In this document: one piece after another, positions 1-49,788 of the stretch
Layout of the letters: the number at the start of each line of letters is the position of its first letter
How positions within the stretch are numbered: position 1 is the first letter of the stretch
DNA from: Escherichia phage LL5
Reading direction: 5' to 3' (one strand)
Sequence record: NC_047985.1
DNA length: 49,788 bases
Program-made: the position numbers and the translations under genes
Notes under the pieces: generated by a model
Seen by the model: only the letters and a program-made list of their open reading frames with translations
Database searches by the model: none
What the model was told of the DNA's origin: nothing

Positions 1-31
1 GGCGCAACGTTCCACAACACGTATAACAACA

Positions 32-50
32 AAATATCTATATAATACAT
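32..50 (+). repeat. 19-bp AT-rich motif AAATATCTATATAATACAT (copy 1)
   Basis: see copy at 28885-28903; contains TATAAT. Confidence 0.7.
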
Positions 51-302
51 TGAAAAGTAAGATAATTATTATTATATATCTATATTGTTATATAACTTGT
101 TTTGCTTGTTTCTCATGATATTGATACCCCTTTACTGATTGATAGAGTATAAAATTATAAGATAGGTGCTCTTATTTATTATTGGTGGCGGTGATTTTTA
201 ACGAAATGGTGTAACGATTTAGAACATCGTTGATTTAAAAGGATAAATTTTCAATTACCGTTACATTGCGTGATGTTTTTGTTGTCTAATCAAAAATAAC
301 AC

Positions 303-330
303 TTGACGCACAAGCCAGATTTGCTAAGGT
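303..330 (+). promoter_or_regulatory. sigma70-like promoter (TTGACG-16 nt-TAAGGT) upstream of first early gene
   Basis: -35 TTGACG at 303-308, -10 TAAGGT at 325-330, then SD GGAGG and ATG 365. Confidence 0.45.
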
Positions 331-364
331 TTCTGCATTGAGCAACAACGGAGGATAACCAATT

Positions 365-652
365 ATGGTAATGGGCAAAATCGTAAAGCGTGACCTATCC
401 ATAGTTGACGCAACGCCAGAAGATGCAACAAAAGACATTATGTGCCTAATGTACATAGCGCGGATACTGGAGGCGGCAAAACCAAACAGGCTATATTACA
501 TCGACATTAAGGCATCAGGTCGCGACGTTAATTCATTGCGCCAGGCAATAAACACGATTGCGAAAGAGGATCGCATAACCATTAAGACAATAACCACTGA
601 TAACGGCTATATCGGCTTTGTTATCATCGACGTTAAAGAAGCATTTGTGTAA
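365..652 (+). CDS. hypothetical early protein (95 aa)
   Basis: ORF with GGAGG 10 nt upstream of ATG; no recognisable motif. Confidence 0.6.
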   Translation: MVMGKIVKRDLSIVDATPEDATKDIMCLMYIARILEAAKPNRLYYIDIKASGRDVNSLRQAINTIAKEDRITIKTITTDNGYIGFVIIDVKEAFV

Positions 653-663
653 AGAGGTGAATC

Positions 664-1107
664 ATGGAACAAATGACAAGTAAAGAGTTTTGCGAAAAAT
701 TGCGTGAAGCAGCAAGAGCGGCGGCTACAGGTGAGGCGATCAAGTTGCCAGTTGCCTACATCACAATGCACGTTCAGGCAGAGGACGCAAAGAAGCTAAA
801 TTCCTCATACATTCGCACGATCATGAATCGTGTTCCAGAAGTAAAAGAGGTTGGATCTGTAAGCGTCAAGAAAAAGACAAGCGATGACGGCGCGGAATAT
901 TACGAGATCGCAATCAATCGTGACACAAAGCGCCGCATCGTAACAACTAATGACCTTCCGGCAATCAAAGAGCATGAACGCGAAAAACTGGTTGAAAAGA
1001 TTATGCGCATATCGCCGGACTTCTCACACCTGGACGATGAAAAGGCACTTGTTGCAATGCGAGCGGTTGCCACGTTCAAAGATCTGATTAAGGAGATCTC
1101 AAAGTGA
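664..1107 (+). CDS. hypothetical early protein (147 aa)
   Basis: ORF with AGAGG SD; tightly follows previous gene. Confidence 0.6.
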   Translation: MEQMTSKEFCEKLREAARAAATGEAIKLPVAYITMHVQAEDAKKLNSSYIRTIMNRVPEVKEVGSVSVKKKTSDDGAEYYEIAINRDTKRRIVTTNDLPAIKEHEREKLVEKIMRISPDFSHLDDEKALVAMRAVATFKDLIKEISK

Positions 1108-1211
1108 AAACATTCGCCTTTGTCGCTGCAATGTGGTGTGTTGTTATTGATAGTCCTGGCGTGGCGCTGGTTGTGTTAGGTCTTATTTTGTTGGGGGTGT
1201 TTGATGAATAA
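1104..1211 (+). CDS. small hydrophobic peptide (35 aa, GTG start)
   Basis: GTG overlaps upstream stop (GTGA), AGGAG 8 nt upstream; predicted single TM helix. Confidence 0.35.
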   Translation: MKTFAFVAAMWCVVIDSPGVALVVLGLILLGVFDE

Positions 1212-1317
1212 GAAACTTTTAGATCATGCAGTGCTGTTCTTTATCGCTGCTGCTGGATTTTCGCTGTTGTCAATTGCTTTTTTAATACTTGCTTTTGCCG
1301 TGTCAATGCTGAAATGA
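1204..1317 (+). CDS. small hydrophobic peptide (37 aa)
   Basis: ATG preceded by GGGGG; hydrophobic core LFFIAAAGFSLLSIAFLILAFAV. Confidence 0.35.
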   Translation: MNKKLLDHAVLFFIAAAGFSLLSIAFLILAFAVSMLK

Positions 1318-1337
1318 CGGATTACATCCTGATTGGT

Positions 1338-1359
1338 AAATAGCACTTTTTGTTAAAAC
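1338..1359 (+). promoter_or_regulatory. conserved box copy 1 (AAATAGCAC-N5-TGTTAAAAC); function unknown
   Basis: TAGCA/TGTTA inverted repeat; hairpin GGGGTA..TACCCC follows; 74 nt upstream of ATG 1415. Confidence 0.7.
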
Positions 1360-1414
1360 TCGATTGGGGTAGTTTGGAATAATTACCCCATAGAAACACA
1401 ACGGAGAAAATAAA

Positions 1415-1678
1415 ATGCAATTCGAACTAACCCGCGTAACTGTTGAAATTCTGAATGACGGAACCTATGACGGAATGAAGCATTTAACATTCCCAATCAG
1501 AATTGAGAATTGCCTTGATTATGGCTTGGAAGTCGGAATGGTTGACGTTCCTCTTGATGCCCTGGTTGCGGCTGGTTATGACAAGGTAAAAGGCGGTATG
1601 AATCCAGAATCGCCGGATTGCATGGATAGTGACACGTTTTTACCGTTCAGCTATGGCGAATGCCGGATTGTTGATTAA
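1415..1678 (+). CDS. hypothetical protein (87 aa)
   Basis: ORF with GGAG SD. Confidence 0.55.
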   Translation: MQFELTRVTVEILNDGTYDGMKHLTFPIRIENCLDYGLEVGMVDVPLDALVAAGYDKVKGGMNPESPDCMDSDTFLPFSYGECRIVD

Positions 1679-1749
1679 GGTTATAAAATGAGCAGTTGGC
1701 ACAATGAGCACGTAATGCAATTCTACCGCCACAGAATAAAGAAAATGCT

Positions 1750-1771
1750 AAATAGCACGAATTGCTAAAAC
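1750..1771 (+). promoter_or_regulatory. conserved box copy 2 (AAATAGCACGAATTGCTAAAAC)
   Basis: perfect TAGCA-N5-TGCTA; followed by hairpin with loop ATTTGTTATAGC; 77 nt upstream of ATG 1830. Confidence 0.7.
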
Positions 1772-1829
1772 TAAATCAGGGGCATTTGTTATAGCGTCCC
1801 TCGTTGAGTTAAGCAAAGGAGAATCAACA

Positions 1830-2396
1830 ATGTTAAGCATCGAAAAAATCAACTTCCCGATCACCTTTAAATTCTATCATCCTGACATGCAAGTTACTTT
1901 CACCAGTAAAACGCACGGAGAATGGGGATGTGGTGGAATAACCGGATTTAAACTTGAGTATTTCGTTAACAAGCACAACAACAAAAATCCAGATAATATC
2001 CATGGCAAAGATGGGTATTATGAAATGGCTGCTTGTGGCAGAGAAGAAAAACGAGAGTATGACGATCTGTTAGACGCTTTGAAATATTTAAATATCAAGC
2101 CTGGCCAGGTCAATTTAAACGGTGCTGTATTCACTGCGTCAGTAGGTGCTAAAGATTACGATTACATTTGCAAGGTTGAAAACATGCCAGTTGGCGCAAC
2201 GCTGTTAGGTGTTCAGCGTGAAAACGGCGAATGGGACGAGTTGAAATTTAAACCACGCCGCATTGAAGTACACGACGATGTTATCTGCTTGCTTTCCGGT
2301 TATGCTGGCGGCTACAAGAGCGGCAATAATTACGGCGCTGAAATCAACATTAAGATCGGCACTAACGTAAAAATCAAAAACAGCACTAATTGCTAA
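1830..2396 (+). CDS. hypothetical protein (188 aa)
   Basis: ORF with AAGGAG SD; C-terminal residues NSTNC are encoded by box copy 3. Confidence 0.6.
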   Translation: MLSIEKINFPITFKFYHPDMQVTFTSKTHGEWGCGGITGFKLEYFVNKHNNKNPDNIHGKDGYYEMAACGREEKREYDDLLDALKYLNIKPGQVNLNGAVFTASVGAKDYDYICKVENMPVGATLLGVQRENGEWDELKFKPRRIEVHDDVICLLSGYAGGYKSGNNYGAEINIKIGTNVKIKNSTNC

Positions 2397-2399
2397 AAC
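2378..2399 (+). promoter_or_regulatory. conserved box copy 3, degenerate (AAACAGCACTAATTGCTAAAAC)
   Basis: TAG position is CAG, so upstream ORF reads through to TAA inside the box; 75 nt upstream of ATG 2456. Confidence 0.6.
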
Positions 2400-2455
2400 A
2401 AATTAACGGCCTTGCTATATAGTAAGACCATACCAAACAACGAGAGGATCACAAA

Positions 2456-2770
2456 ATGGAATTAGCACGCAACGCGGTTTATGGCTTACACCTTAAAGGC
2501 GGCAAAGGATCAACTTATGCACACCTGTTTCATGTTAACGAGCGAGGCCAAATTGATATTGCAATGTATGTTGACCAACTTGTTAAAGGTGGTGAGTACG
2601 ACAAGTTCAGGCCGGATCTGATTGAATACGATCACACATACAGTCACGACCACTGGTTAGATGGTTATAAATTTACAATGCTGGATAGCCATGTTATTGA
2701 CACAAGCAAATTAACGAATCGTGACTATAAGCGCATGGCTCGAAAAATCTTGAAGCAGAAAGCACAATAG
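2456..2770 (+). CDS. hypothetical protein (104 aa)
   Basis: ORF with GAGAGG SD. Confidence 0.55.
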   Translation: MELARNAVYGLHLKGGKGSTYAHLFHVNERGQIDIAMYVDQLVKGGEYDKFRPDLIEYDHTYSHDHWLDGYKFTMLDSHVIDTSKLTNRDYKRMARKILKQKAQ

Positions 2771-2842
2771 CACAAAATGTTAAGCGGTCATGTGTGCTGA
2801 TTGGTACAATGACCGCATCAACCAACAAGAGAGGATAGAAAA

Positions 2843-2950
2843 ATGTCAAAAGAATCAATCAAGCAGTTTCTGAAATACGGCTCTATGATTGTGCTCGCTA
2901 CCGTTGTGCTGGCTGGCATCGCGTATAGCATTATTGAGTTTGCGGGGTAA
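2843..2950 (+). CDS. small membrane peptide (35 aa)
   Basis: AGAGAGG SD; hydrophobic stretch MIVLATVVLAGIAYSII. Confidence 0.4.
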   Translation: MSKESIKQFLKYGSMIVLATVVLAGIAYSIIEFAG

Positions 2951-2953
2951 TTG

Positions 2954-3496
2954 ATGTTTACGATCAACTTGTGGGGAAGGGATTATGTTAATCCCTATGT
3001 TGCAACAAAACAGCGTTTCGTTATTTTCGACCTAGACGGCACATTGTCAAATGGTGAGCACCGCTTGCACCTGTTGCCAACGGTTGATTTGCACCTTACT
3101 GAAAGCTGGAGTGAGTTTAATCGCGCGGCTAAGGATGATTTACCGTTCAGCAATAACATTGCCGTATGCAATGCCATGTTTGATGCAGGATATCTGGTTA
3201 TCATCCTAACAGGTCGCAGTGATGAAGTTGAAGCGGAAACGCGAGAATGGTTGGCTGAAAACGGCGTTTCTTTCGATTGGCTTATTATGCGCCGCACGGA
3301 GGACAACCGGAAAGATACCGTAATCAAAGAGGAAGTTTTACGGACTATAGGACTTGATCGTATTGTGGCGTGTTGGGATGATTCACCAAACGTTATTGCA
3401 CACCTGCGCGGCCTGGGCTTGACGGTTTACCAGGTCATTGACTACGGCGACCAGTTGCACGATCACTTAAAGTCTCACGGAGTTGAGAAGTTATGA
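2954..3496 (+). CDS. HAD-superfamily phosphatase (polynucleotide 3'-phosphatase-like)
   Basis: N-terminal DxDGT motif (FVIFDLDGTL), later ILTGR and C-terminal acidic motif; resembles the phosphatase half of T4-type polynucleotide kinase. Confidence 0.65.
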   Translation: MFTINLWGRDYVNPYVATKQRFVIFDLDGTLSNGEHRLHLLPTVDLHLTESWSEFNRAAKDDLPFSNNIAVCNAMFDAGYLVIILTGRSDEVEAETREWLAENGVSFDWLIMRRTEDNRKDTVIKEEVLRTIGLDRIVACWDDSPNVIAHLRGLGLTVYQVIDYGDQLHDHLKSHGVEKL

Positions 3497-3669
3497 AACT
3501 AAAATGCATCGGTGAATATCCAGGCTTTACGGTTGGAAACATGTACAATGCGACAATAGGAATGGATCACACATTTTGTTATGAATGCTATGTTGTCATT
3601 GATGATGATGGTGATTCACGTAGCATTGATTTCGAAACAGAGGATTTTGTAGAGGATCGCTATCTGTGA
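3493..3669 (+). CDS. hypothetical protein (58 aa)
   Basis: ATGA start/stop overlap with upstream gene; GGAG SD. Confidence 0.45.
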   Translation: MKLKCIGEYPGFTVGNMYNATIGMDHTFCYECYVVIDDDGDSRSIDFETEDFVEDRYL

Positions 3670-3763
3670 TTGAAAACTATGATCCAATGGCGCTTGCCTG
3701 GGGCGTTGGTGCTTTCGTTGTGGCGGTTGTGATTTGCTTATGGGATATAAACAGGGGGGATAG

Positions 3764-3973
3764 ATGATCCTGTCCGTTGCTTATGCTAACCCCAGGGGGT
3801 GCAATATATTTGGTTTTAAGGTTGGCGGCATGGTTAACGCCAAATACGACGACAGAGGGCGTTTAATGGTTGAAGCGCCAAAGACAAAAGTAATGATGCA
3901 CGTTAAGGAGATTGGCGGAAGGTTGGCGATCAGGTCAATGGCAGGGCAAACGCTTGTTACTTTCTGTAAATAG
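3764..3973 (+). CDS. hypothetical protein (69 aa)
   Basis: ORF with GGGGGG SD; stop TAG lies inside box copy 4. Confidence 0.5.
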   Translation: MILSVAYANPRGCNIFGFKVGGMVNAKYDDRGRLMVEAPKTKVMMHVKEIGGRLAIRSMAGQTLVTFCK

Positions 3974-3989
3974 CACTTTTTGCTAAAAC
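3968..3989 (+). promoter_or_regulatory. conserved box copy 4 (AAATAGCACTTTTTGCTAAAAC)
   Basis: followed by perfect 8-bp hairpin 3995-4020 with loop TTTGATAAAG; 76 nt upstream of ATG 4047. Confidence 0.7.
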
Positions 3990-4046
3990 TTGCTAAGGCA
4001 CATTTGATAAAGTGTGCCTTGTCGAGACAAGCAAGGAGAATGACAC

Positions 4047-4301
4047 ATGAAACATTACAGGTGCGGCAGTCTTATTTATCGTGACGATTGGGTTAATATT
4101 TTTGTCGCATATTATGACAAGATGGAATTTTTTGAATCCATTTACACAAGGAGCGTTTTTAATTCAATGGTTGATGCCGGATTCATGAAAGAGTGTGAGC
4201 CACCAAAAGAGAAGCCGTTTTATAAAAATGGTGATTTCTGGCATAACGCCGTATTAATCACAGTTCTGTTAATTCTTTCTATGGGGTTTATTTTCTTATG
4301 A
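4047..4301 (+). CDS. hypothetical protein with C-terminal TM segment (84 aa)
   Basis: AAGGAG SD; C-terminal hydrophobic AVLITVLLILSMGFIFL. Confidence 0.5.
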   Translation: MKHYRCGSLIYRDDWVNIFVAYYDKMEFFESIYTRSVFNSMVDAGFMKECEPPKEKPFYKNGDFWHNAVLITVLLILSMGFIFL

Positions 4302-4480
4302 CACTTGATAATAAAGTTGAAACGCAAAAGACGATTGATTATCTGCGTGACCTGGCAGATAAGCTGGAGAATAACCAGATTCATTTAAACAAGATCGTTA
4401 TTGAATCGCGCAACGTTTGTTGGAACGTGGAAGAAGAAACATTGACAATGCAAGTTTTAAAGGCGGTAAACAATGGCTAA
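4298..4480 (+). CDS. hypothetical protein (60 aa)
   Basis: ATGA overlap with upstream stop. Confidence 0.45.
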   Translation: MTLDNKVETQKTIDYLRDLADKLENNQIHLNKIVIESRNVCWNVEEETLTMQVLKAVNNG

Positions 4481-5048
4481 AATTATCATCCTAAATGCGC
4501 CTCCTGGTGCTGGTAAAGACACAATCGGCAAGATGATTTCTTTCTATTCGCCTGGTGAGCAATGCCGCATCATTAGCTTTAAAGAGCCAATGTTTGATAT
4601 TGCATTAGCTATCCTGGGCAAAGAGAACTATCAGCGTTTCATGCTGGCTTACGATGACAGAGAGCAGAAAGAAAGGCCGCAAACGTTCCTGATGGGTATG
4701 TCGCCTCGAGAGTTCATGATCTGGATTAGCGAGGATGTGATCAAGCCTAAATTCGGCAAGGATTATTTCGGCGTAAGGTTTAACCAGAAAGTAAAAGAGT
4801 GTGATGCTCCTGTTGTTTGCACTGACGGAGGTTTTCCAGATGAAATTATCGCGCTAATCAATGCTGGTAATGAAGTGAAGCTATGCCGTTTGCATCGCGA
4901 CGGGTTCACGTTTGCAGGTGATAGCCGCAACTACATTCGAATCAATCCCTATTACCAGAAAAACGGATATAGCGAGCACGATTACTTACTAACGAATGAA
5001 AAGCCGATGATTACAGTTAGCGAAATCATTCGCGATCACCTTAAATAG
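4473..5048 (+). CDS. P-loop nucleotide or polynucleotide kinase
   Basis: Walker A near N-terminus (LNAPPGAGKDT), typical of small phage dNMP/polynucleotide kinases; stop TAG inside box copy 5. Confidence 0.65.
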   Translation: MAKIIILNAPPGAGKDTIGKMISFYSPGEQCRIISFKEPMFDIALAILGKENYQRFMLAYDDREQKERPQTFLMGMSPREFMIWISEDVIKPKFGKDYFGVRFNQKVKECDAPVVCTDGGFPDEIIALINAGNEVKLCRLHRDGFTFAGDSRNYIRINPYYQKNGYSEHDYLLTNEKPMITVSEIIRDHLK

Positions 5049-5064
5049 CACGAATTGCTAAAAC
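5043..5064 (+). promoter_or_regulatory. conserved box copy 5 (AAATAGCACGAATTGCTAAAAC)
   Basis: followed by hairpin 5071-5094 (AAGGCCA/TGGCCTT, loop TTTGATATAG). Confidence 0.7.
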
Positions 5065-5132
5065 TTGCGCAAGGCCATTTGATATAGTGGCCTTATTCAA
5101 GAGAAGCAACCAATCAGAGGAATAAACGATGA

Positions 5133-5172
5133 AAATCAAATGCACCAAATCAAATGCACCAAATCAAACACC
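5133..5172 (+). repeat. 14-bp tandem repeat (AAATCAAATGCACC x2 plus 12-bp partial copy) at 5' end of ORF
   Basis: two exact units at 5133-5146 and 5147-5160; third copy lacks TG. Confidence 0.8.
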
Positions 5173-5340
5173 CTGAATCTGACAGTTGGCGCGATTTACC
5201 ATATGGAAGAAGGTGTAAACGGGTTTAGCCAGACTGTTACGCATGAATACGGCGGTCACTTCTTCTTAAACGGTAAAGACGGATTATCTGTAAATGTTGG
5301 CTCTTTCGTTCTGGCAGAATTTGAGATCGTGGAGGAATAA
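5140..5340 (+). CDS. hypothetical protein (66 aa); start context disturbed by tandem repeat
   Basis: well-placed ATG 5129 (GAGG 8 nt upstream) is out of frame; in-frame ATG 5140 has no SD. Confidence 0.4.
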   Translation: MHQIKCTKSNTLNLTVGAIYHMEEGVNGFSQTVTHEYGGHFFLNGKDGLSVNVGSFVLAEFEIVEE

Positions 5341-5341
5341 A

Positions 5342-5506
5342 ATGTTCTGGATTCATTCGCCGCAAGGATTGCTTTATGTGCCTGGCGTTGAATTGGAAGA
5401 ACGACGCGACGGCGACACGGTAAACATCATAACGAAGGATTCAAAAGGCCATACGCTTAAAACGTATGTTTTTAACACTCCAGTTAAGGTTGAAAAAGAT
5501 GATTAA
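5342..5506 (+). CDS. hypothetical protein (54 aa)
   Basis: GGAGG SD 6 nt upstream of ATG 5342. Confidence 0.45.
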   Translation: MFWIHSPQGLLYVPGVELEERRDGDTVNIITKDSKGHTLKTYVFNTPVKVEKDD

Positions 5507-5625
5507 GATGTGGTTAATATTTATCCTGCTTGTCATAATTGGCAATATTTTGATTGTCGCTTATTGTGTTCCTTTTGGTGGCACTGTTTTGGCTATGGCT
5601 GGTTATTACGTGGGGTACAAATCAA

Positions 5626-5871
5626 ATGAATAGAAAAATGCTGGTACGCGCATTCGCAAAGATTGCTAAAAGATGGGGTGATTCAGCTAAAACGCCTTAC
5701 ACGTTTAGTATGTACGGTTACAAGAATGCTCGCGCCTGGGGTCGCTGCATTGCGGATAACTACAACTCCGAAATGCTGGAAGATTTCGCAAAGTGGATTG
5801 ATACGCCTTTGAAGGATTGGTGTCAATTTGACTATGACTATTTCGCAGAAGAAGAAATTTCTTGTTGGTAA
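5626..5871 (+). CDS. hypothetical protein (81 aa)
   Basis: first ATG of ORF; upstream part of track ORF uses TTG; a 44-aa membrane-peptide ORF (5499-5633) overlaps. Confidence 0.4.
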   Translation: MNRKMLVRAFAKIAKRWGDSAKTPYTFSMYGYKNARAWGRCIADNYNSEMLEDFAKWIDTPLKDWCQFDYDYFAEEEISCW

Positions 5872-5882
5872 GGAGAGTAAAC

Positions 5883-6353
5883 ATGATCGCTAAAAATGAC
5901 CTTTGCAACATGTTAACGGCTGGTAATGATTATCAGGTTTTGAATAGCACAGAAGACCATTATTTTATTGAGTGTGATAATGGGGATCGCATGTGGATTA
6001 AAAAATGCTTTTTCGAAAGCGAGCACCTAAGCAATGCAAAGCGGATCGCAGATGAAGCAAGCGCATTAGCAGAGCGTGAACGAATTCGCGATATAGTAGC
6101 TGAGCAGGTTAGAAATTCTTGTTTGCCTGGTGGCGATATCTTCAATCACGTAAAAGGCGTTGGCGGCTCAGGCTGGCAGATTAAAAAGACTGGTGATGCA
6201 ATCATTCAAAGCATCAACTATGAGCCTAACGAATACGTCAAAGTGCTGGATCAGTTGCGCGAAATCATGCGAGTGCCTGAAGGTGAAAGCATTGTGACAC
6301 ATGCAAAGGTTTTAATGGCGTTGGCTGATGCGCTGATTTGTCTGCAAAAATAG
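5883..6353 (+). CDS. hypothetical protein (156 aa)
   Basis: AGGAG SD then ATG 5883; stop TAG inside box copy 6. Confidence 0.55.
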   Translation: MIAKNDLCNMLTAGNDYQVLNSTEDHYFIECDNGDRMWIKKCFFESEHLSNAKRIADEASALAERERIRDIVAEQVRNSCLPGGDIFNHVKGVGGSGWQIKKTGDAIIQSINYEPNEYVKVLDQLREIMRVPEGESIVTHAKVLMALADALICLQK

Positions 6354-6369
6354 CACTTTTTGTTAAAAC
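6348..6369 (+). promoter_or_regulatory. conserved box copy 6 (AAATAGCACTTTTTGTTAAAAC)
   Basis: followed by hairpin 6377-6398 (loop TTTGTTAAAG, one G.T pair); 76 nt upstream of ATG 6427. Confidence 0.7.
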
Positions 6370-6426
6370 TTCCGCGAGGGCATTTGTTAAAGTGTCCTAA
6401 TTGAAGCGAAACATGGAGATTACGAA

Positions 6427-6630
6427 ATGGCTGTATACACTGGCAAGATGTTTGAATGTCTCAATCCGATTTACGGCGGCAACTATGAGCTAATCATTGA
6501 TGATGATCGCGTTATTCTTGCTAATGATGACGCTGAAGAATATCACGAGGTTGTAGCGGATAAGTACGATAATGACGTTATGATCTTAGCAGGAAACAAC
6601 CGCATCAAGTTTTACGCAGTGGAGGAATAA
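6427..6630 (+). CDS. hypothetical protein (67 aa)
   Basis: ORF with GGAG SD. Confidence 0.5.
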   Translation: MAVYTGKMFECLNPIYGGNYELIIDDDRVILANDDAEEYHEVVADKYDNDVMILAGNNRIKFYAVEE

Positions 6631-6633
6631 CAG

Positions 6634-6939
6634 ATGATCGAAATCAACCTATCAGAAGAACAAGCGAAATCGTTGCTAATGTGCCTGGGTTGGCGCATGG
6701 GCGCAGGTAGCGAGGCGGTTGTAAACATCAAAGAGGAAGTAGCAAGAGAGCTTTTTGCACAGCTTGAGCATAAACTGATGCCAGCCTCAACAAGCGCGGC
6801 GGAGTTGGCTGTGTGGAGGCATGAAAACGGCCTTAATGAAATGGATGTTGAAAAGTGGAAGCGTAAAAACGGGAAAGCTGTTGATAAGGTTGGTTTTGTT
6901 GGTCGCTGTATTATGGTTAACGTGGAGAAGTTCAGATGA
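6634..6939 (+). CDS. hypothetical protein (101 aa)
   Basis: ORF with GGAGG SD. Confidence 0.55.
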   Translation: MIEINLSEEQAKSLLMCLGWRMGAGSEAVVNIKEEVARELFAQLEHKLMPASTSAAELAVWRHENGLNEMDVEKWKRKNGKAVDKVGFVGRCIMVNVEKFR

Positions 6940-7253
6940 TTTATGTTCATAGCTACGGCGTTGGAAAGTTTGGCAGTAAGCAGATCCGAAATATTCACGA
7001 CACGCTCGATGAAGCAATGGCGCAGAAACGCGTTTTAGGTGGAGTGGTTCAGGCGTTTGAATCTGTTGAGAACATAGCTGCTAACGAGTATTACAAAGAC
7101 GTTGTTGTGGATGAGGTTTCGACAATCATCGACGAACTAAGCACGTCAGCGCTAGGCTCACCACGCGATCTTGAGTCGGGTTCTCCAGCGTGGGATAGCT
7201 ACAAGGTCAAGACTTTAAACAACATCCGCGAGCTACTTGACGAAATCAATTAA
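6936..7253 (+). CDS. hypothetical protein (105 aa)
   Basis: ATGA overlap with upstream gene. Confidence 0.55.
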   Translation: MIYVHSYGVGKFGSKQIRNIHDTLDEAMAQKRVLGGVVQAFESVENIAANEYYKDVVVDEVSTIIDELSTSALGSPRDLESGSPAWDSYKVKTLNNIRELLDEIN

Positions 7254-7271
7254 AAATCGATACTGTTTAAA

Positions 7272-7305
7272 GCGCCTCAGACGCATTCTAAGAGGCGCAA
7301 AATTT
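7272..7305 (+). terminator. putative terminator hairpin (GCGCCTC..GAGGCGC) with A/T tract
   Basis: 7-bp GC-rich inverted repeat then AAAATTT, 20 nt after stop of 6936-7253. Confidence 0.35.
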
Positions 7306-7319
7306 GGAAAGGTGATTCT

Positions 7320-7448
7320 ATGCCTAACTACATAAAACCGTCGCAGTGGTGCGCACAGAAGCAAGAGGAAGCGTTAGAGCGCGGCGACACTGATACAGCG
7401 TTGCACTATTTTGAAATGCACCAACTATGGATTAGCAGAGGAATGTAA
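7320..7448 (+). CDS. hypothetical small protein (42 aa)
   Basis: AAGGTG SD; below track length cutoff. Confidence 0.35.
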   Translation: MPNYIKPSQWCAQKQEEALERGDTDTALHYFEMHQLWISRGM

Positions 7449-7449
7449 A

Positions 7450-7677
7450 ATGTTTGGACTTAACGAGGAACAATACAACGCAATAAAGAAAATGGCTCGC
7501 GAGTGCAACAAAGAATTGAAATTCGAATGTGACAACGGCAAGAAGTATGATCACGTTGCAACGGGAATTATCACAAAGCACCACACGCCAGTTTCGACGC
7601 TAATCACTCGCATTAGTTTTATTTGGCTTTGCGGTCACTTAGCGGAGCGGTTCGGTAGGGTTGGCGAGTACGAATAA
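7450..7677 (+). CDS. hypothetical protein (75 aa)
   Basis: GAGG SD then ATG 7450 (track ORF extends upstream without SD). Confidence 0.45.
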   Translation: MFGLNEEQYNAIKKMARECNKELKFECDNGKKYDHVATGIITKHHTPVSTLITRISFIWLCGHLAERFGRVGEYE

Positions 7678-7859
7678 TAGCCAGTTGAATCTGGTAAGGT
7701 TGACGGCGTGTTGTCTGATTGGTAGATTAAACGCCGTGAACATAAGAGACTCAATAGAGCAAAGCGCGGCGCGTTAGCCGTAAAGCCAAATCGGATGGGA
7801 TTGCATTGCAAATGACCATCGCGGGAACCGTAACCCGCAACCACTCAGGAGATTAATTT

Positions 7860-8069
7860 ATGAAATGCACTTTGCTTTTCAAAGAAAGAGTTTTGCACCC
7901 TGGTAGCGAACTTCTTGTTAATCGCGTCATTGTTTCAGAAAAAGATTTCTATATTGATGTTCAAAGGGATGGTGTCATAATCTTAAACAAAGAAGATACA
8001 AAGGCGTTTTCATTCCCAAAACACAACATCATCCAGCTTATCGTAGAGGAAGAAAATAATGCAGAATAA
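7860..8069 (+). CDS. hypothetical protein (69 aa)
   Basis: AGGAG SD. Confidence 0.5.
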   Translation: MKCTLLFKERVLHPGSELLVNRVIVSEKDFYIDVQRDGVIILNKEDTKAFSFPKHNIIQLIVEEENNAE

Positions 8070-8220
8070 AGAAATTGCAAAGGTTACAATCATTGTTGAG
8101 CGCGACGGCAAGAAAACGCGATACAAAAAACGCTTTGCAAAAGGAGAGGCGGTATTAGGCCGGATCGGTGATTTCATGGTGAAATTGCAAGAGGATAAGC
8201 CTGATGAAGTGGAAAGTTAA
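8059..8220 (+). CDS. hypothetical small protein (53 aa)
   Basis: GAGGA SD 8 nt upstream; overlaps neighbours at both ends. Confidence 0.3.
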   Translation: MQNKEIAKVTIIVERDGKKTRYKKRFAKGEAVLGRIGDFMVKLQEDKPDEVES

Positions 8221-8386
8221 CTTTACCATTAGGCGCATTGGTCGCAATTGCGGATCATGCAAACAAGAATTTGAAACGGTTGTTACAGCATGTAGCGCTG
8301 AAATGGCTGTAAGATTTGCTAAAGAATATTCTGGAGCAGATCCAGAAACGCACCAATTTTCAATCAATTATGTGAGGGCTATATAA
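8204..8386 (+). CDS. hypothetical protein (60 aa)
   Basis: GAGGA SD 9 nt upstream. Confidence 0.4.
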   Translation: MKWKVNFTIRRIGRNCGSCKQEFETVVTACSAEMAVRFAKEYSGADPETHQFSINYVRAI

Positions 8387-8616
8387 TGCTGATGTTTTTT
8401 TATGGTGTTGGCGTGACTGTTGCTATTGGTTTTCTGATTCTTTGGGCTATTGGCAAAGCCTCAAAGAAAATGGAAGTTGAACGAAAAATTGCAAGCGCGT
8501 TTTATGACAGCAAGAATGATTGCTGGAAGGTTCGAGGGAATTATATTGCTATTGCGCAAATCATTGAGAATCGCATAAAGCATGGCAAGCCTGGAAGCAT
8601 CAAGTATATTGACTAA
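8386..8616 (+). CDS. small membrane protein (76 aa)
   Basis: N-terminal TM helix MLMFFYGVGVTVAIGFLILWAIG. Confidence 0.45.
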   Translation: MLMFFYGVGVTVAIGFLILWAIGKASKKMEVERKIASAFYDSKNDCWKVRGNYIAIAQIIENRIKHGKPGSIKYID

Positions 8617-8632
8617 TCCAAAGCCGAAACAT

Positions 8633-8657
8633 AACCCGCCTTGCGCGGGTTTTTTTG
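8633..8657 (+). terminator. rho-independent terminator ending the early region
   Basis: CCCGC..GCGGG stem followed by 7 T. Confidence 0.7.
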
Positions 8658-8678
8658 TGCATACAATTTAGCTATAAT
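8650..8678 (+). promoter_or_regulatory. candidate late promoter (perfect -10 TATAAT, weak -35)
   Basis: TATAAT at 8673-8678 between terminator and small terminase start. Confidence 0.3.
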
Positions 8679-8703
8679 CACGCATCAACAGGAGGATTTT
8701 ATT

Positions 8704-9228
8704 ATGGCTAAAAAAACAGAAGCGCCAGCGGCGGAAAGTCTAAACTTTAAAAAGTTATGGAATAAGCGATATTCCGATCTGGTAGGTAGTGAGATTGATA
8801 AGCGCGCAACGCTAACGCCGGAACAAGTCATGAACCTGATTGTTCAGTATTTTGAGTGGGCGGAGCTAAACGCCATTAAAGCAGGTGAAACGGCATCCTT
8901 TCAGGGTCGAGTGTATCAGGATACGATTCACAAGCCGCGTATTTTTACATGGGAAGGGTTAAAGCTGTTTTGCGGTTTTTCCGGCACAGCACTAGCAAAG
9001 TGGAAACTTAAACCAGGCTATGATGTTGTTATTGAGTTTGCGGAATCGGTAATCAAAGAACAAAAATACCAGTTAGCTGCAAACGGAATGATTAACAGCA
9101 CCATGATCGCAAAAGAGCTTGGCATTGATAAAGGCGACACGTTCAATATTAGCGCCAACGCAAAAGAGCAAGACAATACAGAAGAAGCGATGAAAAACGC
9201 AGTCGCAAGCGTCCTAAGCAAGATTTAA
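8704..9228 (+). CDS. terminase small subunit (putative)
   Basis: 174-aa ORF directly upstream of large terminase at head of late operon; AGGAGG SD; call is positional. Confidence 0.55.
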   Translation: MAKKTEAPAAESLNFKKLWNKRYSDLVGSEIDKRATLTPEQVMNLIVQYFEWAELNAIKAGETASFQGRVYQDTIHKPRIFTWEGLKLFCGFSGTALAKWKLKPGYDVVIEFAESVIKEQKYQLAANGMINSTMIAKELGIDKGDTFNISANAKEQDNTEEAMKNAVASVLSKI

Positions 9229-9230
9229 AG

Positions 9231-10811
9231 GTGAATGCTATGTTGATTTGGGAAGATTTAACAAAACTTGAAAAGCTGGCTATTAAGGAATTAAGCACAC
9301 ACGATTTTGATACTTTCGTTAAAATCTGGTTCCCGATCCAGCAGGGAGAAAAATGGATTCCTAACTGGCATCACCTTTATATTGCAAGGGCAATTGATGA
9401 AATTATTGAAGGTGTGCGCAAAGATACCATTTTTAACGTAACGCCAGGCTCAGGCAAAACCGAATTGCTTTCGATCCACTTTCCGCCTTATTCATATCTA
9501 AAATTGAACAAGGTGCGAAATCTGAATATTTCGTTTGCTGATACACTGGTTAAACGTAACAGCAAGCGTGTGCGAGATCTGGTTAACTCGCGAGAATGGC
9601 AAGAGCTTTACCCAGCAAAAACTGGTACAAGCAAGGATGATGAATTTCAGATCCTTAATGACGCTGGCAAAGTTCGCCTGGAAATGATTAGTAAATCAAT
9701 GGGCGGTCAGATTACTGGTAGTCGTGGCGGTTACATCACGCCTGGCGTTTATTCCGGTTGTGTGACGCTTGATGATCCAGAAAAGCCGGATGATATGTTT
9801 TCGAAGGTGAAGCGTGAGCGCGGTCAAATGATCGCAAAGAACACCATTCGATCACGTCGCGCACATTCAGAAACGCCGATTATCGTTATTCAGCAGCGTC
9901 TACACGCGCAGGATATGACCTGGTTTCTGATGAATGGCGGAATGGGTATTGAATTTGATCAGATATCAATTCCGTCGATGGTTACAGAGGAATACGGGAA
10001 ATCGCTTCCTGATTGGTTACAGCCTCATTTTGAAAAAGATGTGCTTTCGTCTGAATACATCGTTATTGACGGCGTGAAGTATTATTCTTTCTGGCCTAGC
10101 AAGGAAAGCATCCATGATCTTAAAGCGCTACGCGATGCTGATTTGTACACGTTCCTTTCTCAGTATCAGCAAGAGCCAATTGCTCTTGGAGGTAACGCAA
10201 TTAACGTTGGATGGTTCCAGTATTACGGAACCGGAGAAAAATCAACGATGCCAAAACCGGATCGCTTTGATTATACGTTTATTACAGCAGATACCGCTCA
10301 GAAAGAAGGTGAGCTAAACGACTACAGCGTTTTATGTTATTGGGGCATGTTCAAAGGCCGTATATATTTTATTGACGGTGTGCGCGGAAAATGGGAAGCG
10401 CCAATGTTAGAAACGCAGTTTAAAGCGTTTGTTAAACAGTGCTGGAACCGTAACAAAGAATGCGGAAACTTGCGTAAAATTTACGTGGAAGATAAAGCCA
10501 GCGGTACAGGTCTGATCCAGAATTGCCGCAAAGAATTTCCGATAGAAATTACGCCAGTGCAACGCGATAAAGACAAAGTAACGCGCTGCATGGACGCACA
10601 GCCAGTGATCAAGAATGGTTATGTTGTATTGCCTGAATCGCATCACATGCTTGCTGAATTTCTGGCAGAGGCGGCGGCATTCACTTATGATGATAGCCAT
10701 CCTCATGATGATATTATGGATAACCTTTTTGATGCGGTTAATATTGAGCTTAACCTTGCTGATAATGCGGTTGATAGAATGAAGCGTTTAGCTGGATTAG
10801 CGAAGCGTTAA
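9231..10811 (+). CDS. terminase large subunit
   Basis: 526 aa; N-terminal ATPase P-loop-like VTPGSGKTE; C-terminal RNaseH-like nuclease region. Confidence 0.9.
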   Translation: MNAMLIWEDLTKLEKLAIKELSTHDFDTFVKIWFPIQQGEKWIPNWHHLYIARAIDEIIEGVRKDTIFNVTPGSGKTELLSIHFPPYSYLKLNKVRNLNISFADTLVKRNSKRVRDLVNSREWQELYPAKTGTSKDDEFQILNDAGKVRLEMISKSMGGQITGSRGGYITPGVYSGCVTLDDPEKPDDMFSKVKRERGQMIAKNTIRSRRAHSETPIIVIQQRLHAQDMTWFLMNGGMGIEFDQISIPSMVTEEYGKSLPDWLQPHFEKDVLSSEYIVIDGVKYYSFWPSKESIHDLKALRDADLYTFLSQYQQEPIALGGNAINVGWFQYYGTGEKSTMPKPDRFDYTFITADTAQKEGELNDYSVLCYWGMFKGRIYFIDGVRGKWEAPMLETQFKAFVKQCWNRNKECGNLRKIYVEDKASGTGLIQNCRKEFPIEITPVQRDKDKVTRCMDAQPVIKNGYVVLPESHHMLAEFLAEAAAFTYDDSHPHDDIMDNLFDAVNIELNLADNAVDRMKRLAGLAKR

Positions 10812-10825
10812 TGTGTAAAATCAAA

Positions 10826-10850
10826 GGCTGGAATATTCCGGCCTTTTTTA
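10826..10850 (+). terminator. hairpin plus T-tract between terminase and portal
   Basis: GGCTGG-AATATT-CCGGCC then TTTTTT. Confidence 0.5.
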
Positions 10851-10864
10851 TTATGGGGGTATTT

Positions 10865-12151
10865 ATGAGCGACAAGGTAAAGGCCATTACTAAAGAAGAT
10901 GGTTACAACGAAATTTTCGGATCTAAAGATGTAGCGTTTAGGCCAAATGCTTTTTACATGCAAAGTGCGGCATTTAAAACGTTATCGCAATTTTATGAAG
11001 AAGATGGAATGGCGCGGCGCATTGTCGATGTTATTCCCGAAGAAATGGTAACGCCTGGTTTTAAAGTTGACGGCGTGAAAAATGAAAAGTCTTTTAAATC
11101 GCGTTGGGATGAATTGCGATTAAACGCTAAAATTATTGATGCGCTTTCATGGTCGCGTTTATTTGGCGGTTCTGCAATTCTTGCTGTTGTTGCTGATAAC
11201 AGAATGCTGAAATCACCTGTAAAGCCTGGTGCACAACTTGAAGATATTCGCGTATATGATCGCTATCAGATCACCATTCAGGAACGTGAAACTAATGCGC
11301 GGAGTGTTCGTTACGGTGAGCCAAAACTTTATAAGATCTCACCTGGCGGAGATATACCGGAATTCTTTGTTCATTACTCGCGTATTTGCATCATTGATGG
11401 TGAGCGCGTATCGAATGAAAAACGCAGTCAAAATGATGGTTGGGGCGCAAGCATTTTAAACAAGCGTTTGATTGAGGCGATTATTGATTATAACTATTGC
11501 CATGAATTAGCAACGCAATTGCTACGCAGAAAACAACAAGCAGTATGGAAAGCGCGTGATCTGGCTTTGATGTGCGACGATGAAGAAGGGCGCTATGCGG
11601 CGCGTTTGCGTTTGGCTCAGGTTGATGACGAAAGCGGAGTTGGTAAGGCAATTGGTATTGATGCCACCGATGAAGAATATGAGGTTCTAAATTCTGACGT
11701 TTCCGGCGTTCCAGAGTTCTTACAGGAAAAGATTGATCGAATTGTTGCACTAACTGGCATTCATGAAATCATCCTCAAAAATAAGAACACTGGCGGCGTT
11801 TCAGCGAGTCAAAACACGGCGCTAGAGACTTTCTATAAGTTAATTGATCGCAAGCGCGGAGAGGATTACAAGCCGATTCTTGAATTCCTTTTGCCGTTCA
11901 TGATCTCAGAAGCGGAATGGTCTATTGAATTCGAACCGTTAAGCGTTCCGAGTGATAAGGACAAAGCTGAAATTATGGCTAAGAACGTTGAATCTGTTGT
12001 AAAATTGAAAGCTGAACAGGCAATTAATCTCAAAGAAACAAGAGACACTTTGCGATCCATTTGTCCAGATCTTAAAATTATGGACAATGACAACATTGAA
12101 TTGCCAGAGCCGGAAGATTTAGATCCAGAGCCAGGGCAAGAGGGGGATTGA
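10865..12151 (+). CDS. portal protein
   Basis: 428 aa immediately after large terminase; GGGGG SD; acidic C-terminus. Confidence 0.8.
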   Translation: MSDKVKAITKEDGYNEIFGSKDVAFRPNAFYMQSAAFKTLSQFYEEDGMARRIVDVIPEEMVTPGFKVDGVKNEKSFKSRWDELRLNAKIIDALSWSRLFGGSAILAVVADNRMLKSPVKPGAQLEDIRVYDRYQITIQERETNARSVRYGEPKLYKISPGGDIPEFFVHYSRICIIDGERVSNEKRSQNDGWGASILNKRLIEAIIDYNYCHELATQLLRRKQQAVWKARDLALMCDDEEGRYAARLRLAQVDDESGVGKAIGIDATDEEYEVLNSDVSGVPEFLQEKIDRIVALTGIHEIILKNKNTGGVSASQNTALETFYKLIDRKRGEDYKPILEFLLPFMISEAEWSIEFEPLSVPSDKDKAEIMAKNVESVVKLKAEQAINLKETRDTLRSICPDLKIMDNDNIELPEPEDLDPEPGQEGD

Positions 12152-12155
12152 ATAA

Positions 12156-12827
12156 ATGATGTTTCCCGATATGACAGAGAGCGACGTTGAAAAGGCGCTT
12201 AATGATCTGGCGGTTGATATCACTGAAAACAAAGCTGATGTAGAGGCGGCAATTGCCGCCTTTATGTTGCTGGTTTACGGGTTCGCCGTTAGTGCATACA
12301 AATACCACACTCGCCAATTTATCAGAATGGCAAAGCAAACAGGAAGCGCAAATAATCGATCCGTTATCCTTCTGATTGGTGGCGTTTACGGAAATATGAA
12401 TGAACGTTGGTTCAATTCAAAATACATAACCTGGCGATCACTTATTGAGGCATCCGTAAGGAAATTTGCGTATAATGTGCTTGATGATTGGGAAGTGCAA
12501 CAGCGTTTAAATGAGTTACGCGAGCAAGCAGAAACAAGAGCGCAGATCCGAAAGCGTCTAAGAAAATATAAGGCGTGGGCTAAAAATAGGGCGTCTGGTT
12601 TTGTTGGTTCGTGGTATTCCGTGTTAATGTATCAACGCGTGGTTGATACAGGAGTTACCCATTATATTTGGCGTACTCAGGAAGATAACATGGTTAGACC
12701 TGAACACGCTAAATTGGACATGAAACGGATCTCATTGGCAATAAAGCACATATTCCCAGGGCAGGAATATAATTGTCGCTGTTGGGCGCAACCGGATTGG
12801 GAAACAGAGCAAGAGGTATATTTATGA
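12156..12827 (+). CDS. head morphogenesis protein (Mu F / SPP1 gp7-like)
   Basis: C-terminal motif VRPEHAKLDMK...PGQEYNCRCWAQP. Confidence 0.8.
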   Translation: MMFPDMTESDVEKALNDLAVDITENKADVEAAIAAFMLLVYGFAVSAYKYHTRQFIRMAKQTGSANNRSVILLIGGVYGNMNERWFNSKYITWRSLIEASVRKFAYNVLDDWEVQQRLNELREQAETRAQIRKRLRKYKAWAKNRASGFVGSWYSVLMYQRVVDTGVTHYIWRTQEDNMVRPEHAKLDMKRISLAIKHIFPGQEYNCRCWAQPDWETEQEVYL

Positions 12828-13933
12828 AGAAGGTGCAACGTTTTGATAGTGTCAGAGTAAAGGCGCATTTTGATGAACACGGCTTTTTAGTAGATCGGCC
12901 TATTGTGGCGCGAATTGGTTTGCAGATTTATCAAACGCCATACGGCGAGCGCAGAGAATTCAGGCCAGCAAGTGAAGTGTTTAAAGCTGATAGCTTGGCG
13001 ACTTACGCAGGTAAACCAATCACAGTAGGTCACGTAACAGTAACGCCGGAAAATGCGCGTGATGTTGTAGTTGGTACTTGTTCAGGGGCTGGCATTCCAA
13101 ATGGGATCGGAGTTGAGGCGCCTTTGAATATTTACGCAAAGGATGCAATTGAAAGCGCGAAGAAAAAACAAACGGCTGAAATTAGCGTGGGCTATACGTC
13201 AATTGATATTGATAAGCCTGGTTATGGATCTAATGAAACTGGTGAATACATCTTTGAAGAAGATCTAAAAGAAGATGAGCAGCCGCCTGAAGGATGGGTA
13301 AAATTTGATGCACTGCAAACAAGCATTAGTGTTAACCATATTGCGTTAGTGTTTAAGGGTCGCGCTGGAATTGCAAAATTGAATCTTGATAGCGAGCAAG
13401 AATTCCCGTATGATATCGACGTTAAATTAAATAAAGAGGACGAGGTTATGACCGTTAAAATTAAACTTGATGGTGCTGTTGAATTTGACGTACCAAAAGA
13501 AGTTGCTACTTTTATCGAAACCGTGAAAGCAGACGCTACAGCGGCAAAAACTAAAGCCGATAGCCTGGAAGCAGAGCGCGATGCTCTACAGGCGAAAGTT
13601 GACGGCATTCCGGCGCAGATTGAAGAAGCCGTTAAAAAGGCAAAAGCTGACGCTGATGAACATGCCGCACTGGTCGCTACCGCTTCCGAAGTTGGCGTAA
13701 AATGCGACGGACTAACAGCCAAAGAAATTAAGATCGCATATGTGAAAGAGGTCATGGGTAATGACATTAGCGAAAAGGCTGATGCATATATTGATACCGC
13801 TTTTGATATCGCGAAAGAATCTGATAAAATGGCGGCTCAACGTATCGCATTAAAAGGCGATGCAGCAAAAAACAAACAGGATGCAGCGGAAACCATTCTT
13901 GATCCTTCCGCACGTCTGAATAAAGCTAAGTAA
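12824..13933 (+). CDS. putative head scaffolding protein
   Basis: 369 aa between head morphogenesis gene and capsid; Ala/Lys/Glu-rich predicted coiled-coil C-terminal half. Confidence 0.5.
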   Translation: MKKVQRFDSVRVKAHFDEHGFLVDRPIVARIGLQIYQTPYGERREFRPASEVFKADSLATYAGKPITVGHVTVTPENARDVVVGTCSGAGIPNGIGVEAPLNIYAKDAIESAKKKQTAEISVGYTSIDIDKPGYGSNETGEYIFEEDLKEDEQPPEGWVKFDALQTSISVNHIALVFKGRAGIAKLNLDSEQEFPYDIDVKLNKEDEVMTVKIKLDGAVEFDVPKEVATFIETVKADATAAKTKADSLEAERDALQAKVDGIPAQIEEAVKKAKADADEHAALVATASEVGVKCDGLTAKEIKIAYVKEVMGNDISEKADAYIDTAFDIAKESDKMAAQRIALKGDAAKNKQDAAETILDPSARLNKAK

Positions 13934-13945
13934 GGAGAAAATATT

Positions 13946-14425
13946 ATGGCTCAGATTTCAGCAAGTTATCATGTTGCAATGGCTCGCGCCTTGCCTGGTC
14001 AAGTTTCTGACACTTCCGCGTATAACATCGACGGCGCTTGTGTTCTTGATGGTGATGCCGGATCAACAATTTATGTTGGCGTTGGTGTTCAACATGGCGG
14101 AGTTAGCGCAAGCGGTGATAAATTAATTAAGGCTATGGCAGCGTCTGGTAATGCTTATGGTGTTGCTATTCGATCCAACTTCCAGACCACATCTAAAGAT
14201 GGTCGCATGGTTTATGAGGCTGGTAGCGGAATTAACGTAATGACTAAAGGTCGCGTTTGGATGTTATCTGTAGAATCAGAAGCGCCAGAATTCAAAACAC
14301 CTATCAAACTTGATAATTCAGGACAGGTTGATTTAACGTCTGGATCAATTGAAACTACTTGGATCGCAACTGGAGACTTTACGAAATTCCAAGATCTAAA
14401 ACTCGTTGAGGTTCAACTGGTATAA
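13946..14425 (+). CDS. structural protein, tandem paralog A (decoration-like, putative)
   Basis: shares YNIDG, GRVW and C-terminal ...VQL with next ORF. Confidence 0.5.
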   Translation: MAQISASYHVAMARALPGQVSDTSAYNIDGACVLDGDAGSTIYVGVGVQHGGVSASGDKLIKAMAASGNAYGVAIRSNFQTTSKDGRMVYEAGSGINVMTKGRVWMLSVESEAPEFKTPIKLDNSGQVDLTSGSIETTWIATGDFTKFQDLKLVEVQLV

Positions 14426-14430
14426 TAATA

Positions 14431-14455
14431 AGGCCGGATTATTCCGGCCTTTTAT
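14431..14455 (+). terminator. hairpin plus T-tract between paralogs
   Basis: perfect AGGCCGGATT/AATCCGGCCT palindrome then TTTTAT. Confidence 0.55.
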
Positions 14456-14468
14456 ATATGGTGGTTTT

Positions 14469-14909
14469 ATGTCTGATTACGGTTCTATAATAGGTATAGT
14501 TGAAAATGGGTGCTTGGTAGATTCAAGCCTTTATAATATAGATGGCTCGCCAGTTATGGATGTTTCAGCCGTGATAGGTAATGCCGTATGTGTTGATCGC
14601 ATATCTTGCGGTTACAAAATAATCAGCCACAATTTTAATGAAAACTCAAATCATTACGGAATCGTTACGCGTGATTATATGGATTTTTGCAAAGAATATT
14701 ACGACGCCGGAGATCCGGTCAACGTAATAACTCATGGTCGAATTTGGGTAATCACTCAGGACGAACATGATATTCCATCGTATAAAGATCCTGTTTTTGT
14801 TAAAGACAATGGCTCTATATCAACAAGTGGATTTCCTACCAGTTGGTTTTTTACTGGCGAGTACGTAAGATATTCACACGGGTATATTTTACTATCAGTC
14901 CAGTTGTAG
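14469..14909 (+). CDS. structural protein, tandem paralog B
   Basis: paralog of 13946-14425; GGTGG SD. Confidence 0.5.
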   Translation: MSDYGSIIGIVENGCLVDSSLYNIDGSPVMDVSAVIGNAVCVDRISCGYKIISHNFNENSNHYGIVTRDYMDFCKEYYDAGDPVNVITHGRIWVITQDEHDIPSYKDPVFVKDNGSISTSGFPTSWFFTGEYVRYSHGYILLSVQL

Positions 14910-14958
14910 CGTGCTAACACAAAAAACACTTGAACGTTTAACAAAAAATGCTATATTA

Positions 14959-14983
14959 AAGCCGTTATTATGACGGCTTTTCT
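14959..14983 (+). terminator. hairpin plus T-tract upstream of capsid gene
   Basis: GCCGT-TATTATG-ACGGC then TTTTCT. Confidence 0.45.
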
Positions 14984-14998
14984 ATGAGGGAAAATATT

Positions 14999-15973
14999 AT
15001 GTCTAAAGAAATGAAATATGATGAGTTTGAAGCAAACGTGATCGCCAACCATATGCAGTTACGCGGCGCTAAAAACGACGCATCTGATATGGGTATTTGG
15101 ACGGCTCAAGAGCTTCATAAAATTAAGGCTCAAGCCTATGAAAAAGAATATCCGGCAGGTTCCGCACTGCGTGTATTCCCTGTAACGTCCGAGCTTTCCG
15201 ATACTGATAAAACTTTTGAATACCAGACTTTCGACAAAGTAGGTCACGCAAAAATCATTGCTGATTACACTGATGATCTGCCAACTGTTGACGCGCTGAT
15301 GACTTCTGAATTTGGTAAAGTGTTCCGCCTGGGTAATGCGTTCCTGATTTCCATTGACGAAATCAAAGAAGGTCAACGCACTGGCAAGAGCCTTTCCACT
15401 CGCAAGGCAAACGCCGCACAGAATGCGCATGATCAGCTTGTAAACCACCTGGTTTTCAGAGGTTCTAAACCGCACAAAATTATCAGTGTGTTTGAACATC
15501 CGAACATCACAACTATCGACTCAGGCGGCTGGAATAACGCAACAGGTACGACTAAGAATCCTGAACGTGCACAGGATGAATTAGAGCAAGCGATTGAAAA
15601 AATCGAAACGCTGACCAACGGGCAGCACCGAGCTACTCACATTCTGATCCCGCCGTCAATGCGTAAAGTTCTGATGGTTCGTATGCCGGAAACAACCATG
15701 AGCTATCTTGATTATTTCAAGCAGCAGAATGGCGGTATCACTATCGAATCCATTTCCGAGCTTGAAGATATCGACGGCTCAGGCACTAAAGCTGCACTGG
15801 TTTACGAAAAAGATCCGATGAATATGAGCATCGAAATTCCAGAAGCGTTTAACATGCTGACCGCGCAGCCTAAAGACCTGCATTTCAAAGTACCTTGTAC
15901 TTCTAAGTGTACTGGTCTGACGATTTACCGTCCGTTGACGCTGGTTCTAATTAAAGGTCTTGTGAACGGCTAA
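14999..15973 (+). CDS. major capsid protein
   Basis: 324 aa, largest head-module ORF after scaffold; GAGGG SD; followed by strong terminator. Confidence 0.75.
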   Translation: MSKEMKYDEFEANVIANHMQLRGAKNDASDMGIWTAQELHKIKAQAYEKEYPAGSALRVFPVTSELSDTDKTFEYQTFDKVGHAKIIADYTDDLPTVDALMTSEFGKVFRLGNAFLISIDEIKEGQRTGKSLSTRKANAAQNAHDQLVNHLVFRGSKPHKIISVFEHPNITTIDSGGWNNATGTTKNPERAQDELEQAIEKIETLTNGQHRATHILIPPSMRKVLMVRMPETTMSYLDYFKQQNGGITIESISELEDIDGSGTKAALVYEKDPMNMSIEIPEAFNMLTAQPKDLHFKVPCTSKCTGLTIYRPLTLVLIKGLVNG

Positions 15974-15989
15974 TAATTAGATTAATATA

Positions 15990-16016
15990 GGGAACCGTTA
16001 AAAGGTTCCCTTTTTT
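15990..16016 (+). terminator. rho-independent terminator after capsid gene
   Basis: GGGAACC-GTTAAAA-GGTTCCC then TTTTTT. Confidence 0.7.
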
Positions 16017-16034
16017 ATTTCTGGAGAAAAACAA

Positions 16035-16307
16035 ATGGCTAAAGAAAAAGAAATTACACTTGTTAACACTGGCGTTGCACTGATTATTATTGATCGCGTT
16101 GACGTTATGCCAGGTAAAGAAATTACCGTTGCGGAAAGCGTGTTAGAGCGTCAAGGCACTAAAGCACTTATGGCAGAAGGTAAGCTAACAATCAAAGATA
16201 ACAGCGATCTCAATGCTGAAATCGTTGAAGCGTTTAAGAGCAAGCGCAAAAAAGATCCGAACGAAGGCAAGACAAAAAAAGAGCTTGAGGACGGCGGCGA
16301 GTATTAA
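16035..16307 (+). CDS. hypothetical head-associated protein (90 aa)
   Basis: ORF with GGAG SD between capsid and connector genes. Confidence 0.45.
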   Translation: MAKEKEITLVNTGVALIIIDRVDVMPGKEITVAESVLERQGTKALMAEGKLTIKDNSDLNAEIVEAFKSKRKKDPNEGKTKKELEDGGEY

Positions 16308-16313
16308 TTAGAA

Positions 16314-16340
16314 AAGGCGCTCATGTAGCGCCTTTTTTAT
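16314..16340 (+). terminator. hairpin plus T-tract
   Basis: GGCGC-TCATGTA-GCGCC then TTTTTT. Confidence 0.6.
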
Positions 16341-16353
16341 TATGGGGGTTATT

Positions 16354-16773
16354 ATGGTTGATGAAATTTATGGTGATATTGAGATCCTAGAGCAAATTTA
16401 TAAAATCGCGCCAGCGTTCAAAAAAGTTGATCCTGAATTGATTCAGGCATGGATTGAACTGGCTAAAGATTTCGTTTGCGAAAAGCATTTCAAAGACAAA
16501 TATTTCCGCGCTGTTGCTCTTTACACTTTGCACCTGATGACTCTTGACGGAGCTATGAAACAGGAAAGTGAGAGCGTAGAAAGCTACTCGCATCGTATAG
16601 CATCATTTTCCCTGACTGGTGAGTTTTCGCAAACGTTCAGCAAAGTTAGCGACGACACAAGCGGTAACACGTTGCGCCAAACTCCGTGGGGTAAAATGTA
16701 CGAAGTTCTCAACAAGAAAAAAGGCGGCGGATTTGGCCTTACAACTGCATTTCATCGGAGGTGCTCACGATGA
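16354..16773 (+). CDS. head-tail connector / head completion protein (putative)
   Basis: positional call; GGGGG SD. Confidence 0.4.
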
Positions 16774-17141
16774 ATTATGAACAAATCAGATCTATGGCAT
16801 CGGCTGGAATTAATTTTTTTAGCGATGAAACTGGTGAATTTGATTGCATTACTCAACCTGGAAGCGTTGAAATTGTTGGCGGTATTGAGGTTGAAAAACC
16901 TGAAATAAAGGTGAAGATTAAAGGTCTTGTGAGAAAACCACGGACGCGAGAAGTTGACGGAGAGGTAATTAGAGTTACCGACAAGTTAGGCATTTTTAAT
17001 GCTGATGTAGAGCTTAAAAACGGATATCAGATTGATATAGACGGAGAGCGTTATGTTATGGTTGAAACAAGACCAATCAGACCAACAAGCATTACCGTTG
17101 CTTACCGTCCAATAATGCGGAGGATTTCGGTTCATGGCTGA
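16770..17141 (+). CDS. head-tail adaptor protein (putative)
   Basis: positional call; GGAGG SD 9 nt upstream. Confidence 0.4.
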
Positions 17142-17574
17142 CTATTCGATCCGAGAATTTCATGGCAATGTTGACAAATGGATCGAGCAAGTAGAAAGCG
17201 GATTGAATGATGTGATTCAGATTTTTGGTGAAAAGGTTCACGGCGCATTAGTTGATATTGCGCCAGTGGACACAGGCAGATTCAAAGCCAGTATGCAGAT
17301 CACAGCAAACAAGCCGCCTCTTTACGCGCTCAATCAATATGATCCTGATGGTGAGAAAACAAAGGCGGAAGGTCGCAGGACGCTTTATGCTTTATTGCAT
17401 GGCGGCGGCGCTATTAAATCAATATACTTTTCCAATATGCTGATTTACGCTAATGCTCTTGAATATGGTCATTCAAAGCAAGCGCCAGCGGGTGTATTTG
17501 GTATCGTTGCGATCCGGTTGCGCTCTTACATGGCGGAAGCGATAAGGGAGGCGAGAAAGAAAAATGCACTATGA
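17134..17574 (+). CDS. tail completion protein (HK97 gp10-like)
   Basis: VDTGRFKAS near N-terminal third and ALEYGHSKQAPAG C-terminal motif. Confidence 0.55.
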   Translation: MADYSIREFHGNVDKWIEQVESGLNDVIQIFGEKVHGALVDIAPVDTGRFKASMQITANKPPLYALNQYDPDGEKTKAEGRRTLYALLHGGGAIKSIYFSNMLIYANALEYGHSKQAPAGVFGIVAIRLRSYMAEAIREARKKNAL

Positions 17575-18087
17575 ATTATCTGTTGCGGCAAGAATGGCGC
17601 TGGCTCAAGAATACGAAAGCGAATATATGATCGCTTATGAAAACGTTGAATTTACTCCACCAAAAGGCGGAGGCATTTGGCTTAAATATGACTACAAAGA
17701 AGCAGATACAATAATTCATGATCTGAAAAGGAAATGCATTAGCTATATTGGAATGGTTCAGATCGGAATTGAATTCCCGCCAGGCTCAGGAATTGATAAG
17801 GCTCGCAAGCTGGCAAAAAATATTGCTGATTTCTTTGAAGATGGTAAAATGATCTGAAAAGGAAATGCATTAGCTATATTGGAATGGTTCAGATCGGAAT
17901 TGAATTCCCGCCAGGCTCAGGAATTGATAAGGCTCGCAAGCTGGCAAAAAATATTGCTGATTTCTTTGAAGATGGTAAAATGCTTGCGAATGGTTATATT
18001 TCAGAAGGTGCAAAAGTGCATCCAGTTCAGAAATCAGAATCAGGCTGGTTTTATCCAGTACGTTTTTATGTTCGTTATGATGGTTAA
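17564..18087 (+). pseudogene. tail terminator-like gene split by a perfect 131-bp tandem duplication
   Basis: ORFs 17564-17857 and 17884-18087 share MVQIGIEFPPGSGIDKARKLAKNIADFFEDGKM; removing one copy restores a 130-aa ORF. Confidence 0.6.
17718..17982 (+). repeat. perfect 131-bp direct tandem duplication (2 copies plus shared ATG)
   Basis: 17718-17848 identical to 17849-17979 by eye. Confidence 0.9.
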
Positions 18088-18101
18088 TAAAGGGGGCTAT
18101 T

Positions 18102-18764
18102 ATGCACTTACCTAACGGATCACAGATTTTTATTGAAAACACGCGCGGCGTGTCAGTAAGCGCAACCAACGTAAGCAATGCAACAAAACCGGAATTTACG
18201 CTTGAAAGCGGCGGTGATGGATTCCAGAAAGGTGATTACATTATCGTTACCTCCTCAAGTTGGGGTAAATTGCTTGATCGCGTTCTGCGTGTGACGGCGG
18301 CTGAATCAACTAAGGTTACTGTTGAAGGTATCGACACAACCGATACTAACGTTTTTCCGGCTGGATCTGTAACTGCGAGCTTTGCGAAAATAAACGGTTG
18401 GACAGAGATCCCATGCGTACAGGACTTGGGGCAGGACGGCGGCGAGCAACAGTATTACAATTACCAGTGCTTGAACGATGACCAGGAGCAGCAGTTACCA
18501 ACCTATAAAAGCGCGGTATCACTGACTTACACATTTGCGCATGAATACGATAACCCGATTTATCCGCTATTGCGTAAGGCTGACGAATCCGGCGACGTTA
18601 AAGCATTGCGCATGTATGTACCAAAAGCGAAAGAAATGCGCCTTTGGGCAGGTGTGCTTTCCTTCAACGAGATCCCACAAACGGCGGTAAACGAAATGGA
18701 AACCGTTTCTTTGTCGGTGTCCCTGAAAGGTCGCTTTACTTTCCTCCCTGCTAACCAGGATTAA
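18102..18764 (+). CDS. major tail protein
   Basis: 220 aa immediately upstream of G/G-T chaperone and tape measure; GGGGG SD; terminator follows. Confidence 0.65.
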   Translation: MHLPNGSQIFIENTRGVSVSATNVSNATKPEFTLESGGDGFQKGDYIIVTSSSWGKLLDRVLRVTAAESTKVTVEGIDTTDTNVFPAGSVTASFAKINGWTEIPCVQDLGQDGGEQQYYNYQCLNDDQEQQLPTYKSAVSLTYTFAHEYDNPIYPLLRKADESGDVKALRMYVPKAKEMRLWAGVLSFNEIPQTAVNEMETVSLSVSLKGRFTFLPANQD

Positions 18765-18770
18765 TATTAA

Positions 18771-18795
18771 GGGGCGCATTGCGTCCCTTTTTTAT
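18771..18795 (+). terminator. rho-independent terminator after major tail gene
   Basis: GGGGCGC..GCGTCCC then TTTTTT. Confidence 0.6.
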
Positions 18796-18841
18796 TTGAT
18801 GTAATATCACCTCAATATTTAACCACTCAGGAGAAATGACA

Positions 18842-19156
18842 ATGGCTAAAATGAAATTGACTCTTGCCCCGCTTCCAGATTTCAAACTTCCAGTTAAATT
18901 TGTATTGCCGGATGGTAACGAGCAAAAAATTGTGTTTACCGTTAAGCATAAAAAGGCCAGCGAGATTCAAGAGCTTTACCAGAAAGAAGGTATTAAAGAT
19001 CCTGAATTCATCATGAATGTTGCCGTGGGTTGGGATCTGGAGGAAGAATTCAACGAAGAAAACGCGCAACTGTTAGTTGATTATTATCCTGGCGCGGCGC
19101 TGGCTCTTATGGGATCTTATTTAAGTGCGCTGGCAGGGCAACGCGTAAAAAACTAA
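18842..19156 (+). CDS. tail assembly chaperone G
   Basis: 104 aa ORF upstream of tape measure; AGGAG SD; ends just after slippery site. Confidence 0.7.
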   Translation: MAKMKLTLAPLPDFKLPVKFVLPDGNEQKIVFTVKHKKASEIQELYQKEGIKDPEFIMNVAVGWDLEEEFNEENAQLLVDYYPGAALALMGSYLSALAGQRVKN

Positions 19157-19190
19157 AACGGGCGGTTTATCTGTATTATCAGAAACCGCC
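19147..19190 (+). other. candidate -1 programmed frameshift site with stimulatory hairpin
   Basis: heptamer AAAAAAC in X_XXY_YYZ register of G; GGCGGTTT/AAACCGCC 8-bp stem. Confidence 0.55.
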
Positions 19191-19473
19191 GACAGACGCA
19201 GAATTGCAAGCCGTAGGATTAACACGCGCAGACTATGAAGGAGAAGATCCGCCAGAGGTCATATTTGATGAAAGTATGATGCAATCATGGGATATATTTT
19301 GCGCGATGGGTACACAGTGGCGTAGTGCTGGCGCTGGTGCTTACGGTTTTGATTATAATGTTTTGCCTATGTTATTCAGAATCTATAAAATAGACGATGA
19401 AGAAATGGCCTTAAATGACTTGCGCATCATGGAACAAAAAGCACTGGAAATGATGCAAGCAAATAACAAATAA
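19147..19473 (+). CDS. T-frame extension of G-T fusion (-1 frame, no own start)
   Basis: -1 frame open from slippery heptamer A_AAA_AAC (19147-19153) to 19473; stem-loop 19161-19190 lies 7 nt downstream. Confidence 0.6.
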   Translation, partial: KKLKRAVYLYYQKPPTDAELQAVGLTRADYEGEDPPEVIFDESMMQSWDIFCAMGTQWRSAGAGAYGFDYNVLPMLFRIYKIDDEEMALNDLRIMEQKALEMMQANNK

Positions 19474-19497
19474 AGCGCCTACGGGCGCTTTTTTTAT
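19474..19497 (+). terminator. hairpin plus T-tract before tape measure
   Basis: GCGCC-TACG-GGCGC then 7 T. Confidence 0.6.
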
Positions 19498-19510
19498 GAG
19501 GGTAAAATAT

Positions 19511-22420
19511 ATGGCTGAACAATTTGCAGGTTTAACACTTGGCGTTAACGTCGAGCAGTTAAACAGGGCTGTAAAGTCATTGCAGGACTTTAAAAAAGCA
19601 AACGACGAAGCAAAGAAAGGCGTTGAGAGCTTTGTTAATGAGGAAGAAATTGCAAAGCAAAGAGCAAAACAATTAGCTGATGAATTGGCGAAACAGAGCC
19701 GTGAATTTAAACGCATTCAGGACACTGTTGATCCGACAGCGGCGAAAATGCGCAAGCTATCTCAGGCAGCAAGAGATCTTGATAAGCTATGGCAAAAGGG
19801 CCTTGTTCCCGATGAAACGTTTTTCCAGTTGGGGAGTATGCTGGAAACTCAGATCAGTAAGCTGGAGCGTAATAAAAAGGCGTTAACGGAAGAAGGCCGC
19901 GCAGCACTTGAGGAATCAAAAGCCAAAGATAAAGCAGCGTTAGCCGGAAAAACTTTCCTTGCGGATCTGGAATCGCAAGCAGCCGCTCTTGGCAAAACAA
20001 AAGCCGAATTACTGGAAATGAAAGCGGCGCAACTTGGCGTAAGTGCTCAGGCAGCGCCATTCATTGCACAGCTTAAAGCGCAAGAAAAACAGATGAATTT
20101 AACCGGAATTAGCGCAGGGCAATATAACCAGGCAATGCGAATGCTTCCGGCTCAGATCACTGACGTTGTAACGTCGCTGGCTTCCGGTATGCCTGTTTGG
20201 TTGGTTGCAATCCAGCAGGGTGGACAGATTAAAGATTCTTTCGGCGGCGTTGGTAATACGTTTAAAGTGCTGTTGTCGTTTCTGAATCCGGTAAACGTTG
20301 GCCTTGCCGCATTAGCCGTTTCAATGGGTGCTCTTGTTAAGGCTGGTTATGATGCGTATAAGTCGCAACGTGACTTGCAAGAGGCGTTGGTGCTGACTGG
20401 TGGCTATGCTGGCACAAGCGGCGCACAGTTCGATAAGCTGGCGCAGGACATTAATAACAGCACTGATGCGACGATAGGAAGCATCCGATCCATCGCAACA
20501 GAGCTTGCAAAATCCGGCAAATTCACGATTGATCAGATTAAATCGATCACAAAGACTACCGCTCAGTGGTCAACGGTAACGGGTGAATCAAGCGACAAGA
20601 TAACCGATTACTTTAATAAGATTGCTGGCGATCCGGTTAAAGGTCTTGCAGAGCTAAACGAGCAATTCAACTTTTTAAGCGAAGGGCAGTTAACTTATAT
20701 TGCAGACCTGGAGGAAACGAAAGGAAAAACGGAAGCAGTGACGGCGGCGACAAAGTTATTTGCTGATGTTATGGATCAGAGATTAGCTAAACTGGCAGAC
20801 TCCGCAACGCCATTAGAAAAGATGTGGACGAACATTAAAAAATGGGCGTCAGATGCATGGGGTTGGGTTGGAGATCACACGCTGGCGGCGCTTAACCTGA
20901 TTATTGACGTTGTAGCCGGAACCGTTGAGCAGGTTCGTTACTTGCTTAATCAGGGTGATATTCTCATTGGTGAGTTTATCGTGTCTGCAACAAAGGCTAT
21001 GCAAAAAATACCTGGTCTTGATGGAGTTGGTGATTCAGTAATTGCACAGCAGCAACAGATCATTAATAAATCAAAAGAGCAAAACAAAGAGCTATTAAAA
21101 TCAATTGCCGAACGTAACGAGCGAGTCAAAAAAGGCGAGCAGGGTTACATTGACATGATAAAAAATCGTGCGGCGGTTGAACAGCAATATGCTACTAAAA
21201 CAAAGGATAATATCAGGAAGGAAGCCGAGGAATTAGCCAAACGCGATAAAAAGCAAAAGGCTGAAAAAGTTAAGGTATCGGCTGGCGATAAGCTGGAAGA
21301 ACAATATCAGCGTGATATCCTGGCGTTAGAAACTCAATTAAGAGTTTTGAAAGAGCACAAGACGATCACAGATACCATAAGCCAGCAACGTAAATCTTTA
21401 TGGGCTGAACAAGCTAAAATTCAGATTTTGCAAGAAGCCTCAACAAAACGGCAACTTACTGATGAAGAAAAAAGCATTTTAGCCAACAAAGATAAGATCC
21501 TAGCGATGGCTGAACAAAAAGCTATTTTAGGAGATCAGATTGTTGCACAAACGCGCCTTAATCAGTTGCAAGATAGCTCAATCAAGTTTATCCAGCAGCA
21601 GAAAGCAGCAACAGAAGCACTAGCCAAAACCAGAGGGTTAAGTGAACGTGAAGCAGCAAGAGCGGCGGAACGTGCAAAGGTTGAGGCTGATTATCTTGCC
21701 AAAGGAGGCAAGGAAGGAGATCCGCAACTTAAAGCCATGATGGATGCCTTAGACAACCGCTATAAAGAGGAAGATGATAAACGCGCTGATTGGTTAGCTG
21801 GCGCTAAAAATGCCTTTGCGGAGTATGGCGAGGAAGCAATGAACATGTATGATAATATCGGCAACATTGCGAGCCAGGCGCTAAACGGCCTATCGCAACA
21901 AATGGCTGATTTTTTGACTACTGGACAAGCCAACTTTAAAGACTTTGCAAAATCGATCATTAGCCTTATTGTTCAGATGATCACAAAGATGGTTATCTTC
22001 AATAGCATTTCCGGCATGATGGGCGGCTCAACATGGACGCTTGGAAGCCTTTTAAGCGGTGCTGGTTTTTCTGGCGGCGGTTATACTGGCGACGGTGGCA
22101 AATATGATCCGGCTGGAGTTGTTCATAAAGGTGAGTTTGTTTTTACCAAAGAGGCAACGCAAAGGATCGGAGCCAAAAACCTGTATCGCATGATGCGAGG
22201 TTATGCAAACGGCGGTCAAGTAGGAAGCGTGACAACTGGCGGCGCTGGCATCAATCGCGGTGCATCGCAATTTGCATTTGGTGATATCAACGTTAACATT
22301 GACAACGGTCAAGATCCAAAAGGGATGGAAACTGGTATTAAGATGATTTTCACCGAAATGATTCAACGTTCATGCTCGCAAGGTGGCGAGGTTTATAATT
22401 TTGTTCATGGGAGGGCTTAA
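19511..22420 (+). CDS. tail tape measure protein
   Basis: 969 aa, coiled-coil-rich with internal hydrophobic segments; GAGGG SD. Confidence 0.85.
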   Translation: MAEQFAGLTLGVNVEQLNRAVKSLQDFKKANDEAKKGVESFVNEEEIAKQRAKQLADELAKQSREFKRIQDTVDPTAAKMRKLSQAARDLDKLWQKGLVPDETFFQLGSMLETQISKLERNKKALTEEGRAALEESKAKDKAALAGKTFLADLESQAAALGKTKAELLEMKAAQLGVSAQAAPFIAQLKAQEKQMNLTGISAGQYNQAMRMLPAQITDVVTSLASGMPVWLVAIQQGGQIKDSFGGVGNTFKVLLSFLNPVNVGLAALAVSMGALVKAGYDAYKSQRDLQEALVLTGGYAGTSGAQFDKLAQDINNSTDATIGSIRSIATELAKSGKFTIDQIKSITKTTAQWSTVTGESSDKITDYFNKIAGDPVKGLAELNEQFNFLSEGQLTYIADLEETKGKTEAVTAATKLFADVMDQRLAKLADSATPLEKMWTNIKKWASDAWGWVGDHTLAALNLIIDVVAGTVEQVRYLLNQGDILIGEFIVSATKAMQKIPGLDGVGDSVIAQQQQIINKSKEQNKELLKSIAERNERVKKGEQGYIDMIKNRAAVEQQYATKTKDNIRKEAEELAKRDKKQKAEKVKVSAGDKLEEQYQRDILALETQLRVLKEHKTITDTISQQRKSLWAEQAKIQILQEASTKRQLTDEEKSILANKDKILAMAEQKAILGDQIVAQTRLNQLQDSSIKFIQQQKAATEALAKTRGLSEREAARAAERAKVEADYLAKGGKEGDPQLKAMMDALDNRYKEEDDKRADWLAGAKNAFAEYGEEAMNMYDNIGNIASQALNGLSQQMADFLTTGQANFKDFAKSIISLIVQMITKMVIFNSISGMMGGSTWTLGSLLSGAGFSGGGYTGDGGKYDPAGVVHKGEFVFTKEATQRIGAKNLYRMMRGYANGGQVGSVTTGGAGINRGASQFAFGDINVNIDNGQDPKGMETGIKMIFTEMIQRSCSQGGEVYNFVHGRA

Positions 22421-22767
22421 TGTTAGATGAATTTACCTGGTGTACGCAGATTCAGAGCGGCGGCGGTGTAATGACAACTACCAATAACGACAGGGAAGTT
22501 GTTTTTGGTAACGGTTATCGCCAAAAGGCATCTTCTGGATTTAACACGGAGCGGAGGGAGTTTTCTATTGTTTACGCTGGAACTGATTATAAAAAAGTGA
22601 AAGCGTTCATGACGGATCACAGATTAAAGCCTTTCTTGTGGAGGATGCCGGATGGTGATTTAGGTTTGTTTACGGTTAAAGCTGGAACGGTAGGGCTAAC
22701 GCCAATAAGCCCAACCGCTCAGGAAGTCAAAGCAACTTTTACGGAAGAATTTACATCCATGCGATAA
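22420..22767 (+). CDS. minor tail protein (lambda gpM-like)
   Basis: FGNGYRQKA and LKPFLWRMP resemble lambda M FGDGYSQRA / WKSFLWTPP. Confidence 0.8.
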   Translation: MLDEFTWCTQIQSGGGVMTTTNNDREVVFGNGYRQKASSGFNTERREFSIVYAGTDYKKVKAFMTDHRLKPFLWRMPDGDLGLFTVKAGTVGLTPISPTAQEVKATFTEEFTSMR

Positions 22768-22772
22768 ATCAA

Positions 22773-22797
22773 AGCCGCCATTGTGCGGCTTTTTTAT
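22773..22797 (+). terminator. hairpin plus T-tract between M-like and L-like genes
   Basis: AGCCGC-CATTGT-GCGGCT then TTTTT. Confidence 0.55.
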
Positions 22798-22834
22798 TGT
22801 GTCTATAATGGTGCTTTATTGGAGGGCATATAAT

Positions 22835-23593
22835 ATGGCTGAAAAACAGATCAAAAAGACTTTTGAAAATTGTCTGCAATCGCTTTTCCCTGGTGAAATA
22901 ATTACGCTTGTTGAGGTTGACGGCACAAAATTTGGTGCGCAGGTTTACCGCTTTCATGCTGAAAATATCGCGTACACTCCAGAGGAATTAATGCAAGCGC
23001 GTGAAACTGGAATATTGCCGCCGAAAGATATTAAATTTCGTGGCGAGGTTTACGGGGCGCGGCCTTTTGGGATTACTGGTATTGGCTTTACAAGTAACGG
23101 AAAGGCAGAGAAACCACAATTAGCGCTTTCAAATTTAGATAGCCGCGTATCTGCATTAATCAGATCATATAATGGAATGATGCAAGCCAAAGTAACAATT
23201 TGGGTTACATCGGCTGATTTAATTGATGAAGAAGGAAACGTGGAGGACGGCGCATATAGAAAGTTGGTTTATTATATTGAGCGTCCGAATTTTGTTAATC
23301 AGACGGTTGCACGTTTTGAATTAACATCACCTTATGACATGGACGGAATCATGATCCCGCCACGACTCACGCAAAGCGTTTGTTATTGGGCGCAAATGGG
23401 ATGGTATAGAAGCGGGAAAGGTTGCGGATATAACGGATCGGCAATGTTCGATAAAGATAATAATCCGGTAACAGATCCGAGCAAGGATTATTGCGCCGGA
23501 ACAGTGACAGCTTGTAAATTGCGCTTTGGCGCTCAAAATGAATTAGATTTCGGCGGTTGCGCAGTTGCATCACTATTGAGGAAAAATCAATGA
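22835..23593 (+). CDS. minor tail protein (lambda gpL-like)
   Basis: Cys-rich C-terminus CYWAQMGWYRSGKGCGY...CKLRF...FGGC as in lambda L. Confidence 0.85.
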   Translation: MAEKQIKKTFENCLQSLFPGEIITLVEVDGTKFGAQVYRFHAENIAYTPEELMQARETGILPPKDIKFRGEVYGARPFGITGIGFTSNGKAEKPQLALSNLDSRVSALIRSYNGMMQAKVTIWVTSADLIDEEGNVEDGAYRKLVYYIERPNFVNQTVARFELTSPYDMDGIMIPPRLTQSVCYWAQMGWYRSGKGCGYNGSAMFDKDNNPVTDPSKDYCAGTVTACKLRFGAQNELDFGGCAVASLLRKNQ

Positions 23594-24312
23594 TTAACGC
23601 AAAAATTAAACTTGAAATTATGCGCCATGCAAATGACGTTTATCCTAATGAATGTTGCGGCCTGGTAACTCAAAAATCACGCGTACAGAAATATCACCGG
23701 ATCGACAACGTAAGCAAGGAGCCGGAAAAGCATTTTGAAATGGACGCGGAACAATATGCAGAAGTTGAGGACGGCGGAGCAGATATCATCGCGATAGTTC
23801 ATAGCCATACAGGGGAGGGAGCAACCACAATCCCTAGCGCACACGATTTGTGCATGTGTGATGAAACTGGTGTTTCTTGGGTTATAGTTTCGATACCAGA
23901 AGGAGACATGAGAATCATAGAGCCACAATCACGACCTTTGATTGGTCGCCCCTGGTCGCTTGGCGCTTATGATTGTTGGGGGCTTATTATGGCCTGGCAT
24001 AAAGAGCAAGGCGTGATCCTGAATGATTTTCGCAAGCCGTATGAATGGTGGAAGCCGGAACATGGTGAAAACCTTTATCAAGATAATTACTTGAAAGAAG
24101 GTTTTATAGAAACAGGAGAGCCACCAAAGCCAGGTGATATGATCATAATGCAGTTGCAAGCGCCAGTATGGAACCACGCCGGAATTTATTTAGGCAACAA
24201 TCAACTATTGCATCATGCATTCGGCAAGTTGTCGCGAGTTGATTTATATTCTGGATGGTATCAGGAACACACAACAATGATTTGCAGACATAAGGATCTG
24301 AAAAATGAATAA
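23590..24312 (+). CDS. tail assembly protein (lambda gpK-like; JAMM/MPN plus NlpC/P60)
   Basis: JAMM motif HSHTGEGATTIPSAHD; Cys-His pair CWGLIMAWH. Confidence 0.85.
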   Translation: MINAKIKLEIMRHANDVYPNECCGLVTQKSRVQKYHRIDNVSKEPEKHFEMDAEQYAEVEDGGADIIAIVHSHTGEGATTIPSAHDLCMCDETGVSWVIVSIPEGDMRIIEPQSRPLIGRPWSLGAYDCWGLIMAWHKEQGVILNDFRKPYEWWKPEHGENLYQDNYLKEGFIETGEPPKPGDMIIMQLQAPVWNHAGIYLGNNQLLHHAFGKLSRVDLYSGWYQEHTTMICRHKDLKNE

Positions 24313-24904
24313 GGTTATCAACGTAAAATTATCAGGCTCATTAGGTCGCCGCTTTGGTGTTTTCCATAAATACGCCGTTGAGAGTTGGCCTGAATGCGTA
24401 AGGGCATTATCAAGCCAGGTTGAAGGATTCAAAGAATTTATGCAAAGTGAAATCGGATCAAAGATGAAATTTGCAATTTTCGTTGATGGTAAAAATGTTG
24501 GCCTGAATAATGATAGCGCATGGCGTTGCGCTCGTGAGGTTAGGATTGTTCCAGTTCCAACCGGTTCAAAATCTGGAGGTTTATTTCAAGTTGTATTAGG
24601 AGCTGTAATTATGGTTGCTGCATTCTATACTGGTGGCGCTTCACTTGCTGCAATGGGGGCTTTTTCTTCATCGGCTTTTATGATGGGCGGTGCTATGGTT
24701 CTTGGCGGAGTAATGCAGATGATTAGCCCACAACAAGGAGGAATGAGGATGGAGAGCCAAAGCGCAGCAAATAAACCATCATATGCGTTTGGTGGTGCTG
24801 TTAATACTACGGCGGCAGGTTATCCGGTATGTTTGCCATATGGTTATAGAACGGTTGGCGGCGCTGTATTCAGTGCTGGCTCATACGCAGAAGATAAACT
24901 TTAA
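24305..24904 (+). CDS. tail assembly protein (lambda gpI-like)
   Basis: 199 aa, Gly/Ala-rich hydrophobic C-terminal half; position between K-like and J-like. Confidence 0.75.
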   Translation: MNKVINVKLSGSLGRRFGVFHKYAVESWPECVRALSSQVEGFKEFMQSEIGSKMKFAIFVDGKNVGLNNDSAWRCAREVRIVPVPTGSKSGGLFQVVLGAVIMVAAFYTGGASLAAMGAFSSSAFMMGGAMVLGGVMQMISPQQGGMRMESQSAANKPSYAFGGAVNTTAAGYPVCLPYGYRTVGGAVFSAGSYAEDKL

Positions 24905-24912
24905 TTATATAA

Positions 24913-24936
24913 ACCCGCCGTTGCGCGGGTTTTTTG
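24913..24936 (+). terminator. hairpin plus T-tract before J-like gene
   Basis: ACCCGC-CGTTGC-GCGGGT then TTTTT. Confidence 0.6.
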
Positions 24937-24985
24937 TTACATGTACAATGGCAGCACGTTTAAATAGCATAAAAGGTTAAAAGCT

Positions 24986-27900
24986 ATGATCAAAAATATG
25001 ATAACTGGCAGTAAGGGCGGTTCTTCAAAGCCTCATACACCTGTTGAAATGGAAGATAACCTAATTTCAATCAACAGGATCAGAATTCTTTTAGCCGTTT
25101 CTGATGGTGAAGTTGATCCAAACTTTTCATTGAAAGATTTATATTTTGATGACGTTCCGGTTATGAATCAGGATGGTTCACTAAACTTTCAGAATGTTAA
25201 GGCAGAATTCAGACCAGGGACGCAAACGCAGGATTATATTCAGGGCTTTACTGATACAGCCAGCGAAGTTACGGTTGCTCGCGATCTGACAGCCGCAACG
25301 CCTTATATTATTTCTGTTACCAATAAAAACATTTCTGCGATCCGTATTAAAATTTTAATGCCTCGCGGGGTTACTCAGGAAGATAACGGAGATCTAACAG
25401 GCGTTCGCGTTGAATATGCTGTTGATATGGCTGTTGATGGTGCTGAATATAAAGAGGTTTTGCATGATGTAATTGAAGGTAAAACAATGAGCGGTTACGA
25501 CAGAAGCCGCAGAATTGATTTACCTGCTTTCAATGATCGTGTTTTATTGCGCGTCCGTCGCATGACAGATAGCACGTCAGCAAGGGTTACGGATTTGATT
25601 AAGATGCAGAGCTACGCAGAAGTAGTAGACGCTAAGTTTCGTTATCCCCTGACTGGTTTAGTTTACGTTGAGTTTGACAGTGAATTATTCCCTAATGATT
25701 TGCCGAATATAAGCATTAAAAAGAAATGGAAAATCATTAATGTTCCGTCTAATTACGATCCGATTAGCCGCACATATTCAGGCTCTTGGGATGGAACTTG
25801 GAAAAAGGCATGGAGCAATAACCCTGCTTTTGTTCTGTATGATTTAATCACCAATCAGCGTTACGGACTCGACCAACGAGAATTAGGCATTGCGATTGAT
25901 AAGTGGAGTATTTACGAATGTGCGCAATATTGCGATCAGATGGTTCCAGATGGCAATGGTGGAACAGAGCCGCGCTATCTATGCGACGTTGTGATCCAGA
26001 GCCAGGTAGAAGCGTATCAGCTTGTGCGTGATATTTGTTCAATCTTCCGTGGCATGAGCTTTTGGAATGGTGAGAGCCTTTCAATCGTGATCGATAAGCC
26101 TCGCGATGCGTCATACATCTTTACTAATGACAACGTTGTTAACGGTGAATTCACTTACACGTTTGCCAGCGAAAAAAGCATGTACACGCAATGCAACGTG
26201 ACTTTCGACGACGAACAAAACATGTATCAACAGGATGTTGAGGGAGTTTTCGAAACGGAGGCGGCGTTACGCTTTGGCTATAACAGCACGTCAATTACTG
26301 CGATTGGATGCACACGACGCAGCGAAGCCAACCGCCGTGGGCGATGGATTTTAAAAACCAACGTCAAGAGCACAACGGTAAACTTTGCTACAGGTCTGGA
26401 AGGTATGATCCCAACAGTAGGCGATGTGATTGTTGTATCTGATAACTTTTGGTCAAGCGCTCTAACGCTGAATCTATCAGGTCGCGTGATGGAGGTTAGC
26501 GGGTTGCAGGTGTTCACGCCGTTTAAGGTAGACGCAAGAGCAGGTGATCGAATTCTGGTAAATAAGCCGGATGGTAAGCCAGTTGGTAGAACCATTGCGC
26601 GTGTGAGTGATGACGGTAAAACGCTAACGCTAAACACGACATTTGGTTTTGACGTTCAGCCGGATACCATTTTTGCAATTGAGCGAACCGATATTGCACA
26701 GCAACGATATGTTGTAACAGGAATCACTAATGGTGACGGTGATGAAGAATTTACCTACAACATAACGGCTGTTGAATACGATCCGAACAAATACGATGAA
26801 ATTGATTATGGCGTAAACATTGATGACCGTCCGACTTCAATCGTGCAGCCTGACATTTTGCCAGCACCGAAAAACGTCAAGATCGAATCTTATTCGCGAG
26901 TTGTCCAGGGCACGAGCGTGGAAACAATGCATGTTTCATGGGATAAGGTTGAATATGCAAGCCTTTATGAAATGCAGTGGAGAAAAGACAATGGCAACTG
27001 GAACAACACGCCGCGCACAGCCAACAAGGAAACGGAAGTTGAAGGAATTTACGCGGGTAACTATCACGTAAGGGTTAGATCTGTTGCAGCTAATGGTTCA
27101 GCGTCTGGATGGTCAGCCATTGTAAGCGCCGGATTAACTGGCAAGGTTGGCGAACCGGAAAGGCCAATTAACCTTACTGCGTCTGACAATGAAGTTTTCG
27201 GAATTCGCGTAAAATGGGGTATGCCAGAAGGAAGCGGAGACACGGCATATATTGAGTTGCATCAAGCGCCAAACGGTTCTGATGGTCATCCTATTGTTGA
27301 TGAAGCAACGCTCTTAACGCTGATACCGTTCCCGCAATATGAGTATTGGCATTCAATACTGCCAGCGGGTCATGTTGTCTGGTACAAGGCAAGGGCAGTT
27401 GACAAAATCGGTAACGTTTCTGATTGGACTGATTTTGTGCGCGGCATGGCTTCCGACGATACGAGCATTATCACGGATCATATTAAGGTCGATATTGAAA
27501 ATTCTGATGGCTATAAGTGGTTGCAGGAAAACGCAATAAAGGCCAATGATAAGATCCACAGCACAGCGGAATCAGTGATTGAAAACGCATTAGCTAATGA
27601 TAAAGATGTTCGACGTATGCGAGTTGAAAACGGCAAGCGTAAAGCGGAGTTCTTGCAATCGCTGAAACTCATTGCAGACGAAACAGAAGCTAGGGTAACA
27701 CAGGTCACTCAAATGAGTGCGCAATTTGACGAGAAATTAACGGCTCAAAATAGCGAATTGAGAGAGGTTATTGCTAACAGCACAGAAACCATTAGCCAAA
27801 GGATTGATCAGCTTACAGCCACATTTGAGAGTGAAATTGATGGTGTTAAGCAGGATATCAAAGCGCAGATAACTGATGTTAACAAGGCAATTACCAATGA

Positions 27901-28762
27901 AGCGGAAGCGCGAGCGTCAGCGGATAGGGCGTTATCAACTCAAATTGGTGATACCCAATCAGCGGTTAACCAGAAACTTGATTCATGGGTTAACGGTACA
28001 AGCGTTGGTGCGATGTACGGCGTTAAGTTGGGGATCAGGTATAACGGGCAGGAATATAGCGCAGGTATGGCTCTTTCTCTTGTCGCTGATGGTGGCGGAG
28101 TTAAATCACAATTCCTGTTTGATGCCGGAAGATTTGCGATCATAAACAACCAACAGAGCGGAGCCTTTACATTGCCGTTTGTTGTTGAGAATAATCAGGT
28201 GTTTATCAACAGCTTACTTGTGAAAAATGGCTCTATTGGTAACGCTCAGATTGCGGATCAGATTAACTCTAACAACTGGAGCAGCGGCGCGGCTGGATGG
28301 ATGATTAATAAGAATGGTTATGCTGAATTTAACCAGGTAACGGTAAGGGGTACAGTGTACGCAAACGCCGGATCATTCACTGGTAACGTTTACGCTACTG
28401 ATGGTTGGTTTAGGGGTACTGTTTACGCTGAAAAAATCGAGGGCGACGTTGCAAAGGCTGTTGTTCTTGGGTTTAACGGATCGGTTCACATTCCGGCAGT
28501 AAACTACAACAGACACCTTGTGATTCCTTATGTTGGTTTGCATGGCTATACCTATTCAGGCGGTACGTGGGGCGGTGGTACTGTTTGGGTTGATTCATCA
28601 TATGGCGGTCGCTTGGCTGACGTTCAAGCTACGGCTATGCATGGCGGTTCAAGTGGATACCTTCTGTTGCCAGCGGGTAACGCAACAACGCTTTCATATG
28701 GTGGCAACCTGAATCACGCTAACGCGGTTCCAGTATTAACAATACTGCTATTCAAAGCATAA
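24986..28762 (+). CDS. tail tip / host specificity protein (lambda gpJ-like)
   Basis: 1258 aa following M-L-K-I; conserved N-terminal two-thirds, divergent C-terminus. Confidence 0.9.
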   Translation: MIKNMITGSKGGSSKPHTPVEMEDNLISINRIRILLAVSDGEVDPNFSLKDLYFDDVPVMNQDGSLNFQNVKAEFRPGTQTQDYIQGFTDTASEVTVARDLTAATPYIISVTNKNISAIRIKILMPRGVTQEDNGDLTGVRVEYAVDMAVDGAEYKEVLHDVIEGKTMSGYDRSRRIDLPAFNDRVLLRVRRMTDSTSARVTDLIKMQSYAEVVDAKFRYPLTGLVYVEFDSELFPNDLPNISIKKKWKIINVPSNYDPISRTYSGSWDGTWKKAWSNNPAFVLYDLITNQRYGLDQRELGIAIDKWSIYECAQYCDQMVPDGNGGTEPRYLCDVVIQSQVEAYQLVRDICSIFRGMSFWNGESLSIVIDKPRDASYIFTNDNVVNGEFTYTFASEKSMYTQCNVTFDDEQNMYQQDVEGVFETEAALRFGYNSTSITAIGCTRRSEANRRGRWILKTNVKSTTVNFATGLEGMIPTVGDVIVVSDNFWSSALTLNLSGRVMEVSGLQVFTPFKVDARAGDRILVNKPDGKPVGRTIARVSDDGKTLTLNTTFGFDVQPDTIFAIERTDIAQQRYVVTGITNGDGDEEFTYNITAVEYDPNKYDEIDYGVNIDDRPTSIVQPDILPAPKNVKIESYSRVVQGTSVETMHVSWDKVEYASLYEMQWRKDNGNWNNTPRTANKETEVEGIYAGNYHVRVRSVAANGSASGWSAIVSAGLTGKVGEPERPINLTASDNEVFGIRVKWGMPEGSGDTAYIELHQAPNGSDGHPIVDEATLLTLIPFPQYEYWHSILPAGHVVWYKARAVDKIGNVSDWTDFVRGMASDDTSIITDHIKVDIENSDGYKWLQENAIKANDKIHSTAESVIENALANDKDVRRMRVENGKRKAEFLQSLKLIADETEARVTQVTQMSAQFDEKLTAQNSELREVIANSTETISQRIDQLTATFESEIDGVKQDIKAQITDVNKAITNEAEARASADRALSTQIGDTQSAVNQKLDSWVNGTSVGAMYGVKLGIRYNGQEYSAGMALSLVADGGGVKSQFLFDAGRFAIINNQQSGAFTLPFVVENNQVFINSLLVKNGSIGNAQIADQINSNNWSSGAAGWMINKNGYAEFNQVTVRGTVYANAGSFTGNVYATDGWFRGTVYAEKIEGDVAKAVVLGFNGSVHIPAVNYNRHLVIPYVGLHGYTYSGGTWGGGTVWVDSSYGGRLADVQATAMHGGSSGYLLLPAGNATTLSYGGNLNHANAVPVLTILLFKA

Positions 28763-28884
28763 AAAGGAGGTAAATCAATGCCCTGGCTTAACGGTCGGGG
28801 CATTTTGTTTTCTTTTGTTCCACGATGTTCGCAACCGAATACGGCGTAAAATTGAAAACGTCTTGATAACAAAAAGAACAAATT

Positions 28885-28903
28885 AAATATCTATATAATA
28901 CAT
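28885..28903 (+). repeat. 19-bp AT-rich motif AAATATCTATATAATACAT (second copy at 32-50)
   Basis: identical 19-mer in both large noncoding regions, each followed by similar TAATTATTATTATATAT stretch. Confidence 0.7.
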
Positions 28904-29167
28904 ACACTTAGAGTTTAATTATTATTATATATATCTATTTGTATTATTATTGTTTCTATTGTTCTATATGGTTTGTGGTGGTTGTGTGTTTTGTATTGGT
29001 TGATGGTTATATATCACATGGTATGTATTTATATATGGTATGCGGCGCAAATGCGTGAACAATGGAACACAAAAACAACAATTAGTAAAATCATAAATTT
29101 ACGATGTGATTTTGTTGTCAATGCTAGTTGTAAACGTATGCAAAACAAAAAGAACACTTAAAGGGTA

Positions 29168-29195
29168 TTGACTACATGCAACAAAGACATATAAT
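29168..29195 (+). promoter_or_regulatory. strong sigma70-like promoter for exonuclease-Erf-SSB operon
   Basis: TTGACT-16 nt-TATAAT; about 28 nt upstream of SD/ATG 29224. Confidence 0.6.
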
Positions 29196-29223
29196 GCAGG
29201 CATACCAACGAGGGGATGACAAA

Positions 29224-30279
29224 ATGAGCGATTTTAAAGTTTACACCTTTGACCAGTTAACCAATGATAAATATCACGATCCTAAAGGTTGGGCGGCTGA
29301 ATACGTTAGCGGTTCAAGCCTGGCAGAAATCTTTGCAAGTTGTCCGGCAGCATGGAAATACAGACCACGCGAGGAAAGCAAAGCGCTTGTTTTCGGTACG
29401 CAGTCACATACCAACTTTCAAAGCAGTGAGTTGTTCGCAAAAGAGTACCGCCGAGCGCCAGCGCCGGAAGATTACGAAAACTTAATCACAAGCCAAACGG
29501 CATTAGCCAGCAAGTTAAAATCTTTTGGCCTGACTGGTACAAGCGGGAAAACTTATCCAGACCTGATAAAAATGATGGTTGATTGTGGTGAGGATCTTAA
29601 TGTTCAGTGGCTGATTGAAATGATCGCAGAAAGCGAGGCGCGAGCGGATAACGTTGAATTGGTTCCTGCTAAAGATTACGACGCTTGCGTTACCATGCGC
29701 CGCGTACTGGAAAGCATACCTGAACACAACGCTTGTATGAATAGCCCAACAGCACAACGCGAGCTATCAATTTTCGGCACTATAAAAGGCGTGAAAGTCA
29801 AAGTAAGGCTTGACCATGTTGATATTTGCAAGGATGTGCTTGCAACGGTGATTTCCGGCTATGACGGTGAAGGGAATCCGGTTTATGAAACAACGCGATT
29901 TGATGAAGCGATTGTGATCACTGATTACAAAACAACGTCAAGCGCTAACCCAACGGAGTTTTCACGGCTGGCATTTAATCATGGTTACTACTTGAAAATG
30001 GCATTGCAGCATGACCTATTCAAGAAAGCGTATCCAGAAGAAACGCGCCCCGTAGTAGTCAGATTGCTGGCGCAGGAAAAGAAAGAGCCTTATTTACCTA
30101 TTGCATACCGCATGACGGATGAACAATTGAAGATCGGACGGCTTCAATACATGAGTGTGATAAACCAGTTTGCAGAATGCCAGGAAAATGACGTTTGGCC
30201 TTCATACGCAAACGGAGAGCCTGAAATTGATCTTCAAACGCCTGATTGGGTTCGTCGTCAATACAAAGGTTTTTTATAA
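29224..30279 (+). CDS. PD-(D/E)xK exonuclease (recombination exonuclease, putative)
   Basis: motifs RLDHVD and ITDYKTT; sits upstream of Erf-like annealase. Confidence 0.6.
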   Translation: MSDFKVYTFDQLTNDKYHDPKGWAAEYVSGSSLAEIFASCPAAWKYRPREESKALVFGTQSHTNFQSSELFAKEYRRAPAPEDYENLITSQTALASKLKSFGLTGTSGKTYPDLIKMMVDCGEDLNVQWLIEMIAESEARADNVELVPAKDYDACVTMRRVLESIPEHNACMNSPTAQRELSIFGTIKGVKVKVRLDHVDICKDVLATVISGYDGEGNPVYETTRFDEAIVITDYKTTSSANPTEFSRLAFNHGYYLKMALQHDLFKKAYPEETRPVVVRLLAQEKKEPYLPIAYRMTDEQLKIGRLQYMSVINQFAECQENDVWPSYANGEPEIDLQTPDWVRRQYKGFL

Positions 30280-30299
30280 ATAGCACTTTTTGCTAAAAA
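30278..30299 (+). promoter_or_regulatory. conserved box copy 7 (AAATAGCACTTTTTGCTAAAA)
   Basis: followed by perfect 8-bp hairpin 30308-30331 whose loop holds TATACT; 76 nt upstream of ATG 30357. Confidence 0.7.
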
Positions 30300-30356
30300 A
30301 GCCATTAGATGCGTGGTATACTACACGCATCAACCAACGAGAGAGAGGAAATAAAA

Positions 30357-30647
30357 ATGGAACAGCAATTCAATGAACAAGACATTCAAGATGTACGCGA
30401 TCACGTAGGCGGATTTGTAAACGCATTAGGAATTATGCAACGCCAGTTCTTGCGCGTAATTGATCCAAGCGAATCACCGGAAACTCTTGAATATGTTCGC
30501 AAGGTTGCATATTTGATTGATAACGTTGTGTTAACGGTTCTTCAAATGGAAAATAACGAAGAACATCGCAAGATGATTAATCAGGCAAGTGAAATCATGA
30601 TCCAGAATTTGATTGATTATCACAACGAGAACAAAGAAAAGTATTAA
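30357..30647 (+). CDS. hypothetical protein (96 aa)
   Basis: GAGAGAGG SD. Confidence 0.5.
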   Translation: MEQQFNEQDIQDVRDHVGGFVNALGIMQRQFLRVIDPSESPETLEYVRKVAYLIDNVVLTVLQMENNEEHRKMINQASEIMIQNLIDYHNENKEKY

Positions 30648-30693
30648 TTAACATGGCGGCGCAAGCCGCCATTATTAAACCGGAGCCAATGAA

Positions 30694-31356
30694 ATGAAAT
30701 TTTCCGAACAAAACGCAAACGTAATTAAGGCATTGTTTGAGGCGCGTCAATTATTCACCAAAGTAAAAAAGGATAAGCAAAACACGCACCTGAAAAATAA
30801 ATATGCAACTCTTGACAGCGTTCTTGATGCTATTATGCCTGGCCTTACTGATAAGGGTTTATTCCTTACTCAAGATCAGAAAGTTGGCGAAGATTTGAAA
30901 TCAATGACGGTTTTAACTCGCTTCATTCACGTTGAATCAAATGAATGGGTTGAATATAGTTTCACGTTGCCAATGCAGAAATTAGATCCACAAGGCGGCG
31001 GCTCAACAAACAGCTATGCGAGACGTTATGCTCTTTGCACGGCTCTTGGCCTGGCAACGGCTGACGATGACGCAAATCTTGCCACCAAAAACGCGCAGGA
31101 TTGGAAAAAAGATCTTGATGCTTGCGATAACCTTACAGACTTGCAAGAAACGTTTAAAACTGCTTACAAGCAATCTGACGCAGCAAACCGCCGAATCATT
31201 AAAGAACATTACGACAAGCTGAAAGCTAAAATGGAAATCGGAAAGGCTCGCGGTTTTAATCCGGCTGAACCAGCGGCGAATGTTGCAAAGAATGAAAAGG
31301 TTGAAAAGGAACCGCAACAGGAAGTAAAATCACAATCTATCACTGACTTTGAATAA
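30694..31356 (+). CDS. erf: Erf-family single-strand annealing protein
   Basis: KYATLDSVLDAI and GSTNSYARRYALCTALGLATADDD resemble P22 Erf. Confidence 0.75.
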   Translation: MKFSEQNANVIKALFEARQLFTKVKKDKQNTHLKNKYATLDSVLDAIMPGLTDKGLFLTQDQKVGEDLKSMTVLTRFIHVESNEWVEYSFTLPMQKLDPQGGGSTNSYARRYALCTALGLATADDDANLATKNAQDWKKDLDACDNLTDLQETFKTAYKQSDAANRRIIKEHYDKLKAKMEIGKARGFNPAEPAANVAKNEKVEKEPQQEVKSQSITDFE

Positions 31357-31394
31357 TTTATCGCGGGGCGATAACGCCCCGATAAGGAAATAAA

Positions 31395-31820
31395 ATGCAC
31401 GTTATCACCGGAGAAATTCGCAAAGAGCCTTTTGTTAATCAAGGGCAAAACGGCACGCTTTATATTGTTGATCTTTCAGAATCATATAAAGATCGAGAAG
31501 GTAACAGACAATACACCAATTACAAATTCTTCTTTAATGCAAAAAGCGAGGGAATGAATAATTGGTATCGTGAAGCATTTCAGCAGGGTAAAGTTATTTC
31601 TGTATCATGCGATCAGTTGCGCATTGATAGCCAGGAATACAACGGGCAGGTTTATAACACATTGACGGCGGCGGGTTGGCCTAATCTTTTATTCAGCCAG
31701 CGCGGAGAAGGGAAAGCGCCACAACAGCAACGACCTACTCAGCAACAGCCACAACAGAAACAACAAGCACCACAAAACAACGAGCCTCCAATTGATTTCG
31801 ACGACGATATCCCATTCTGA
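31395..31820 (+). CDS. ssb: single-stranded DNA-binding protein
   Basis: Gln/Pro-rich linker and acidic tail DFDDDIPF as in E. coli SSB. Confidence 0.9.
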   Translation: MHVITGEIRKEPFVNQGQNGTLYIVDLSESYKDREGNRQYTNYKFFFNAKSEGMNNWYREAFQQGKVISVSCDQLRIDSQEYNGQVYNTLTAAGWPNLLFSQRGEGKAPQQQRPTQQQPQQKQQAPQNNEPPIDFDDDIPF

Positions 31821-31825
31821 TAAAA

Positions 31826-31852
31826 TAAAACCCCGCAATGCGGGGTTTTTTA
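31826..31852. terminator. bidirectional terminator between ssb (+) and tail fibre (-)
   Basis: AAAACCCCGCAATGCGGGGTTTTTT flanked by A- and T-tracts. Confidence 0.75.
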
Positions 31853-34363
31853 TTACTTAGTAAGCTGAACAAGCATTGCTTTCATTTCAGCCATTGCGGT
31901 TTTCATTTCAGTAATTTCTTCTTTCATTTCCTCATTGTCTTTTTGTAACTCTTGAATCACAACAATAAGATCAGAAACAACAGCGCGATCATTAACGTTC
32001 ATGATTTCGAATTCATCACCATTTTCATCTGTTGCAGTGCCGCCAAAGAAAACGTAAGTATCATCTATTTCAGCCATTTGTTGCGCAAGATAACCACGCT
32101 GCAAAACATTATTTCCCTTATATGAAAACTCCATTACACCAATCTGCTTAACTCGATCCCACGCACCGACCTTTGGTTTTTCAAAGCGATCTTTAATCCT
32201 AACGTCAGACCCCTGAATTGCCACCACTCCTAGCGGCGTATTCATTATGCCGTCATCCCTAATTGAATAACTCAAACTTGAGCCATTCGATTTTGTAAGT
32301 TGCCAAGAGTAATATGTAATACCATCAACAGCGGTAATGATGTAGTTTGTTACACCGCAATTTGAATTTGCCAGATAGGAAAGCTGGTTAATTTTGTATG
32401 AATCATTTGTTTGCTGATCTGCAAGTTTTTGCACAGCCGCAACATCGGAACCACCAGTACCATAAAAAGCCCTTGAAAGCGCATTGCCTGGAATAGTAAG
32501 GTTTCCATCAGATCCAAAAATCATAACAGATGTATTATCACCAACAGCACTTATTTTTGCTTCGGTTATCCCATTTCCTATTGTTTGCGATGCATAAAAA
32601 TCAGCGCTAAAGTTGTCAGCAGTTCCAACTTTATATTTAGATTGAATCTTACCTCCAGTAACAAAAGTTCCCTGTTGTGGCAATTCTTTATCACCATTAA
32701 TAACGCTCCATGAAGTATTAGCAGCAATAAATCCGCCAAATGCTCGAATAACCCAAACACCAACAAAGTTTTTAGGAATTATGTTGTTTGAAATAGCATA
32801 TCTGCCATATACAGAATCGCTTCTTTCTGCGTTAAAATTAGTTGTAGCATTATTACGTATTCTACCAAAAGTCCCATCATTCGGTAAAAATGTTTCCTCT
32901 GTAGAAGATGCATATCCGAAAGCTCCAGATACAGTTCTAGGGGATGGCATCCATACTTTACCACTAGTATCATTAGCAAATGTACCGATTATATTTGGTG
33001 CAGCCGCTTGATAAATACGCCCATCTTCTGATGAAGTACCACCATCACCACGACCGAAAAGGCTTGTAACTGATCCAGGTTGAACACCGTTTCTATCAGG
33101 TACACGGAAAGTTGTAGTTCCGTCGCCTGTAGAATATCTGCCCCTTTTTTCTACATCAGCAAGCCAATCAGAATCACTAATCGGGCTTAATAGTTGTGCA
33201 TAAGACCATAACTCTGGATAATCTTCTCTTGATAGTAGTTGTCCGTCAGATGTTATCTCATACGGCTGTATATATGCTCGTGAATCTCTTAGGTGAAAAT
33301 CACCCACACCATAATTCATAACGCCATTCATAGTTGGGCCAAGAATCCCAGAATTTATTCTATTTTCCACCCATCGCACTGTTGTGGCATCATAATCGTT
33401 AACTGGGTCACCAGCTAGAGGAGTTGGTCCTATAGGCCGAACGTTAAGCCATGCCGCAGCGCGATCCGCGATACCATCAAGATTATCTTTCTTTAGGAAT
33501 GCTTCAGATATTGATGGAACTTTTAAATTTGCCCTCGCTTCTTCAATGTTTGCTATATCATTAAGATTCTGATCTTTATGCAACATATTGTCTGGATTAA
33601 CCTGTTGCGCCCATTGGCGAGCTTCATCACGCGCAGTTTCAGCGCCAGACTTTGCATTATCAGCACCAACCTTTGATTGCTCTGCGGCTAATTGTGCGTT
33701 TTCAGCTTCATCACGCGCGTCTAATGCTTCATTTTTAATTCCGGTTATCTCAGTAACGGCAGAATCTTTAATCTGTTGCGTTTGGTTTTTTATTGCGTCC
33801 GTGTCTGCCTTAATCTGATTGGTTTCAGCAATAGCGGAATCTTTAATCTGTTGCGTTTCATTAACAGCGGCATCTTTAATTTGTTGAGTTTCATTTACAG
33901 CAGAATCCTTAATCTGTTGCGTATCATTTTTTAATTGTTCGGTTGCAACTTTATCAGCGGCAACTTGTGCGGCATCAGCATGAACCTTATTGATTAAATC
34001 CTGCAATTCTTTCAGATCAAAATTCCTGAAAAAGTCAAGAGCTTCCTCAATGACCGTTTCTTTGCTTTGATAATAACGCAGCGTTTCCGCTACATCTTGC
34101 GCCATTCCGTCAACAGTTAACGAGTCATTCAACAGGATCACATATTTACCATCAGAAACAACAGCGCCATCAGTGCTAATAGCCTTCATTTCAGTGTCGC
34201 TAACAATTTCACTAATAACGGCAAGCTGAATAACTGGTTGCTCAAGAAATACAATGGTTGCGCCAGTGCGAATTAATGACAAAGGTTCACGCCATTTTGT
34301 TCCAGTGCCAGTAATAACGCCTTGTGCGTCCATAGCGGCGGTTCCAATACGATATAAAGCCAT
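31853..34363 (-). CDS. tail fibre with C-terminal intramolecular chaperone (peptidase S74-like) domain
   Basis: 836 aa; C-terminus SDVRIKDRF...coiled-coil [26 protein letters not shown]; 11-aa repeats in N-terminal part. Confidence 0.8.
33750..33935 (-). repeat. imperfect 33-bp tandem repeats inside tail fibre gene
   Basis: about 5 copies of GAATCTTTAATCTGTTGCGTTTCATTAACAGCG-like units. Confidence 0.7.
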
Positions 34364-34400
34364 AATTTCACCTCATTTGCTTGTTTAAAATAGTGTAGTG

Positions 34401-34430
34401 ATTATGCGATATTGCTATGTTACATGCAAT
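34401..34430 (-). promoter_or_regulatory. sigma70-like promoter for tail fibre gene
   Basis: on - strand TTGCAT-18 nt-CATAAT. Confidence 0.45.
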
Positions 34431-34453
34431 AAAAAAACCCCGAATAGCGGGGC
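34431..34453 (-). terminator. rho-independent terminator after primase gene
   Basis: on - strand CGCCCCGCTATTCGGGG then 7 T. Confidence 0.65.
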
Positions 34454-34494
34454 GTTGAAAGGCAACAAAAGAAAGTAGCAGTGACAAAGAAATA

Positions 34495-35421
34495 TTATAA
34501 TAAGTCAGATGCCTTGTAAAGCATCCTTTCTATTCCGTTTTTGAATTTACCGTTAATAGGCAACATAACGTCTAAATCGCGATCATCAGCGGCAATTATC
34601 GTTTCCTTGTCATCAGGCTTGCACACTACGCGCATTTTTCGATCACCTTTGTAGCGATATGCAACAATCTCAAGATTCGACGCAGAAAAGCAAGCCCATA
34701 CCTCTTGCCCAGTTGCTAAATGGATGTGTTGCGCATCAATCCAATCAACGCAAAGGTAAATTGTTTTGTCAGTCTTGCCAGTTACCGCAACAGCGCCGCG
34801 TGTGTAATCCTTAGCGTAAAAACTGCTTTTACCTTCCTCATTTACGAAAAGAATATTGCACATTTCATCATCCAATTCATCGCTATGCACCAGGTGGCAA
34901 GGAATAGCGTGAATATGCTCGCAATATCCATTGTCATGAGTTTTTACGCCAACTTGATACGATTCGCCGTCTAATGGATAAAACGCCTCAAAAACGCTTA
35001 GATTTGTTATTTCCATGCGTTCAGTTTTATCCATCACCTCAACACATTTTTCATGTGGTGCTTGCGATCCGAAATTGTAACCGGAGTCACGTTTTGCCGC
35101 TTTGTTAGCCTTGTTTACAACCTCAACCGGAACCAGGTTTAACCATTCACCTAGAGTGTCGATTGCTTCACTGTAATTTTCACCACGTATTCGCATGAAT
35201 AATCCGATCCCTGAATCATTCCCGCATTGGTTGCAAATGTTGCCGCCGTCGCCTTTCTCGTTGATTTTGTCAGTCCAACGAAAGCGATCTTTACCGCCGC
35301 AATAAGGGCAAGATTGATGCTTTCCGTTAAAGGTTAATTGAGGAATATCGCAAAGTTTCATTAATGCCGCTTGCCACATGCCGCGCATCTTTGGGATCAC
35401 TTCTTCTTTTTGATAATGCAT
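34495..35421 (-). CDS. DNA primase (zinc-ribbon type)
   Basis: N-terminal CPYCGG...CNQCG zinc ribbon; GGAGG SD. Confidence 0.65.
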   Translation of the reverse strand: MHYQKEEVIPKMRGMWQAALMKLCDIPQLTFNGKHQSCPYCGGKDRFRWTDKINEKGDGGNICNQCGNDSGIGLFMRIRGENYSEAIDTLGEWLNLVPVEVVNKANKAAKRDSGYNFGSQAPHEKCVEVMDKTERMEITNLSVFEAFYPLDGESYQVGVKTHDNGYCEHIHAIPCHLVHSDELDDEMCNILFVNEEGKSSFYAKDYTRGAVAVTGKTDKTIYLCVDWIDAQHIHLATGQEVWACFSASNLEIVAYRYKGDRKMRVVCKPDDKETIIAADDRDLDVMLPINGKFKNGIERMLYKASDLL

Positions 35422-35478
35422 TTATCAACCTCCAAATAAAAACCTGGCACGATGATAAACCATGCCAGGCCGGAATTT

Positions 35479-36087
35479 TTAGCAATCAGTGCTATCGACG
35501 GAAATCACAACGCGTTTCTTCTGATTGGCTTCCTTTGCTTTGCGCCGTTCTTCTTTCGCCTTTTCGCGTTCAGCTTTGCGCCGCGCTTTCTCCTTCTCGC
35601 GTTCTTCTGGACTCATAGACCTCAACGGATCGTAAGGCCGGACAAATCCTCTTGCTTCCGCTTCCTCTTTGGTTACAAATCGCATCAGCTTTCTGTTGCT
35701 GCAACGATTCTCTAATGGCTTGCCGTTATTATCAAATTTGATATCTGGACGGCAATATGAAGCGCGGAAGCCGTTAAAACCTTTGCGTCGGTAATCTTTC
35801 TGGATCAGTTCAGCGCCTTTAGTTGAAATCATTCCGCGCTCTTTCCATCCCCATACTGTTTTAAGGTTAACGCCAATTTCACGCGCCAGGGCAGCGCAAC
35901 CGCCGTAAGCGTTGACAACTTCATCAAGCCGTGCTTTTAATCCTGCTCTTACTTCTTCCTTTAATACAAGATAACCGCTAACAGGTGAGCGACGTTTACG
36001 ATCTTTACCACGTCTTACGCCGTTGTTACCATTGATTGTGCGTTTGTCGATTTCGCCAGTTGAGGCAGCAATTTTGATTTCGCTCAT
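35479..36087 (-). CDS. putative DNA-binding protein with basic C-terminal tail
   Basis: HTH-like AALAREIGVNLKTVWGWKERG; Lys/Arg/Glu-rich C-terminus. Confidence 0.45.
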   Translation of the reverse strand: MSEIKIAASTGEIDKRTINGNNGVRRGKDRKRRSPVSGYLVLKEEVRAGLKARLDEVVNAYGGCAALAREIGVNLKTVWGWKERGMISTKGAELIQKDYRRKGFNGFRASYCRPDIKFDNNGKPLENRCSNRKLMRFVTKEEAEARGFVRPYDPLRSMSPEEREKEKARRKAEREKAKEERRKAKEANQKKRVVISVDSTDC

Positions 36088-36095
36088 ATTTTCAC

Positions 36096-36119
36096 CTATA
36101 GCACTTTTTGCTAAAAAAC
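36096..36119 (+). promoter_or_regulatory. conserved box copy 8 (TATAGCACTTTTTGCTAAAAAAC)
   Basis: in divergent intergenic region; 77 nt upstream of ATG 36176. Confidence 0.65.
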
Positions 36120-36175
36120 TTGATTAAGTTTGTGTATGATATTCCGCAAATGGCATTTAGTCAAAAGGATAAAAA

Positions 36176-38149
36176 ATGATTCCTAACATTGAAAAGCAGA
36201 TCGCCGATCTCGGAGAAGAAAAGATCAGAGAAATCCAGAAACGATTCACGGTTGGCGATATTGTCCCTTACGAATATCAATGCGTTGCGTATGTTGAGAT
36301 CGCAAAGCGCATAAGCAGATATGAGCACCCATTCTTTGTTAAAGCGGCTGTATCGGCTGGCAAAACAATTACGTTTGCTATGGTTGCGTCACAATGCCGC
36401 AAAATGGCATTAAAGGCTTTATTTCTTGCGCGTCAGTCTGAAATTGTCGATCAGGATTCGAAAGAAATTAGCGCCTTTGGTGTTCCGAATTCCGTTTATT
36501 GCGCTGGCCTGAATACCAAGAGCGCTTATTTCCCGATTGTTGTCGGATCGGAAGGTACTGTAATTGGCGGATTGAATAAGGCGTTAGGTGATTACGTCCC
36601 ACAGGTTTTAGGTATAGATGAATGTCATCAAGTAAACTGGAATGATATTGTTGAAGCCGATGAAAACGGCGAAAGCATAGAGCAGATGATGACGCCGAAA
36701 GGGGAACCAGTAGAAGGGAATCCGTTGCTGATTGGTACAGGCCGCGCACAATACACAATTATTATTTTTGAAATGCGCCGTCGTTGTCGTGAGGTTCACG
36801 GTCATGAATTGCGCATATTTGGAATGACAGGATCGGAATATCGGGGAATTGATCCAATATTGGTTGAAGATAAGCGAATCCCTGGATTTTGGCGCGAACA
36901 GGTAACAAACATTGATACTGATTACCTGGTTAAATTCGGCTCAGTTGTTCCAACTTATTTTGGCAATGTTGGTGATTTGGGTTACGACTTATCAGAATTT
37001 ACGCCAGTGCATGAATTTGGCGTTGCTGATTATGACCAGAAGCAATTAAAGGCCATGAGTGACAAGATTCACCAATCAGGAACCATGACGCAGAAAATAA
37101 TGCAGATGGTTCACGAGGTGATGAAAAACCGCTTGTGCGCTCTTGTTACTTGCGCTGACGAAAGGCACTGCAAAGAGGCAGCGGCGGCGCTTCCGTCTGG
37201 CACGAAATATCACATTATTACCGGAAAAACTGGAGAGAAACAGCGGCGCTTATGGCTTGAGGATGCCTATGAAGGGCGAGTGAAATATATTTTCCAGGTT
37301 CAGGCTCTAACAACTGGCGTTAACGTTCCGCCGTGGGATACCTCTGTTATTTTGCGCAAGATCGGAAGTCTTACGCTATTAACTCAGCTTTTGGGTCGTG
37401 GTATGCGTCAATTAAAGACTTACCACAAAGAAGTTTTGGGAATGCACAAAACAGATCATCTTGTTTTGGACTTTTCCGGCACGATGTTTGAAATGGGTAA
37501 TTTGTATTTCGATCCAATGCTTGAGCAAGCGCAATTCCAGTTGCGTAAATCGCAGGATAAAGATCCGAAATTTTGCCCGATTTGCGGCACGGAAAATTCA
37601 TTCTATGCTCGCCGTTGCATTAATGAAGATGAAAACGGAAATCGTTGTGAGCACTTTTGGACGTTTCAAACGTGTGATGATCAGATTGATGACCGCACAA
37701 AGAAAATAACGGTAAAAGGTTGTGGTGCAAAAAATGACGTTGCGGCGCGTGTATGCCGTTGCTGTAATGTTCAGTTACGCGATCCAAATGATAACTTATC
37801 CGGCAAGATGTACCGTAAAAACGATTGGTGCGACGTGTTAGATTTTAATGTGACGCTGACAAAAAACCAGGCTGGAGTAATATTCTGCTACACGTTGCGT
37901 GATAGTGGCGGCGTAGAATTCAGGGCATACGAAAAATATTTCCCTGAATCAGAACACAAGATATGTAAAACGCTTTGGACAAAGGCGGTTAGAACACACG
38001 TTATAGATCGCCAGGCTGCAAACTTTATGATCACTTGCAGAAATGCAATTAAGATCATGAGTTATACTGGGCAAATATTGCCGCCAAAACGTGTTACCCA
38101 TCGCAAGAACACAAAGAAAGAAGATTTGATCGCACAGAAGGAGTTTTAA
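36176..38149 (+). CDS. SF2 (DEAD/DEAH-box) helicase with C-terminal zinc ribbons
   Basis: motif I AAVSAGKT, motif II DECH, motif VI QLLGRGMR; C-terminal CPICG...C..C and CRCC clusters. Confidence 0.85.
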   Translation: MIPNIEKQIADLGEEKIREIQKRFTVGDIVPYEYQCVAYVEIAKRISRYEHPFFVKAAVSAGKTITFAMVASQCRKMALKALFLARQSEIVDQDSKEISAFGVPNSVYCAGLNTKSAYFPIVVGSEGTVIGGLNKALGDYVPQVLGIDECHQVNWNDIVEADENGESIEQMMTPKGEPVEGNPLLIGTGRAQYTIIIFEMRRRCREVHGHELRIFGMTGSEYRGIDPILVEDKRIPGFWREQVTNIDTDYLVKFGSVVPTYFGNVGDLGYDLSEFTPVHEFGVADYDQKQLKAMSDKIHQSGTMTQKIMQMVHEVMKNRLCALVTCADERHCKEAAAALPSGTKYHIITGKTGEKQRRLWLEDAYEGRVKYIFQVQALTTGVNVPPWDTSVILRKIGSLTLLTQLLGRGMRQLKTYHKEVLGMHKTDHLVLDFSGTMFEMGNLYFDPMLEQAQFQLRKSQDKDPKFCPICGTENSFYARRCINEDENGNRCEHFWTFQTCDDQIDDRTKKITVKGCGAKNDVAARVCRCCNVQLRDPNDNLSGKMYRKNDWCDVLDFNVTLTKNQAGVIFCYTLRDSGGVEFRAYEKYFPESEHKICKTLWTKAVRTHVIDRQAANFMITCRNAIKIMSYTGQILPPKRVTHRKNTKKEDLIAQKEF

Positions 38150-38151
38150 AG

Positions 38152-38559
38152 ATGGTTACTGACAAAGGAGATTATCTGGAGTATTACAACAAATCAGATC
38201 CAGACGATAGGAAGGAGGAAGCGCACCAGGTTGATTCTTATTCATGGCTAACATATGAGTTTCCCATGTGGCTTGTTTGGCACACTAAAAACGAGGGGAA
38301 GAAAACCATAGGCACAGCCGTAAAGGATAAGCAAGCGGGTGTGAAGAAGGGAGTTAGCGACATTCTAATTCTGACTGGTTTTATTGGCTGCAAGTATTCA
38401 TTTATAGCCATTGAGCTTAAACGCGCCAACAAGAAAGGCACGAAGGTAAGCTACGAACAAAAGGAATTCTTGCGACGTGTCAGAGAGTGCGGAGGATTTG
38501 CCGCCGTATGCTATGGAGTAGAGCAAGTAAAATTGGCTATCGCAGACGCTACAAAATAG
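38152..38559 (+). CDS. VRR-NUC domain nuclease
   Basis: GVSDILIL...IAIELKR...YEQKEFL core. Confidence 0.65.
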   Translation: MVTDKGDYLEYYNKSDPDDRKEEAHQVDSYSWLTYEFPMWLVWHTKNEGKKTIGTAVKDKQAGVKKGVSDILILTGFIGCKYSFIAIELKRANKKGTKVSYEQKEFLRRVRECGGFAAVCYGVEQVKLAIADATK

Positions 38560-38575
38560 CACTTTTTGTTAAAAC
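38554..38575 (+). promoter_or_regulatory. conserved box copy 9 (AAATAGCACTTTTTGTTAAAAC)
   Basis: TAG is the VRR-NUC stop; hairpin GGCGCA/TGCGCC 38577-38594 then CATAAT; 74 nt upstream of ATG 38631. Confidence 0.7.
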
Positions 38576-38630
38576 AGGCGCAACGGAATGCGCCATAATG
38601 CACCCATCAGAACGAAACGGAGAATTAACC

Positions 38631-38909
38631 ATGAAAAAGATGTTATCAGTAGTTGCTTTATCACTTGCTCTTGTCGGTTGCATGGATAAACCCAAAACAT
38701 ATATTTGCGGAAATGAAGCGTTTGAGGTTACAAGCGACTATATGAAAGTTGTGCAAGGAAAAAGCACAGGCGTTGTAATGGATAATATCAGCAAAAATCA
38801 ATATAAGTTGTTTACGCCAATTGGAACGGCTTTCTACACAGTTAATGAAAACACAATTGATATTAAAGTTGGCGTTTATCAGAACACTCTAACTTGCGAG
38901 GTAAAATAA
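38631..38909 (+). CDS. small lipoprotein (candidate receptor-blocking superinfection-exclusion protein)
   Basis: signal peptide MKKMLSVVALSLALVGC with lipobox LVGC; function is speculative. Confidence 0.6.
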   Translation: MKKMLSVVALSLALVGCMDKPKTYICGNEAFEVTSDYMKVVQGKSTGVVMDNISKNQYKLFTPIGTAFYTVNENTIDIKVGVYQNTLTCEVK

Positions 38910-38910
38910 A

Positions 38911-39651
38911 ATGGCTAAAGATATTCAGGACAAAACCACAATTGACACTTTCGCACAGGAAATGTATTTTCATGAACTGCAACACGGCAGATATTCAGAT
39001 ATTGCGTTGCGTTCAGGTGGTCATTATCAGCCAGTTAGAGAAAACCCAATGTTCAAGGTTAGCGGAAACCGTTATGCAGGAAGCAAAACGCCGGACGTTG
39101 TGCGCGATTTGTGGGAAACGCCAGATGAAATTGTTGAATATCTTGCTGGACGTTACGGAAAATATGATCTTGATGCAGCCGCAACGGAAGATAACAAAAA
39201 ATGCGATAAGTTTTACAGCAAAGAAACAAACTGTTTAAAGCGTTGGTGGGGTAGCAATAAGCACGTTTGGTTAAATCCACCATATAGCAATCCAGATCCA
39301 TTTATCAAAAAAGCAATTGAGCAGATGGAACACGGAAATCAGATTGATATTTTGCTTCCCGCTGATAATTCGACGGCATGGTTTAGTGACGCACAAAAAC
39401 ACGCGGCAGAAATTATCTGGATTACTGGTGAAACCTGGAAGGATGAAGAAGGTCGCGAATATTCCAGAACTGGTCGAGTAGCGTTTATTTCTGGCATGAC
39501 AGGTGAGCCAGTTAGCGGAAACAATAAAGGTAGTGTAATTTTTATCATGCGCCAATTGGAAGAAGGTGAGCAACAGCAAACGCACTATGTGAAGATTAGC
39601 GACATTTGCCCTTCCGTAAAAAATAAACGAGCCAAAGCGCGGAGTATTTAA
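38911..39651 (+). CDS. DNA N6-adenine methyltransferase (phage Dam-type)
   Basis: DLDAAAT (motif I-like) and NPPYS (motif IV). Confidence 0.85.
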   Translation: MAKDIQDKTTIDTFAQEMYFHELQHGRYSDIALRSGGHYQPVRENPMFKVSGNRYAGSKTPDVVRDLWETPDEIVEYLAGRYGKYDLDAAATEDNKKCDKFYSKETNCLKRWWGSNKHVWLNPPYSNPDPFIKKAIEQMEHGNQIDILLPADNSTAWFSDAQKHAAEIIWITGETWKDEEGREYSRTGRVAFISGMTGEPVSGNNKGSVIFIMRQLEEGEQQQTHYVKISDICPSVKNKRAKARSI

Positions 39652-39652
39652 A

Positions 39653-39883
39653 ATGAGCATTCGATTAGCCGATCACATGAAATGGGATTTATTTGTCGGT
39701 ATGACAATTCGCTTACTTGATAAGCATGGTTATAACGATGATAAAATGGAGTTGATAAACTGCCTGGATATGACATTTGACGAAATCAAAGTTGCGCCTT
39801 TGTACATGTGGGAAAGAAAAATTGAGCACGACCTGATACAATACAAACGCAGAGAGGGCGCACGATTTTTTAATGTGAAATAG
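39653..39883 (+). CDS. hypothetical protein (76 aa)
   Basis: start adjacent to MTase stop; stop TAG inside box copy 10. Confidence 0.5.
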   Translation: MSIRLADHMKWDLFVGMTIRLLDKHGYNDDKMELINCLDMTFDEIKVAPLYMWERKIEHDLIQYKRREGARFFNVK

Positions 39884-39899
39884 CACTTTTTGTTAAAAC
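39878..39899 (+). promoter_or_regulatory. conserved box copy 10 (AAATAGCACTTTTTGTTAAAAC)
   Basis: followed by CCCGCTACGGCGGG plus TTTT (same hairpin as after copy 12); 74 nt upstream of ATG 39955. Confidence 0.7.
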
Positions 39900-39954
39900 C
39901 CGCTACGGCGGGTTTTGTATTATGTTCTTAACGGAAAACAAGAGGATTTCAAAA

Positions 39955-40119
39955 ATGAAAATCGTAAACGTCGAATACTTCAAAGATGCGCAATGGCTGG
40001 CTAAAGAATCATTATTTATGCTTGATCGCAAAAATCCAAAGGTTATTGCACAAATACTTTGGAATGACGCAATGGAGTTACTTAAAAAGGCTTACGGTTA
40101 TGAAAGTGACAAAAGGTAA
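39955..40119 (+). CDS. hypothetical protein (54 aa)
   Basis: AGAGGA SD; same frame stays open after TAA for 74 more codons. Confidence 0.45.
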   Translation: MKIVNVEYFKDAQWLAKESLFMLDRKNPKVIAQILWNDAMELLKKAYGYESDKR

Positions 40120-40224
40120 AAGGAAACTTGGGAGTTAGCGAAAAAAGGCGGTCTTGATGATGGGATCGCCAAAATAGCGCAATATTTCGATATTAAAGAC
40201 GTGTGCATTATTGTAGGTGATGAA

Positions 40225-40341
40225 ATGGCGTATGTGGATGAAAAGCCGCGACGTGTTCACCGTGTTCCAGCAATACCAACTACAATCGACTATAAAGAAG
40301 TTATTAACAAAACTAAAGAGCAAAAGAAAAGGTTTAAGTGA
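40225..40341 (+). CDS. hypothetical small protein (38 aa)
   Basis: AGGTGA SD; lies in downstream part of the frame opened after TAA at 40117. Confidence 0.3.
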   Translation: MAYVDEKPRRVHRVPAIPTTIDYKEVINKTKEQKKRFK

Positions 40342-40823
40342 TTATGTGGAGCGATATATTTTATTACAAAGATGGTGTTATTTATTGGAAGGTAAGGATG
40401 AACGGAAGAAACGGAGGTGTTAAGCCTGGGGATATTGCAGGATGTAAGAATGAATATGGATACGTTGTGATTGGTTATAATGGAAAGTTGTATTATAGAC
40501 ACTCTATAGTTTGGGAAATGCATAATGGCAAAATTCCAGATGGTTTTATTATAGATCATAAAAATCCTGTTGTTGATGGTCTTGAATCAGATGACAGAAT
40601 AGAAAATCTTAGAATAATAAAACACGCAGATAATTTAAGGAAGGGATCTAATAGGTTAAGATCCAGTAATTCAAGCGGCATAACAGGAGTTTCATATATA
40701 AAACAACATGATTGCTGGAGGGCTGCAATTTGCGTAAATGGTAAAAAGATGCAAAGGAATTTCAAGTCAATTGATGCAGCAATTAATCAGCGTGTTTATT
40801 GGGAATCTATTTATATAAAATGA
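40338..40823 (+). CDS. HNH homing endonuclease with AP2-type DNA-binding domain
   Basis: HNH core HSIVWEMHNGKIPDGFIIDHKNPVVDG...ENLRIIKHADN; AP2-like GITGVSYIKQHDCWRAAICVNGKK; ATG at 40344; AT-rich region. Confidence 0.8.
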   Translation: MIMWSDIFYYKDGVIYWKVRMNGRNGGVKPGDIAGCKNEYGYVVIGYNGKLYYRHSIVWEMHNGKIPDGFIIDHKNPVVDGLESDDRIENLRIIKHADNLRKGSNRLRSSNSSGITGVSYIKQHDCWRAAICVNGKKMQRNFKSIDAAINQRVYWESIYIK

Positions 40824-40906
40824 GATACATTTATGTTATTTTGTTGCCGCCTGTTATCGCTTGGGTTATTATGTACGCTGTTGTTATGAATTAAGAGGAT
40901 GTTAAA

Positions 40907-42022
40907 ATGAGTTTAAAAAAGATTACCGACGAGCAATTGATCGCTGAACGTGAGGCGGGTTTAAAACTGCGTGAGATTGCGGAAAAATACGGAATGAGCT
41001 TGCGCCAGGTTGAGCACCGACACAGTAAATTGGCTAAACGTGGTGAAATATCAACAATCGGATCACCTGGCTTTGCGGTAATTGGTGAATCACAGCTTAA
41101 ACGTGCAAATGGTGAGGTTGTAATGACCTGGACTAAAACGCACAAAGACAAAGCGCAATTAGAGGCAATAATGCAAGCGGCTATGGCTGCATTTTCTGAC
41201 GAATTGCCACGCCTTGAGCCTAAACCGGAAAAGATTACTGACTATTCGAAAACGCTTGCTCTATATCCGATCTTTGATATTCACATTGGCGCAATGGCTC
41301 ATAAGCATGAAAGCGGTGAGAATTACGACACGGCAACGGCGGAAAACGTCATGAATGAGTTTTTCGATTATGCAGTTTATAAAGCGCCGAATAGCGAAAA
41401 GGCTGTATTGCTGATTGGTGGTGATATGATTCACAGTGACGGATTAGAAGCCGTCACACCTGCAAGCGGTCACGTATTGGATCAAGATTCACGTTATGCA
41501 AAACTGGTTTATGTTGCCATTCGTGCCACGCGTCGAGCAGTAAGCCGGATGCTTGAAAAGCATAAAGAAGTTGAGATCCAGATCATTGAGGGTAATCACG
41601 ACCAATCAGGAATGATCTGGCTACGTGCTGCAATGGCGGCGGCGTATGAGAATGAGCCACGCGTAAAGGTTGATGTTTCTCCGCGTGTCGTGCATCACAC
41701 TCAATATGGTAAAACGTTCCTGGCTTATCATCATGGTCACACTGTACGCAAGCCAGAAACGCTTTTAATGATGTGTGCAGCGGATTGGCGGGAAGATTTC
41801 GGAAACTCCAATTCAATGTATGCTCATGTAGGGCATTGGCATCATCAGACTGTGACGGAAACTAGCTTGGGCATTGTTGAGGTTCATAGCACTATGGCGG
41901 CTAAAGATGCTTATGCGGCTCGTGGCGGTTGGCGTTCACGTCGCAGAGCGGCGGTAATTATTTACGATAAGGAATATGGCGAAATAGGAAGATTTATGTT
42001 TTACCCTGAAATGATTGCTTAA
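40907..42022 (+). CDS. calcineurin-like metallophosphoesterase with N-terminal HTH
   Basis: DIHIG, GGDMIHSD, GNHD, HHGH, GHWHH motifs; N-terminal EREAGLKLREIAEKYGMSLRQV. Confidence 0.75.
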   Translation: MSLKKITDEQLIAEREAGLKLREIAEKYGMSLRQVEHRHSKLAKRGEISTIGSPGFAVIGESQLKRANGEVVMTWTKTHKDKAQLEAIMQAAMAAFSDELPRLEPKPEKITDYSKTLALYPIFDIHIGAMAHKHESGENYDTATAENVMNEFFDYAVYKAPNSEKAVLLIGGDMIHSDGLEAVTPASGHVLDQDSRYAKLVYVAIRATRRAVSRMLEKHKEVEIQIIEGNHDQSGMIWLRAAMAAAYENEPRVKVDVSPRVVHHTQYGKTFLAYHHGHTVRKPETLLMMCAADWREDFGNSNSMYAHVGHWHHQTVTETSLGIVEVHSTMAAKDAYAARGGWRSRRRAAVIIYDKEYGEIGRFMFYPEMIA

Positions 42023-42040
42023 TTAAATTATCAAGAAAAA

Positions 42041-42066
42041 GGCTGGCTAAGTGCTGGCCTTTTTTT
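42041..42066 (+). terminator. terminator hairpin (with G.U pairs) plus T7
   Basis: GGCTGGC-TAAGT-GCTGGCC then TTTTTTT. Confidence 0.5.
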
Positions 42067-42133
42067 GTTTTTGTGGTTAACATATTCACACTAATTTTTG
42101 CATTTACATTTTAATTTAATTGAGGATCAGATT

Positions 42134-42358
42134 ATGAGGGACTTTCTTTTAATGGCGCAAAACTCTTTCGGAGGTGCAACGGTAGTTGGATCTTTTACTG
42201 GTGAGTTTTTGCTTGCACTTGCTACGTTTATTTTGTTCGCTATTTTCGGCTGTTGGGGCGCATGGCTGAAATGGCGTGATAGTAAAGCGATCCGAGAGGC
42301 TTTAGATTCAGGGGATTTAAAAACAGCGCTTAATCTACGGCAGAAAGAGAGGGTATAA
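42134..42358 (+). CDS. holin (dual-start, two TM segments)
   Basis: GAGGA SD; dual-start Met pattern MRDFLLMAQ; two hydrophobic helices; directly upstream of endolysin. Confidence 0.7.
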   Translation: MRDFLLMAQNSFGGATVVGSFTGEFLLALATFILFAIFGCWGAWLKWRDSKAIREALDSGDLKTALNLRQKERV

Positions 42359-42798
42359 TGACAATCAAGAAAGGTATAGCCGCCACCGTCACAGGGGCGG
42401 CTTTAATGTTGGCATCGCCTTTGATTGAAGAAATTGAGGGCGTAAAGTATAAGCCTTACAAGGATATTGCTGGAATCTGGACGGTATGCCACGGCATTAC
42501 CGGAAAGGATGTGATTCTTGGAAAGGAATATACCAGGAGAGAATGTGACGCGCTATTAGCAAAGCATATGAAAGTAGCGGCTGACGCTGTTGATAAGGCG
42601 GTTAATGTTGAAATTCCTTTATCAATGCGAGCGGCTTTATACTCATTTACTTTCAATGCTGGTACTGGTGCGTTTCGTAAGTCAACCATGCTGAAAAAGA
42701 TCAACAATGGTGATCTATGGGGCGGTTGTGGCGAGCTATGGAACTGGACATATTACAGGAACCCTAAAACGGGTAAAAGGAAAAATCAAGAGGATTGA
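42358..42798 (+). CDS. endolysin (GH24 lysozyme, possible N-terminal SAR anchor)
   Basis: catalytic region EEIEGVKYKPYKDIAGIWTVCHGIT; N-terminal Gly/Ala-rich weakly hydrophobic segment. Confidence 0.9.
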   Translation: MTIKKGIAATVTGAALMLASPLIEEIEGVKYKPYKDIAGIWTVCHGITGKDVILGKEYTRRECDALLAKHMKVAADAVDKAVNVEIPLSMRAALYSFTFNAGTGAFRKSTMLKKINNGDLWGGCGELWNWTYYRNPKTGKRKNQED

Positions 42799-42844
42799 AG
42801 AACCGCCGCGCCGTCGAATATAAATATTGTGTGAGGGATCTTAA

Positions 42845-43249
42845 ATGAAATGGCTAAAATTGCTTTACCCGTTTGCAGTAATCATATTTGCGTGTTTTAT
42901 TGTAGCTTGTTCGCCGTCAAGCGTGTTACCTGGTCTGATTGGTAGCAAGCCTGATATAACGGCACAGGCTGGAGCTGAGAATGTGAAACAGACTGTTGGT
43001 GTAACCGCAAAGCAGGATACATCAAGCAAGCAGGAAACCACATTTAAAGAATCGGCTGTTGGAAAGGTTGACACGTCGAATAAAAAACAGGTGAGCACTT
43101 CAAGCATTAAGGCAGACAACATCACAGCGGAAAGAATAGAGATCCGCAATAATGATGGTCTTAATGTTACTGCAATCGCAATTGGTATATTGATGTTTAT
43201 TGCTGGTATGCTGGCAGGGTGGACACTTAAACGTAACAAGGCGGCATAA
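42845..43249 (+). CDS. unimolecular spanin (lipoprotein with C-terminal TM anchor)
   Basis: lipobox IVACS plus C-terminal TM AIAIGILMFIAGMLAGW; follows endolysin. Confidence 0.7.
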   Translation: MKWLKLLYPFAVIIFACFIVACSPSSVLPGLIGSKPDITAQAGAENVKQTVGVTAKQDTSSKQETTFKESAVGKVDTSNKKQVSTSSIKADNITAERIEIRNNDGLNVTAIAIGILMFIAGMLAGWTLKRNKAA

Positions 43250-43264
43250 GCCGCCTTTTCTTTT
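43240..43264. terminator. terminator hairpin overlapping spanin stop
   Basis: GGCGGC-ATAA-GCCGCC then TTTTCTTTT. Confidence 0.6.
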
Positions 43265-43265
43265 A

Positions 43266-43460
43266 CTAAAATTTTCTAACATGAATTAGCAATTCACCAT
43301 CATGATTTGTCAGTTGATGCTCTTGATCCCCAAACGCTCGCATATCGCTGTAAAGCAACAGCATTAACGCATATACAAAATCATCATGCGGAATTTGCAT
43401 TGCTGAACTTTCTTTCAAAATAAGATCTATAAAATGCTGGCTTGCTGAATAATTCTTCAT
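43266..43460 (-). CDS. hypothetical ORF (64 aa), possibly the frameshifted C-terminal part of the upstream gene
   Basis: no convincing SD; ends just before terminator. Confidence 0.3.
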   Translation of the reverse strand: MKNYSASQHFIDLILKESSAMQIPHDDFVYALMLLLYSDMRAFGDQEHQLTNHDGELLIHVRKF

Positions 43461-43776
43461 CGCTCATTTTCTCAATGTTCATCATCTCCCACACATAACG
43501 ATTGGAATCACCTTCCAAGCTATGCAACTCAAAATTAAACGGCCTTTTCATCTTGTTTTTGCACCAGTACACGCAATGAACGCCGTCAAGATATCCATAA
43601 CCCATCATTCGCGCTATAAACTCTTTGCTTGAGCTTGAAGCGAAATAGCGTGGCGTTATCCCCGCATTTTTGGCGAGCCTTTCACATTCACGGTGACGGA
43701 ATATAAATCTTGCTAACTCTTGGCGGTTGAATTTCTCGCGAGACTCGCAAAAGCGATACAGATCTAATAAGAACAT
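43384..43776 (-). CDS. hypothetical protein (130 aa)
   Basis: start overlaps stop of upstream P-loop gene; overlaps ORF 43266-43460 by 77 nt in another frame. Confidence 0.45.
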   Translation of the reverse strand: MFLLDLYRFCESREKFNRQELARFIFRHRECERLAKNAGITPRYFASSSSKEFIARMMGYGYLDGVHCVYWCKNKMKRPFNFELHSLEGDSNRYVWEMMNIEKMSDEELFSKPAFYRSYFERKFSNANSA

Positions 43777-43778
43777 GA

Positions 43779-45359
43779 TTACCCCATTAACGCCGGATTT
43801 ACATAAACAAATTTACCAACGCTGCAAACATAATTCTTTTCTTCAAGCATTGGCAATAATTGTTCCTCAATTCGTTTCATCACGCCTGATTGACCTGTAA
43901 ACGGCTTAACCTTACGCGCACTTTCATAGATAGCTCTTGCATTGGTAACTCCTTTATTTTGACGTGAGATCTTAATGATGATTTCAATTAACTTGCTCAT
44001 TTCGGCATCATCGCCAGCGTGACCTGAAGCATTCGCGGCGTTGATATATGTTTTGCTTAATTCGCTGAACATCACCAAAGCCTCTTGCATTGTCTCAACT
44101 TCAATTTCTCGAGACTTTTGCGGCGTACAGTTTGGATTAAACCAATTACGGATCGTGTGCAATACTGACGCAATGCGGATCACTTGCTTATCCATTTTAC
44201 CCAAAGCACCACGCAACATTGTATGTGAATATTTCCCGCCGTCTGCTAAATCTGGCTCTAATTGCTGGCGAGCAATATTAAGAACACGCATTGCAGAACG
44301 TGACGGCTTCAATACCACATTTTGTTCAGTCATAATGTTATGAATCAACTGGAAATATTGCGCCTTTAATTCTTTATCAACTGGCGTGTAATCAAGATCA
44401 CCATTTTCATCAATAAATACACGCTCGCCTAACATTGTTTTTTCACGTACAAGCAAGAAACGTTCACTAACACCAATACCCCGCGCCCCTGCATCCATGA
44501 TCCCTTTTATCGTTTCATCCTGGGCAATTACGCTCATGCAGCCCAACGCAACAAAACTCATATTGTTTTCAGAGGTGGCGCGAGCTATTGAAACGTGTCC
44601 TGCGTCCCATGCTTTTAGAACCAATTCACTGTTAGTCTTGCGATCACTATTAGCGTAAGTCAACCCTAGTAAGCTGTTGATGCTTGTTGCTTCATCGGAA
44701 ATGACAGCAAAGTTACCCTGGCGATTGTTAATCTTTGCTAACCCTTCCGGCGTGGTGTCTGATACCGGAAAAACGATATCGCACATTTTTTCTAACTTTT
44801 CCTCTAATTCCTCCTTTTCCTCAAACAACGCCGCTAACTCAGTGCCTGAACGTTCAGCTTTCAATTCCTTTTCAACGCCTTTTAATTTAGCCGCGATCTT
44901 CTTTCGCTCTTTCTTGCGTTGTTCGTTGATTCGCTCAACTTCACAGACCATTGGCGCAATAGCCAGGCTGTTGATTGCTGATTTACCAGTTGATGGCGGC
45001 TGACTGGTTACAACATAAAGCGCCGTTGGTTGTTCAGTGCCGTGGTACTCAACCTGGAAGCGTCCAACCATAGCTGCGGAAACGCAACCTATGAAATGCA
45101 TATAGGCCGATGATTCAGGAAATTGAACAGATTGCGCAATGCTGCGTGACAGTTTACCCACAACATCAACATCATTACCCAAAGAGATCACAGGATAACG
45201 GTCATTAGCTCCGTTGATATCCTTCACAGGTTCCCAAAAGCTGGACGATTGGCGGTAGCCGTTCGACTGAATAGCAACGCGAAGCGGCGATGTTCCCTGC
45301 GATTCTGCAATGGCTATAACTTGTTGAGGTGTCAATTTGTTGGTGTCAAAGTCAAACAT
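43779..45359 (-). CDS. P-loop NTPase (putative replicative helicase / DNA-dependent ATPase)
   Basis: Walker A QPPSTGKSA, Walker B FAVISDEAT; AGGAG SD. Confidence 0.55.
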   Translation of the reverse strand: MFDFDTNKLTPQQVIAIAESQGTSPLRVAIQSNGYRQSSSFWEPVKDINGANDRYPVISLGNDVDVVGKLSRSIAQSVQFPESSAYMHFIGCVSAAMVGRFQVEYHGTEQPTALYVVTSQPPSTGKSAINSLAIAPMVCEVERINEQRKKERKKIAAKLKGVEKELKAERSGTELAALFEEKEELEEKLEKMCDIVFPVSDTTPEGLAKINNRQGNFAVISDEATSINSLLGLTYANSDRKTNSELVLKAWDAGHVSIARATSENNMSFVALGCMSVIAQDETIKGIMDAGARGIGVSERFLLVREKTMLGERVFIDENGDLDYTPVDKELKAQYFQLIHNIMTEQNVVLKPSRSAMRVLNIARQQLEPDLADGGKYSHTMLRGALGKMDKQVIRIASVLHTIRNWFNPNCTPQKSREIEVETMQEALVMFSELSKTYINAANASGHAGDDAEMSKLIEIIIKISRQNKGVTNARAIYESARKVKPFTGQSGVMKRIEEQLLPMLEEKNYVCSVGKFVYVNPALMG

Positions 45360-45411
45360 CTAAAAATCTCCTTCTTGTTGCCGCTAATTATAACGGCAAC
45401 ATTCTACAGCC

Positions 45412-45432
45412 TTTTAGCAATTCGTGCTATTT
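45412..45432 (-). promoter_or_regulatory. conserved box copy 11 (- strand AAATAGCACGAATTGCTAAAA)
   Basis: TAG is stop of ORF 45427-45675; hairpin 45377-45400 follows; 71 nt upstream of ATG 45359. Confidence 0.7.
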
Positions 45433-45675
45433 GATCGGCTCAACCCTGGCTAATAACTTTCCGTCTATAATGCTATGACATTCAAGAGTTTTAGGATCGA
45501 ACGCAAGCGAACGATGGAACGTATGACCAATCAGCAAATATGAATGCTTATCCCTGATGCGATATACCGTTTCACCTTCATTTAATGACGATATCGCACT
45601 AAAAACAACCTTGTAACGGTATTTTTGCATGGCCTCAGAACGGTGAGGGATGTAGTCTTTTTCCGGTAGGATCAT
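45427..45675 (-). CDS. hypothetical protein (82 aa)
   Basis: ORF; stop inside box. Confidence 0.45.
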   Translation of the reverse strand: MILPEKDYIPHRSEAMQKYRYKVVFSAISSLNEGETVYRIRDKHSYLLIGHTFHRSLAFDPKTLECHSIIDGKLLARVEPIK

Positions 45676-46061
45676 GAATATTTAGCCTCAAACAGATAAG
45701 CGCCGCCAGCGGCTGAAAATCCAACTTCTTCCCTATACAGCGTGAAACGATCGCCGTTTTCGTCGAATACGTATCCAGCAACAGCACCTAACACGCGGCC
45801 TTGCTCGATCTGGTAACGCTTATCGGCTTTGAAAGTTTTCTTGATCTGCATGGAGTGATTTACCCATGTGCATTTAATGGTTTTGGTCTTAACGTGGCGA
45901 TAGCCTGGCTCATAAGCATCACACCATTTTGAACCTTTCGCCAACTCGCGAACCTGGAATACCTCCATTTCAACAACTTCACCGCTATCATTAAAAGGAA
46001 CCATTACCGCTTTAAAGCGAGCATTCATTAGTTTGTTGTCAGAGTTGCGAATTACTTTCAT
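45672..46061 (-). CDS. hypothetical protein (129 aa)
   Basis: GGAG SD before first ATG (46061). Confidence 0.5.
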   Translation of the reverse strand: MKVIRNSDNKLMNARFKAVMVPFNDSGEVVEMEVFQVRELAKGSKWCDAYEPGYRHVKTKTIKCTWVNHSMQIKKTFKADKRYQIEQGRVLGAVAGYVFDENGDRFTLYREEVGFSAAGGAYLFEAKYS

Positions 46062-46062
46062 T

Positions 46063-46257
46063 TTATTTCTCCACAATTTCAAATTTAGCAACAGTGCCGC
46101 AACAAGTATCCATTACAAGATTTTTATCTAACTGGATTTTTGCCCTTCCATATTTAACCAACACTTTACCGTTATCATCAATCCATCCTTTGTGTATGTA
46201 GTCAACCGTATAACTTTTTGCGCGGCTGGCTACGCATTTCAACTTTATAGGCTTCAT
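46063..46257 (-). CDS. hypothetical protein (64 aa)
   Basis: AGGAGG SD before ATG 46257. Confidence 0.45.
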   Translation of the reverse strand: MKPIKLKCVASRAKSYTVDYIHKGWIDDNGKVLVKYGRAKIQLDKNLVMDTCCGTVAKFEIVEK

Positions 46258-46301
46258 TGTTTCCTCCTGTTGTCTGTAATGTAACAAACCCGCCGTAGCG
46301 G

Positions 46302-46323
46302 GTTTTAACATTTTGTGCTATTT
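46302..46323 (-). promoter_or_regulatory. conserved box copy 12 (- strand AAATAGCACAAAATGTTAAAAC)
   Basis: TAG is stop of the C5-MTase-like gene; followed by CCCGCTACGGCGGG hairpin plus TTTG; 63 nt upstream of ATG 46257. Confidence 0.7.
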
Positions 46324-47013
46324 CTGATTTGCAAGGCAGATCGCCAGGGCGAAGCCGCGAGGGGTGAGAGAGCGGATCAGTTTTGTGCGCTTAGACTTGC
46401 CTCCCAACTTCTGCCAGCCTGGATTGTTGTTCCCTGTTGGCAATACTGCGTTTGTATCCGGCATCACAAAACCGTTACCCGTCCAAAGGCAAGTTTTTTT
46501 GGTGTACGCATCGCGAGCAGGAATGATTTCAGGAAAGTGAGGATGCTTATCATCTTCCGGCAACAGACCGCCAAACGCGCAAGGATGAAAGATAAAATCA
46601 GGTTGCCGCCACATCGACGACAGGACGCTAACAGGATTCTCGATCATGTATGGCGCATTGAACCAATCCGCAATTTCAGCCGCAATCTTGCATGTTGAAA
46701 CGGCCTTATCCTGGAATAGCGGATCACGTTCACGCTTTGCGGCAAAGTGACGCGAACCGCTAACAGCTAAATCAGTGCAGGGAGGAAATGCAATTACAAA
46801 ATCAGGCTTTCCGTAAACCTCATTGCGAGCCTTAAAGCTGAAATCTGAATCAATCCAAACGTTTACATACTCAATGTTGGGATGACTTACCCGCACTGAA
46901 TGGTAATCACCATGATCGGCATCATCATAATTGAAACAGATTACTTTGTTACCACGTTCAGCCCACGGCAAAGCGGCATAACCTGAACCATCAAAAAGAG
47001 AGAAAATCAACAT
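46318..47013 (-). CDS. DNA (cytosine-5)-methyltransferase-like protein, unusually compact (231 aa)
   Basis: motif I-like FSLFDGSGYAALPW, motif IV-like FPPCTDLAVSG, ENV-like MIENPV; no room for a normal target-recognition domain. Confidence 0.6.
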   Translation of the reverse strand: MLIFSLFDGSGYAALPWAERGNKVICFNYDDADHGDYHSVRVSHPNIEYVNVWIDSDFSFKARNEVYGKPDFVIAFPPCTDLAVSGSRHFAAKRERDPLFQDKAVSTCKIAAEIADWFNAPYMIENPVSVLSSMWRQPDFIFHPCAFGGLLPEDDKHPHFPEIIPARDAYTKKTCLWTGNGFVMPDTNAVLPTGNNNPGWQKLGGKSKRTKLIRSLTPRGFALAICLANQK

Positions 47014-47120
47014 GTTTAAATCCTTTGTGTATGACCTTGTAAGGAGTTTTGTTTAGTGGTGTCGCAATTGTATTAGTTGCAGCCTGAAATCGCCACGCGA
47101 TGCGAAACAGGCCGCAAATT

Positions 47121-47198
47121 TTACTTACAGAACGGGCAGGTAGTTTTATCTCCGCTACCGCCGTGACGTGGACAGCAAATTTTTTCGATTGGAGTCAT
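47121..47198 (-). CDS. small zinc-ribbon peptide (25 aa, putative)
   Basis: GAGGA SD; CCPRH...CPFC. Confidence 0.3.
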   Translation of the reverse strand: MTPIEKICCPRHGGSGDKTTCPFCK

Positions 47199-47208
47199 GA
47201 TAAAATCC

Positions 47209-47448
47209 TCAAAATGGAAAACATCTTTTGCAAGATGGGTCGAAGTTACAATCGCAATCATTAACAATCGCGTTAGGATCAGCAAGCATAAAGCCGCTTT
47301 CATGGTTCATATCCATAGCGCCTAATGCATCATCAAGCGTCATTTCAAGATACGCAACTTTTAAAGCATACTCGCGATTTAATCCAGCTTGTTCAGCCTC
47401 ATGCAGTCGAGCAAAAAACGGATCATCATATTTCTTTGCGTCAACCAT
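47209..47448 (-). CDS. hypothetical protein (79 aa)
   Basis: GGAG SD 9 nt before ATG 47448. Confidence 0.45.
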   Translation of the reverse strand: MVDAKKYDDPFFARLHEAEQAGLNREYALKVAYLEMTLDDALGAMDMNHESGFMLADPNAIVNDCDCNFDPSCKRCFPF

Positions 47449-47453
47449 CTTTA

Positions 47454-47675
47454 TTAACTCCACTTTTCAATAAACATAGAAAGGTCATCAATTAGCGCGT
47501 AAACGTCAGCCTCAGTAAAGCGGCGAATCTTACCGCCTGGATGTTCTCCAACAGCGTAACCAGTTTTTACGCGGGTAATCGTTAACTGATGGAATCCAGA
47601 AGCGCGATCCATTTTCAAAACTACTTTCCCGTGAGCTTTGACAATGTTCATGATGGATTCAGTTTTCAGTTTCAT
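47454..47675 (-). CDS. hypothetical protein (73 aa)
   Basis: ORF 74 nt downstream of box copy 13. Confidence 0.45.
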   Translation of the reverse strand: MKLKTESIMNIVKAHGKVVLKMDRASGFHQLTITRVKTGYAVGEHPGGKIRRFTEADVYALIDDLSMFIEKWS

Positions 47676-47731
47676 TTTTGATTCTCAATTTTGTTTGTGT
47701 GAAAGTATGATACCAATCAGAGCGATATAGT

Positions 47732-47752
47732 TTTTAACTATTCGTGCTATTT
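47732..47752 (-). promoter_or_regulatory. conserved box copy 13 (- strand AAATAGCACGAATAGTTAAAA)
   Basis: upstream ORF reads through the box in frame (C-terminal NSTNS) and stops at its TAA. Confidence 0.65.
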
Positions 47753-47901
47753 ACAGCGATAAACGGATATCCGGTTAAATCTGCGTTGCGGTATCTGGCA
47801 GACCTTACCCAACAGCCCGACTTACTCATAATCAACGCGTTTTTGTGGCGAAGGTTTACGCGGTAAATCCTTCCTGTTTTGATGTTTTTGAAATAGGTCA
47901 T
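47734..47901 (-). CDS. hypothetical protein (55 aa)
   Basis: GAGG SD; ATG overlaps stop of upstream gene. Confidence 0.4.
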   Translation of the reverse strand: MTYFKNIKTGRIYRVNLRHKNALIMSKSGCWVRSARYRNADLTGYPFIAVNSTNS

Positions 47902-48131
47902 AATTTAACCTCATGATATTCTATGAATTCTTGCACATATGCGCATTCGCGCGGCGACTCCTGGCCTTTTAGAACTTCACAGCCACCATTAAACAGATAG
48001 CAATGCTGGCAAATGTTGCCGCCTACGTTTTCCTAAGCGATCTGAATTCCGGTACACAAACCGCCACCAAACCTATGAGGAAAATCGTAAGCCTGGCAGC
48101 GGCACGTTACTTGATGCCGCTTTCTGGTCAT
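47898..48131 (-). CDS. small Cys-rich protein interrupted by an in-frame TAG (amber) codon
   Basis: ATG overlaps upstream stop; TAG at 48033-48035 after 32 codons; frame continues 44 codons with no start to TGA that overlaps next ATG. Confidence 0.4.
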
Positions 48132-48400
48132 TAAATGTTCTCGCTGATAAATTTGATTACTTCACGAAGATGTTTTTCATCTTTGATAGTTGCTGGCAAT
48201 TCTTCCTTAACTTCTTGTTTCAGGTAAACGTTGCCGTTCCAGGTAAAAGAGCCATCATTGTTAATCAGGTAATAGCAAAGCCATTCGCAATCGTTATCCG
48301 CTTCCCAAATGCAAAGGATATCGCCATTCCCGAAATCCTCAACGCTTAACTTAATGCCACGCTTAACAGCAAAGTTAGTAGTTGTTTTTGATACCATCAT
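48131..48400 (-). CDS. hypothetical protein (89 aa)
   Basis: GGAG SD; 74 nt downstream of box copy 14. Confidence 0.5.
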   Translation of the reverse strand: MMVSKTTTNFAVKRGIKLSVEDFGNGDILCIWEADNDCEWLCYYLINNDGSFTWNGNVYLKQEVKEELPATIKDEKHLREVIKFISENI

Positions 48401-48456
48401 TTTAAATTCTCCGGTTCGTTTCGATGAATGTATTATGCCAAAACAAACCGGATCGC

Positions 48457-48477
48457 TTTTAACAAAAAGTGCTATTT
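48457..48477 (-). promoter_or_regulatory. conserved box copy 14 (- strand AAATAGCACTTTTTGTTAAAA)
   Basis: TAG is stop of ORF 48472-48684; GCATAAT motif in downstream region. Confidence 0.7.
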
Positions 48478-48684
48478 AACAAGTTCGGCCTCAGACCCTA
48501 AAACAAAATTAAAATATCCTTGTATTGGAAAAACATTCTTTTTTACTCCAAACTTCAAAAACTCATCACATGGAACCCTTACAAGGCGACTGCAATTTAA
48601 ATTGCATCCTTTTACTATGATGGGAAAGTTAATTTCACATGCAAAAGAAAAGCCGCCATCATTTAACAATTTATATTGTTTCAT
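48472..48684 (-). CDS. hypothetical Cys-containing protein (70 aa)
   Basis: GGAGAG SD; stop inside box. Confidence 0.45.
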   Translation of the reverse strand: MKQYKLLNDGGFSFACEINFPIIVKGCNLNCSRLVRVPCDEFLKFGVKKNVFPIQGYFNFVLGSEAELVK

Positions 48685-48878
48685 TAATCACTCTCCATGA
48701 CAATTACAGGCTCAAGGCGCTCAAGCACCACTTTGAAATCGGCGTAAAAAGTCGTACGGCGTTCAGTTAATTCTGTGTAGGTATCGGTTGCAAGGCAAGC
48801 GCGATCACCTTCATAGTACACAACGCGGTTACCATTTGCGCGACTGATTGCAACCACGCGGTAAGTGTTCTTGATCAT
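48684..48878 (-). CDS. hypothetical protein (64 aa)
   Basis: GGAG SD. Confidence 0.45.
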   Translation of the reverse strand: MIKNTYRVVAISRANGNRVVYYEGDRACLATDTYTELTERRTTFYADFKVVLERLEPVIVMESD

Positions 48879-49078
48879 TTTACGATCTCCATAACAGTCT
48901 GTGAGTCACCAGCCAGGCAGAAGTAAAACTCATTGACGCGCTGAACGTTCCAGATCAGGCCGCAATGATAGGCCACCATATCTTCAAGATCGATTGTGAT
49001 TACACGGCCTTTCTTGAATGCTGATTTATCCAGTTCTTTATTGCGGCTGATAACTTTAACGTCGATTTGAGTTTCCAT
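48875..49078 (-). CDS. hypothetical protein (67 aa)
   Basis: AGGAGAG SD; 75 nt downstream of box copy 15. Confidence 0.45.
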   Translation of the reverse strand: METQIDVKVISRNKELDKSAFKKGRVITIDLEDMVAYHCGLIWNVQRVNEFYFCLAGDSQTVMEIVK

Positions 49079-49134
49079 CGTTTGACTCTCCTGATTGGTT
49101 GATGTGTGTATTATGCCGGAATCAGATCCGGCAC

Positions 49135-49155
49135 GTTTAACAAAAAGTGCTATTT
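49135..49155 (-). promoter_or_regulatory. conserved box copy 15 (- strand AAATAGCACTTTTTGTTAAAC)
   Basis: TAG is stop of ORF 49150-49428; hairpin GCCGGA/TCCGGC 49115-49132 then GCATAATA. Confidence 0.7.
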
Positions 49156-49428
49156 AGCAAAAGCAATCAAAACTTTGTGGTGAAAATGAACATCAAGTTC
49201 AACGCTTTTGCAGTCATCCGTCATTTTGATACCGTTAAACGCAATGATGATTTCACCGTTTTCTGCGTCGATGTATTGTTCAGTGTTGGCGATGCGATAA
49301 ATGCGACCTACCGCATCCATAGGATCATCAATTTCAAAATAAGCGCATACGGCCTTTTTGAGTAGCGCATCTTTCTTACTGTTGACGGTATCGGCAATCT
49401 GTTTGGTGAATTCTGTAAGCATTGACAT
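49150..49428 (-). CDS. hypothetical protein (92 aa)
   Basis: AGGAG SD before ATG 49428 (track ORF extends to 49470 without SD). Confidence 0.45.
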   Translation of the reverse strand: MSMLTEFTKQIADTVNSKKDALLKKAVCAYFEIDDPMDAVGRIYRIANTEQYIDAENGEIIIAFNGIKMTDDCKSVELDVHFHHKVLIAFAK

Positions 49429-49482
49429 TGTTTTATCTCCTGTTGTTTCGATGTGCTCAATGTAGCGCATTCGTGCTGATTG

Positions 49483-49504
49483 GTTTTAACAAAAAGTGCT
49501 ATTC
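49483..49504 (-). promoter_or_regulatory. conserved box copy 16 (- strand GAATAGCACTTTTTGTTAAAAC)
   Basis: outermost - strand copy, next to the large noncoding region; 73 nt upstream of ATG 49428. Confidence 0.65.
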
Positions 49505-49788
49505 ATGCGATAGACCGATTGGTCTATACCGTTTGGTATAATGAACGCATCGTTTTCTGTATCGAACGCATTCATGATCCTGTTACGTGATCGTTATATG
49601 ATCGGGTGATGATTGATGTGTGAGATTTTGTGATTGAAATTGATTTGATTTGATTAGATTTGAGTAGTGAGTGAGTAGAAATGATTGCACCTTGCCGATT
49701 GCGTGAAAACTTTCCTGCAAAACATCAATCCATGCTCCGCGCGTTTCGTTTTGTTCCTCGTTGTTTTTTGTCAGACCTTCCGCAGTTT

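What the first reader, a model, noticed from the sequence alone, without database searches (positions are those of the whole stretch)
365..8616. Dense block of about 28 small early ORFs with no recognisable function
Apart from the phosphatase and kinase, the early region encodes only short proteins (25-190 aa), several with a single predicted transmembrane helix (1104-1317, 2843-2950, 4047-4301, 5499-5633, 8386-8616). Many have overlapping start/stop codons and each group is served by its own box element. Regions like this in lytic phages typically hold host-takeover and anti-defence proteins and are where new inhibitors of restriction, CRISPR or abortive-infection systems are found.
Basis: inference. 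Interest (0 to 1): 0.45.

Follow-up and report, generated by a model that had tools for sequence, protein, structure and literature searches.

The report
Small-gene arm of coliphage LL5

Summary
The window is the 49,788-bp genome of Escherichia phage LL5 (Tlsvirus, Drexlerviridae). Positions 365-8616 hold 30 co-oriented ORFs of 26-191 aa. They are 90% coding, and 13 of 29 junctions overlap.

It is the counterpart of TLS gp01-gp28 and T1 ST77-ST55, a small-gene arm already described for T1-like phages. Three genes have names:
- A Pnkp-type 3'-phosphatase domain with no kinase domain.
- A P-loop dNMP-kinase-like protein.

Seven ORFs are small single-helix membrane proteins. Profile searches, two structure predictions with fold searches, and one exhaustive search gave no function for the rest.

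The block is mosaic within the genus. The 'box elements' are the published 21-nt TLS repeat. Here each sits a fixed 19 nt upstream of an extended -10 motif, inside a covarying hairpin. Seven boxes serve seven gene groups; three groups have none.

Early timing and anti-defence roles remain inference apart from Stp. This is an already known, ordinary feature, useful only as a screening target.

The parts
121..148 (+). sigma-70-like promoter candidate (TTGATA-16-TAGAGT with TG) in the AT-rich leader upstream of the first gene
   Evidence: Consensus scan only. The leader 1-364 is 96-97% identical in MBBL140, CF1 and SP-126.
365..652 (+). g01, 95 aa, unknown
   Evidence: phrog_28623 at 2e-61. Present in 3 of 7 relatives. 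dN/dS 0.10.
664..1107 (+). g02, 147 aa, DUF7174, unknown
   Evidence: PF23796 at 1.6e-47. Two allele types, 96-99% or ~40% identical. Only 52 clusters in 1.84 billion proteins, all stand-alone and ~150 aa.
1104..1211 (+). g03, 35 aa, single TM helix
   Evidence: phrog_22353. Maximum hydropathy 2.45. GTG start with an AGGAG ribosome-binding site.
1204..1317 (+). g04, 37 aa, single TM helix; least certain call
   Evidence: Hydropathy 2.59. No PHROG match. 95% conserved. Some records instead annotate a minus-strand ORF here.
1340..1396 (+). box-promoter module 1: box 1340-1358, -10-like AATAAT 1378-1383, hairpin
1415..1678 (+). g05, 87 aa, acidic (pI 4.2), unknown; shares a mini-operon with stp
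   Evidence: phrog_13854. dN/dS 0.06. Homologues only on Tlsvirus-like contigs.
1688..1768 (+). g06 = Stp, 26 aa, inhibitor of type Ic restriction and activator of PrrC
   Evidence: PF08133 at 34.8 bits against a cut-off of 25. phrog_6763 at 4e-15. 100% identical to annotated TLS stp. 13 of the first 18 residues, including 5-14, are identical to T4-type Stp.
1752..1808 (+). box-promoter module 2; the box encodes the last six Stp codons and its stop codon
1830..2396 (+). g07, 188 aa (LL5 gp06), unknown; two small beta domains
2380..2436 (+). box-promoter module 3
   Evidence: Orthologous stems show compensatory changes.
2456..2770 (+). g08, 104 aa, unknown
   Evidence: phrog_8382. dN/dS 0.12.
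2767..2823 (+). box-promoter module 4: degenerate box (3 mismatches), TACAAT, 8-bp inverted repeat
2843..2950 (+). g09, 35 aa, single TM helix
   Evidence: phrog_17726. Hydropathy 2.19. dN/dS 0.03.
2954..3496 (+). g10, 180 aa, HAD-type Pnkp 3'-phosphatase domain alone, no kinase domain
   Evidence: PF25109 at 2e-19. Matches the phosphatase domains of PDB 4xrp (2e-9) and T4 Pnkp 1ltq (1e-3). D26-x-D28-x-T30 motif read from the sequence.
3493..3669 (+). g11, 58 aa, acidic, unknown; part of a swapped cassette
   Evidence: phrog_25234. Found only in DanielBernoulli among the 7 relatives.
   Evidence: Hydropathy 2.36. No PHROG match. Found only in DanielBernoulli.
3764..3973 (+). g13, 69 aa, basic, unknown
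   Evidence: No PHROG or Pfam match. Absent from the 7 relatives. Present in 44 phage records of other Drexlerviridae, next to the pnk gene.
3970..4026 (+). box-promoter module 5
4047..4301 (+). g14, 84 aa, C-terminal TM helix
   Evidence: phrog_30280. Hydropathy 2.19.
4298..4480 (+). g15, 60 aa, unknown
   Evidence: phrog_16293. 58-92% identity among relatives.
4473..5048 (+). g16, 191 aa, P-loop protein resembling dNMP kinases
   Evidence: phrog_139 at 1e-48. No Pfam or PDB sequence match. T1 ST62 is 50% identical.
5045..5101 (+). box-promoter module 6
5140..5340 (+). g17, 66 aa, unknown
   Evidence: phrog_9122. dN/dS 0.17.
5342..5506 (+). g18, 54 aa, unknown
   Evidence: phrog_20227. dN/dS 0.05.
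5499..5633 (+). g19, 44 aa, single TM helix
   Evidence: Hydropathy 2.98. No PHROG match. Present in 3 of 7 relatives; dN/dS 0.51 from few changes.
5626..5871 (+). g20, 81 aa, unknown; homologous to the C-terminal half of T1 ST65
   Evidence: phrog_8758, profile positions 73-148 of 151. BLASTP against ST65 gives 3e-8.
5883..6353 (+). g21, 156 aa, unknown; SH3-like N-terminal domain plus helices; not a GntR regulator
6350..6406 (+). box-promoter module 7
6427..6630 (+). g22, 67 aa, acidic, unknown
   Evidence: phrog_6031. dN/dS 0.14.
6634..6939 (+). g23, 101 aa, DUF7180, unknown
   Evidence: PF23805 at 5e-31. A T1 homologue is 36% identical.
6936..7253 (+). g24, 105 aa, acidic, unknown
   Evidence: phrog_11192. 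dN/dS 0.16.
7272..7298 (+). hairpin GCGCCTC/GAGGCGC in the box-less gap; the equivalent site is annotated as a terminator in phage Stevie
   Evidence: Sequence read. Stevie annotation.
7320..7448 (+). g25, 42 aa, unknown
   Evidence: phrog_1312. dN/dS 0.19.
7450..7677 (+). g26, 75 aa, unknown
   Evidence: phrog_303. T1 ST59 is 38% identical.
7678..7859 (+). conserved 182-nt non-coding gap with a sigma-70-like extended -10 promoter candidate (7700-7728)
   Evidence: Promoter from the consensus scan. 90-96% identical in 6 relatives. RNA fold z-score -2.5.
7860..8069 (+). g27, 69 aa, unknown
   Evidence: phrog_30084. Present in 4 of 7 relatives.
8059..8220 (+). g28, 53 aa, basic, unknown
   Evidence: phrog_6666. 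A T1 homologue is 56% identical.
8204..8386 (+). g29, 60 aa, unknown
   Evidence: phrog_2919. A T1 homologue is 41% identical.
8386..8616 (+). g30, 76 aa, N-terminal TM helix, DUF7299
   Evidence: PF23973 at 4e-27. Hydropathy 2.31. Only ~39% identical to the allele in all 7 relatives.
8633..8651 (+). intrinsic terminator (7-bp GC-rich stem plus T-run) closing the block before the small terminase gene
   Evidence: Consensus scan. The same sequence matches two annotated rho-independent terminators of T1.

Best explanation
The interval is the non-structural small-gene arm of Escherichia phage LL5, the counterpart of TLS gp01-gp28 and T1 ST77-ST55. It is not one system. It is a string of about ten short operons of real but mostly uncharacterised accessory genes.

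Shown:
- The genes are under purifying selection and often translationally coupled.
- They are swapped cassette-wise among Drexlerviridae.
- Seven gene groups start behind the family-specific 19-21-nt box. The box lies a fixed 19 nt upstream of an extended -10 element (TGn-TAnAnT) and is wrapped in a covarying hairpin.
- The block ends at an intrinsic terminator before the terminase genes.

Inferred mechanism:
- Host sigma-70 RNA polymerase transcribes the operons without phage factors, so probably early.
- Stp binds type Ic restriction complexes (EcoprrI/EcoR124I type) and protects LL5 DNA, which carries such target sites.
- The Pnkp-type 3'-phosphatase and the P-loop kinase recycle nucleotides from degraded host DNA.
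- The seven single-helix membrane peptides act at the envelope, for example in superinfection exclusion or lysis timing.
- The remaining soluble proteins are dispensable, host- or defence-specific modulators whose targets cannot be read from sequence or predicted fold.
For: - Identity: g07 is 100% identical to LL5 gp06 on a 49,788-bp contig, matching the LL5 genome paper. 326 phage records match the block, and it is syntenic with TLS, Stevie, U136B and T1.
- Real genes: PHROG hits for 26 of 30 and dN/dS of 0.03-0.62.
- Mosaicism.
- Stp. Its biology is taken from PMC3014915.
- Type Ic target sites in LL5: 12 EcoR124I-type and 5 EcoprrI-type (the site sequences are from my memory).
- Phosphatase domain. 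Kinase-like protein.
- Host DNA degradation and nucleotide reuse in T1/TLS: PMC11447400.
- Box: 18 copies against 0.34 expected, all co-oriented with the genes; apart from one 2-mismatch copy at 14936-14954 on the minus strand, none lies in the structural module.
- Fixed -10 element: columns T36, G37, A40 and A42 are invariant and T44 nearly so.
- Hairpin: mean MFE -12.7 against -6.0 kcal/mol, 0 of 5000 resamples. 82.9% of cells pair against 66.3% in shuffles, and 8 of 12 pairs change on both sides. Orthologous stems show compensatory changes.
- Terminator.
Against: - There are no expression data for any T1-like phage, so 'early' is unproven.
- The block has the same orientation as the late genes and lies directly upstream of them.
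- The box's TTGnTA sits 22 bp from the -10 element, too far to serve as a -35. The promoters may therefore need a phage or host activator, which would make them middle rather than immediate-early.
- The sense-strand G.U pairs imply the hairpins act in read-through RNA, whose role is unknown.
- Stp activity of the LL5 variant is untested, and its last 8 residues differ from T4.
- No enzymatic data exist for the phosphatase or the kinase.
- 25 of the 30 products have no functional evidence at all.
Confidence: 0.75

Rival explanations
1. T4-style tRNA-repair module. Stp provokes the PrrC anticodon nuclease, and the adjacent 3'-phosphatase and P-loop kinase act as a split polynucleotide kinase-phosphatase that heals the cleaved tRNA-Lys.
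For: Stp and a Pnkp-type phosphatase domain lie 1.2 kb apart, with a P-loop kinase 1 kb further on. In T4, Stp, Pnk and Rnl1 form exactly such an attack and repair set.
Against: - The 180-aa protein has only the phosphatase domain.
- The kinase shows no sequence similarity to any PDB chain, T4 Pnkp included, at E up to 1. Its PHROG is dNMP kinase.
- No RNA ligase is annotated in TLS or LL5, and every TLS ORF of 300 aa or more already has another assignment.
- T1 has both enzymes but no Stp.
Confidence: 0.1
2. Much of the block is annotation noise: chance ORFs or decaying gene remnants in a non-essential spacer.
For: - Many ORFs are only 26-45 aa.
- Four have no PHROG match.
- g04 competes with a minus-strand ORF in other annotations.
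- g19 and g27 have dN/dS of 0.5-0.6 from few substitutions.
Against: - 90% of one strand is coding, ribosome-binding sites are present, and 13 stop/start junctions overlap.
- PHROG matches are full length.
- dN/dS is far below 1 even for 26-54-aa ORFs: Stp 0.13, g09 0.03, g18 0.05.
- Nine products are conserved as far as T1.
Confidence: 0.05
3. The block is mainly a regulatory and replication-support region. The box-hairpin modules are the functional core, as phage-specific activator or antiterminator sites, and the ORFs are secondary.
For: The box and hairpin are more strictly conserved than many ORFs between them. The same box precedes the recombination, primase, helicase and methylase genes elsewhere in the genome. 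The TLS authors leave the repeat's function open: stoperator, enhancer site or UP element.
Against: The ORFs are individually under purifying selection. The modules occupy only about 5% of the interval.
Confidence: 0.1

Closest known systems
TLS gp01-gp28 and T1 ST77-ST55: the small-gene arm upstream of the terminase genes in T1-like phages (Drexlerviridae)
   Same: Same position, orientation and gene order, and the same 21-nt repeat. 28 of 30 ORFs have homologues in 7 Tlsvirus genomes and 9 in T1. The literature describes it as clusters of small hypothetical genes at the genome ends.
   Different: LL5 carries its own mix of alleles. The g01/g02 pair is of the SP-126/CF1 type. The g11-g13 cassette is shared with DanielBernoulli, UTK0006 and other genera. 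The g30 allele is only ~39% identical to the relatives'.
T4 Stp (Pfam PF08133, anticodon nuclease activator family)
   Same: A 26-residue peptide. 13 of the first 18 residues are identical, including all of residues 5-14, where T4 loss-of-function mutations cluster. The Pfam score is above the gathering cut-off.
   Different: - The last 8 residues are unrelated and are encoded by the box element itself.
- The host phage has unmodified rather than glucosyl-HMC DNA, so anti-restriction is likely to be the primary benefit.
- No companion RNA ligase or full Pnkp is present.
T4 / Capnocytophaga Pnkp end-healing enzymes
   Same: The HAD phosphatase domain with its DxDxT motif aligns to the phosphatase domains of 4xrp and 1ltq.
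   Different: There is no kinase domain in the polypeptide (180 aa against 301-312 aa). The common annotation 'polynucleotide kinase' is therefore a misnomer here.
Early accessory regions of T7 (genes 0.3-1.3), T5 (pre-early) and T4 (delayed-early small ORFs)
   Same: Dense, translationally coupled small genes that are variable between relatives and include an anti-restriction factor.
   Different: There is no evidence for stepwise DNA entry or a dedicated early transcription programme. The promoters carry a family-specific upstream box and an overlapping hairpin rather than canonical -35 elements.

Membership tests
Tlsvirus / T1-like small-gene arm (TLS gp01-gp28) | Synteny: co-oriented small ORFs between the genome left end and terS/terL, sharing homologues with TLS and T1 | tested here: met
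   Megablast gives 82-87% coverage at 86-90% identity. Per-ORF tblastn. Annotated maps.
Tlsvirus / T1-like small-gene arm (TLS gp01-gp28) | Presence of the 21-nt repeat aaATAGCACnnnTTGnTAAAA about 76 nt upstream of start codons, in the direction of transcription | tested here: met
   18 copies in the window, of which 6 within 2 mismatches plus 1 degenerate lie in the block, all co-oriented. The definition is from PMC11447400.
Stp, anticodon nuclease activator family (PF08133) | 26-residue peptide scoring above the Pfam gathering threshold | tested here: met
   34.8 bits against a cut-off of 25. phrog_6763 at 4e-15.
Stp, anticodon nuclease activator family (PF08133) | Conserved N-proximal core, residues 4-14, needed for action on EcoprrI | tested here: met
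   Residues 5-14 ([10 protein letters not shown]) are identical to T4-type Stp; position 4 is W instead of F. The requirement is from PMC3014915.
Stp, anticodon nuclease activator family (PF08133) | Inhibits type Ic restriction and activates PrrC | not testable with these tools
   Needs plating and ACNase assays.
Bifunctional polynucleotide kinase-phosphatase (T4 Pnkp type) | C-terminal HAD 3'-phosphatase domain with a DxDxT nucleophile motif | tested here: met
   PF25109 at 2e-19. PDB 4xrp and 1ltq phosphatase domains. D26-L-D28-G-T30 in the translation.
Bifunctional polynucleotide kinase-phosphatase (T4 Pnkp type) | N-terminal P-loop 5'-kinase domain in the same polypeptide | tested here: not met
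   The protein is 180 aa. It aligns only to positions 157-290 of the 295-position Pnkp PHROG and to residues 196-311 of 4xrp.
dNMP kinase (phrog_139, T5-type) | P-loop NTPase matching the family profile | tested here: met
   phrog_139 at 1.3e-48 over residues 1-177. APPGAGKDT motif in the translation.
dNMP kinase (phrog_139, T5-type) | Phosphorylates dNMPs | not testable with these tools
   No Pfam, NCBIfam or PDB support. The name rests on the PHROG annotation only.
GntR-family transcriptional regulator (the annotation of g21 homologues in some records) | N-terminal winged helix-turn-helix DNA-binding domain | tested here: not met
   No GntR Pfam hit. The predicted N-terminal domain is an SH3-like beta barrel followed by long helices.
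Known anti-phage defence or candidate defence proteins (PADLOC-DB) | A significant profile match | tested here: not met
   10 ORFs scanned, with no hit below E = 0.02.

The most novel reading that the evidence does not exclude
At least one uncharacterised product is a new kind of anti-defence or host-takeover factor. Candidates are the acidic g05 co-transcribed with stp, and the horizontally exchanged g11-g13 cassette next to the phosphatase, whose g13 homologue also occurs in the unusually restriction-resistant phage FritzSarasin. Separately, the box plus covarying-hairpin modules could be a T1-family-specific transcription control device: an activator site fused to an extended -10 promoter and a read-through RNA structure that has not been dissected experimentally.
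Probability: 0.35. Interest if true: 0.5.

Novelty: already known. Interest (0 to 1): 0.22.

Why it matters
Practically, this is a reasonable place to screen for inhibitors of bacterial defences. LL5 is a component of a commercial phage product, and its close relatives TLS, U136B and Bas08 are laboratory models. Knowing which of these 30 genes set host range would help phage engineering.

Scientifically, nothing here is surprising. T1-like phages have long been known to carry clusters of small, variable, unassigned genes at their genome ends. The only assignable anti-defence gene, Stp, was already annotated in TLS.

This check adds three things:
- A cleaned gene list with evidence that even the 26-54-aa ORFs are selected.
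- Corrections to two common annotations. The 'polynucleotide kinase' is a phosphatase-only protein, and the 'GntR regulator' is not one.
- A sharper description of the box as an extended -10 promoter module carrying a conserved hairpin.

Tried and rejected
- Remote homology for all 30 ORFs (Pfam, PHROGs) gave only DUF or unknown families beyond Stp, the phosphatase and the kinase. NCBIfam and PADLOC on the ten largest unknowns gave nothing.
- PDB sequence searches with single sequences (g02, g07, g16, g21) and with profiles (g07, g21) gave no meaningful hit.
- An exhaustive HMMER search with g02, looking for informative domain fusions, found none. The two long hits are multi-stretch repetitive proteins, which I take to be spurious.
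- The idea that g19 and g20 are a split version of a longer membrane-anchored protein is rejected. T1 ST65 aligns only from the g20 start onwards.
- The idea that the box's TTGnTA is the -35 hexamer is rejected, because the spacing to the -10 is a constant 22 bp.
- The idea that the box hairpins are ordinary intrinsic terminators is rejected for the block copies, which have no T-run after the stem.
- Rfam found no known RNA family in 1-9300.
- Literature searches for transcriptomes or anti-defence work on Drexlerviridae early genes found nothing specific.

Full report
**Identity of the window.** The 188-aa product of 1830-2396 is 100% identical to 'gp06 [Escherichia phage LL5]' on a contig of exactly 49,788 bp. 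The LL5 genome announcement gives the same length and places terS and terL at gp29 and gp30. Megablast of 365-8616 finds 326 phage records. The best are Tlsvirus genomes at 86-90% identity: TLS, Stevie, CF1, U136B, DanielBernoulli/Bas08 and a mislabelled 'Streptococcus phage MBBL140'. The window is therefore a published T1-like genome (Drexlerviridae, Tempevirinae, Tlsvirus), and the finding concerns its left arm.

**Checking the observation.** After choosing starts by ribosome-binding site, I count 30 + strand ORFs from 365 to 8616.
- Sizes run from 26 to 191 aa, median 69. They cover 90% of the interval, and 13 of 29 junctions overlap by 1-17 nt.
- 26 of 30 match PHROG families, mostly end to end.
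- Against seven Tlsvirus relatives, 28 have homologues and pooled pairwise dN/dS is 0.03-0.62. This includes tiny ORFs: Stp 0.13, the 35-aa g09 0.03, the 54-aa g18 0.05.
- Of the two without a dN/dS estimate, g13 has homologues in 44 other phage records. g30 has only ~39%-identical homologues in the relatives and matches DUF7299.
It also shows that 1104-1317 is two ORFs, each with a helix, and adds 3666-3767.
- The weakest calls are g04, where some records annotate a minus-strand ORF instead, and g19 and g27, which have few substitutions.

The dense block of real small genes is confirmed.

**What has a name.**
- *Stp (1688-1768).* This encodes [26 protein letters not shown]. It scores 34.8 bits on Pfam PF08133 (cut-off 25) and 4e-15 on phrog_6763 'activator of host PrrC lysyl-tRNA endonuclease'. 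It is 100% identical to the annotated stp of TLS. It shares 13 of its first 18 residues, including all of 5-14, with the T4-type peptide [26 protein letters not shown]. According to the T4 review PMC3014915, Stp inhibits type Ic restriction enzymes (EcoprrI, EcoR124I) but not type Ia. Loss-of-function mutations cluster in residues 4-14, and removing the last eight codons only moderately lowers activity. The LL5 peptide keeps the critical part.
- *The 'phosphatase' (2954-3496).* This is a HAD domain of the Pnkp type: PF25109 at 2e-19, and PDB 4xrp and T4 1ltq over their phosphatase domains only, with a D26-x-D28-x-T30 motif. It has no kinase domain, so the widespread label 'polynucleotide kinase' is a misnomer.
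- *The 'kinase' (4473-5048).* This matches phrog_139 (dNMP kinase) at 1e-48 but nothing in Pfam, NCBIfam or the PDB.

**What stays unknown.**
- DUF7174 (g02), DUF7180 (g23), DUF7299 (g30) and a marginal DUF6501 (g21) are the only other Pfam hits.
- NCBIfam and PADLOC gave nothing.
- PDB searches with sequences and with family profiles gave nothing.
- The model of g21 (pLDDT 71) has an SH3-like N-terminal domain and long helices. This does not fit the 'GntR-family regulator' label some records give its homologues.
- An exhaustive HMMER search with g02 found only 52 clusters in 1.84 billion proteins. All real hits are stand-alone proteins of about 150 aa, so there are no informative fusions.
- Homologues of g05, g07 and g21 occur essentially only on ~50-kb Tlsvirus-like contigs.

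**Mosaicism.** Identity to seven congeneric phages varies gene by gene from 100% to about 35%, or to absence.
- g01 is present in 3 of 7 relatives.
- g02 has two allele types (96-99% or ~40%).
- g11-g12 occur only in DanielBernoulli, and g13 in none of the seven.
- g30 is ~39% identical in all of them.
- Nine products reach T1 at 33-57%.
- g13 recurs in 44 records of other Drexlerviridae genera, always next to the pnk-type gene.

This cassette-wise exchange is what accessory regions look like.

**Transcription signals.** The 'box' is the published TLS repeat aaATAGCACnnnTTGnTAAAA (PMC11447400). That paper leaves its function open: stoperator, enhancer site or UP element.
- *Distribution.* The window has 18 copies within 2 mismatches against 0.34 expected. 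All are co-oriented with the local genes. Apart from one 2-mismatch copy at 14936-14954 on the minus strand, none lies in the structural module between 10 and 30 kb.
- *In the block.* There are seven including a degenerate one at 2767. Each 59-97-nt gap between 1317 and 6427 has one. The groups starting at 365, 7320 and 7860 have none.
- *A fixed -10 element.* Aligning the copies shows a -10-like hexamer exactly 19 nt after the box. In the 21 distinct block-type copies from LL5 and relatives, the columns corresponding to -15T, -14G, -11A and -9A are invariant and -7T nearly so. That is the signature of an extended -10 sigma-70 promoter.
- *Not a -35.* The box's TTGnTA lies a constant 22 bp upstream of the hexamer, too far to act as a -35. 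The box occupies roughly -50 to -32.
- *An overlapping hairpin.* The 45 nt after the box fold to a mean of -12.7 kcal/mol against -6.0 for random 45-mers of the window (0 of 5000 resamples). On the 21-sequence alignment 82.9% of cells pair, against 66.3% in shuffles and 34-45% when the partner is slid. Eight of 12 pairs change on both sides.
- *Compensatory changes.* Orthologous copies of the third box carry stems GGCCTT/AAGGCC, GGGGTT/AACCCC, GGGCTT/AAGCCC and GAGCTT/AAGCTC.
- *Strand of the structure.* G.U pairs occur on the sense strand, which suggests the structure acts in read-through RNA. Caveat: the structure was derived from these same related sequences.
- *End of the block.* A strong intrinsic terminator at 8633-8651 closes the block. 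Its sequence matches two annotated T1 terminators.

**Is it early, and is it anti-defence?** Arguments for early expression by host polymerase:
- the promoters are host-type;
- the same box precedes the recombination, primase, helicase and methylase genes;
- the box is essentially absent from the structural module;
- a terminator separates the block from terS.

I found no transcriptome or proteome time course for any T1-like phage. The TLS authors speak of 'presumptive early gene products', and the LL5 infection cycle 'has not been characterized'.

Stp supports the anti-defence reading. LL5 DNA carries 12 EcoR124I-type and 5 EcoprrI-type sites (site sequences are from memory). On the other side, most Drexlerviridae are reported as very sensitive to restriction systems, and Bas08 is strongly blocked by Druantia III.

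T1 and TLS degrade host DNA and reuse the nucleotides. That gives the phosphatase and the dNMP-kinase-like protein a plausible salvage role; this is inference.

**The T4-style tRNA-repair reading is unlikely.** Four points count against it:
- the phosphatase protein has no kinase domain;
- the kinase shows no similarity to Pnkp;
- no RNA ligase is annotated, and every TLS ORF of 300 aa or more has another assignment;
- T1 has both enzymes without Stp.

**Verdict.** It is confirmed only for Stp, which was already annotated in TLS. No new system emerged. The block remains a legitimate but unspecific screening target.

Noticed in passing
window 1340-1396, 1752-1808, 2380-2436, 2767-2823, 3970-4026, 5045-5101, 6350-6406; also 30280, 35495(-), 38556, 39880, 45430(-), 46321(-), 49153(-): The known 21-nt repeat is followed at a fixed 19 nt by an extended -10 motif. 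In 14 of 18 copies it is overlapped by a stable hairpin whose sequence differs between copies and shows compensatory changes between orthologues, with sense-strand G.U pairs. The words 'hairpin', 'stem' and 'palindrom' do not occur in the TLS paper.
   Followed up: yes
window 1752-1770 and 2380-2398: The box overlaps coding sequence. It encodes the last residues (-NSTNC) and the stop codon of both Stp and g07, so two unrelated proteins share a C-terminal pentapeptide dictated by a regulatory repeat. Other boxes abut the upstream stop codon.
   Followed up: partly
window 7678-7859: This 182-nt non-coding gap is 90-96% identical in six relatives. That is more conserved than the flanking genes: g26 is 55-64% identical at protein level, and g27 is absent from three relatives. 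It contains a TTGACG-17-TAGATT extended -10 promoter candidate, and its predicted RNA fold has a z-score of -2.5. No Rfam family matches.
   Followed up: partly
window 8633-8651; L008 (T1) 22785-22816 and 24969-24993: The terminator hairpin that closes the block is nearly identical in sequence to two annotated rho-independent terminators in the T1 tail-gene region. A terminator cassette appears to be reused across the family.
   Followed up: no
window 3764-3973: Homologues of g13 occur next to the pnk-type gene in other Drexlerviridae genera. These include FritzSarasin/Bas04 (67% identical), one of the few family members reported as highly restriction-resistant. They also occur in 17 records labelled 'Campylobacter phage', which look like mislabelled T1-like genomes.
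   Followed up: no
whole window: Type I target sites look depleted: 1 EcoKI-type site against 6.5 expected, and 5 EcoprrI-type against 13.9 expected. EcoR124I-type sites are not depleted (12 against 12.7). The recognition sequences were taken from memory.
   Followed up: partly
L004 (OR786094.1): The closest public relative in the phage collection is deposited as 'Streptococcus phage MBBL140' with host S. agalactiae. It is a Tlsvirus about 90% identical to an E. coli phage, so the host label is almost certainly wrong.
   Followed up: no
window 5883-6353 and homologues: Several GenBank and UniRef records name this protein 'GntR-family transcriptional regulator'. The predicted fold (an SH3-like domain plus helices) and the absence of any GntR profile hit do not support that name.
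   Followed up: yes

Follow-up and report, generated by a model that had tools for sequence, protein, structure and literature searches.

The closest published counterparts of the element analysed here are the repeats of phage TLS, a 21 nt sequence with the consensus aaATAGCACnnnTTGnTAAAA that occurs in 18 intergenic copies, is oriented with transcription about 76 nt from start codons and falls into A, T and G subtypes (German, Kropinski, Misra and co-authors, PHAGE 2024; PMC11447400). The same repeats were noted in T1, Rtp and Rogue1 and their function was left open, with a stoperator, an enhancer site or an UP element being floated; only three promoters were described, and a -10, start site, hairpin or marbox match for the repeats was not (PMC11447400). 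In host bacteria, the marbox is published as the non-palindromic sequence 5'-gcannwwntgnnaaa-3', which at class II promoters is in the forward orientation and overlaps the -35, with its centre between -36 and -55 (PMC12052159), and class II promoters have no -35 match (PMC10268841). At the archetype, E. coli micF, the site 'CACT-7X-AAA' lies at about -41 and one helix-turn-helix occupies the -35 groove beside sigma region 4 (PMC8811837). Reference structures include 7BEF/7BEG, 7VWY/7VWZ and 7W5W-Y for class II complexes, 1BL0 for MarA-DNA and 1D5Y for Rob-micF. Small early genes of T4-like phages are separated by repeated promoter plus stem-loop units, PeSLs with ordinary -35/-10 promoters and PmSLs with a MotA box, in which the stem-loop lies beside the promoter (Arbiol 2010; Comeau 2014, PMC4122927).

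We analysed a 49,788 nt stretch (the window; record NC_047985.1) of Escherichia phage LL5, a T1-like (TLS-type) phage that is 94% identical to TLS and carries the same element. The repeats were already published for TLS and their observation is not new; what is new is the finding that the box belongs to a fixed promoter module and makes up the upstream part of each of 18 early promoters that are almost identical. Like the PeSL and PmSL cassettes these modules lie where close relatives differ by indels or replacements, but they have a marbox-like upstream element and a stem-loop that surrounds or adjoins the -10. At T4 middle promoters (MotA box plus AsiA) and at Mu Mor/C promoters, a box for an activator stands in for the -35 while a good sigma70 -10 is kept. 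The T4 and Mu activators are phage-encoded and use boxes of another sequence and position (the MotA box lies at about -30), whereas the best candidate reader of the LL5 box would be a host protein.

Copy number and arrangement of the box

The core TAGCA-N5-TGCTA, allowing one mismatch, matched 19 times in the window compared to 1.6 expected (maximum of 5 in 100 shuffles), a frequency far above chance. All 16 copies listed in a preliminary description of the sequence were present at the coordinates and on the strands given, and two further full copies at 2768(+) and 35494(-) had been overlooked, bringing the total to 18 (Table 1). Every copy (18/18) was oriented toward the gene ahead of it. The long pattern required correction, as the gap between AAATAGCAC and TGYTAAAAC is 4 nt for a total of 22 bp, and the version with an N5 spacer matched only once. 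Conservation was asymmetric, with an invariant TAGCAC in one half and TGYTA plus an invariant AAA(A) flank in the other, and the copies fell into TTT, GAA and AAA subtypes. This asymmetry, and an orientation that strictly follows transcription, do not support the earlier proposal of a palindrome for a dimeric protein; in which positions are fixed and which are degenerate, the box follows the non-palindromic marbox.

The distance from the TAG of the box to the start codon, earlier given as 71-77 nt in 13 of 16 copies, was 70-77 nt in 16/18, and the exceptions at 63 nt (copy 46320(-)), 83 nt (copy 5046(+)) and the CAG replacing TAG in copy 2381 all stand. Fourteen of the 18 upstream genes stopped at or inside the box, 10 of them at its TAG (at least nine had been reported), three at the box TAA and one at a TAA overlapping the leading AAA. 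The three genes described as translated through the box do run to the internal TAA, with C-termini such as NSTNC.

Table 1. Coordinates of the promoter modules and associated features in the window
Feature	Position	Strand	Details
Module 1	1338..1390	+	box 1338-1359; -10 region ~1377-1383; predicted start site ~1390; gene ATG 1415
Module 2	1750..1802	+	box 1750-1771, GAA subtype; TG-extended -10 TATAGC; gene ATG 1830
Module 3	2378..2430	+	box 2378-2399, CAG for TAG; -10 TATAGT; gene ATG 2456
Module 3, end of upstream gene	2394-2396	+	ends at TAA inside box
Module 4	2765..2817	+	overlooked earlier; box 2765-2786, AAA subtype; TGgTACAAT; gene ATG 2843, 35 aa
Module 5	3968..4020	+	box 3968-3989; hairpin aaggcaca/tgtgcctt around TGaTAAAGT; gene ATG 4047
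Module 6	5043..5095	+	box 5043-5064; hairpin aaggcca/tggcctt around TGaTATAGT; first ATG 5129
Module 7	6348..6400	+	box 6348-6369; TGtTAAAGT; gene ATG 6427
Module 8	30278..30330	+	box 30278-30299; hairpin gatgcgtg/cacgcatc around TGgTATACT; gene ATG 30357
Module 9	36096..36148	+	box 36096-36117; -10 TATGAT 36135-36140; helicase gene ATG 36176
Module 9 box	36096-36117	+	12 nt upstream of ATG (36087) of divergent regulator gene
Module 10	38554..38606	+	box 38554-38575; -10 CATAAT; gene ATG 38631
Module 11	39878..39930	+	box 39878-39899; GC hairpin + T-run in spacer, then TGtATTAT; gene ATG 39955
Module 12	35445..35497	-	overlooked earlier; box 35497-35476, inside 3' end of regulator gene; primase gene ATG 35421
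Module 12 -10 TTATCAT		-	in loop of terminator-like hairpin 35471-35441
Module 13	45380..45432	-	box 45432-45411; -10 TATAAT inside hairpin gttgccg/cggcaac; helicase-like gene ATG 45359
Module 14	46271..46323	-	box 46323-46302, AAA subtype; GC hairpin + T-run in spacer; gene ATG 46257
Module 15	47700..47752	-	box 47752-47731, TAG for TTG; TGgTATCAT; gene ATG 47675
Module 16	48425..48477	-	box 48477-48456; TGgCATAAT; gene ATG 48400
Module 17	49103..49155	-	box 49155-49134; CATAAT; gene ATG 49078
Module 18	49452..49504	-	box 49504-49483; TACATT; gene ATG 49428
Regulator gene (TLS gp57 homologue)	35479..36087	-	Cro/YdaS-like HTH; PHROG 2856 'transcriptional regulator'; core Drexlerviridae gene
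Regulator-gene promoter	36136..36164	-	canonical sigma70, TTGACT-17-TATCAT; equivalent to TLS P57
Degenerate box-like sequence	14957-14936	-	structural region; without -10 at module spacing
Degenerate box-like sequence AAATAGCATAAAAGGTTAAAAG	24961-24982	+	ends 4 nt before tail-fibre gene ATG (24986); no -10, not a module
Major-capsid-gene promoter	14930..14957	+	TTGAAC-16-(TG)TATATT; spacer and -10 = reversed degenerate box (14957-14936, -)

The box within a fixed promoter module

Ungapped alignment of the 18 copies revealed a constant order of a 20-bp box, 18 bp, a TG-extended -10 hexamer, 6 nt, a 'CA' start site and a leader with a Shine-Dalgarno sequence. The hexamer, T-A-n-a-n-T, is preceded by TG at -15/-14 (G in 15/18) and followed 7 nt on by A or CA (A in 14/18). 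The start sites are predicted from sequence and imply leaders of 21-28 nt in 16/18 copies, with one of 14 nt and one of 34 nt. Of 118 consensus hits across five genomes, 77 had their best -10 at exactly the module position and a further 11 had it displaced by 1 bp. The position of the -35 was occupied by AAAACn, and the earlier statement that the box does not fit a sigma70 layout holds for the missing -35 hexamer but not for the -10, which is clear. The earlier reader had missed this hexamer, which follows the box at a constant distance. A search of related T1-like genomes found the same module in TLS, T1, Rtp and Klebsiella phage PhiKpNIH-2 (Webervirus).

The TLS paper raised the idea of a 'stoperator'-type roadblock or insulator, at which a bound repressor would halt elongation (PMC11447400). 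The boxes do lie between genes in a single orientation relative to transcription, but initiation is what the conserved start site and the fixed 18-bp spacing to the -10 indicate. The phage is also virulent, with neither a repressor nor an integrase found among its annotations, and this role is highly improbable.

Marbox match and candidate readers of the box

The box matched the marbox consensus at 15/15 positions in all of its subtypes, and variation among phage copies falls at the n, w and Y positions of the marbox. Each phage genome had 14-20 exact matches, compared to 0.9-2.0 in shuffles. Using a matrix derived from 58 ChIP-seq-bound MarA/SoxS/Rob/RamA sites of Salmonella (PMC10268841), phage modules made up 16 of the top 17 hits in the window and scored 15.6-17.9 bits, while the bound Salmonella sites had a median of 10.8 and a 90th percentile of 15.8. 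The geometry was that of E. coli micF, where the marbox ACAGCACTGAATGTCAAAAC is centred at -41 and ends 18 bp before the -10 TAGAAT; the phage box is likewise forward, centred near -40 and 18 bp from its -10, with no -35 hexamer. Unlike class II host promoters, those of LL5 are in a virulent phage, occur as 18 near-identical, better-than-host copies per 50 kb and are combined with a conserved leader, a hairpin and the stop codons of upstream genes.

These data suggest, with a probability of roughly 60%, that the box is a class II marbox for host MarA/SoxS/Rob (RamA in Klebsiella and Salmonella) placed over the -35 of a sigma70 promoter. One monomer of an AraC-family activator would read the asymmetric 20-bp box through its two helix-turn-helix motifs, with the box spanning roughly -50 to -31, GCAC being its distal element and YTAAA its proximal one. 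On the model of the solved micF complexes, the bound activator would take over the -35 contact through sigma70 region 4 and an alpha C-terminal domain, and the extended -10 may give some basal activity without it. We infer this binding and activation by a host factor from the sequence. The phage encodes no MarA-like protein: tblastn with MarA gave a best E-value of 0.35, and no AraC-type domain was present among 20 unknown ORFs. Doubtful labels aside, the homologues found are labelled with Escherichia, Shigella, Salmonella, Citrobacter, Klebsiella, Enterobacter and Cronobacter, the bacteria that possess MarA/SoxS/Rob/RamA regulators (PMC10268841). Of the roles suggested earlier, a promoter element with a regulator site is supported by the fixed -10 and start-site spacing and by the marbox match, the regulator most likely being the host's. 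The marbox reading, if true, would answer the published open question on the TLS repeats.

Several observations count against a host reader. Unstressed cells contain little MarA or SoxS, and under standard growth conditions most Rob is aggregated (PMC10268841); a virulent phage that grows fast would seem to run a risk by relying on them. Conservation of the box also goes beyond what a marbox needs (5' ATAG, the T's before G and 3' AAAAC), and a more specific reader could be involved. Phage Motto, labelled Pseudomonas aeruginosa, has the same modules, and that species is not known to have MarA/SoxS/Rob, although host labels are unreliable among these phages. In the searchable literature on T1-like phages, binding, start-site or expression data were not found.

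T1-like phages grow fast in unstressed laboratory cells, which favours promoters that need no activator, with an extended -10 (TGn in most copies), a box acting as a UP-like or surrogate upstream element on RNA polymerase and an incidental likeness to the marbox. The TLS paper raised the UP idea, and the runs of T and A in the box bear a loose likeness to UP subsites (PMC11447400). We regard this as distinctly unlikely, as the best-conserved positions contain G/C (GCAC, TG) and are not A/T tracts, the T-run is swapped for GAA or AAA in many copies, and the distance of 22 bp from TTGYTA to the -10 exceeds the reach of sigma region 4. Near-consensus marboxes would in any case be bound by Rob/MarA because equivalent sites are bound in vivo.

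It is also unlikely, though conceivable, that the box is read by the phage's own gp57 homologue, expressed early from its sigma70 promoter, activating the box promoters from the class II position and shutting off its own. This core gene (823 phage records) encodes a Cro/YdaS-like HTH protein of PHROG 2856, and of the canonical sigma70 promoters of TLS, three in all, one belongs to it. Its ATG is preceded at 12-13 nt by a box pointing the other way in TLS-type phages, T1, Rtp and Webervirus, and the regulator -10 overlaps the -10 of the helicase module face-to-face. A compact region of divergent promoters can also account for this adjacency. A protein with one Cro-type HTH would be expected to bind a symmetric site as a dimer, which does not fit an asymmetric, oriented box; the predicted recognition-helix residues differ among four subfamilies while the box is invariant; and the match to the marbox in sequence, degeneracy pattern and micF spacing would be due to chance.

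Hairpins and cassette boundaries

A sequence-variable hairpin centred on the -10 region was highly significant. Its mismatches are mostly G:T, suggesting structure in the sense-strand RNA, and the stem-loop would form only in RNA reading through from upstream. Together with the usual stop of the upstream gene inside the box, this read-through stem-loop suggests that each module is also a gene-cassette junction. The terminator/promoter junction proposed earlier gains partial support from the hairpin and its G:T mismatches, but few of the hairpins have a U-tract.

The proposed recombination boundary, which also gained partial support, was assessed by comparing cassette boundaries with three close relatives, TLS, Sazh and MBBL140 (the last labelled 'Streptococcus phage', an example of the unreliable host labels in this phage group). 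Edges of non-homologous segments fell in modules in 12 of 52 cases compared to 3.3 expected, an excess that comes from few events (about 7 distinct) that are shared among comparators and not independent; homology often resumed exactly at the 5' edge of the box. Combined with the upstream stops in 14/18 genes, the hairpin and the precedent of T4-like phages (PMC4122927), this could mean that the modules are primarily PeSL-like portable junctions, kept because recombination shuffles early-gene cassettes. We consider such a primary role very unlikely, as it leaves unexplained both a marbox at micF spacing and the invariance of the box across subfamilies with about 50% protein identity. A junction role is compatible with host marboxes as a side effect.

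The 18 modules serve small early genes and replication/recombination genes. The structural operon has none, in agreement with the preliminary description, although two degenerate box-like sequences are present in that region (Table 1).

Copies of the repeat

The window is a Tlsvirus genome (Drexlerviridae) with about 94% identity to Escherichia phage TLS across the first 20 kb. The core TAGCA-N5-TGCTA, searched with at most one mismatch, occurred 19 times against 1.6 expected. All 16 boxes of the preliminary description were recovered on the strands assigned to them, and two further complete copies were found, giving 18. The long pattern proposed for the box matched only once with its five-base gap, as the true gap between AAATAGCAC and TGYTAAAAC is four bases (N4). 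The proposed absence of the box from the structural operon needs qualification, since two degenerate box-like sequences lie there. The fixed distance from the box TAG to the next start codon held at 70-77 nt in 16 of the 18 copies, the two exceptions having 63 and 83 nt. Upstream genes end in the box as described, ten of them stopping at its TAG and three reading through it to a TAA inside the box; one more stops at a TAA that overlaps the leading AAA of the box.

The repeat itself is already known from TLS, whose 2024 re-annotation lists 18 intergenic 21-nt direct repeats with the consensus aaATAGCACnnnTTGnTAAAA, oriented with transcription and located some 76 nt ahead of start codons, divided into A, T and G subtypes and present also in T1, Rtp and Rogue1 (PMC11447400). 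The authors identified only three sigma70-like promoters in the TLS genome and proposed that the repeats act as stoperators, enhancer sites or UP elements, leaving their function an open question (PMC11447400). In the searchable literature we found no earlier report of the marbox reading, the full module, the hairpin statistics or the breakpoint association described here, no published link between the marbox (the asymmetric site of host MarA, SoxS, Rob and RamA) and T1-like phages, and no published transcript start-site data for Drexlerviridae.

Coordinates of features in the window
Feature	Position (strand)	Details
Additional complete box copy	2765-2786 (+)
Additional complete box copy	35497-35476 (-)
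Degenerate box-like sequence	14957-14936 (-)	structural operon
Degenerate box-like sequence	24961-24982 (+)	structural operon
Mechanical first-in-frame ORF starts	30309, 38487, 39922, 46311
Module-predicted gene starts	30357, 38631, 39955, 46257	with Shine-Dalgarno sequences
Perfect 14-bp tandem repeat	5133-5168	AAATCAAATGCACC, 2.6 copies
Isolated marbox match	43306-43320 (-)	GCATCAACTGACAAA, 16.6 bits
Regulator gene (gp57 homologue)	36087-35479 (-)
Divergent switch-like region	36088-36175
Regulator -10	36141-36136	TATCAT
Helicase module -10	36135-36140	TATGAT
Terminator-like hairpin and T-run after the regulator gene	35471-35441 (-)	primase-module -10 in the loop; T57 in TLS
Major-capsid-gene promoter	14930-14957 (+)	TTGAAC-16-(TG)TATATT
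Edges of non-homologous segments, distinct events	near 2441, 2765, 3965, 39878, 46301, 48480, 49468
Second over-represented word, examples	1336 (-), 5110 (+), 17073 (+), 27955 (+), 36735 (-), 49098 (-)	CCAATCAG/CTGATTGG

The box is part of a predicted promoter module

Module anatomy was derived from an ungapped alignment of the 18 window copies. Downstream of the 20-bp box (ATAGCAC...TAAAAC) the alignment contained a TG, with G in 15/18 copies, and a -10 hexamer T-A-n-a-n-T beginning 18 bp past the box. A conserved CA followed 6-7 bases past the -10, with A in 14/18 copies, and was taken as the transcription start predicted from the sequence. The resulting leader was 21-28 nt long in 16/18 copies (14 nt at the copy at 46320 and 34 nt at the copy at 5046), was frequently TCGAAACGAAAC-like and carried a Shine-Dalgarno sequence followed by ATG.

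The box had been said to lack a standard sigma70 layout. This was correct for the -35 region, as a TTGACA-like hexamer 15-19 bp before the -10 was absent, and incorrect for the -10 region, where TG plus TAnanT was present. The canonical -35 position (-35 to -30) of the modules reads AAAACn. TTGYTA lies 21-22 bp from the -10 and therefore cannot serve as a -35, ruling it out as that hexamer. A sigma70 consensus scan called the promoter of the phage HTH regulator only and none of the modules.

The same module was present in TLS, T1 (Tunavirinae), Rtp (Braunvirinae) and Klebsiella phage PhiKpNIH-2 (Webervirus). Among 118 consensus hits with a good -10 nearby in these four genomes and the window, the -10 occupied exactly the module position in 77 and was displaced by one base in 11. 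The box very likely forms the upstream element of these promoters.

Several mechanical ORF starts precede the predicted transcription start, some of them falling inside the box or the -10, and the modules predict other starts for these genes (see table). The gp52 start in the TLS record shows the same conflict. In the gene that follows module 6 (the copy at 5046), a perfect tandem repeat at the 5' end supplies ATGs in different frames and probably accounts for the 83-nt distance of this copy.

The box matches the marbox in sequence and geometry

The Grainger laboratory gives the MarA/SoxS/Rob site as the non-palindromic 5'-gcannwwntgnnaaa-3' and the class II marbox as a forward site overlapping the -35 with its centre between -36 and -55 (PMC12052159). 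The phage box subtypes (GCAC-TT-TT-T-TG-YT-AAA, GCAC-G-AA-T-TG-CT-AAA and GCAC-A-AA-A-TG-TT-AAA) each fit this consensus at 15/15 positions, and the variable positions of the phage boxes coincide exactly with n, w and Y in the marbox. Exact marbox matches numbered 17 in the window compared to 2.0 in shuffles; the four other Drexlerviridae genomes had 19, 20, 14 and 14, and shuffles of the five genomes gave 0.9-2.0. When the window was scanned with a weight matrix built only from 58 Salmonella sites bound in vivo by MarA/SoxS/Rob/RamA (Table 1, PMC10268841), the modules were 16 of the 17 best hits. Module boxes scored 15.6-17.9 bits; for the bound sites the median was 10.8 and the 90th percentile 15.8 bits. 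Some phage boxes, among them GCACAAATTGCTAAA in T1 and Rtp, were identical to the top-scoring bound site in that table. One isolated match lies in coding sequence with no -10 at the module spacing and is probably a chance match.

All 18 copies were in forward orientation: AAA is on the side of the downstream -10 and gene, and GCAC is on the far side. The 20-bp marbox of E. coli micF, ACAGCACTGAATGTCAAAAC, has its centre at -41 and is separated by 18 bp from the downstream -10 TAGAAT. The phage modules have the identical 18-bp gap between box and -10, and their box centre is at -40/-41 when counted from the start that the -10 and conserved CA predict. According to the RamA-polymerase structure paper, the micF site is 'CACT-7X-AAA' near -41, where one HTH occupies the -35 groove adjacent to sigma region 4 and an alpha-CTD lies upstream (PMC8811837). 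Class II promoters have a poor or absent -35 and a normal -10 (PMC10268841), and the modules resemble them in having AAAACn instead of a -35 hexamer together with TG and TAnanT. Solved complexes are available for MarA, Rob, RamA and SoxS.

The earlier interpretation of the box as a palindrome for a dimeric protein did not hold, as two-fold symmetry was lacking: the 5' half is an invariant TAGCAC and the 3' half a TGYTA, the two flanks differ (AAA versus AAAAC), and the orientation is asymmetric as well. Given the marbox fit and the micF geometry, TAGCA and TGCTA are best read as two different half-elements of one asymmetric site.

Other known elements were also compared to the box. An UP element consists of A/T tracts with no G/C-specific positions, and the box has invariant G2, C3, C5 and G11 and a T-tract that is swapped for GAA or AAA in many copies. 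A sigma54 promoter (TGGCAC-N5-TTGC) was rejected on a G-to-G distance of 9 nt rather than 11 and a missing first G, and CRP and FNR class II sites on mismatched half-sites, judged by sequence inspection. The Lrp consensus, YAGHAWATTWTDCTR, matched the TTT subtype at 13/15 and the GAA subtype at 11/15 positions; Lrp explains neither orientation nor spacing and was dropped in favour of the marbox. The TLS paper raised mycobacteriophage-type stoperators, oriented sites at which a phage repressor blocks elongation. The boxes follow the stoperator orientation rule, but no repressor was found in phage annotation and domain searches and the fixed spacing to the -10 argues for initiation.

Host activators and a phage regulator as candidate readers of the box

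Based on these sequence comparisons we estimate a probability of roughly 0.6 that the box is read by host MarA/SoxS/Rob. No MarA-like protein was found in the five phage genomes (best tblastn E-value 0.35, at inconsistent places), and a Pfam search of twenty unknown ORFs of at least 76 aa returned no AraC-type domain. The host genera of the family are Escherichia, Shigella, Salmonella, Citrobacter, Klebsiella, Enterobacter and Cronobacter, which carry MarA/SoxS/Rob/RamA (PMC10268841).

Some observations count against a host activator. In the absence of stress there is little MarA or SoxS, and most Rob is aggregated under standard conditions (PMC10268841). The box is also conserved beyond what a marbox requires, and its adjacency to the regulator gene is conserved. 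Phage Motto, labelled a Pseudomonas phage, carries modules and counts against the model as well, though host labels in this group are unreliable. Drexlerviridae records entered as phages of 'Streptococcus', 'Pseudomonas' and 'Campylobacter' (OR786094.1, ON843697.1, MG065657.1) are close relatives with the same modules where checked. Their host labels are doubtful, and we discarded host labels as a test of the box reader. Use of the box by unrelated phages would favour a host factor and was not borne out in the part of IMG/VR that was scanned, where nearly all finds were 41-53 kb T1-like contigs and isolated matches in large contigs were coding sequence without a -10.

The main rival explanation is that the box is read by the phage's own conserved regulator, the product of a core gene with a Cro/YdaS-like HTH. 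The regulator promoter is canonical (TTGACT-17-TATCAT; P57 in TLS), its -10 overlaps that of the helicase module face to face, and in four of four subfamilies a box lies 12-13 nt upstream of the regulator ATG in opposite orientation. However, a protein with only one Cro-type HTH would require a symmetric site, and the predicted recognition helix of the regulator differs among subfamilies while the box is constant. The layout of this divergent switch-like region is kept in T1, Rtp and Webervirus, and in the window the module 9 box is 12 nt upstream of the regulator ATG.

A predicted hairpin surrounds the -10

The 42 nt from -32 to +9 folded far better than shuffles (mean MFE -11.1 kcal/mol, median z -3.3). 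Among 84 distinct regions z was below -2 in 65%, and strong inverted repeats were present in 34/84 compared to 4/84 shuffled regions. The inverted repeat is centred between TG and the -10, and its arms vary by module (GGGGTAA/TTACCCC, AAGGCCA/TGGCCTT, GATGCGTG/CACGCATC). Internal arm mismatches were G:T or T:G in 17 cases and A:C or C:A in 2, a bias that points to structure in the sense-strand RNA. As the predicted start is at the end of the 3' arm, the hairpin would form only in read-through RNA from the upstream gene. We infer that it serves the upstream cistron as a 3' stem-loop with a weak terminator or stabiliser function.

The idea that the box marks a terminator/promoter junction was partly supported: the stem-loop is significant and the box holds stop codons, but a T-run follows the hairpin only in a minority of modules (such as that after the regulator gene and those at 39878 and 46320), and most hairpins lead into the A-rich leader. 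After the regulator gene, terminator and primase-module promoter share the same DNA. No Rfam family matched in the window, and published work on MarA 'DNA distortion' was found to have no bearing on the hairpin.

Module edges and possible cassette exchange

The modules are repeated composites of promoter and stem-loop between small early genes, as is typical of PeSL-like elements. The window was compared to TLS, Sazh and MBBL140 for the edges of non-homologous segments. Twelve of 52 edges were inside modules as compared to 3.3 expected (p about 1e-4), representing only about seven distinct events in three comparators. Homology frequently resumed right at the 5' edge of the box. The suggested role as a recombination boundary agrees with this enrichment, within a small sample. 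A similar breakpoint pattern is known for the PeSL cassettes found in T4-like phages (PMC4122927). RecE/Erf-type recombinases are present in the phage annotation, and the association is likely a side effect of many identical 22-bp sequences in a phage with such enzymes.

A proposed model for marbox promoters in the phage

We infer that the modules are phage-borne class II marbox promoters with PeSL-like packaging. Host polymerase and a marbox-bound activator would start transcription at 18 promoters driving early, nucleotide-metabolism, replication and recombination genes. The activator would most plausibly be Rob in unstressed cells and MarA, SoxS or RamA under stress, and the extended -10 would give basal activity without it. 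Each module would also close the preceding gene with stop codons and an RNA stem-loop. The marbox reading would supply the missing promoters with 18 start sites predicted to the nucleotide, correct several gene starts and point to well-studied host proteins (MarA, SoxS, Rob and RamA). If confirmed, it would make this virulent phage family a clear example of dependence on a host stress and antibiotic-resistance regulon, with implications for phage therapy against Klebsiella, Salmonella and E. coli in which mar/ram is upregulated, for the interplay of phages with antibiotics and for compact promoter parts that respond to stress.

A broader and more doubtful proposal is that the Drexlerviridae early and replication programme is wired to host MarA/SoxS/Rob/RamA by better-than-host marboxes, with infection tuned to stress and the capsid promoter held down. 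If true, early phage genes would be expressed most strongly in cells with the mar/sox/rob regulon on, and through the reversed box in the major-capsid promoter the same factor might restrain this late promoter early in infection.

In the major-capsid-gene promoter a reversed degenerate box forms the spacer and -10. It is kept in TLS and T1 and is more degenerate in the Klebsiella phage. A box-binding factor may repress this promoter, or the resemblance may be only the TGnTA of the reversed box.

A second word, CCAATCAG/CTGATTGG, was also over-represented, with 25 occurrences in the window (10 on + and 15 on -) against about 1.5 expected, spread over coding and non-coding DNA including the structural genes. 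TLS has 23 copies of this word, and T1 has AACCAGTCAG/CTGACTGGTT in its place.

What the first reader, a model, noticed from the sequence alone, without database searches (positions are those of the whole stretch)
1750..6398. Four early boxes are followed by a hairpin with a conserved loop and covarying stems
After box copies 2, 4, 5 and 6 there is a hairpin whose loop is nearly invariant (ATTTGTTATAGC, TTTGATAAAG, TTTGATATAG, TTTGTTAAAG; consensus TTTG-W-TA-W-AG) while the stem differs but stays paired: AAGGCACA/TGTGCCTT, AAGGCCA/TGGCCTT, AGGGCA/TGTCCT and AGGGGC/GTCCCT. The last two need a G.T pair, which is tolerated in RNA (G.U) but not in duplex DNA, so the structure probably acts in the transcript. 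Other box copies (7, 9, 10, 11, 12, 15) also have a hairpin at the same relative position but with different loops; copies 10 and 12 share the identical hairpin CCCGCTACGGCGGG followed by a T-tract. This fits a composite element of protein-binding box plus structured RNA, for example a processing or stability element, a loop-specific binding site, or a terminator/antiterminator.
Basis: partly seen in the sequence, partly recalled or inferred. Interest (0 to 1): 0.75.

Follow-up and report, generated by a model that had tools for sequence, protein, structure and literature searches.

The report
Hairpins wrapped around phage promoter −10
In this T1/TLS-like phage the hairpin's "conserved loop" is really the −10 element of a host-type promoter whose upstream box matches a MarA/SoxS/Rob binding site, while the covarying stems are genuine sense-strand hairpins that can exist only in RNA reading through from the gene upstream.

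Summary
In 330 unique box units from about 25 Drexlerviridae genomes, stems pair in one fixed register. Pairing there far exceeds shuffled and slid controls. The stems show compensatory changes and a 37:4 excess of G·U over A·C.

The interpretation needs correcting. The "invariant loop" is an extended −10 promoter element (TG-n-TATAAT-like). It starts exactly 37 nt after the box in nearly every unit, with or without a hairpin. A C-A start site follows 7 nt downstream.

The box is the known 21-nt T1/TLS direct repeat, whose function is a stated open question. It matches the MarA/SoxS/Rob marbox consensus (GCAHWWWWTGYYAAA). It is forward-oriented, centred near −40, and lies 18 bp from the −10, exactly as at E. 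coli micF. That is a class II marbox promoter.

The 3' arm ends at the predicted start site, so the hairpin is absent from that promoter's own mRNA. It forms only in read-through RNA, just after the upstream stop codon, which lies inside the box. It is most likely an intercistronic 3'-protective or processing structure. No step has been tested experimentally.

The parts
1340..1359 (+). Box copy 1: 20-nt marbox-like element (ATAGCACTTTTTGTTAAAAC)
   Evidence: 0 mismatches to GCAHWWWWTGYYAAA
1365..1390 (+). Hairpin TGGGGTAGTT / AATTACCCCA. It encloses the extended -10 (TG 1375-1376, AATAAT 1378-1383). Predicted TSS is A1390.
   Evidence: -14.7 kcal/mol, z -4.1
1752..1771 (+). Box copy 2 (marbox). 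The stp-like ORF reads through it and stops at TAA inside the box.
1778..1801 (+). Hairpin AGGGGC / GTCCCT with one G·U. The loop holds TG 1787-1788 and the -10 TATAGC 1790-1795. Predicted TSS is about 1802-1803.
2380..2399 (+). Box copy 3 (marbox, CAGCAC variant). The upstream ORF 1830-2396 stops at TAA inside the box.
2408..2430 (+). Imperfect stem GGCCTT / AAGACC (5 of 6 pairs) around the -10 TATAGT 2418-2423. Predicted TSS is A2430.
2767..2786 (+). Degenerate box copy (3 mismatches). Its TAG 2768-2770 is the stop codon of ORF 2456-2770.
2784..2817 (+). Hairpin GCGGTCAT 2784-2791 / ATGACCGC 2809-2816, in a different register. -10 TACAAT 2805-2810. Predicted TSS is A2817.
   Evidence: -20.1 kcal/mol
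3970..3989 (+). Box copy 4 (marbox). Its TAG 3971-3973 is the stop codon of ORF 3764-3973.
3994..4021 (+). Hairpin TAAGGCACATTT / AAGTGTGCCTTG with loop GATA. TG 4005-4006, -10 TAAAGT 4008-4013. Predicted TSS is about 4020-4021.
   Evidence: -17.7 kcal/mol, z -4.8
5045..5064 (+). Box copy 5 (marbox). Its TAG 5046-5048 is the stop codon of the dNMP kinase ORF 4473-5048.
5071..5094 (+). Hairpin AAGGCCATT / AGTGGCCTT. TG 5080-5081, -10 TATAGT 5083-5088. Predicted TSS is A5095.
   Evidence: -13.2 kcal/mol
6350..6369 (+). Box copy 6 (marbox). Its TAG 6351-6353 is the stop codon of ORF 5862-6353.
6377..6398 (+). Hairpin AGGGCATTT / AAGTGTCCT (two G·U) with loop GTTA. TG 6385-6386, -10 TAAAGT 6388-6393. 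Predicted TSS is A6400.
   Evidence: sense -11.7 against antisense -3.5 kcal/mol
39881..39923 (+). Related unit: the box is followed by a terminator hairpin CCCGCTACGGCGGG (39900-39913) in the promoter spacer. Its T-tract runs into the -10 TATTAT 39918-39923.
46278..46320 (-). Related unit on the minus strand with the identical terminator hairpin (46288-46301) between the box and the -10 TACATT.

Best explanation
Each intergenic unit is a dual-coded cassette.

DNA level. The unit is a sigma-70 promoter without a -35 element. A forward-oriented marbox (ATAGCAC-N4-TGYTAAAAC, -50 to -31, centre about -40) is followed after exactly 18 bp by an extended -10 (TG-n-TATAAT-like). A C-A start site lies 7 nt further on. 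This is the geometry of class II MarA/SoxS/Rob promoters such as micF. The phage encodes no MarA-like protein, so the inferred activator is host Rob, MarA or SoxS.

RNA level. The only nucleotides the promoter leaves free are the 18-bp spacer and the discriminator. These have been selected to pair with each other, helped by A-18/T-17/T-16 pairing with the 3' half of the -10. The result is a 9-15 bp stem-loop that carries the -10 in or next to its loop.

Where the hairpin can form. The 3' arm ends at +1, so the hairpin cannot form in RNA started at its own promoter. It forms in transcripts that read through from upstream promoters. It begins about 20 nt after the upstream gene's stop codon, which lies inside the box.

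Likely function. The hairpin most likely protects or defines the 3' side of the upstream cistron against exonucleases or RNase E scanning, or marks a processing point. It does not terminate transcription. In other units the same slot holds a true terminator (hairpin plus T-tract).

Shown in silico: the motif, its geometry, the covariation, the strand bias, and the association with upstream co-directional genes. Inferred: the TSS, activator binding, and the RNA function.
For: Identity and context
- The window is about 90% identical to phage TLS.
- The box is the published 21-nt direct repeat, whose function is listed as an open question (PMC11447400).

Promoter profile
- The profile of 330 unique units shows G-14 in 269/330, then T 227, A 289, T 237, A 200, A 178, T 287 at offsets 37-42, and C 222 / A 264 at offsets 48/49.
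- TAnnnT occurs at offset 37 in 63% of units and in at most 7% at any other offset.
- 16 window units match box-N20-TAnnnT, against 0.08 expected.

Marbox match
- The published consensus is GCAHWWWWTGYYAAA. Class II means forward orientation, overlap of the -35, and sites clustering at -41 with no -35 element (PMC6900184; PMC12052159; PMC8811837; PMC10268841).
- The window has 21 matches with at most 1 mismatch, against 3.6 expected.
- The micF promoter fetched from E. coli reads ACAGCACTGAATGTCAAAAC, then 18 bp, then TAGAAT. The gap is the same as in the phage units.
- No MarA/SoxS/Rob homologue is found among the window ORFs.

Hairpin
- Pairing is specific to one register and the stems covary.
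- G·U:A·C is 37:4, against 0.74:1 expected.
- Mean sense MFE is -11.2 kcal/mol, against -9.4 for antisense and -7.0 for chimeras of unrelated halves.

Link to upstream genes
- 272 of 330 units directly follow a co-directional ORF. The stop codon is the box's own TAG in 138 units and its TAA in 36.
- Units with such an ORF fold better: -12.4 against -8.8 kcal/mol, p=0.003.
- No T-tract follows the four hairpins, and terminator-like hits across 1-8000 are at chance level (8 found, 6.5 expected), so read-through is expected.
Against: - No transcription start site, 3' end or protein binding has been measured for any T1-like phage in the literature I could search.
- A simple stabiliser would not obviously need the rigid register centred on -13/-12. 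I attribute that register to lack of free sequence, which is an inference.
- The stems (9-15 bp) are too short for classical RNase III sites, and no nuclease site is identifiable.
- Some units without a long upstream ORF still carry good hairpins, although several of these follow very short ORFs such as stp.
- Related sequences inflate the shuffle statistics. The slid-register controls and the unique-stem counts reduce this problem but do not remove it.
- Part of the G·U excess (14 of 37) comes from one column, where the -10 variant TAnAGT supplies the G.
Confidence: 0.55

Rival explanations
1. First reader's model. The hairpin lies in the 5' UTR of the downstream gene. Its conserved loop is bound by a protein or nuclease, making it a processing, stability or antitermination element that acts on the promoter's own transcript.
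For: The stems covary and favour G·U on the sense strand. The loop sequence is strongly conserved.
Against: The loop motif is an extended -10 at a fixed 18-bp distance from the box, and it is equally conserved in the 218 units without this hairpin. The conserved C-A start site falls at the 3' end of the stem. No alternative promoter upstream of the box is detectable. No Rfam family matches, even at E≤1.
Confidence: 0.07
2. Leaky or factor-dependent terminator, pause or insulator. The nascent hairpin stops or slows a fraction of the polymerases arriving from upstream. Each gene block would then depend mainly on its own marbox promoter and promoter occlusion would be reduced.
For: In other units the same slot holds bona fide terminators: 24 spacer hairpins with a T-tract, and window 39900-39913 and 46288-46301. 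The AAGGCC family is followed by UUAUU. Hairpins are associated with upstream co-directional genes.
Against: Most stems in this register are followed by CAUCGAAAC-type tails that are not U-rich. The terminator scan calls none of the four hairpins.
Confidence: 0.18
3. DNA-level element. The inverted repeat centred on the upstream edge of the -10 extrudes as a hairpin or cruciform under supercoiling. This modulates promoter opening, making the promoter supercoiling-sensitive or pre-melted.
For: The repeat is in rigid register with the -10, centred at -13/-12. This is what a promoter-linked DNA function would predict.
Against: A strong G·T over A·C bias means only one strand pairs well, whereas a cruciform needs both strands. 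Loops of 4-12 nt and stems of 6-12 bp extrude poorly (established knowledge). Hairpin strength tracks the presence of an upstream co-directional gene, which a purely promoter-level role would not predict.
Confidence: 0.13
4. No function. The stems are inherited from duplication of a promoter cassette, or they reflect independent composition preferences (G-rich spacer, C-rich discriminator).
For: Columns 27-29 are G-rich and columns 45-48 are C-rich across all units. Many units are clearly paralogous.
Against: Shuffles that preserve column composition give 18 stems of at least 6 bp, against 81 observed. Homologous units differ by double compensatory changes: AAGGCC/GGCCTT, AAGCCC/GGGCTT, GAGGGC/GCCCTC, GTAACGTC/GGCGTTAC. 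There are 133 double-change cells against 88±10 expected.
Confidence: 0.05

Closest known systems
Class II MarA/SoxS/Rob (marbox) promoters of Enterobacteriaceae, e.g. micF
   Same: The asymmetric 20-nt site AYnGCAC…RYYAAAY is in forward orientation, overlaps and replaces the -35, and is centred near -40/-41. The gap to the -10 hexamer is 18 bp, identical to micF. The -10 and start site are canonical.
   Different: There are about 20 near-consensus copies in one 50-kb phage genome. They are far less degenerate than host marboxes and drive early and late genes alike. Most carry an extended -10 TG. Binding by Rob, MarA or SoxS is untested.
The 21-nt intergenic direct repeats of TLS/T1/Rtp (PMC11447400)
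   Same: It is the same element: consensus aaATAGCACnnnTTGnTAAAA, oriented with transcription, about 76 nt upstream of start codons.
   Different: That paper left the function open and suggested a stoperator, an enhancer site or an UP element. It did not report the fixed-distance -10, the marbox match or the hairpins.
Intercistronic stabilising or processing stem-loops of polycistronic bacterial and phage mRNAs (REP-type hairpins, T7 RNase III sites)
   Same: GC-rich stem-loops lie just after a stop codon in read-through RNA. The sequence varies but the pairing is conserved, and G·U is tolerated.
   Different: Here the hairpin is superimposed on a promoter in a fixed register, with the -10 in the loop. 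The stems are shorter than RNase III substrates. No cleavage or 3'-end data exist.
Intrinsic (Rho-independent) terminators
   Same: A GC-rich hairpin lies downstream of a gene. Sister units in the same slot do have the T-tract.
   Different: The four hairpins of this finding lack a U-tract.
T4 middle promoters (MotA box plus extended -10, sigma appropriation)
   Same: A phage promoter in which a conserved upstream box replaces the -35 and is combined with an extended -10. The box even contains a TTTGCT-like core.
   Different: The MotA box is centred at -30 (recalled knowledge), whereas this box is centred near -40. The early ORFs scanned against Pfam returned only DUF families and none for MotA or AsiA, but this covered only ten ORFs.

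Membership tests
Class II marbox (MarA/SoxS/Rob) promoter | Sequence match to the marbox consensus (GCAHWWWWTGYYAAA / AYnGCACnnWnnRYYAAAYn) | tested here: met
   21 window matches with at most 1 mismatch, against 3.6 expected. The consensus is taken from PMC6900184. Conserved and degenerate positions coincide across the 330 units.
Class II marbox (MarA/SoxS/Rob) promoter | Forward orientation, overlapping the -35, centred about -41 | tested here: met
   The box spans -50 to -31 relative to the predicted TSS and always points toward the gene. The criteria come from PMC12052159, PMC10268841 and PMC8811837. The TSS is predicted, not measured.
Class II marbox (MarA/SoxS/Rob) promoter | Same marbox-to--10 spacing as a validated class II promoter | tested here: met
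   micF has a 20-mer, then 18 bp, then TAGAAT. The phage units have a 20-mer, then 18 bp, then the -10.
Class II marbox (MarA/SoxS/Rob) promoter | No recognisable -35 hexamer, canonical -10 | tested here: met
   The canonical -35/-10 scan finds none of the units.
Class II marbox (MarA/SoxS/Rob) promoter | Binding and activation by MarA, SoxS or Rob | not testable with these tools
   This needs EMSA, footprinting, in vitro transcription and host mutants. No phage-encoded homologue was found.
Intrinsic terminator | GC-rich stem-loop immediately followed by a U-tract | tested here: not met
   The stems are present, but the tails are GTCGAGAC, ATTCAAGA, AATTGAAG and CGTTGAGT. None is called by the terminator scan. 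The feature is met only in sister units at 39900-39923 and 46278-46301.
RNase III processing site (T7 R1.1 type) | About two helical turns of dsRNA, often with an internal loop | tested here: not met
   The stems are 9-12 bp in the window and at most 15 bp in relatives. The size requirement is taken from established knowledge.
Structured 5' UTR element of the downstream gene | The element lies within the transcript started at the adjacent promoter | tested here: not met
   The predicted +1 (A in 81-83% of units, 7 nt after the -10) coincides with the last base of the 3' arm. This rests on a predicted TSS.
Any curated RNA family (Rfam 15) | Covariance-model match | tested here: not met
   There are no matches at gathering score over the whole window or at E≤1 over 1200-7400.
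N4-type hairpin promoter | 5-7 bp stem with a 3-nt loop, recognised by a virion RNA polymerase | tested here: not met
   The loops are 4-12 nt and contain a sigma-70 -10. TLS-type phages encode no RNA polymerase (PMC11447400).

The most novel reading that the evidence does not exclude
T1/TLS-family phages run almost their whole transcription programme from about 20 micF-like class II marbox promoters. Phage gene expression would then be driven and tuned by the host stress regulators Rob, MarA and SoxS (RamA in Klebsiella and Salmonella), and so by bile salts, antibiotics and oxidative stress. Each promoter is additionally overprinted with an RNA hairpin that acts on read-through transcripts. 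This would explain the 21-nt repeat whose function the field lists as unknown.
Probability: 0.5. Interest if true: 0.85.

Novelty: new variant of a known kind. Interest (0 to 1): 0.68.

Why it matters
T1-like phages are classic and abundant, and are used in phage therapy and in the BASEL-type collections. Yet their promoters are essentially unknown. The 2024 TLS reannotation found only three sigma-70-like promoters and asked what the 21-nt repeats do.

Reading the repeat as a class II marbox with a fixed extended -10 turns that question into simple experiments. It also suggests that a lytic phage couples its expression to the host's antibiotic and stress regulon, the same regulon that controls its receptor TolC.

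The hairpins show how tightly these intergenic regions are coded. About 75 nt carry a stop codon, an activator site, a promoter, a covarying RNA structure and a 5' UTR. The case also warns that a conserved loop with covarying stems need not be an RNA-recognition motif.

Tried and rejected
- Rfam searches at gathering score and at E≤1 found nothing.
- The canonical -35/-10 and terminator scan of 1-8000 gave promoter-like hits below chance (11 against 18.6) and none at the units. None of the four hairpins was called as a terminator.
- I looked for a phage-encoded MarA/SoxS/Rob-like protein. phmmer with recalled MarA, SoxS and Rob sequences against all six-frame ORFs gave no hit better than E=0.098. 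Pfam on ten early ORFs gave only DUFs.
- I considered the box as a palindromic dimer site (TAGCA-N5-TGCTA) at -42, like lambda cI at PRM. I rejected this because the frequent TGTTA variant breaks the palindrome, the flanks are asymmetric, and the asymmetric marbox fits every conserved and degenerate position.
- I considered TTGCTA in the box as a -35 element. The spacer would be 22 bp, which is too long.
- I considered a T4 MotA-box analogy. The position is wrong (centre -40 rather than -30).
- I considered N4-type hairpin promoters and RNase III sites. Loop and stem sizes do not fit.
- My first spacing pattern was off by one and was corrected.
- Literature searches for T1-family TSS maps, or for any link between Rob/MarA/SoxS and T1-like phages, found nothing.

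Full report
**What the window is**

The region 1300-6500 is about 90% identical to Escherichia phage TLS and similar to hundreds of other Drexlerviridae (T1-like) genomes. It is the left-arm cluster of small early genes.

The "box" is already in the literature. The 2024 TLS reannotation describes a 21-nt direct repeat, aaATAGCACnnnTTGnTAAAA. It occurs 18-21 times per genome, is oriented with transcription, and lies about 76 nt upstream of start codons. The authors found only three sigma-70-like promoters. [quoted passage not shown] That paper does not contain the words "hairpin" or "stem". Citrobacter phage Stevie annotates the same element simply as a repeat_region.

**Checking the observation**

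The four hairpins are exactly as described; coordinates are in the parts list. A fifth hairpin of the same kind follows box copy 1 (1365-1390).

ViennaRNA folds the sense strand at -9.3 to -17.7 kcal/mol. The antisense strand of the same segments folds at only -3.5 to -11.3.

To test chance, I scanned IMG/VR for the box. I extracted every box (at most 2 mismatches) with its flanks from the window, TLS, Stevie, T1 and about 21 further multi-box contigs. This gave 358 units, of which 330 are unique.

- Positions are counted from the T of TAGCAC. The window hairpins pair position i with position 73-i.
- Watson-Crick complementarity in that register is 0.408, against 0.306±0.008 when 3' halves are swapped among units (z=12.6). 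Registers 72 and 74 give z=1.5 and 4.2.
- 81 units have a contiguous stem of at least 6 bp in register 73. Shuffling gives 18, and neighbouring registers give 4-27.
- I then took 111 non-redundant units that were not chosen for pairing. I dropped by eye the representatives with no -10-like sequence. On these, the structure-count tool gives a covariation score of 0.232 against 0.179±0.011 (0/500 shuffles). It counts 133 double-change cells against 88±10, and the observed structure beats every slid control (0.08-0.19).
- Homologous units differ by clean compensatory swaps: AAGGCC/GGCCTT, AAGCCC/GGGCTT, GAGGGC/GCCCTC, AAGGGC/GCCCTT, GTAACGTC/GGCGTTAC and GGGATAAC/GTTATCCC.

So the stems are real, conserved across Tunavirinae and Tempevirinae, and covarying.

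**Which strand pairs**

I defined stems symmetrically, allowing G·T-type and A·C-type mismatches equally. In 38 unique stems there are 299 Watson-Crick pairs, 37 G·U and 4 A·C.

Column composition alone predicts G·U:A·C of 0.74:1. Leaving out the one column where the -10 variant TAnAGT supplies the G, the count is 23:4 (binomial p about 6e-6).

Over all 330 units the segment from offset 17 to 57 has these mean folding energies:

| Segment | Mean MFE (kcal/mol) |
|---|---|
| Sense | -11.2 |
| Antisense | -9.4 |
| Chimeras of unrelated 5' and 3' halves | -7.0 |
| Equal-length window downstream | -2.7 |

**What the "conserved loop" is**

The position-specific profile of the 330 units is unambiguous.

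- After the box comes an unconstrained stretch.
- Then T/G at offsets 34/35 (G in 269/330).
- Then T(227) A(289) T(237) A(200) A(178) T(287) at offsets 37-42.
- Then C(222) A(264) at offsets 48/49.
- Then a conserved A-rich leader, AUCGAAAC...

This is an extended -10 promoter (TGnTATAAT) with a C-1/A+1 start site 7 nt after the hexamer.

TAnnnT occurs at offset 37 in 63% of units and in at most 7% at any other offset. In the window, 16 units match box-N20-TAnnnT, against 0.08 expected.

The motif is equally present in the 81 units with the register-73 hairpin and in the 218 units without it. The loop is conserved because it is a promoter element, not because it is a hairpin loop.

Part of the extra conservation in hairpin units (A-18, T-17, T-16, G-8) exists because these bases pair with the 3' half of the -10 and extend the stem.

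**What the box is**

The box spans -50 to -31 relative to the predicted start site, so it replaces the -35 element. A 17-18 bp spacer would put AAAACn or TAAAAC at the -35 position. The TTGCTA inside the box is 22 bp from the -10, which is too far.

The box matches the binding site of the monomeric AraC-family activators MarA, SoxS and Rob. The ChIP-derived marbox is GCAHWWWWTGYYAAA (PMC6900184). The phage core GCAC-TTTT-TG-C/T-T-AAA matches it at 15 of 15 positions. The window has 21 matches with at most 1 mismatch, against 3.6 expected. The positions the phage conserves (GCAC, TGYTAAA) and the positions it lets vary (the 4-nt A/T-rich middle) are those of the marbox.

Class II marbox promoters are defined by a forward-oriented site that overlaps and replaces the -35. 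Such sites cluster at about -41 and have a canonical -10 (PMC12052159; PMC8811837; PMC10268841).

I fetched the E. coli micF promoter. Complexes of this class II promoter with Rob or SoxS (cited in PMC10268841) and with RamA (PMC8811837) have been solved. It reads ACAGCACTGAATGTCAAAAC, then 18 bp, then TAGAAT, then 7 nt, then +1. The phage units read ATAGCACnnnnTGYTAAAAC, then 18 bp, then the -10, then 6 nt, then +1. The sequence, orientation and spacing are essentially the same.

The phage encodes no detectable MarA-like protein, and the early ORFs scanned are DUFs. The inferred binder is therefore host Rob, MarA or SoxS. I found no paper that makes this connection. Binding itself is untested.

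**Consequence for the hairpin**

The 3' arm occupies -7/-6 to about +1. RNA started at the unit's own promoter therefore contains at most one or two nucleotides of the stem. The hairpin is not a 5' UTR structure of the downstream gene.

It can exist only in RNA made from upstream promoters, and such read-through is expected. Terminator-like hits across 1-8000 are at chance level (8 found, 6.5 expected), and none coincides with a box unit. In Stevie the first terminator annotated in the fetched early region lies beyond the last box unit.

The units sit directly on the end of the preceding gene. 272 of 330 follow a co-directional ORF of at least 40 codons that ends within or next to the box. The stop codon is the box's own TAG in 138 units and its TAA in 36. 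In the window this holds for the ORFs ending at 2396, 2770, 3973, 5048 and 6353.

Promoter units preceded by such an ORF fold better than those that are not: mean -12.4 against -8.8 kcal/mol, and 74% against 38% at or below -10 (p=0.003).

Across all units the classes are as follows:

| Class | Share or count |
|---|---|
| Hairpin overlapping or enclosing the -10 | 57% |
| Hairpin confined to the spacer | 26% |
| of which, spacer hairpins with a T-tract (genuine terminators) | 24 units |
| Weak or no hairpin | 41 units |

The picture is of a slot immediately after the stop codon. It is built from the only nucleotides the promoter leaves free, the 18-bp spacer and the discriminator. Selection uses this slot for an RNA structure that acts on the upstream transcript. 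In some units that structure is a terminator. In the early cluster it is a non-terminating stem-loop.

**Most likely mechanism and its rivals**

I favour an intercistronic hairpin that protects or defines the 3' side of the upstream cistron (confidence about 0.55 for the whole account). It would act as an exonuclease barrier, a block to RNase E scanning, or a processing landmark next to the A-rich, unstructured leader. The promoter anatomy is much more secure than the RNA function.

A leaky or factor-dependent terminator or pause is the main rival (0.18). The same slot holds true terminators elsewhere, and one stem family is followed by UUAUU.

A DNA-level role in promoter opening (0.13) would explain the rigid register. 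It fits poorly with the one-strand G·U bias and with the link to upstream genes.

A non-functional by-product (0.05) conflicts with the compensatory changes.

**Limits**

- All start sites are predicted.
- The units are related to one another, so the shuffle statistics overstate independence. The register controls, slid controls and unique-stem counts reduce this.
- The 111-sequence alignment excluded, by eye, representatives without a -10-like sequence.
- The MarA, SoxS and Rob query sequences were recalled from memory.

**Novelty**

The box is known, and intercistronic hairpins and class II marbox promoters are known kinds. Three things appear to be new:
- the recognition that the T1-family repeat is a micF-like class II promoter;
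- the fixed extended -10;
- a covarying RNA hairpin overprinted on the -10 in a fixed register.

Noticed in passing
window offsets +1 to about +12 of each unit, e.g. 1390-1402 and 2817-2829; profile across loci L003-L122: The first transcribed bases are themselves conserved (C-1 A+1 U C G/A A A A C r A A A, 'AUCGAAACGAAAC'), followed by GGAG/GAGG and an ATG about 25 nt downstream. A second leader family (CGTTGAGTTAAGCAA / ATTGAAGCA...AACCAATCAG) goes with the AAGGCC-type hairpins. The function is unknown; it could concern promoter escape, translation or an RNase site.
   Followed up: partly
window 1688-1768: A 26-codon ORF resembling T4 Stp (annotated in TLS and Stevie as an activator of the host PrrC anticodon nuclease) reads through box copy 2 and uses the TAA inside the box as its stop codon. 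Part of the marbox is therefore coding.
   Followed up: partly
window 5129-5176, compared with L002 5220-5252: Relative to TLS the window carries a 14-nt tandem duplication (…AATCAAATGCACCAAATCAAATGCACC…) at the start of the gp15 homologue. The original ATG (5129) now runs into a TGA after 15 codons. An ATG created within the repeat (5140) restores the frame.
   Followed up: partly
window 39900-39913 (+) and 46288-46301 (-): Two units on opposite strands carry the identical terminator hairpin CCCGCTACGGCGGG in the promoter spacer. Its T-tract doubles as the T-rich or TG region upstream of the -10, so terminator and promoter overlap by design.
   Followed up: partly
window 1-360: This is a very AT-rich leftmost region with repeated TATAT motifs. 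It holds the only canonical-looking sigma-70 candidates near the early genes: TTGATA-16-TAGAGT with TG at 121-148, and TTGACG...TAAGGT around 304-331. These may be box-independent immediate-early promoters.
   Followed up: no
window 35443-35494 (-): A box unit whose hairpin (CCTGGCA…TGCCAGG) encloses the -10-like TATCAT and is followed by TTTTTATTT and directly by a ribosome-binding site. It looks like a terminator and a promoter occupying the same bases.
   Followed up: no
one search hit list: Records labelled Streptococcus, Campylobacter and Vibrio phages match this enterobacterial phage at 85-91% identity. They are probably mislabelled or contaminant genomes.
   Followed up: no
window 14935-14953 (-), 24965-24983 (+), 5654-5672 (+), 19529-19547 (-), 39259-39277 (+): These degenerate box-like matches (3 mismatches) lack a -10 at the fixed distance, and at least two visibly lie inside coding sequence. 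They are probably chance matches or decayed copies, and should not be counted as promoter units.
   Followed up: partly

What the first reader, a model, noticed from the sequence alone, without database searches (positions are those of the whole stretch)
2954..5048. Polynucleotide kinase/phosphatase-like activities encoded as two separate early genes
A HAD-family phosphatase with the DxDGT motif (2954-3496) and a P-loop kinase (4473-5048) lie about 1 kb apart among the early genes. In T4 these two activities are fused in one polynucleotide kinase that repairs tRNA cut by host anticodon nucleases. No ligase was recognised in this window, so either the partner is a host enzyme or the pair has a different role such as nucleotide metabolism. 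A split, early-expressed pair is a candidate counter-defence module.
Basis: inference. Interest (0 to 1): 0.45.

Follow-up and report, generated by a model that had tools for sequence, protein, structure and literature searches.

The report
Linked phosphatase and nucleotide kinase genes
A T1-like phage carries a phosphatase related to the repair enzyme T4 Pnkp and a kinase related to T4's nucleotide kinase gp1; the two genes are adjacent or fused in other phages, and they more likely serve DNA and nucleotide metabolism than repair of cut tRNA.

The parts
2954..3496 (+). Standalone Pnkp-type HAD phosphatase, 180 aa (orthologue of Tls gp09 'pnkP')
   Evidence: PF25109 HAD_PNKP E 2e-19; phrog_415 E 2e-68. 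PDB sequence hits to Pnkp1 4xrp and the T4 Pnkp phosphatase domain 5uj0/1ltq. hhalign against T4-type Pnkp residues 151-296, probability 98.5%. Conserved D26, D28, G29, T30, R37, T86, G87, R88, D121, K125, D142 and D143, invariant or at least 90% across the family.
4473..5048 (+). T4 gp1-like P-loop (d)NMP kinase, 191 aa (orthologue of Tls gp14 'dmk')
3493..4480 (+). Four small ORFs (58, 69, 84 and 60 aa, unknown function) lying between the phosphatase and kinase genes, which abut in many relatives
   Evidence: ORFs; PHROG families of unknown function or no hit. In relatives the phosphatase-kinase gap ranges from -1 to 2167 nt between HMM hits.
40907..42022 (+). HTH-metallophosphoesterase, 371 aa (phrog_704 'DNA repair exonuclease'). 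It is the upstream member of the cassette in relatives; here it lies about 36 kb away
1688..1768 (+). 26-aa homologue of T4 Stp (context only, not part of the enzyme pair)
   Evidence: Identical to the annotated Tls stp product. 13 of 18 N-terminal residues identical to T4-type Stp.
3970..3988 (+). T1-type 19-bp repeat between the phosphatase unit and the kinase unit
   Evidence: Pattern ATAGCAYKWWTTGYTAAAA: 18 copies in the window against 0.1 expected.
5045..5063 (+). T1-type 19-bp repeat overlapping the kinase stop codon
   Evidence: the kinase stop TAG is at 5046-5048.

Best explanation
The two genes are the separated halves of a conserved phage cassette: metallophosphoesterase nuclease, then Pnkp-type HAD phosphatase, then gp1-like nucleotide kinase. 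This cassette belongs to the DNA-replication and nucleotide-supply module. In this Tls-like phage the phosphatase and kinase now sit in the left arm, 976 nt apart with four small ORFs between them, while the metallophosphoesterase lies beside the lysis genes, where the whole cassette sits in KP36. Shown: the homologies, the gene linkage and the fusions. Inferred: the kinase phosphorylates (deoxy)nucleoside monophosphates as T4 gp1 does. The phosphatase removes 3'-phosphates (or other phosphomonoesters) from nucleotides, or from DNA ends made while host nucleic acid is broken down. Together they feed host-derived nucleotides into phage DNA synthesis. T1 and TLS are reported to degrade host DNA and reuse its nucleotides, and they encode no DNA polymerase or ligase of their own. 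On this reading the pair is a nucleotide-salvage module, not a tRNA-repair module.

For: Constant pocket. The same pocket residues occur in every context, including a Vequintavirus where the kinase is overlapped by an NT5C-type deoxyribonucleotidase gene near thyA and nrdAB, and phage Faunus where it sits beside dUTPase.

Experimental precedent. A gp1-like dNMPK (PP_1964) supplies the essential dTMP kinase activity in P. putida (PMC10653934).

Phosphatase context. The standalone phosphatase subfamily, marked by a shared ESW-EFN insertion, overlaps the nrdB stop by 4 nt in T4-like phage Phi1, which already has its own pseT and rnlA.

Linkage. 70 of 80 kinase loci and 72 of 80 phosphatase loci have phosphatase followed by kinase on one strand. 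The genes overlap by 4 nt in KP36, LAh3 and PP99. The fusions P0259 and P0264 are only 37% identical yet share a conserved linker.

Cassette partner. The partner is an Mre11/SbcD-like metallophosphoesterase. By analogy, from background knowledge, T4 gp46/47 together with gp1 converts host DNA into precursors.

Literature. TLS and T1 degrade host DNA and reuse the nucleotides (PMC11447400). The KanT1 paper reads the same genes as boosting nucleotide supply (PMC13164509).
Against: No biochemistry exists for either protein. Two of the four gp1 residues that bind the dNMP phosphate are not conserved (K37 becomes F/Y/W, R177 becomes G), and gp1 T140 is replaced by an invariant Glu (E87). The acceptor site is therefore remodelled, and the substrate may not be a dNMP. 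A phosphatase fused or translationally coupled to a kinase is exactly the architecture of end-healing enzymes. It is not obvious why a 3'-phosphatase should be coupled to a 5'-dNMP kinase. In two podophage lineages the kinase is directly followed by a DNA ligase, and in Faunus it directly follows one. The surveyed loci are dominated by related Drexlerviridae, so the 70/80 and 72/80 counts are not independent events.
Confidence: 0.55

Rival explanations
1. DNA end-healing pair. The phosphatase removes 3'-phosphates and the gp1-like kinase phosphorylates 5'-OH ends of broken or nicked phage DNA. The ends can then be sealed by a ligase (host LigA here, a phage DNA ligase in PP99-type phages). The metallophosphoesterase trims ends. 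Functionally this would be a Pnkp built from a different kinase clade, in the order phosphatase then kinase, as in mammalian PNKP.
For: Natural phosphatase-kinase fusions. 4-nt overlaps in several phage families. In PP99 and L069-type phages the kinase is directly followed by an ATP-dependent DNA ligase and preceded by a nuclease-type phosphoesterase. In six podophage loci a diverged metallophosphoesterase stands where the HAD phosphatase would be, reminiscent of the bacterial Pnkp architecture. The acceptor pocket has lost two phosphate-binding cations and gained an invariant Glu that could act as a general base (inference).
Against: To my knowledge no characterised polynucleotide 5'-kinase belongs to the gp1 clade. 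Homology to the Pnkp kinase is limited to the P-loop. The same kinase, with an identical pocket, occurs without any Pnkp-type phosphatase in nucleotide-synthesis clusters. The phosphatase subfamily occurs beside nrdAB in a phage that already has Pnkp. In T7 (background knowledge) the ligase gene 1.3 and the nucleotide kinase gene 1.7 are also near neighbours, so proximity to a ligase is weak evidence.
Confidence: 0.25
2. One reading: a split T4-like Pnkp that heals tRNA cut by anticodon nucleases such as PrrC or RloC, with sealing by a host ligase. On this view it is a counter-defence module matched to the phage's own Stp peptide.
For: The phosphatase is Pnkp-type. A T4 Stp homologue lies 1.2 kb upstream. 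The Stevie genome note proposed the same link for T1-like phages (PMC4319613).
Against: There is no RNA ligase in the window. From background knowledge, E. coli RtcB joins 2',3'-cyclic-P or 3'-P ends to 5'-OH ends directly, so Pnkp-type healing would destroy its substrate, and E. coli has no Rnl1-type ligase. The kinase is not Pnkp-type. The pair occurs in about 1,450 phage records, including 445 Klebsiella and 66 Aeromonas phages. Close (Tls-type) Stp matches number only 56 records at 80% identity or more, and only 4 Klebsiella phage records match Stp at all. Ligases associated with the pair in relatives are DNA ligases.
Confidence: 0.07
3. The pair acts on some other small phosphorylated molecule, such as a modified nucleotide, a signalling nucleotide of a defence system, or a cofactor. 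The kinase and phosphatase would set its level or destroy it.
For: The acceptor pocket differs from gp1 at three key positions. The second-best structural hit, phosphomevalonate kinase, is not a nucleotide kinase. Neither protein has been characterised. Both window genes sit among small accessory-type ORFs in the left arm.
Against: Nothing points to a specific alternative substrate. Wherever the genomic contexts are informative, they concern DNA or nucleotide metabolism.
Confidence: 0.1

Closest known systems
T4 polynucleotide kinase/phosphatase (Pnkp, PseT), C-terminal HAD 3'-phosphatase domain
   Same: The window phosphatase is homologous over the whole domain (hhalign 98.5%) and passes the PF25109 threshold. 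It keeps the counterparts of the catalytic residues DxDxT, R176, S211/R213, D254, K258 and D277/D278 (the T4 residue list is from memory).
   Different: It is standalone, with no N-terminal Pnk-type kinase domain. It carries a conserved insertion of about 13 residues (LHLTESWSEFN) between motifs I and II that T4-type Pnkp lacks. No Rnl1 or Rnl2 partner is present. Its substrates are untested.
T4 gp1 deoxynucleoside monophosphate kinase (PDB 1DEK/1DEL)
   Different: Only about 16% identity. It is 50 aa shorter and lacks the gp1 insertion at about residues 96-129 (alignment). K37 and R177 are not conserved, and T140 is replaced by an invariant Glu. It is genetically coupled to a phosphatase, which gp1 is not.
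Pseudomonas putida PP_1964 (dNMPK-Pp), a gp1-like kinase from a prophage-like island
   Same: It is a gp1-like kinase of mobile-element origin, shown in vivo to supply dTMP kinase activity (PMC10653934). This supports the view that gp1-like kinases outside T4 are real dNMP kinases.
   Different: I could not obtain its sequence, so its relationship to the window kinase was not tested. The scan of bacterial genomes found only two relatives of the window family, both on MAG contigs of about 42-52 kb.
Mammalian PNKP and other fused end-healing enzymes
   Same: The natural fusions P0259 and P0264 have the order HAD phosphatase then P-loop kinase, as in mammalian PNKP (the PNKP domain order is from background knowledge).
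   Different: The kinase module belongs to a different P-loop clade (gp1-like, not Pnk-like). There is no FHA domain. In the window the two parts are separate genes.
Bacterial Pnkp/Hen1 RNA-repair systems (kinase, metallophosphoesterase and ligase modules)
   Same: The cassette combines a kinase with a calcineurin-type metallophosphoesterase and, in some podophages, a ligase. The best PDB sequence hit of the phosphatase is Pnkp1 of a bacterial Pnkp1-Rnl-Hen1 system (4xrp).
   Different: The ligase is an ATP-dependent DNA ligase (PF01068/PF14743). There is no Hen1. The metallophosphoesterase resembles nucleases of the SbcD, Mre11 and DP1 type and carries an HTH. The genes are separate.
Tls gp09 'pnkP', gp14 'dmk', gp05 'stp' and gp66; the Drexlerviridae arrangement exonuclease-PNK-dNMP kinase
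   Same: These are direct orthologues of the window genes (92-100% protein identity in close relatives). The synteny and the nucleotide-supply reading are published (PMC13164509; PMC11447400), as is the Stp-Pnk link (PMC4319613).
   Different: The published annotations call gp09 a 'polynucleotide kinase' although it has only the phosphatase domain. I found no mention, in the papers read here, of the fusions, the spread of the cassette to other phage families, or the fold assignment.

Membership tests
Pnkp-type HAD 3'-phosphatase (Pfam PF25109 HAD_PNKP) | Score above the Pfam gathering threshold over the whole domain | tested here: met
   70.5 bits against a cut-off of 27.6, residues 23-163 on profile positions 3-139 of 143.
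Pnkp-type HAD 3'-phosphatase (Pfam PF25109 HAD_PNKP) | HAD motif I DxDxT (nucleophile and acid/base Asp) | tested here: met
   D26-L-D28-G-T30; D26, D28, G29 and T30 invariant in 28 family members.
Pnkp-type HAD 3'-phosphatase (Pfam PF25109 HAD_PNKP) | Motifs II-IV and the Pnkp-specific arginines (T4 R176, S211/R213, D254, K258, D277/D278) | tested here: met
   R37, T86-G87-R88, D121, K125 and D142-D143 are invariant or at least 90% conserved and align with the T4-type Pnkp motifs. The list of essential T4 residues is from memory.
Pnkp-type HAD 3'-phosphatase (Pfam PF25109 HAD_PNKP) | 3'-phosphatase activity on DNA or RNA ends | not testable with these tools
   Needs an enzyme assay.
Bifunctional T4-type Pnkp (kinase and phosphatase in one end-healing enzyme) | A Pnk-type 5'-kinase module homologous to T4 Pnkp residues 1-150 | tested here: not met
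Bifunctional T4-type Pnkp (kinase and phosphatase in one end-healing enzyme) | Partner RNA ligase (Rnl1 or Rnl2) for tRNA repair | tested here: not met
   The DNA-ligase HMM and RnlA find nothing in the window, and no unassigned ORF is large enough. No ligase is annotated in Tls.
Bifunctional T4-type Pnkp (kinase and phosphatase in one end-healing enzyme) | Kinase and phosphatase act as one functional unit | tested here: inconclusive
   Genetic coupling is strong: fusions, 4-nt overlaps, and 70/80 and 72/80 synteny. Whether they act on the same substrate is unknown.
T4 gp1-type dNMP kinase | gp1 fold (P-loop core plus helical dNMP-binding domain) | tested here: met
T4 gp1-type dNMP kinase | Full-length sequence-profile homology and the G-K-D-T P-loop | tested here: met
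   hhalign probability 88%, E 2.8e-6, 173 columns. G14, K15, D16 and T17 are invariant.
T4 gp1-type dNMP kinase | dNMP-phosphate-binding residues K37, R68, R132, R177 (1DEK; Table 2 of PMC10653934) | tested here: inconclusive
   R68 maps to R63 (52 of 53) and R132 to R79 (53 of 53), both conserved. K37 maps to F/Y/W and R177 to G (52 of 53), not conserved. An invariant K37 lies one helical turn earlier.
T4 gp1-type dNMP kinase | Base-contact and lid residues D175, E181, D204 | tested here: met
   D118, E124 and D150 are invariant in 53 of 53; T140 is replaced by an invariant E87.
T4 gp1-type dNMP kinase | dNMP to dNDP phosphotransfer activity | not testable with these tools
   Needs an assay or tmk complementation, as was done for PP_1964.
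Calcineurin-like metallophosphoesterase (cassette partner, 40907-42022) | Five metal-binding motifs and the phosphoesterase fold | tested here: met

The most novel reading that the evidence does not exclude
The gp1-like kinase is really a polynucleotide (DNA) 5'-OH kinase. Together with the standalone Pnkp-type phosphatase, and as a single polypeptide in some phages, it would form a second, independently assembled kind of end-healing enzyme. With the metallophosphoesterase and a DNA ligase it would repair phage DNA breaks carrying 3'-P/5'-OH ends, such as those left by host defence nucleases. This would be the first polynucleotide kinase in the gp1 clade and a widespread phage DNA-repair or counter-defence pathway.
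Probability: 0.2. Interest if true: 0.7.

Novelty: new member of a known kind. Interest (0 to 1): 0.3.

Why it matters
How T1-like phages turn host DNA into phage DNA precursors is unresolved: the TLS re-annotation states that the responsible gene products have not been identified. The cassette of metallophosphoesterase, phosphatase and kinase is a concrete candidate that can be tested with three knockouts and simple enzyme assays. The results also correct a common mis-annotation. The 'polynucleotide kinase' of hundreds of Drexlerviridae and other phage genomes has no kinase domain. The neighbouring 'hypothetical' or 'ATP-binding' protein is a gp1-like kinase that no Pfam family covers. If the kinase turned out to act on DNA ends, the pair would be a new type of end-healing enzyme.

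Tried and rejected
- Sequence searches of the kinase against PDB, as a single sequence and as a profile, gave only generic P-loop hits; the fold search was needed.
- The profile search of the metallophosphoesterase against PDB found only its N-terminal HTH.
- The promoter/terminator scan of 1-9000 showed no enrichment and could not define transcription units or timing.
- The search for more fusion proteins in IMG/VR with P0259 found nothing. P0264 sits on a 1.9-kb contig with no useful context.
With the narrower alignment it found only two MAG contigs, so PP_1964 could not be compared directly.
- I considered that phrog_704 might be the missing ligase and rejected this: it has metallophosphoesterase motifs and fold.
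- I considered that the fusions might be gene-calling artefacts and rejected this. P0259 was found on three contigs, and the two loci shown come from two sequencing runs. The DNA shows an uninterrupted frame. The two fusions are 37% identical yet share a conserved linker.
- The retron Eco2 paper mentions polynucleotide kinase only as a laboratory reagent.
- The T5 dNMP kinase was not compared.
Full report
**What the window is.** The 49.8-kb window is a T1-like siphovirus of the genus Tlsvirus (Drexlerviridae). It is about 94-95% identical in nucleotide sequence to coliphage Tls over most of the first 25 kb, with the same gene order as the annotated Tls record.

**The observation.** Both ORFs exist as described.
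- ORF 2954-3496 encodes 180 aa with FDLDGT at residues 25-30.
- ORF 4473-5048 encodes 191 aa with the P-loop NAPPGAGKDT.
- They are 976 nt apart, with four small same-strand ORFs between them.
- They are the orthologues of Tls gp09 'pnkP' and gp14 'dmk'.
- The window has no ligase. An ATP-dependent DNA-ligase HMM and a T4-type RnlA query find nothing. Every ORF of at least 180 aa is assigned except one 188-aa unknown, which is shorter than any ligase seen here.
- Expression timing could not be checked.

**The phosphatase.** It is a genuine Pnkp-type HAD phosphatase.
- It scores 70.5 bits on PF25109 HAD_PNKP (cut-off 27.6) and E 2e-68 on phrog_415.
- It hits the solved structures of Pnkp1 (4xrp) and the T4 Pnkp phosphatase domain (5uj0, 1ltq) by sequence.
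- Its family profile aligns with residues 151-296 of a T4-type Pnkp at 98.5% probability.
- The catalytic set is invariant or nearly so across the family: D26, D28 and T30; R37; T86-G-R88; D121; K125; D142-D143.
- It differs from T4 Pnkp in two ways. It is standalone (family members are 163-264 aa). It also carries a conserved insertion, LHLTESWSEFN, between motifs I and II that T4-type Pnkp lacks.

**The kinase.** It is not a Pnkp kinase.
- It has no Pfam family, and PHROGs places it in phrog_139 'dNMP kinase'.
- The family profile aligns with gp1 over 173 columns (probability 88%, E 3e-6). It aligns with a T4-type Pnkp over only the 26-residue P-loop segment.

I mapped the 1DEK pocket residues listed in Table 2 of PMC10653934 onto the family.

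| gp1 (1DEK) residue | Role | Window residue | State in 53 family members |
|---|---|---|---|
| G13, K14, D15, T16 | ATP/phosphate | G14, K15, D16, T17 | invariant |
| R68 | dNMP phosphate | R63 | R in 52 of 53 |
| R132 | dNMP phosphate | R79 | invariant |
| D175 | base contact | D118 | invariant |
| E181 | base contact | E124 | invariant |
| D204 | lid | D150 | invariant |
| K37 | dNMP phosphate | F41 | replaced by F/Y/W/L |
| R177 | dNMP phosphate and base | G120 | G in 52 of 53 |
| T140 | base contact | E87 | invariant Glu |

The acceptor pocket is therefore gp1-like but remodelled. The substrate cannot be read off with certainty.

**The two genes are functionally linked.**
- A profile search of 1.84 billion representatives found about 3,700 relatives of the kinase. 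Two of them, P0259 (403 aa) and P0264 (461 aa), carry an N-terminal HAD_PNKP domain. These fusions are only 37% identical to each other yet share a conserved linker. P0259 was found on three contigs, and the two loci shown come from two sequencing runs, with an intact reading frame.
- In Klebsiella phage KP36 (Drexlerviridae), and in Aeromonas phage LAh3 and Pectobacterium phage PP99 (both Autographiviridae), the phosphatase and kinase genes overlap by 4 nt.
- Among 80 viral contigs retrieved through the kinase, 70 have the phosphatase upstream on the same strand, 31 of them abutting.
- Among 80 retrieved through the phosphatase, 72 have the kinase downstream, 42 of them abutting.
- These loci are mostly related Drexlerviridae, so the counts are not independent. 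The presence of the pair in different phage families, plus the fusions, makes the linkage robust all the same.
- In the window the pair has simply been pulled apart; gaps between the two genes in relatives range from -1 to 2167 nt.

**The third partner.**
- In KP36 and PP99 the pair is directly preceded by a gene of about 375 aa annotated 'DNA repair exonuclease'; the same family (phrog_704) directly follows the fusion in L002. About 20 of the 80 kinase-centred contigs and 31 of the 80 phosphatase-centred contigs show it just upstream of the pair. LAh3 has a more diverged 324-aa metallophosphoesterase in that position.
- The window's copy lies at 40907-42022.
- The protein has an N-terminal HTH and the five calcineurin-type metallophosphoesterase motifs.
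- It is not a ligase.
- In PP99 an ATP-dependent DNA ligase directly follows the kinase. In six L069-type podophage loci the order is 5'-3' exonuclease, diverged metallophosphoesterase, kinase, DNA ligase, with no HAD phosphatase.

**Evidence for nucleotide metabolism.**
- Distant members of the kinase family have exactly the same pocket residues but sit in nucleotide-synthesis contexts.
- In a Vequintavirus the kinase gene is overlapped by an NT5C-type deoxyribonucleotidase gene and lies near thymidylate synthase and ribonucleotide reductase.
- In Erwinia phage Faunus it lies between DNA ligase and dUTPase. Neither locus has a Pnkp-type phosphatase.
- The standalone phosphatase subfamily, recognisable by its insertion, occurs in the T4-like phage Phi1. 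There it overlaps the nrdB stop codon by 4 nt, directly behind nrdA-nrdB, although Phi1 has its own pseT and rnlA a few kb away.
- A gp1-like kinase from a prophage-like island supplies the essential dTMP kinase activity of P. putida (PMC10653934).
- T1 and TLS degrade host DNA and reuse its nucleotides, and the responsible genes are unidentified (PMC11447400).
- A 2026 paper on the T1-like phage KanT1 already noted 'PNK' and 'dNMP kinase' directly after the 'DNA repair exonuclease' in Drexlerviridae. It read them as enhancing nucleotide supply (PMC13164509).

**The anticodon-nuclease idea.**
A 26-aa ORF at 1688-1768 is identical to the annotated Tls stp product. It shares 13 of its first 18 residues with T4-type Stp, the peptide that activates PrrC. 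The Stevie genome note made the same connection (PMC4319613).
- The repair pathway, however, is incomplete. There is no RNA ligase. From background knowledge, E. coli RtcB seals 3'-P or 2',3'-cyclic-P ends to 5'-OH ends directly, so Pnkp-type healing would not help it.
- The kinase-phosphatase pair is also far more widespread than Stp. The kinase occurs in about 1,450 phage records, including 445 Klebsiella phages. Tls-type Stp (80% identity or more) occurs in only 56 records, and only 4 Klebsiella phage records match Stp at all.

**Verdict.**
- The context favours a DNA/nucleotide-metabolism cassette, probably for salvage of host nucleic acid (confidence about 0.55).
- A DNA end-healing role remains a serious rival (about 0.25), because of the fusions, the ligase neighbours and the remodelled acceptor pocket.
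- tRNA repair is unlikely (about 0.07).
- The genes, their annotation, the synteny within Drexlerviridae and the Stp link are already in the literature. New here are the fold-level assignment, the natural fusions, the conservation of the cassette across phage families, and the nrdAB-coupled phosphatase. The finding is of modest interest and easy to test.

Noticed in passing
window 1688-1768 (+): A 26-aa ORF, MSSWHNEHVMQFYRHRIKKMLNSTNC, is identical to the annotated Tls stp product. It shares 13 of its first 18 residues with T4-type Stp, the activator of the PrrC anticodon nuclease and inhibitor of EcoprrI. The C-terminal third is unrelated to T4 Stp.
   Followed up: partly
window, 18 sites, e.g. 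1340, 1752, 2380, 3970, 5045, 6350, 30280, 36098, 45412(-), 49484(-): A 19-bp element, ATAGCAYKWWTTGYTAAAA (palindromic core TAGCA-N5-TGCTA), occurs 18 times against 0.1 expected. The copies run in the same direction as the local genes and lie mostly at gene ends. This is the repeat reported for T1 and Stevie; its function is unknown. It brackets the phosphatase unit and the kinase unit separately.
   Followed up: partly
window 1752-1770 and 2380-2398: The repeat is translated in frame as the last residues plus stop (…NSTNC*) of two different ORFs: stp and the 188-aa ORF 1830-2396. It also supplies the TAG stop of the kinase at 5046-5048. One kinase homologue (P0061) ends …NSTNY.
   Followed up: no
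L001 (Tls NC_009540) 4564-5139: The RefSeq 'dmk' CDS starts at 4681 and so omits the first 39 residues, including the P-loop. The intact ORF starts at 4564.
   Followed up: yes
public records OR786094 and several 'Campylobacter phage' records: 'Streptococcus phage MBBL140' is 94.8% identical to this T1-like enterobacterial phage over 96% of the first 25 kb. Several 'Campylobacter phage' records are also T1-like or rV5-like. These look like contaminants or mislabelled hosts.
   Followed up: no
window 40907-42022 (+): The 'DNA repair exonuclease' (phrog_704) gets no significant Pfam hit (only a sub-threshold HTH_23 match). It is an HTH-metallophosphoesterase with all five metal-binding motifs, and no Rad50/SbcC-like partner was seen in the window.
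   Followed up: yes
L069, L076-L078, L082, L084 (podophage contigs of about 24-45 kb): The kinase is preceded by a diverged metallophosphoesterase and followed by an ATP-dependent DNA ligase, with no HAD phosphatase. The metallophosphoesterase may have displaced the HAD phosphatase.
   Followed up: partly
L088 (Vequintavirus Bas59) 6004-7205: The kinase homologue is overlapped at its 3' end by an NT5C-type HAD deoxyribonucleotidase gene, near thyA and nrdAB. This is a second, independent kinase-HAD phosphatase pairing.
   Followed up: partly
L174 (phage Phi1) 3986-4462: A standalone phosphatase of the same subfamily overlaps the nrdB stop codon by 4 nt. Its motif I reads DLDFT and its motif IV reads ED instead of DD.
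   Followed up: partly
phosphatase homologues P0135, P0141, P0216, P0222, P0223, P0166: Some family members (about 200-264 aa) carry C-terminal extensions. Several contain a CxxC-containing segment (…VVDGKCLRCG…) that looks like a zinc ribbon; the window protein lacks it.
   Followed up: no
L002 11789-12751: In the phage contig that carries the fusion, the metallophosphoesterase is followed by a PAPS-reductase-like gene and a Dam-type methyltransferase.
   Followed up: no

What the first reader, a model, noticed from the sequence alone, without database searches (positions are those of the whole stretch)
5117..5172. 14-bp tandem repeat puts the well-placed start codon of an early gene out of frame
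AAATCAAATGCACC occurs twice (5133-5146, 5147-5160) plus a 12-bp partial third copy. The ATG at 5129 has a GAGG Shine-Dalgarno 8 nt upstream but terminates after 15 codons; the long ORF starts at ATG 5140 inside the first repeat unit and has no Shine-Dalgarno. Deleting one 14-bp unit would put ATG 5129 in frame with the same protein (MKIKCTKSNTLNL...). Short tandem repeats at a gene's 5' end are a classic substrate for slipped-strand mispairing, so this could be an on/off switch, a recent inactivating slip, or a sequencing error.
Basis: seen in the sequence. Interest (0 to 1): 0.5.

Follow-up and report, generated by a model that had tools for sequence, protein, structure and literature searches.

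The report
Real 14-bp duplication displacing a start codon
Coliphage LL5 carries a genuine, strain-specific 14-base tandem duplication that knocks the normal start codon of a small early gene of unknown function out of frame; it is an ordinary replication-slippage mutation, not a sequencing error and not a demonstrable genetic switch.

Summary
The window is Escherichia phage LL5 (a T1-like Tlsvirus). AAATCAAATGCACC occurs twice in tandem (5133-5160), followed by 8 further matching bases. The Shine-Dalgarno-preceded ATG at 5129 now stops after 15 codons. The long ORF, the Tls gp15 orthologue (phrog_9122, unknown function), opens at ATG 5140, 19 nt from the SD.

All 24 other sequenced phages with this gene (29 records), and every orthologous viral or metagenome contig, have one unit and start at the SD-ATG with MKIKCTKSN. 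Several carry AAATCAAA twice, 14 bp apart, which is the microhomology that would template this duplication.

An independent k-mer reassembly of LL5's own 454 reads (Logan, SRR9134807) reproduces both units exactly. The same reassembly removes a second perfect duplication in the record (131 bp, splitting the tail terminator), which is an untrimmed contig-end overlap.

Best reading: a real, single-step slippage duplication in the sequenced LL5 stock. It probably leaves gp15 weakly expressed, with MHQ replacing MK at the N-terminus. No data support an evolved on/off switch. Interest is low.

The parts
5043..5063 (+). 21-nt Tlsvirus direct-repeat element (AAATAGCACGAATTGCTAAAA) that heads the gp15 expression module
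   Evidence: Matches the consensus aaATAGCACnnnTTGnTAAAA described for TLS (PMC11447400). There are 18 copies in the window against 0.34 expected.
5080..5088 (+). Extended -10-like element TGATATAGT (inferred promoter; transcription start inferred near 5095)
   Evidence: It is aligned with TGnTATAAT-like motifs at the same position in the 15 aligned DR modules. It was not found by the simple -35/-10 scan because there is no canonical -35. This part is inference.
5117..5120 (+). Shine-Dalgarno GAGG serving the native start codon
   Evidence: duplex dG -6.0 kcal/mol. It lies 8 nt (6 nt from the duplex end) before ATG 5129. It is annotated as the RBS of the orthologue in Sazh, Stevie and U136B.
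5129..5176 (+). Native start codon, now opening a 15-codon out-of-frame ORF (MKIKCTKSNAPNQTP, stop TGA 5174-5176)
   Evidence: sequence. The orthologous ATG is the annotated start of the 65-aa protein in eight fetched relatives.
5133..5146 (+). Repeat unit 1 (AAATCAAATGCACC); contains ATG 5140
5147..5160 (+). Repeat unit 2, identical to unit 1. One of the two units is the 14-bp insertion relative to all relatives.
   Evidence: ins_in_window, len 14, TANDEM_DUP versus Tls, MBBL140 and Sazh.
5161..5168 (+). Partial copy AAATCAAA. This is the downstream arm of the ancestral 8-bp microhomology.
   Evidence: Relatives such as Sazh, ZerotoHero, U136B and metagenome contig L046 read AAATCAAATGCACCAAATCAAAC.
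5140..5340 (+). gp15-orthologue ORF as it stands in LL5 (66 aa, MHQIKCTKSN...; GenBank AWY04317.1 / YP_009802517.1); phrog_9122, unknown function
   Evidence: The repaired 65-aa protein matches phrog_9122 over positions 1-64 of 64, E = 5e-35.

Best explanation
This is a real, lineage-specific 14-bp tandem duplication in the sequenced stock of phage LL5. It most likely arose in one step by replication slippage between two copies of AAATCAAA that lie 14 bp apart at the 5' end of the Tls-gp15 orthologue. Because 14 is not a multiple of 3, the native SD-preceded ATG (5129) now reads a 15-codon dead-end peptide. By accident the duplicated unit contains an ATG (5140) that falls in the gp15 frame. 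The gene therefore stays open and would give a protein differing only at the N-terminus (MHQIK... instead of MKIK...). That start has no Shine-Dalgarno of its own, lies 17-19 nt from the GAGG, and sits inside the footprint of ribosomes initiating at 5129. The inferred result is a strong reduction of gp15 synthesis (a hypomorph or near-null allele). The phage tolerates this because gp15 is a small accessory early protein. Shown here: the duplication, its uniqueness to LL5, its presence in the reads, the ancestral microhomology and the native start. Inferred: the slippage mechanism, reduced expression and dispensability.
For: (a) The repeat is perfect. (b) All eight aligned orthologues have one unit and start at the SD-ATG. 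All 17 orthologous loci among the fetched phage, IMG/VR and metagenome sequences have one unit. All 29 phage records (24 distinct phages) holding the segment have the single-unit length, 75 nt against 89. The 14 other listed members of the 31-member 90%-identity protein cluster are all 65 aa. (c) No other sequence in IMG/VR holds the two-unit junction. One hit to a degenerate junction pattern is an unrelated jumbo-phage contig. (d) The window is phage LL5. SRR9134807 is its own 454 read set, and the Logan reassembly of those reads is 100% identical across 5080-5200 including both units. (e) That same reassembly differs from the record only by one-base homopolymer lengths and by lacking the 131-bp duplication. 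It is therefore a meaningful independent check. (f) The repaired protein matches phrog_9122 end to end from M1, and M1-K2-I3-K4 are invariant in 14 relatives. (g) The DR element lies 74-78 nt upstream of the SD-ATG in 13 of 15 other modules. At gp15, ATG 5129 is 84 nt away (79 nt in Sazh-type relatives, whose leader is 5 nt shorter) and ATG 5140 is 95 nt away. This is the only well-formed module whose SD-ATG does not open a long ORF. (h) The SD spacing is 6-8 nt for ATG 5129 and 17-19 nt for ATG 5140, and the region has no significant RNA structure. (i) The rest of the ORF is intact, with one singleton substitution (P30Q). Other family members carry comparable singletons, which fits a recent event.
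Against: Both assemblies use the same ~20x 454 read set, so a library-level artefact or a mixed population cannot be excluded without counting reads. No expression data exist. A-rich unstructured leaders can support SD-independent initiation, so ATG 5140 might be used more than I infer. Nothing shows when the duplication arose (in nature or during propagation on DH5-alpha), or whether it is neutral.
Confidence: 0.75

Rival explanations
1. The duplication is real and was selected. Lowering or abolishing gp15 was advantageous on the isolation or propagation hosts (a clinical ETEC isolate, then E. coli DH5-alpha), so a slippage mutant swept the stock.
For: LL5 was propagated on DH5-alpha before sequencing. 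The two-unit allele is the one assembled by both assemblers, so it is at least the majority allele. No single-unit LL5 variant of the protein exists in the 15-billion-protein collection.
Against: There is no functional information on gp15: no hits in Pfam, PADLOC or PDB and a low-confidence structure model. Single-plaque bottlenecks can fix neutral mutations without selection. All other isolates, many also grown on K-12 or B strains, keep one unit.
Confidence: 0.12
2. The extra unit is a sequencing, library or assembly artefact, and the true LL5 genome has one unit.
For: The deposited record demonstrably contains artefacts. One is a 131-bp untrimmed contig-end overlap that splits the tail terminator. 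Another is a probable A5-to-A4 homopolymer error that truncates the endolysin. Coverage was only 19.9x of 454 data.
Against: An independent k-mer reassembly of the reads contains both units within a 17.9-kb contig that runs straight through the site. The k-mers spanning the unit-unit junction can only come from reads that contain it. The record-versus-reassembly differences attributable to 454 are one-base homopolymer changes, not 14-bp duplications. The artefact mechanism that explains the 131-bp repeat (joining identical contig ends) does not apply at 5133.
Confidence: 0.07
3. The array is an evolved, reversible slippage switch (contingency locus) that toggles gp15 between SD-driven expression (1.6 copies) and low or no expression (2.6 copies).
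For: The repeat sits at the 5' end of a coding region and changes the frame of the SD-ATG. With 22 bp of self-homology offset by 14 bp, the two-unit allele should lose a unit far more readily than a random sequence (inference). The phage encodes its own RecE/Erf-type recombination functions, judged by orthology with the annotated Tls and Sazh genes.
Against: No repeat-number variation appears in 24 other phages or in any orthologous contig. There are only 2.6 copies, whereas known contingency tracts have many units. The microhomology is not conserved as a repeat: it reads AAATTAAA or AAATAAAA against AAATCAAA in DanielBernoulli, MBBL140, 011D2, Tls and Stevie. No minority single-unit LL5 contig or protein is on record.
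Confidence: 0.04

Closest known systems
Microhomology-mediated tandem duplication by replication slippage (Streisinger-type slipped-strand mispairing; named from general knowledge)
   Same: The copies are perfect and head to tail. The ancestral allele has short direct repeats (AAATCAAA) whose spacing equals the unit length. It is a single-lineage derived state, and exact loss of one unit restores the family sequence. The result is a frameshift.
   Different: Nothing essential differs. The only twist is that the duplicated unit happens to carry an ATG that lands in frame, so the ORF is re-started rather than destroyed.
Simple-sequence contingency loci / phase-variable genes of bacterial pathogens (e.g. 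tetranucleotide tracts in Haemophilus and Neisseria; from general knowledge)
   Same: A tandem repeat at the 5' end of a coding region whose copy number sets the reading frame relative to the start codon.
   Different: There are only 2.6 copies of a 14-nt unit. No copy-number polymorphism was seen among relatives. The repeat is not conserved as such in orthologues. The host is a lytic phage, with no evidence of switching.
Untrimmed terminal overlap of a circularly assembled contig (assembly artefact)
   Same: This is what the other perfect tandem repeat in the same record (131 bp, 17718-17982) is. It served here as an internal control.
   Different: The 14-bp repeat is reproduced by reassembly of the reads and does not lie at a contig junction, whereas the 131-bp repeat disappears on reassembly.
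Tls gp15 family (phrog_9122), small early proteins of Tlsvirus phages
   Same: The LL5 ORF is 92-98% identical to family members over residues 3-65 and sits at the same place: after dmk, behind a DR module and before gp16.
   Different: LL5 alone has its native start out of frame and is annotated from an internal ATG (66 aa, MHQ...).

Membership tests
Microhomology-mediated tandem duplication (replication slippage) | Perfect head-to-tail repetition of a short unit | tested here: met
   TRF: 2.6 copies, 100% matches, 0% indels.
Microhomology-mediated tandem duplication (replication slippage) | The unduplicated (ancestral) allele carries short direct repeats whose spacing equals the duplicated length | tested here: met
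   Sazh, ZerotoHero, U136B and metagenome contig L046 read AAATCAAA-TGCACC-AAATCAAA, which is 8 bp repeated at a 14-bp offset.
Microhomology-mediated tandem duplication (replication slippage) | Derived state confined to one lineage; precise removal restores the orthologous sequence and reading frame | tested here: met
   Zero of 24 other phages have two units. Removal gives MKIKCTKSNTLNL..., 98% identical to P0006.
Simple-sequence contingency locus (phase-variable switch) | Repeat tract placed so that copy number changes the frame or the promoter spacing of a gene | tested here: met
   The tract begins 4 nt after the native ATG, and 14 is not a multiple of 3.
Simple-sequence contingency locus (phase-variable switch) | Copy-number polymorphism among close relatives | tested here: not met
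   One unit in every orthologue found in the phage, IMG/VR, metagenome and genome collections.
Simple-sequence contingency locus (phase-variable switch) | Copy-number heterogeneity within a population | not testable with these tools
   Raw reads cannot be mapped here. Only consensus assemblies are available, and no single-unit LL5 protein is on record.
Simple-sequence contingency locus (phase-variable switch) | Long tract of many units conserved as a repeat in orthologues | tested here: not met
   There are 2.6 copies in LL5 and 1.6 in relatives. The arms differ (AAATTAAA or AAATAAAA against AAATCAAA) in five of the eight aligned relatives.
Sequencing/assembly artefact | Disappears when the reads are assembled independently | tested here: not met
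   The Logan SRR9134807 contig is identical over 5080-5200. By contrast, the 131-bp repeat does disappear.
Sequencing/assembly artefact | The type of change matches the platform's error profile (454: homopolymer length) | tested here: not met
   All differences between the record and the Logan contigs are one-base homopolymer changes. The 14-bp unit is not a homopolymer.
phrog_9122 / Tls gp15 family | Full-length profile match beginning at the SD-preceded ATG | tested here: met
   The repaired protein matches residues 1-64 to profile positions 1-64 of 64, E = 5.4e-35. The N-terminus MKIK is invariant in relatives.

The most novel reading that the evidence does not exclude
The 14-bp array is a reversible, slippage-driven expression switch for an accessory early gene of a lytic T1-like phage. 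LL5 would have been caught in the low-expression state, with stocks interconverting between 1.6-, 2.6- and higher-copy alleles at useful frequencies.
Probability: 0.04. Interest if true: 0.5.

Novelty: new member of a known kind. Interest (0 to 1): 0.12.

Why it matters
Biologically it matters little. It is one strain-specific mutation in a hypothetical gene. At most it shows that full gp15 expression is dispensable for LL5 growth on laboratory and ETEC hosts, which makes LL5 a natural hypomorph for anyone studying phrog_9122.

Practically it matters for annotation. The LL5 reference record (MH491968 and its RefSeq copy) annotates gp15 from a start codon with no ribosome-binding site. The record also contains a 131-bp assembly duplication that splits the tail terminator into two 'genes', and a probable homopolymer error that truncates the endolysin. 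LL5 is a component of a commercial product, so a corrected reference has some value.

Tried and rejected
(1) Programmed frameshifting from the 15-codon ORF into the gp15 frame. The required shift is -1, and there is no X XXY YYZ slippery heptamer in 5129-5176. The CCC-UGA at its end is, from general knowledge, a +1-prone site, and +1 leads into the wrong frame. Rejected by reading the sequence.

(2) Regulatory RNA structure around the starts, or coupling to the downstream gene. The folds of 5095-5210 and 5290-5380 are no more stable than shuffles, with z-scores +0.29 and +1.03.

(3) Function of gp15. Pfam gave only a sub-threshold DUF7244 hit (E = 0.05). PADLOC and PDB sequence searches were empty. 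The single-sequence AlphaFold model had pLDDT 52 and was all-beta, so no fold search was run.

(4) A possible paralogue at 3493-3669 that shares MK(I/L)KC. BLASTP gave E = 0.01 over 23 residues, and the protein belongs to different PHROGs. It is not a paralogue on this evidence.

(5) Gene decay in LL5 gp15. There is one unique substitution (P30Q), but singletons are common in the family, so this is uninformative.

(6) Collection scans. Nearly all of the metagenome and genome hits to the 18-base pattern were chance matches; only L046 was orthologous. The single degenerate-junction hit, L096, is unrelated.

(7) Checking the endolysin indel against the Logan reassembly. The exact products of the window's endolysin, spanin and neighbouring 371-aa gene are not on record, so this stayed unresolved.

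Full report
**1. What is there**

AAATCAAATGCACC occurs at 5133-5146 and again at 5147-5160, followed by AAATCAAA (5161-5168). That makes 2.6 perfect copies.

GAGG lies at 5117-5120, 8 nt before ATG 5129. That frame reads MKIKCTKSNAPNQTP and stops at TGA 5174-5176. ATG 5140, inside unit 1, opens the 66-aa ORF 5140-5340.

The repeat is not a chance feature. None of 300 Markov-resampled genomes contained a comparable perfect tandem repeat. The only imprecision in the finding is the '12-bp' partial copy, since only 8 bases match perfectly.

**2. What the genome is**

Similarity searches place the window in the genus Tlsvirus (Drexlerviridae, T1-like), about 94-95% identical to phages Tls, MBBL140, DanielBernoulli and Sazh.

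An exact-sequence look-up identifies it as Escherichia phage LL5, 49,788 bp. The 66-aa ORF is annotated there as HOT39_gp15 (AWY04317.1 / YP_009802517.1).

The ORF is the orthologue of Tls gp15. It sits between the dNMP kinase gene and gp16. It belongs to phrog_9122, which has no known function. Pfam, PADLOC and PDB searches add nothing, and a single-sequence structure model is unreliable.

**3. Comparison with orthologues**

In an alignment with eight relatives, the only large difference at this locus is a 14-bp insertion in the window. Every relative has one unit and starts its annotated 65-aa protein at the SD-preceded ATG.

Widening the survey gave the same result:
- All 17 orthologous loci among the fetched phage, IMG/VR and metagenome sequences have one unit.
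- All 29 phage records (24 distinct phages) that contain the segment have the single-unit length.
- The 14 other listed members of the 31-member protein cluster are all 65 aa.
- The two-unit junction is found nowhere else.

The repaired LL5 protein is 92-98% identical to relatives. It matches the PHROG profile from residue 1. M1-K2-I3-K4 are invariant in the family.

Relatives such as Sazh, ZerotoHero, U136B and a metagenome contig read AAATCAAA-TGCACC-AAATCAAA. That is an 8-bp direct repeat at a 14-bp offset, exactly the microhomology that slipped-strand mispairing needs to create this duplication in one step.

**4. Is it real or an artefact?**

The LL5 announcement (PMC6606918) states the following:
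- The genome was sequenced by 454 FLX Titanium and assembled with Newbler at 19.9x coverage.
- The reads are SRR9134807.

The public Logan assembly is an independent k-mer reassembly of those same reads. It encodes the identical 66-aa product on a 17.9-kb contig and is base-for-base identical to the window over 5080-5200, both units included.

This check is informative because the same reassembly does not reproduce the window's other perfect tandem repeat. That repeat is 131 bp x 2 at 17718-17982. It is absent from 49 or more relatives and splits the tail terminator gene into 97-aa and 67-aa fragments. The Logan contig has one copy and an intact 130-aa tail terminator. The 131-bp repeat is therefore the untrimmed overlap of the contig ends, an artefact of the record.

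All remaining differences between the record and the Logan contigs are one-base homopolymer lengths. This is the characteristic 454 error. The endolysin's truncated C-terminus is of the same kind, A4 in LL5 against A5 in three relatives.

A precise 14-bp duplication is not that kind of error and is present in the reads. What cannot be settled here is whether a minority of single-unit molecules also exists. No single-unit LL5 version of the protein is on record.

**5. Context and likely consequence**

The intergenic region upstream carries one of the 21-nt direct-repeat elements described for TLS (aaATAGCACnnnTTGnTAAAA; PMC11447400). It lies at 5043-5063. The window has 18 copies against 0.34 expected.

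In 15 other modules the element lies 64-78 nt upstream of an SD-preceded ATG that opens a real ORF, and in 13 of them the distance is 74-78 nt. An extended -10-like TGnTATAAT motif lies in between.

At gp15 the SD-ATG (5129) is 84 nt away, or 79 nt in relatives with a 5-nt shorter leader. ATG 5140 is 95 nt away. This is the one well-formed module whose SD-ATG no longer opens a gene. So gp15 is the first cistron of its own module, and ATG 5129 is the first AUG after the inferred transcription start.

A simple initiation analysis gives the same -6.0 kcal/mol SD duplex for both starts. Its spacing is 6-8 nt for ATG 5129 and 17-19 nt for ATG 5140. The leader is essentially unstructured.

From this I infer three things:
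- Most ribosomes start at 5129 and make the 15-aa peptide.
- Ribosomes initiating at 5129 occlude ATG 5140, which lies 11 nt downstream.
- gp15 (as MHQIKC...) is therefore made at a much reduced level.

The in-frame ATG exists only by arithmetic. The unit's ATG is 11 nt from the native start, and 11 minus 14 is -3. LL5 is viable and used commercially, so wild-type gp15 expression is evidently not required on its hosts.

**6. Alternatives**

*Evolved phase-variation switch.* This fails the tests that could be run. There is no copy-number polymorphism among relatives. The array has only 2.6 copies. The repeat arms are not conserved in five of the eight aligned relatives. Within-stock heterogeneity could not be tested.

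*Selection for loss of gp15 during propagation.* This is possible but untestable here.

*Programmed frameshifting, RNA structure and polarity on gp16.* These were considered and found unsupported.

**7. Verdict**

It is best explained as an ordinary, recent, microhomology-mediated slippage duplication that displaces the native start of an accessory early gene.

It is a new instance of a well-known kind of mutation. Its main practical value is for correcting the LL5 reference annotation. Interest is low (0.12). The residual novel reading, a reversible slippage switch in a lytic phage, has about a 4% probability.

Noticed in passing
window 17718-17982: A perfect 131-bp x 2 tandem duplication splits the tail terminator gene into 97-aa and 67-aa ORFs, both annotated 'tail terminator' in the LL5 record. 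It is absent from 49 or more relatives and from the Logan reassembly of LL5's own reads, which has an intact 130-aa protein. The paper says the contig had identical ends and was reopened, so this is an untrimmed contig-end overlap, an artefact of the deposited record.
   Followed up: yes
window 42775-42779 (endolysin ORF 42358-42798): LL5 has AAAA where Tls, MBBL140 and Sazh have AAAAA. This shifts the frame and truncates the endolysin to 146 aa, against 163-164 aa in Tls and MBBL140. It is probably a 454 homopolymer error. It could not be checked against the Logan assembly because the exact products are not on record.
   Followed up: partly
window, 18 sites (e.g. 1340, 1752, 3970, 5045, 6350, 30280, 36098, 38556, 39880 on +; 35495, 45430, 48475, 49153, 49502 on -): The 21-nt Tlsvirus direct repeat ATAGCACnnnTTGnTAAAA lies at a strikingly fixed distance (mostly 74-78 nt) upstream of SD-preceded start codons. 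An extended -10-like TGnTATAAT motif lies about 22 nt downstream of the TTGnTA. The repeats are described for TLS (PMC11447400), where their role is left open. The layout looks like a promoter-plus-upstream-element module with a fixed leader of about 33 nt.
   Followed up: partly
window 33810-33929 (minus-strand tail fibre gene): A 33-bp tandem repeat, 3.6 copies at 82% identity. LL5 has one 33-bp unit more than Sazh at 33828, which is an in-frame copy-number difference inside the tail fibre gene.
   Followed up: no
window ~40118 (junction of the Tls gp63/gp64 orthologues) and ~12142-12146, ~28761: One-base indels relative to all three whole-genome relatives, at or near gene junctions. They may be further 454 homopolymer errors or harmless intergenic differences. 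They were not inspected individually.
   Followed up: no
L094 868-1841 (Logan contig SRR9134807_8; corresponds to window ~15000-15975): In the Logan reassembly the major capsid gene is split into 273 and 51 aa by an A-run one base shorter than in the deposited record (window 15807-15811). Here the k-mer assembly, not the record, carries the 454 homopolymer error.
   Followed up: partly
Database records OR786094.1 (L002/L010) and MG065688.1: 'Streptococcus phage MBBL140' (listed host S. agalactiae) is a Tlsvirus about 95% identical to this coliphage over 96% of the first 25 kb. A 'Campylobacter phage A110b' record also matches the gp15 upstream region. The host labels look implausible for T1-like enterobacterial phages, so they may reflect contamination or mislabelling.
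   Followed up: no
window 3493-3669: A small ORF that also starts MKLKC..., like gp15's MKIKC.... The similarity is marginal (BLASTP E = 0.01 over 23 residues) and it falls in different PHROGs (25234/12851), so it is probably not a paralogue.
   Followed up: partly
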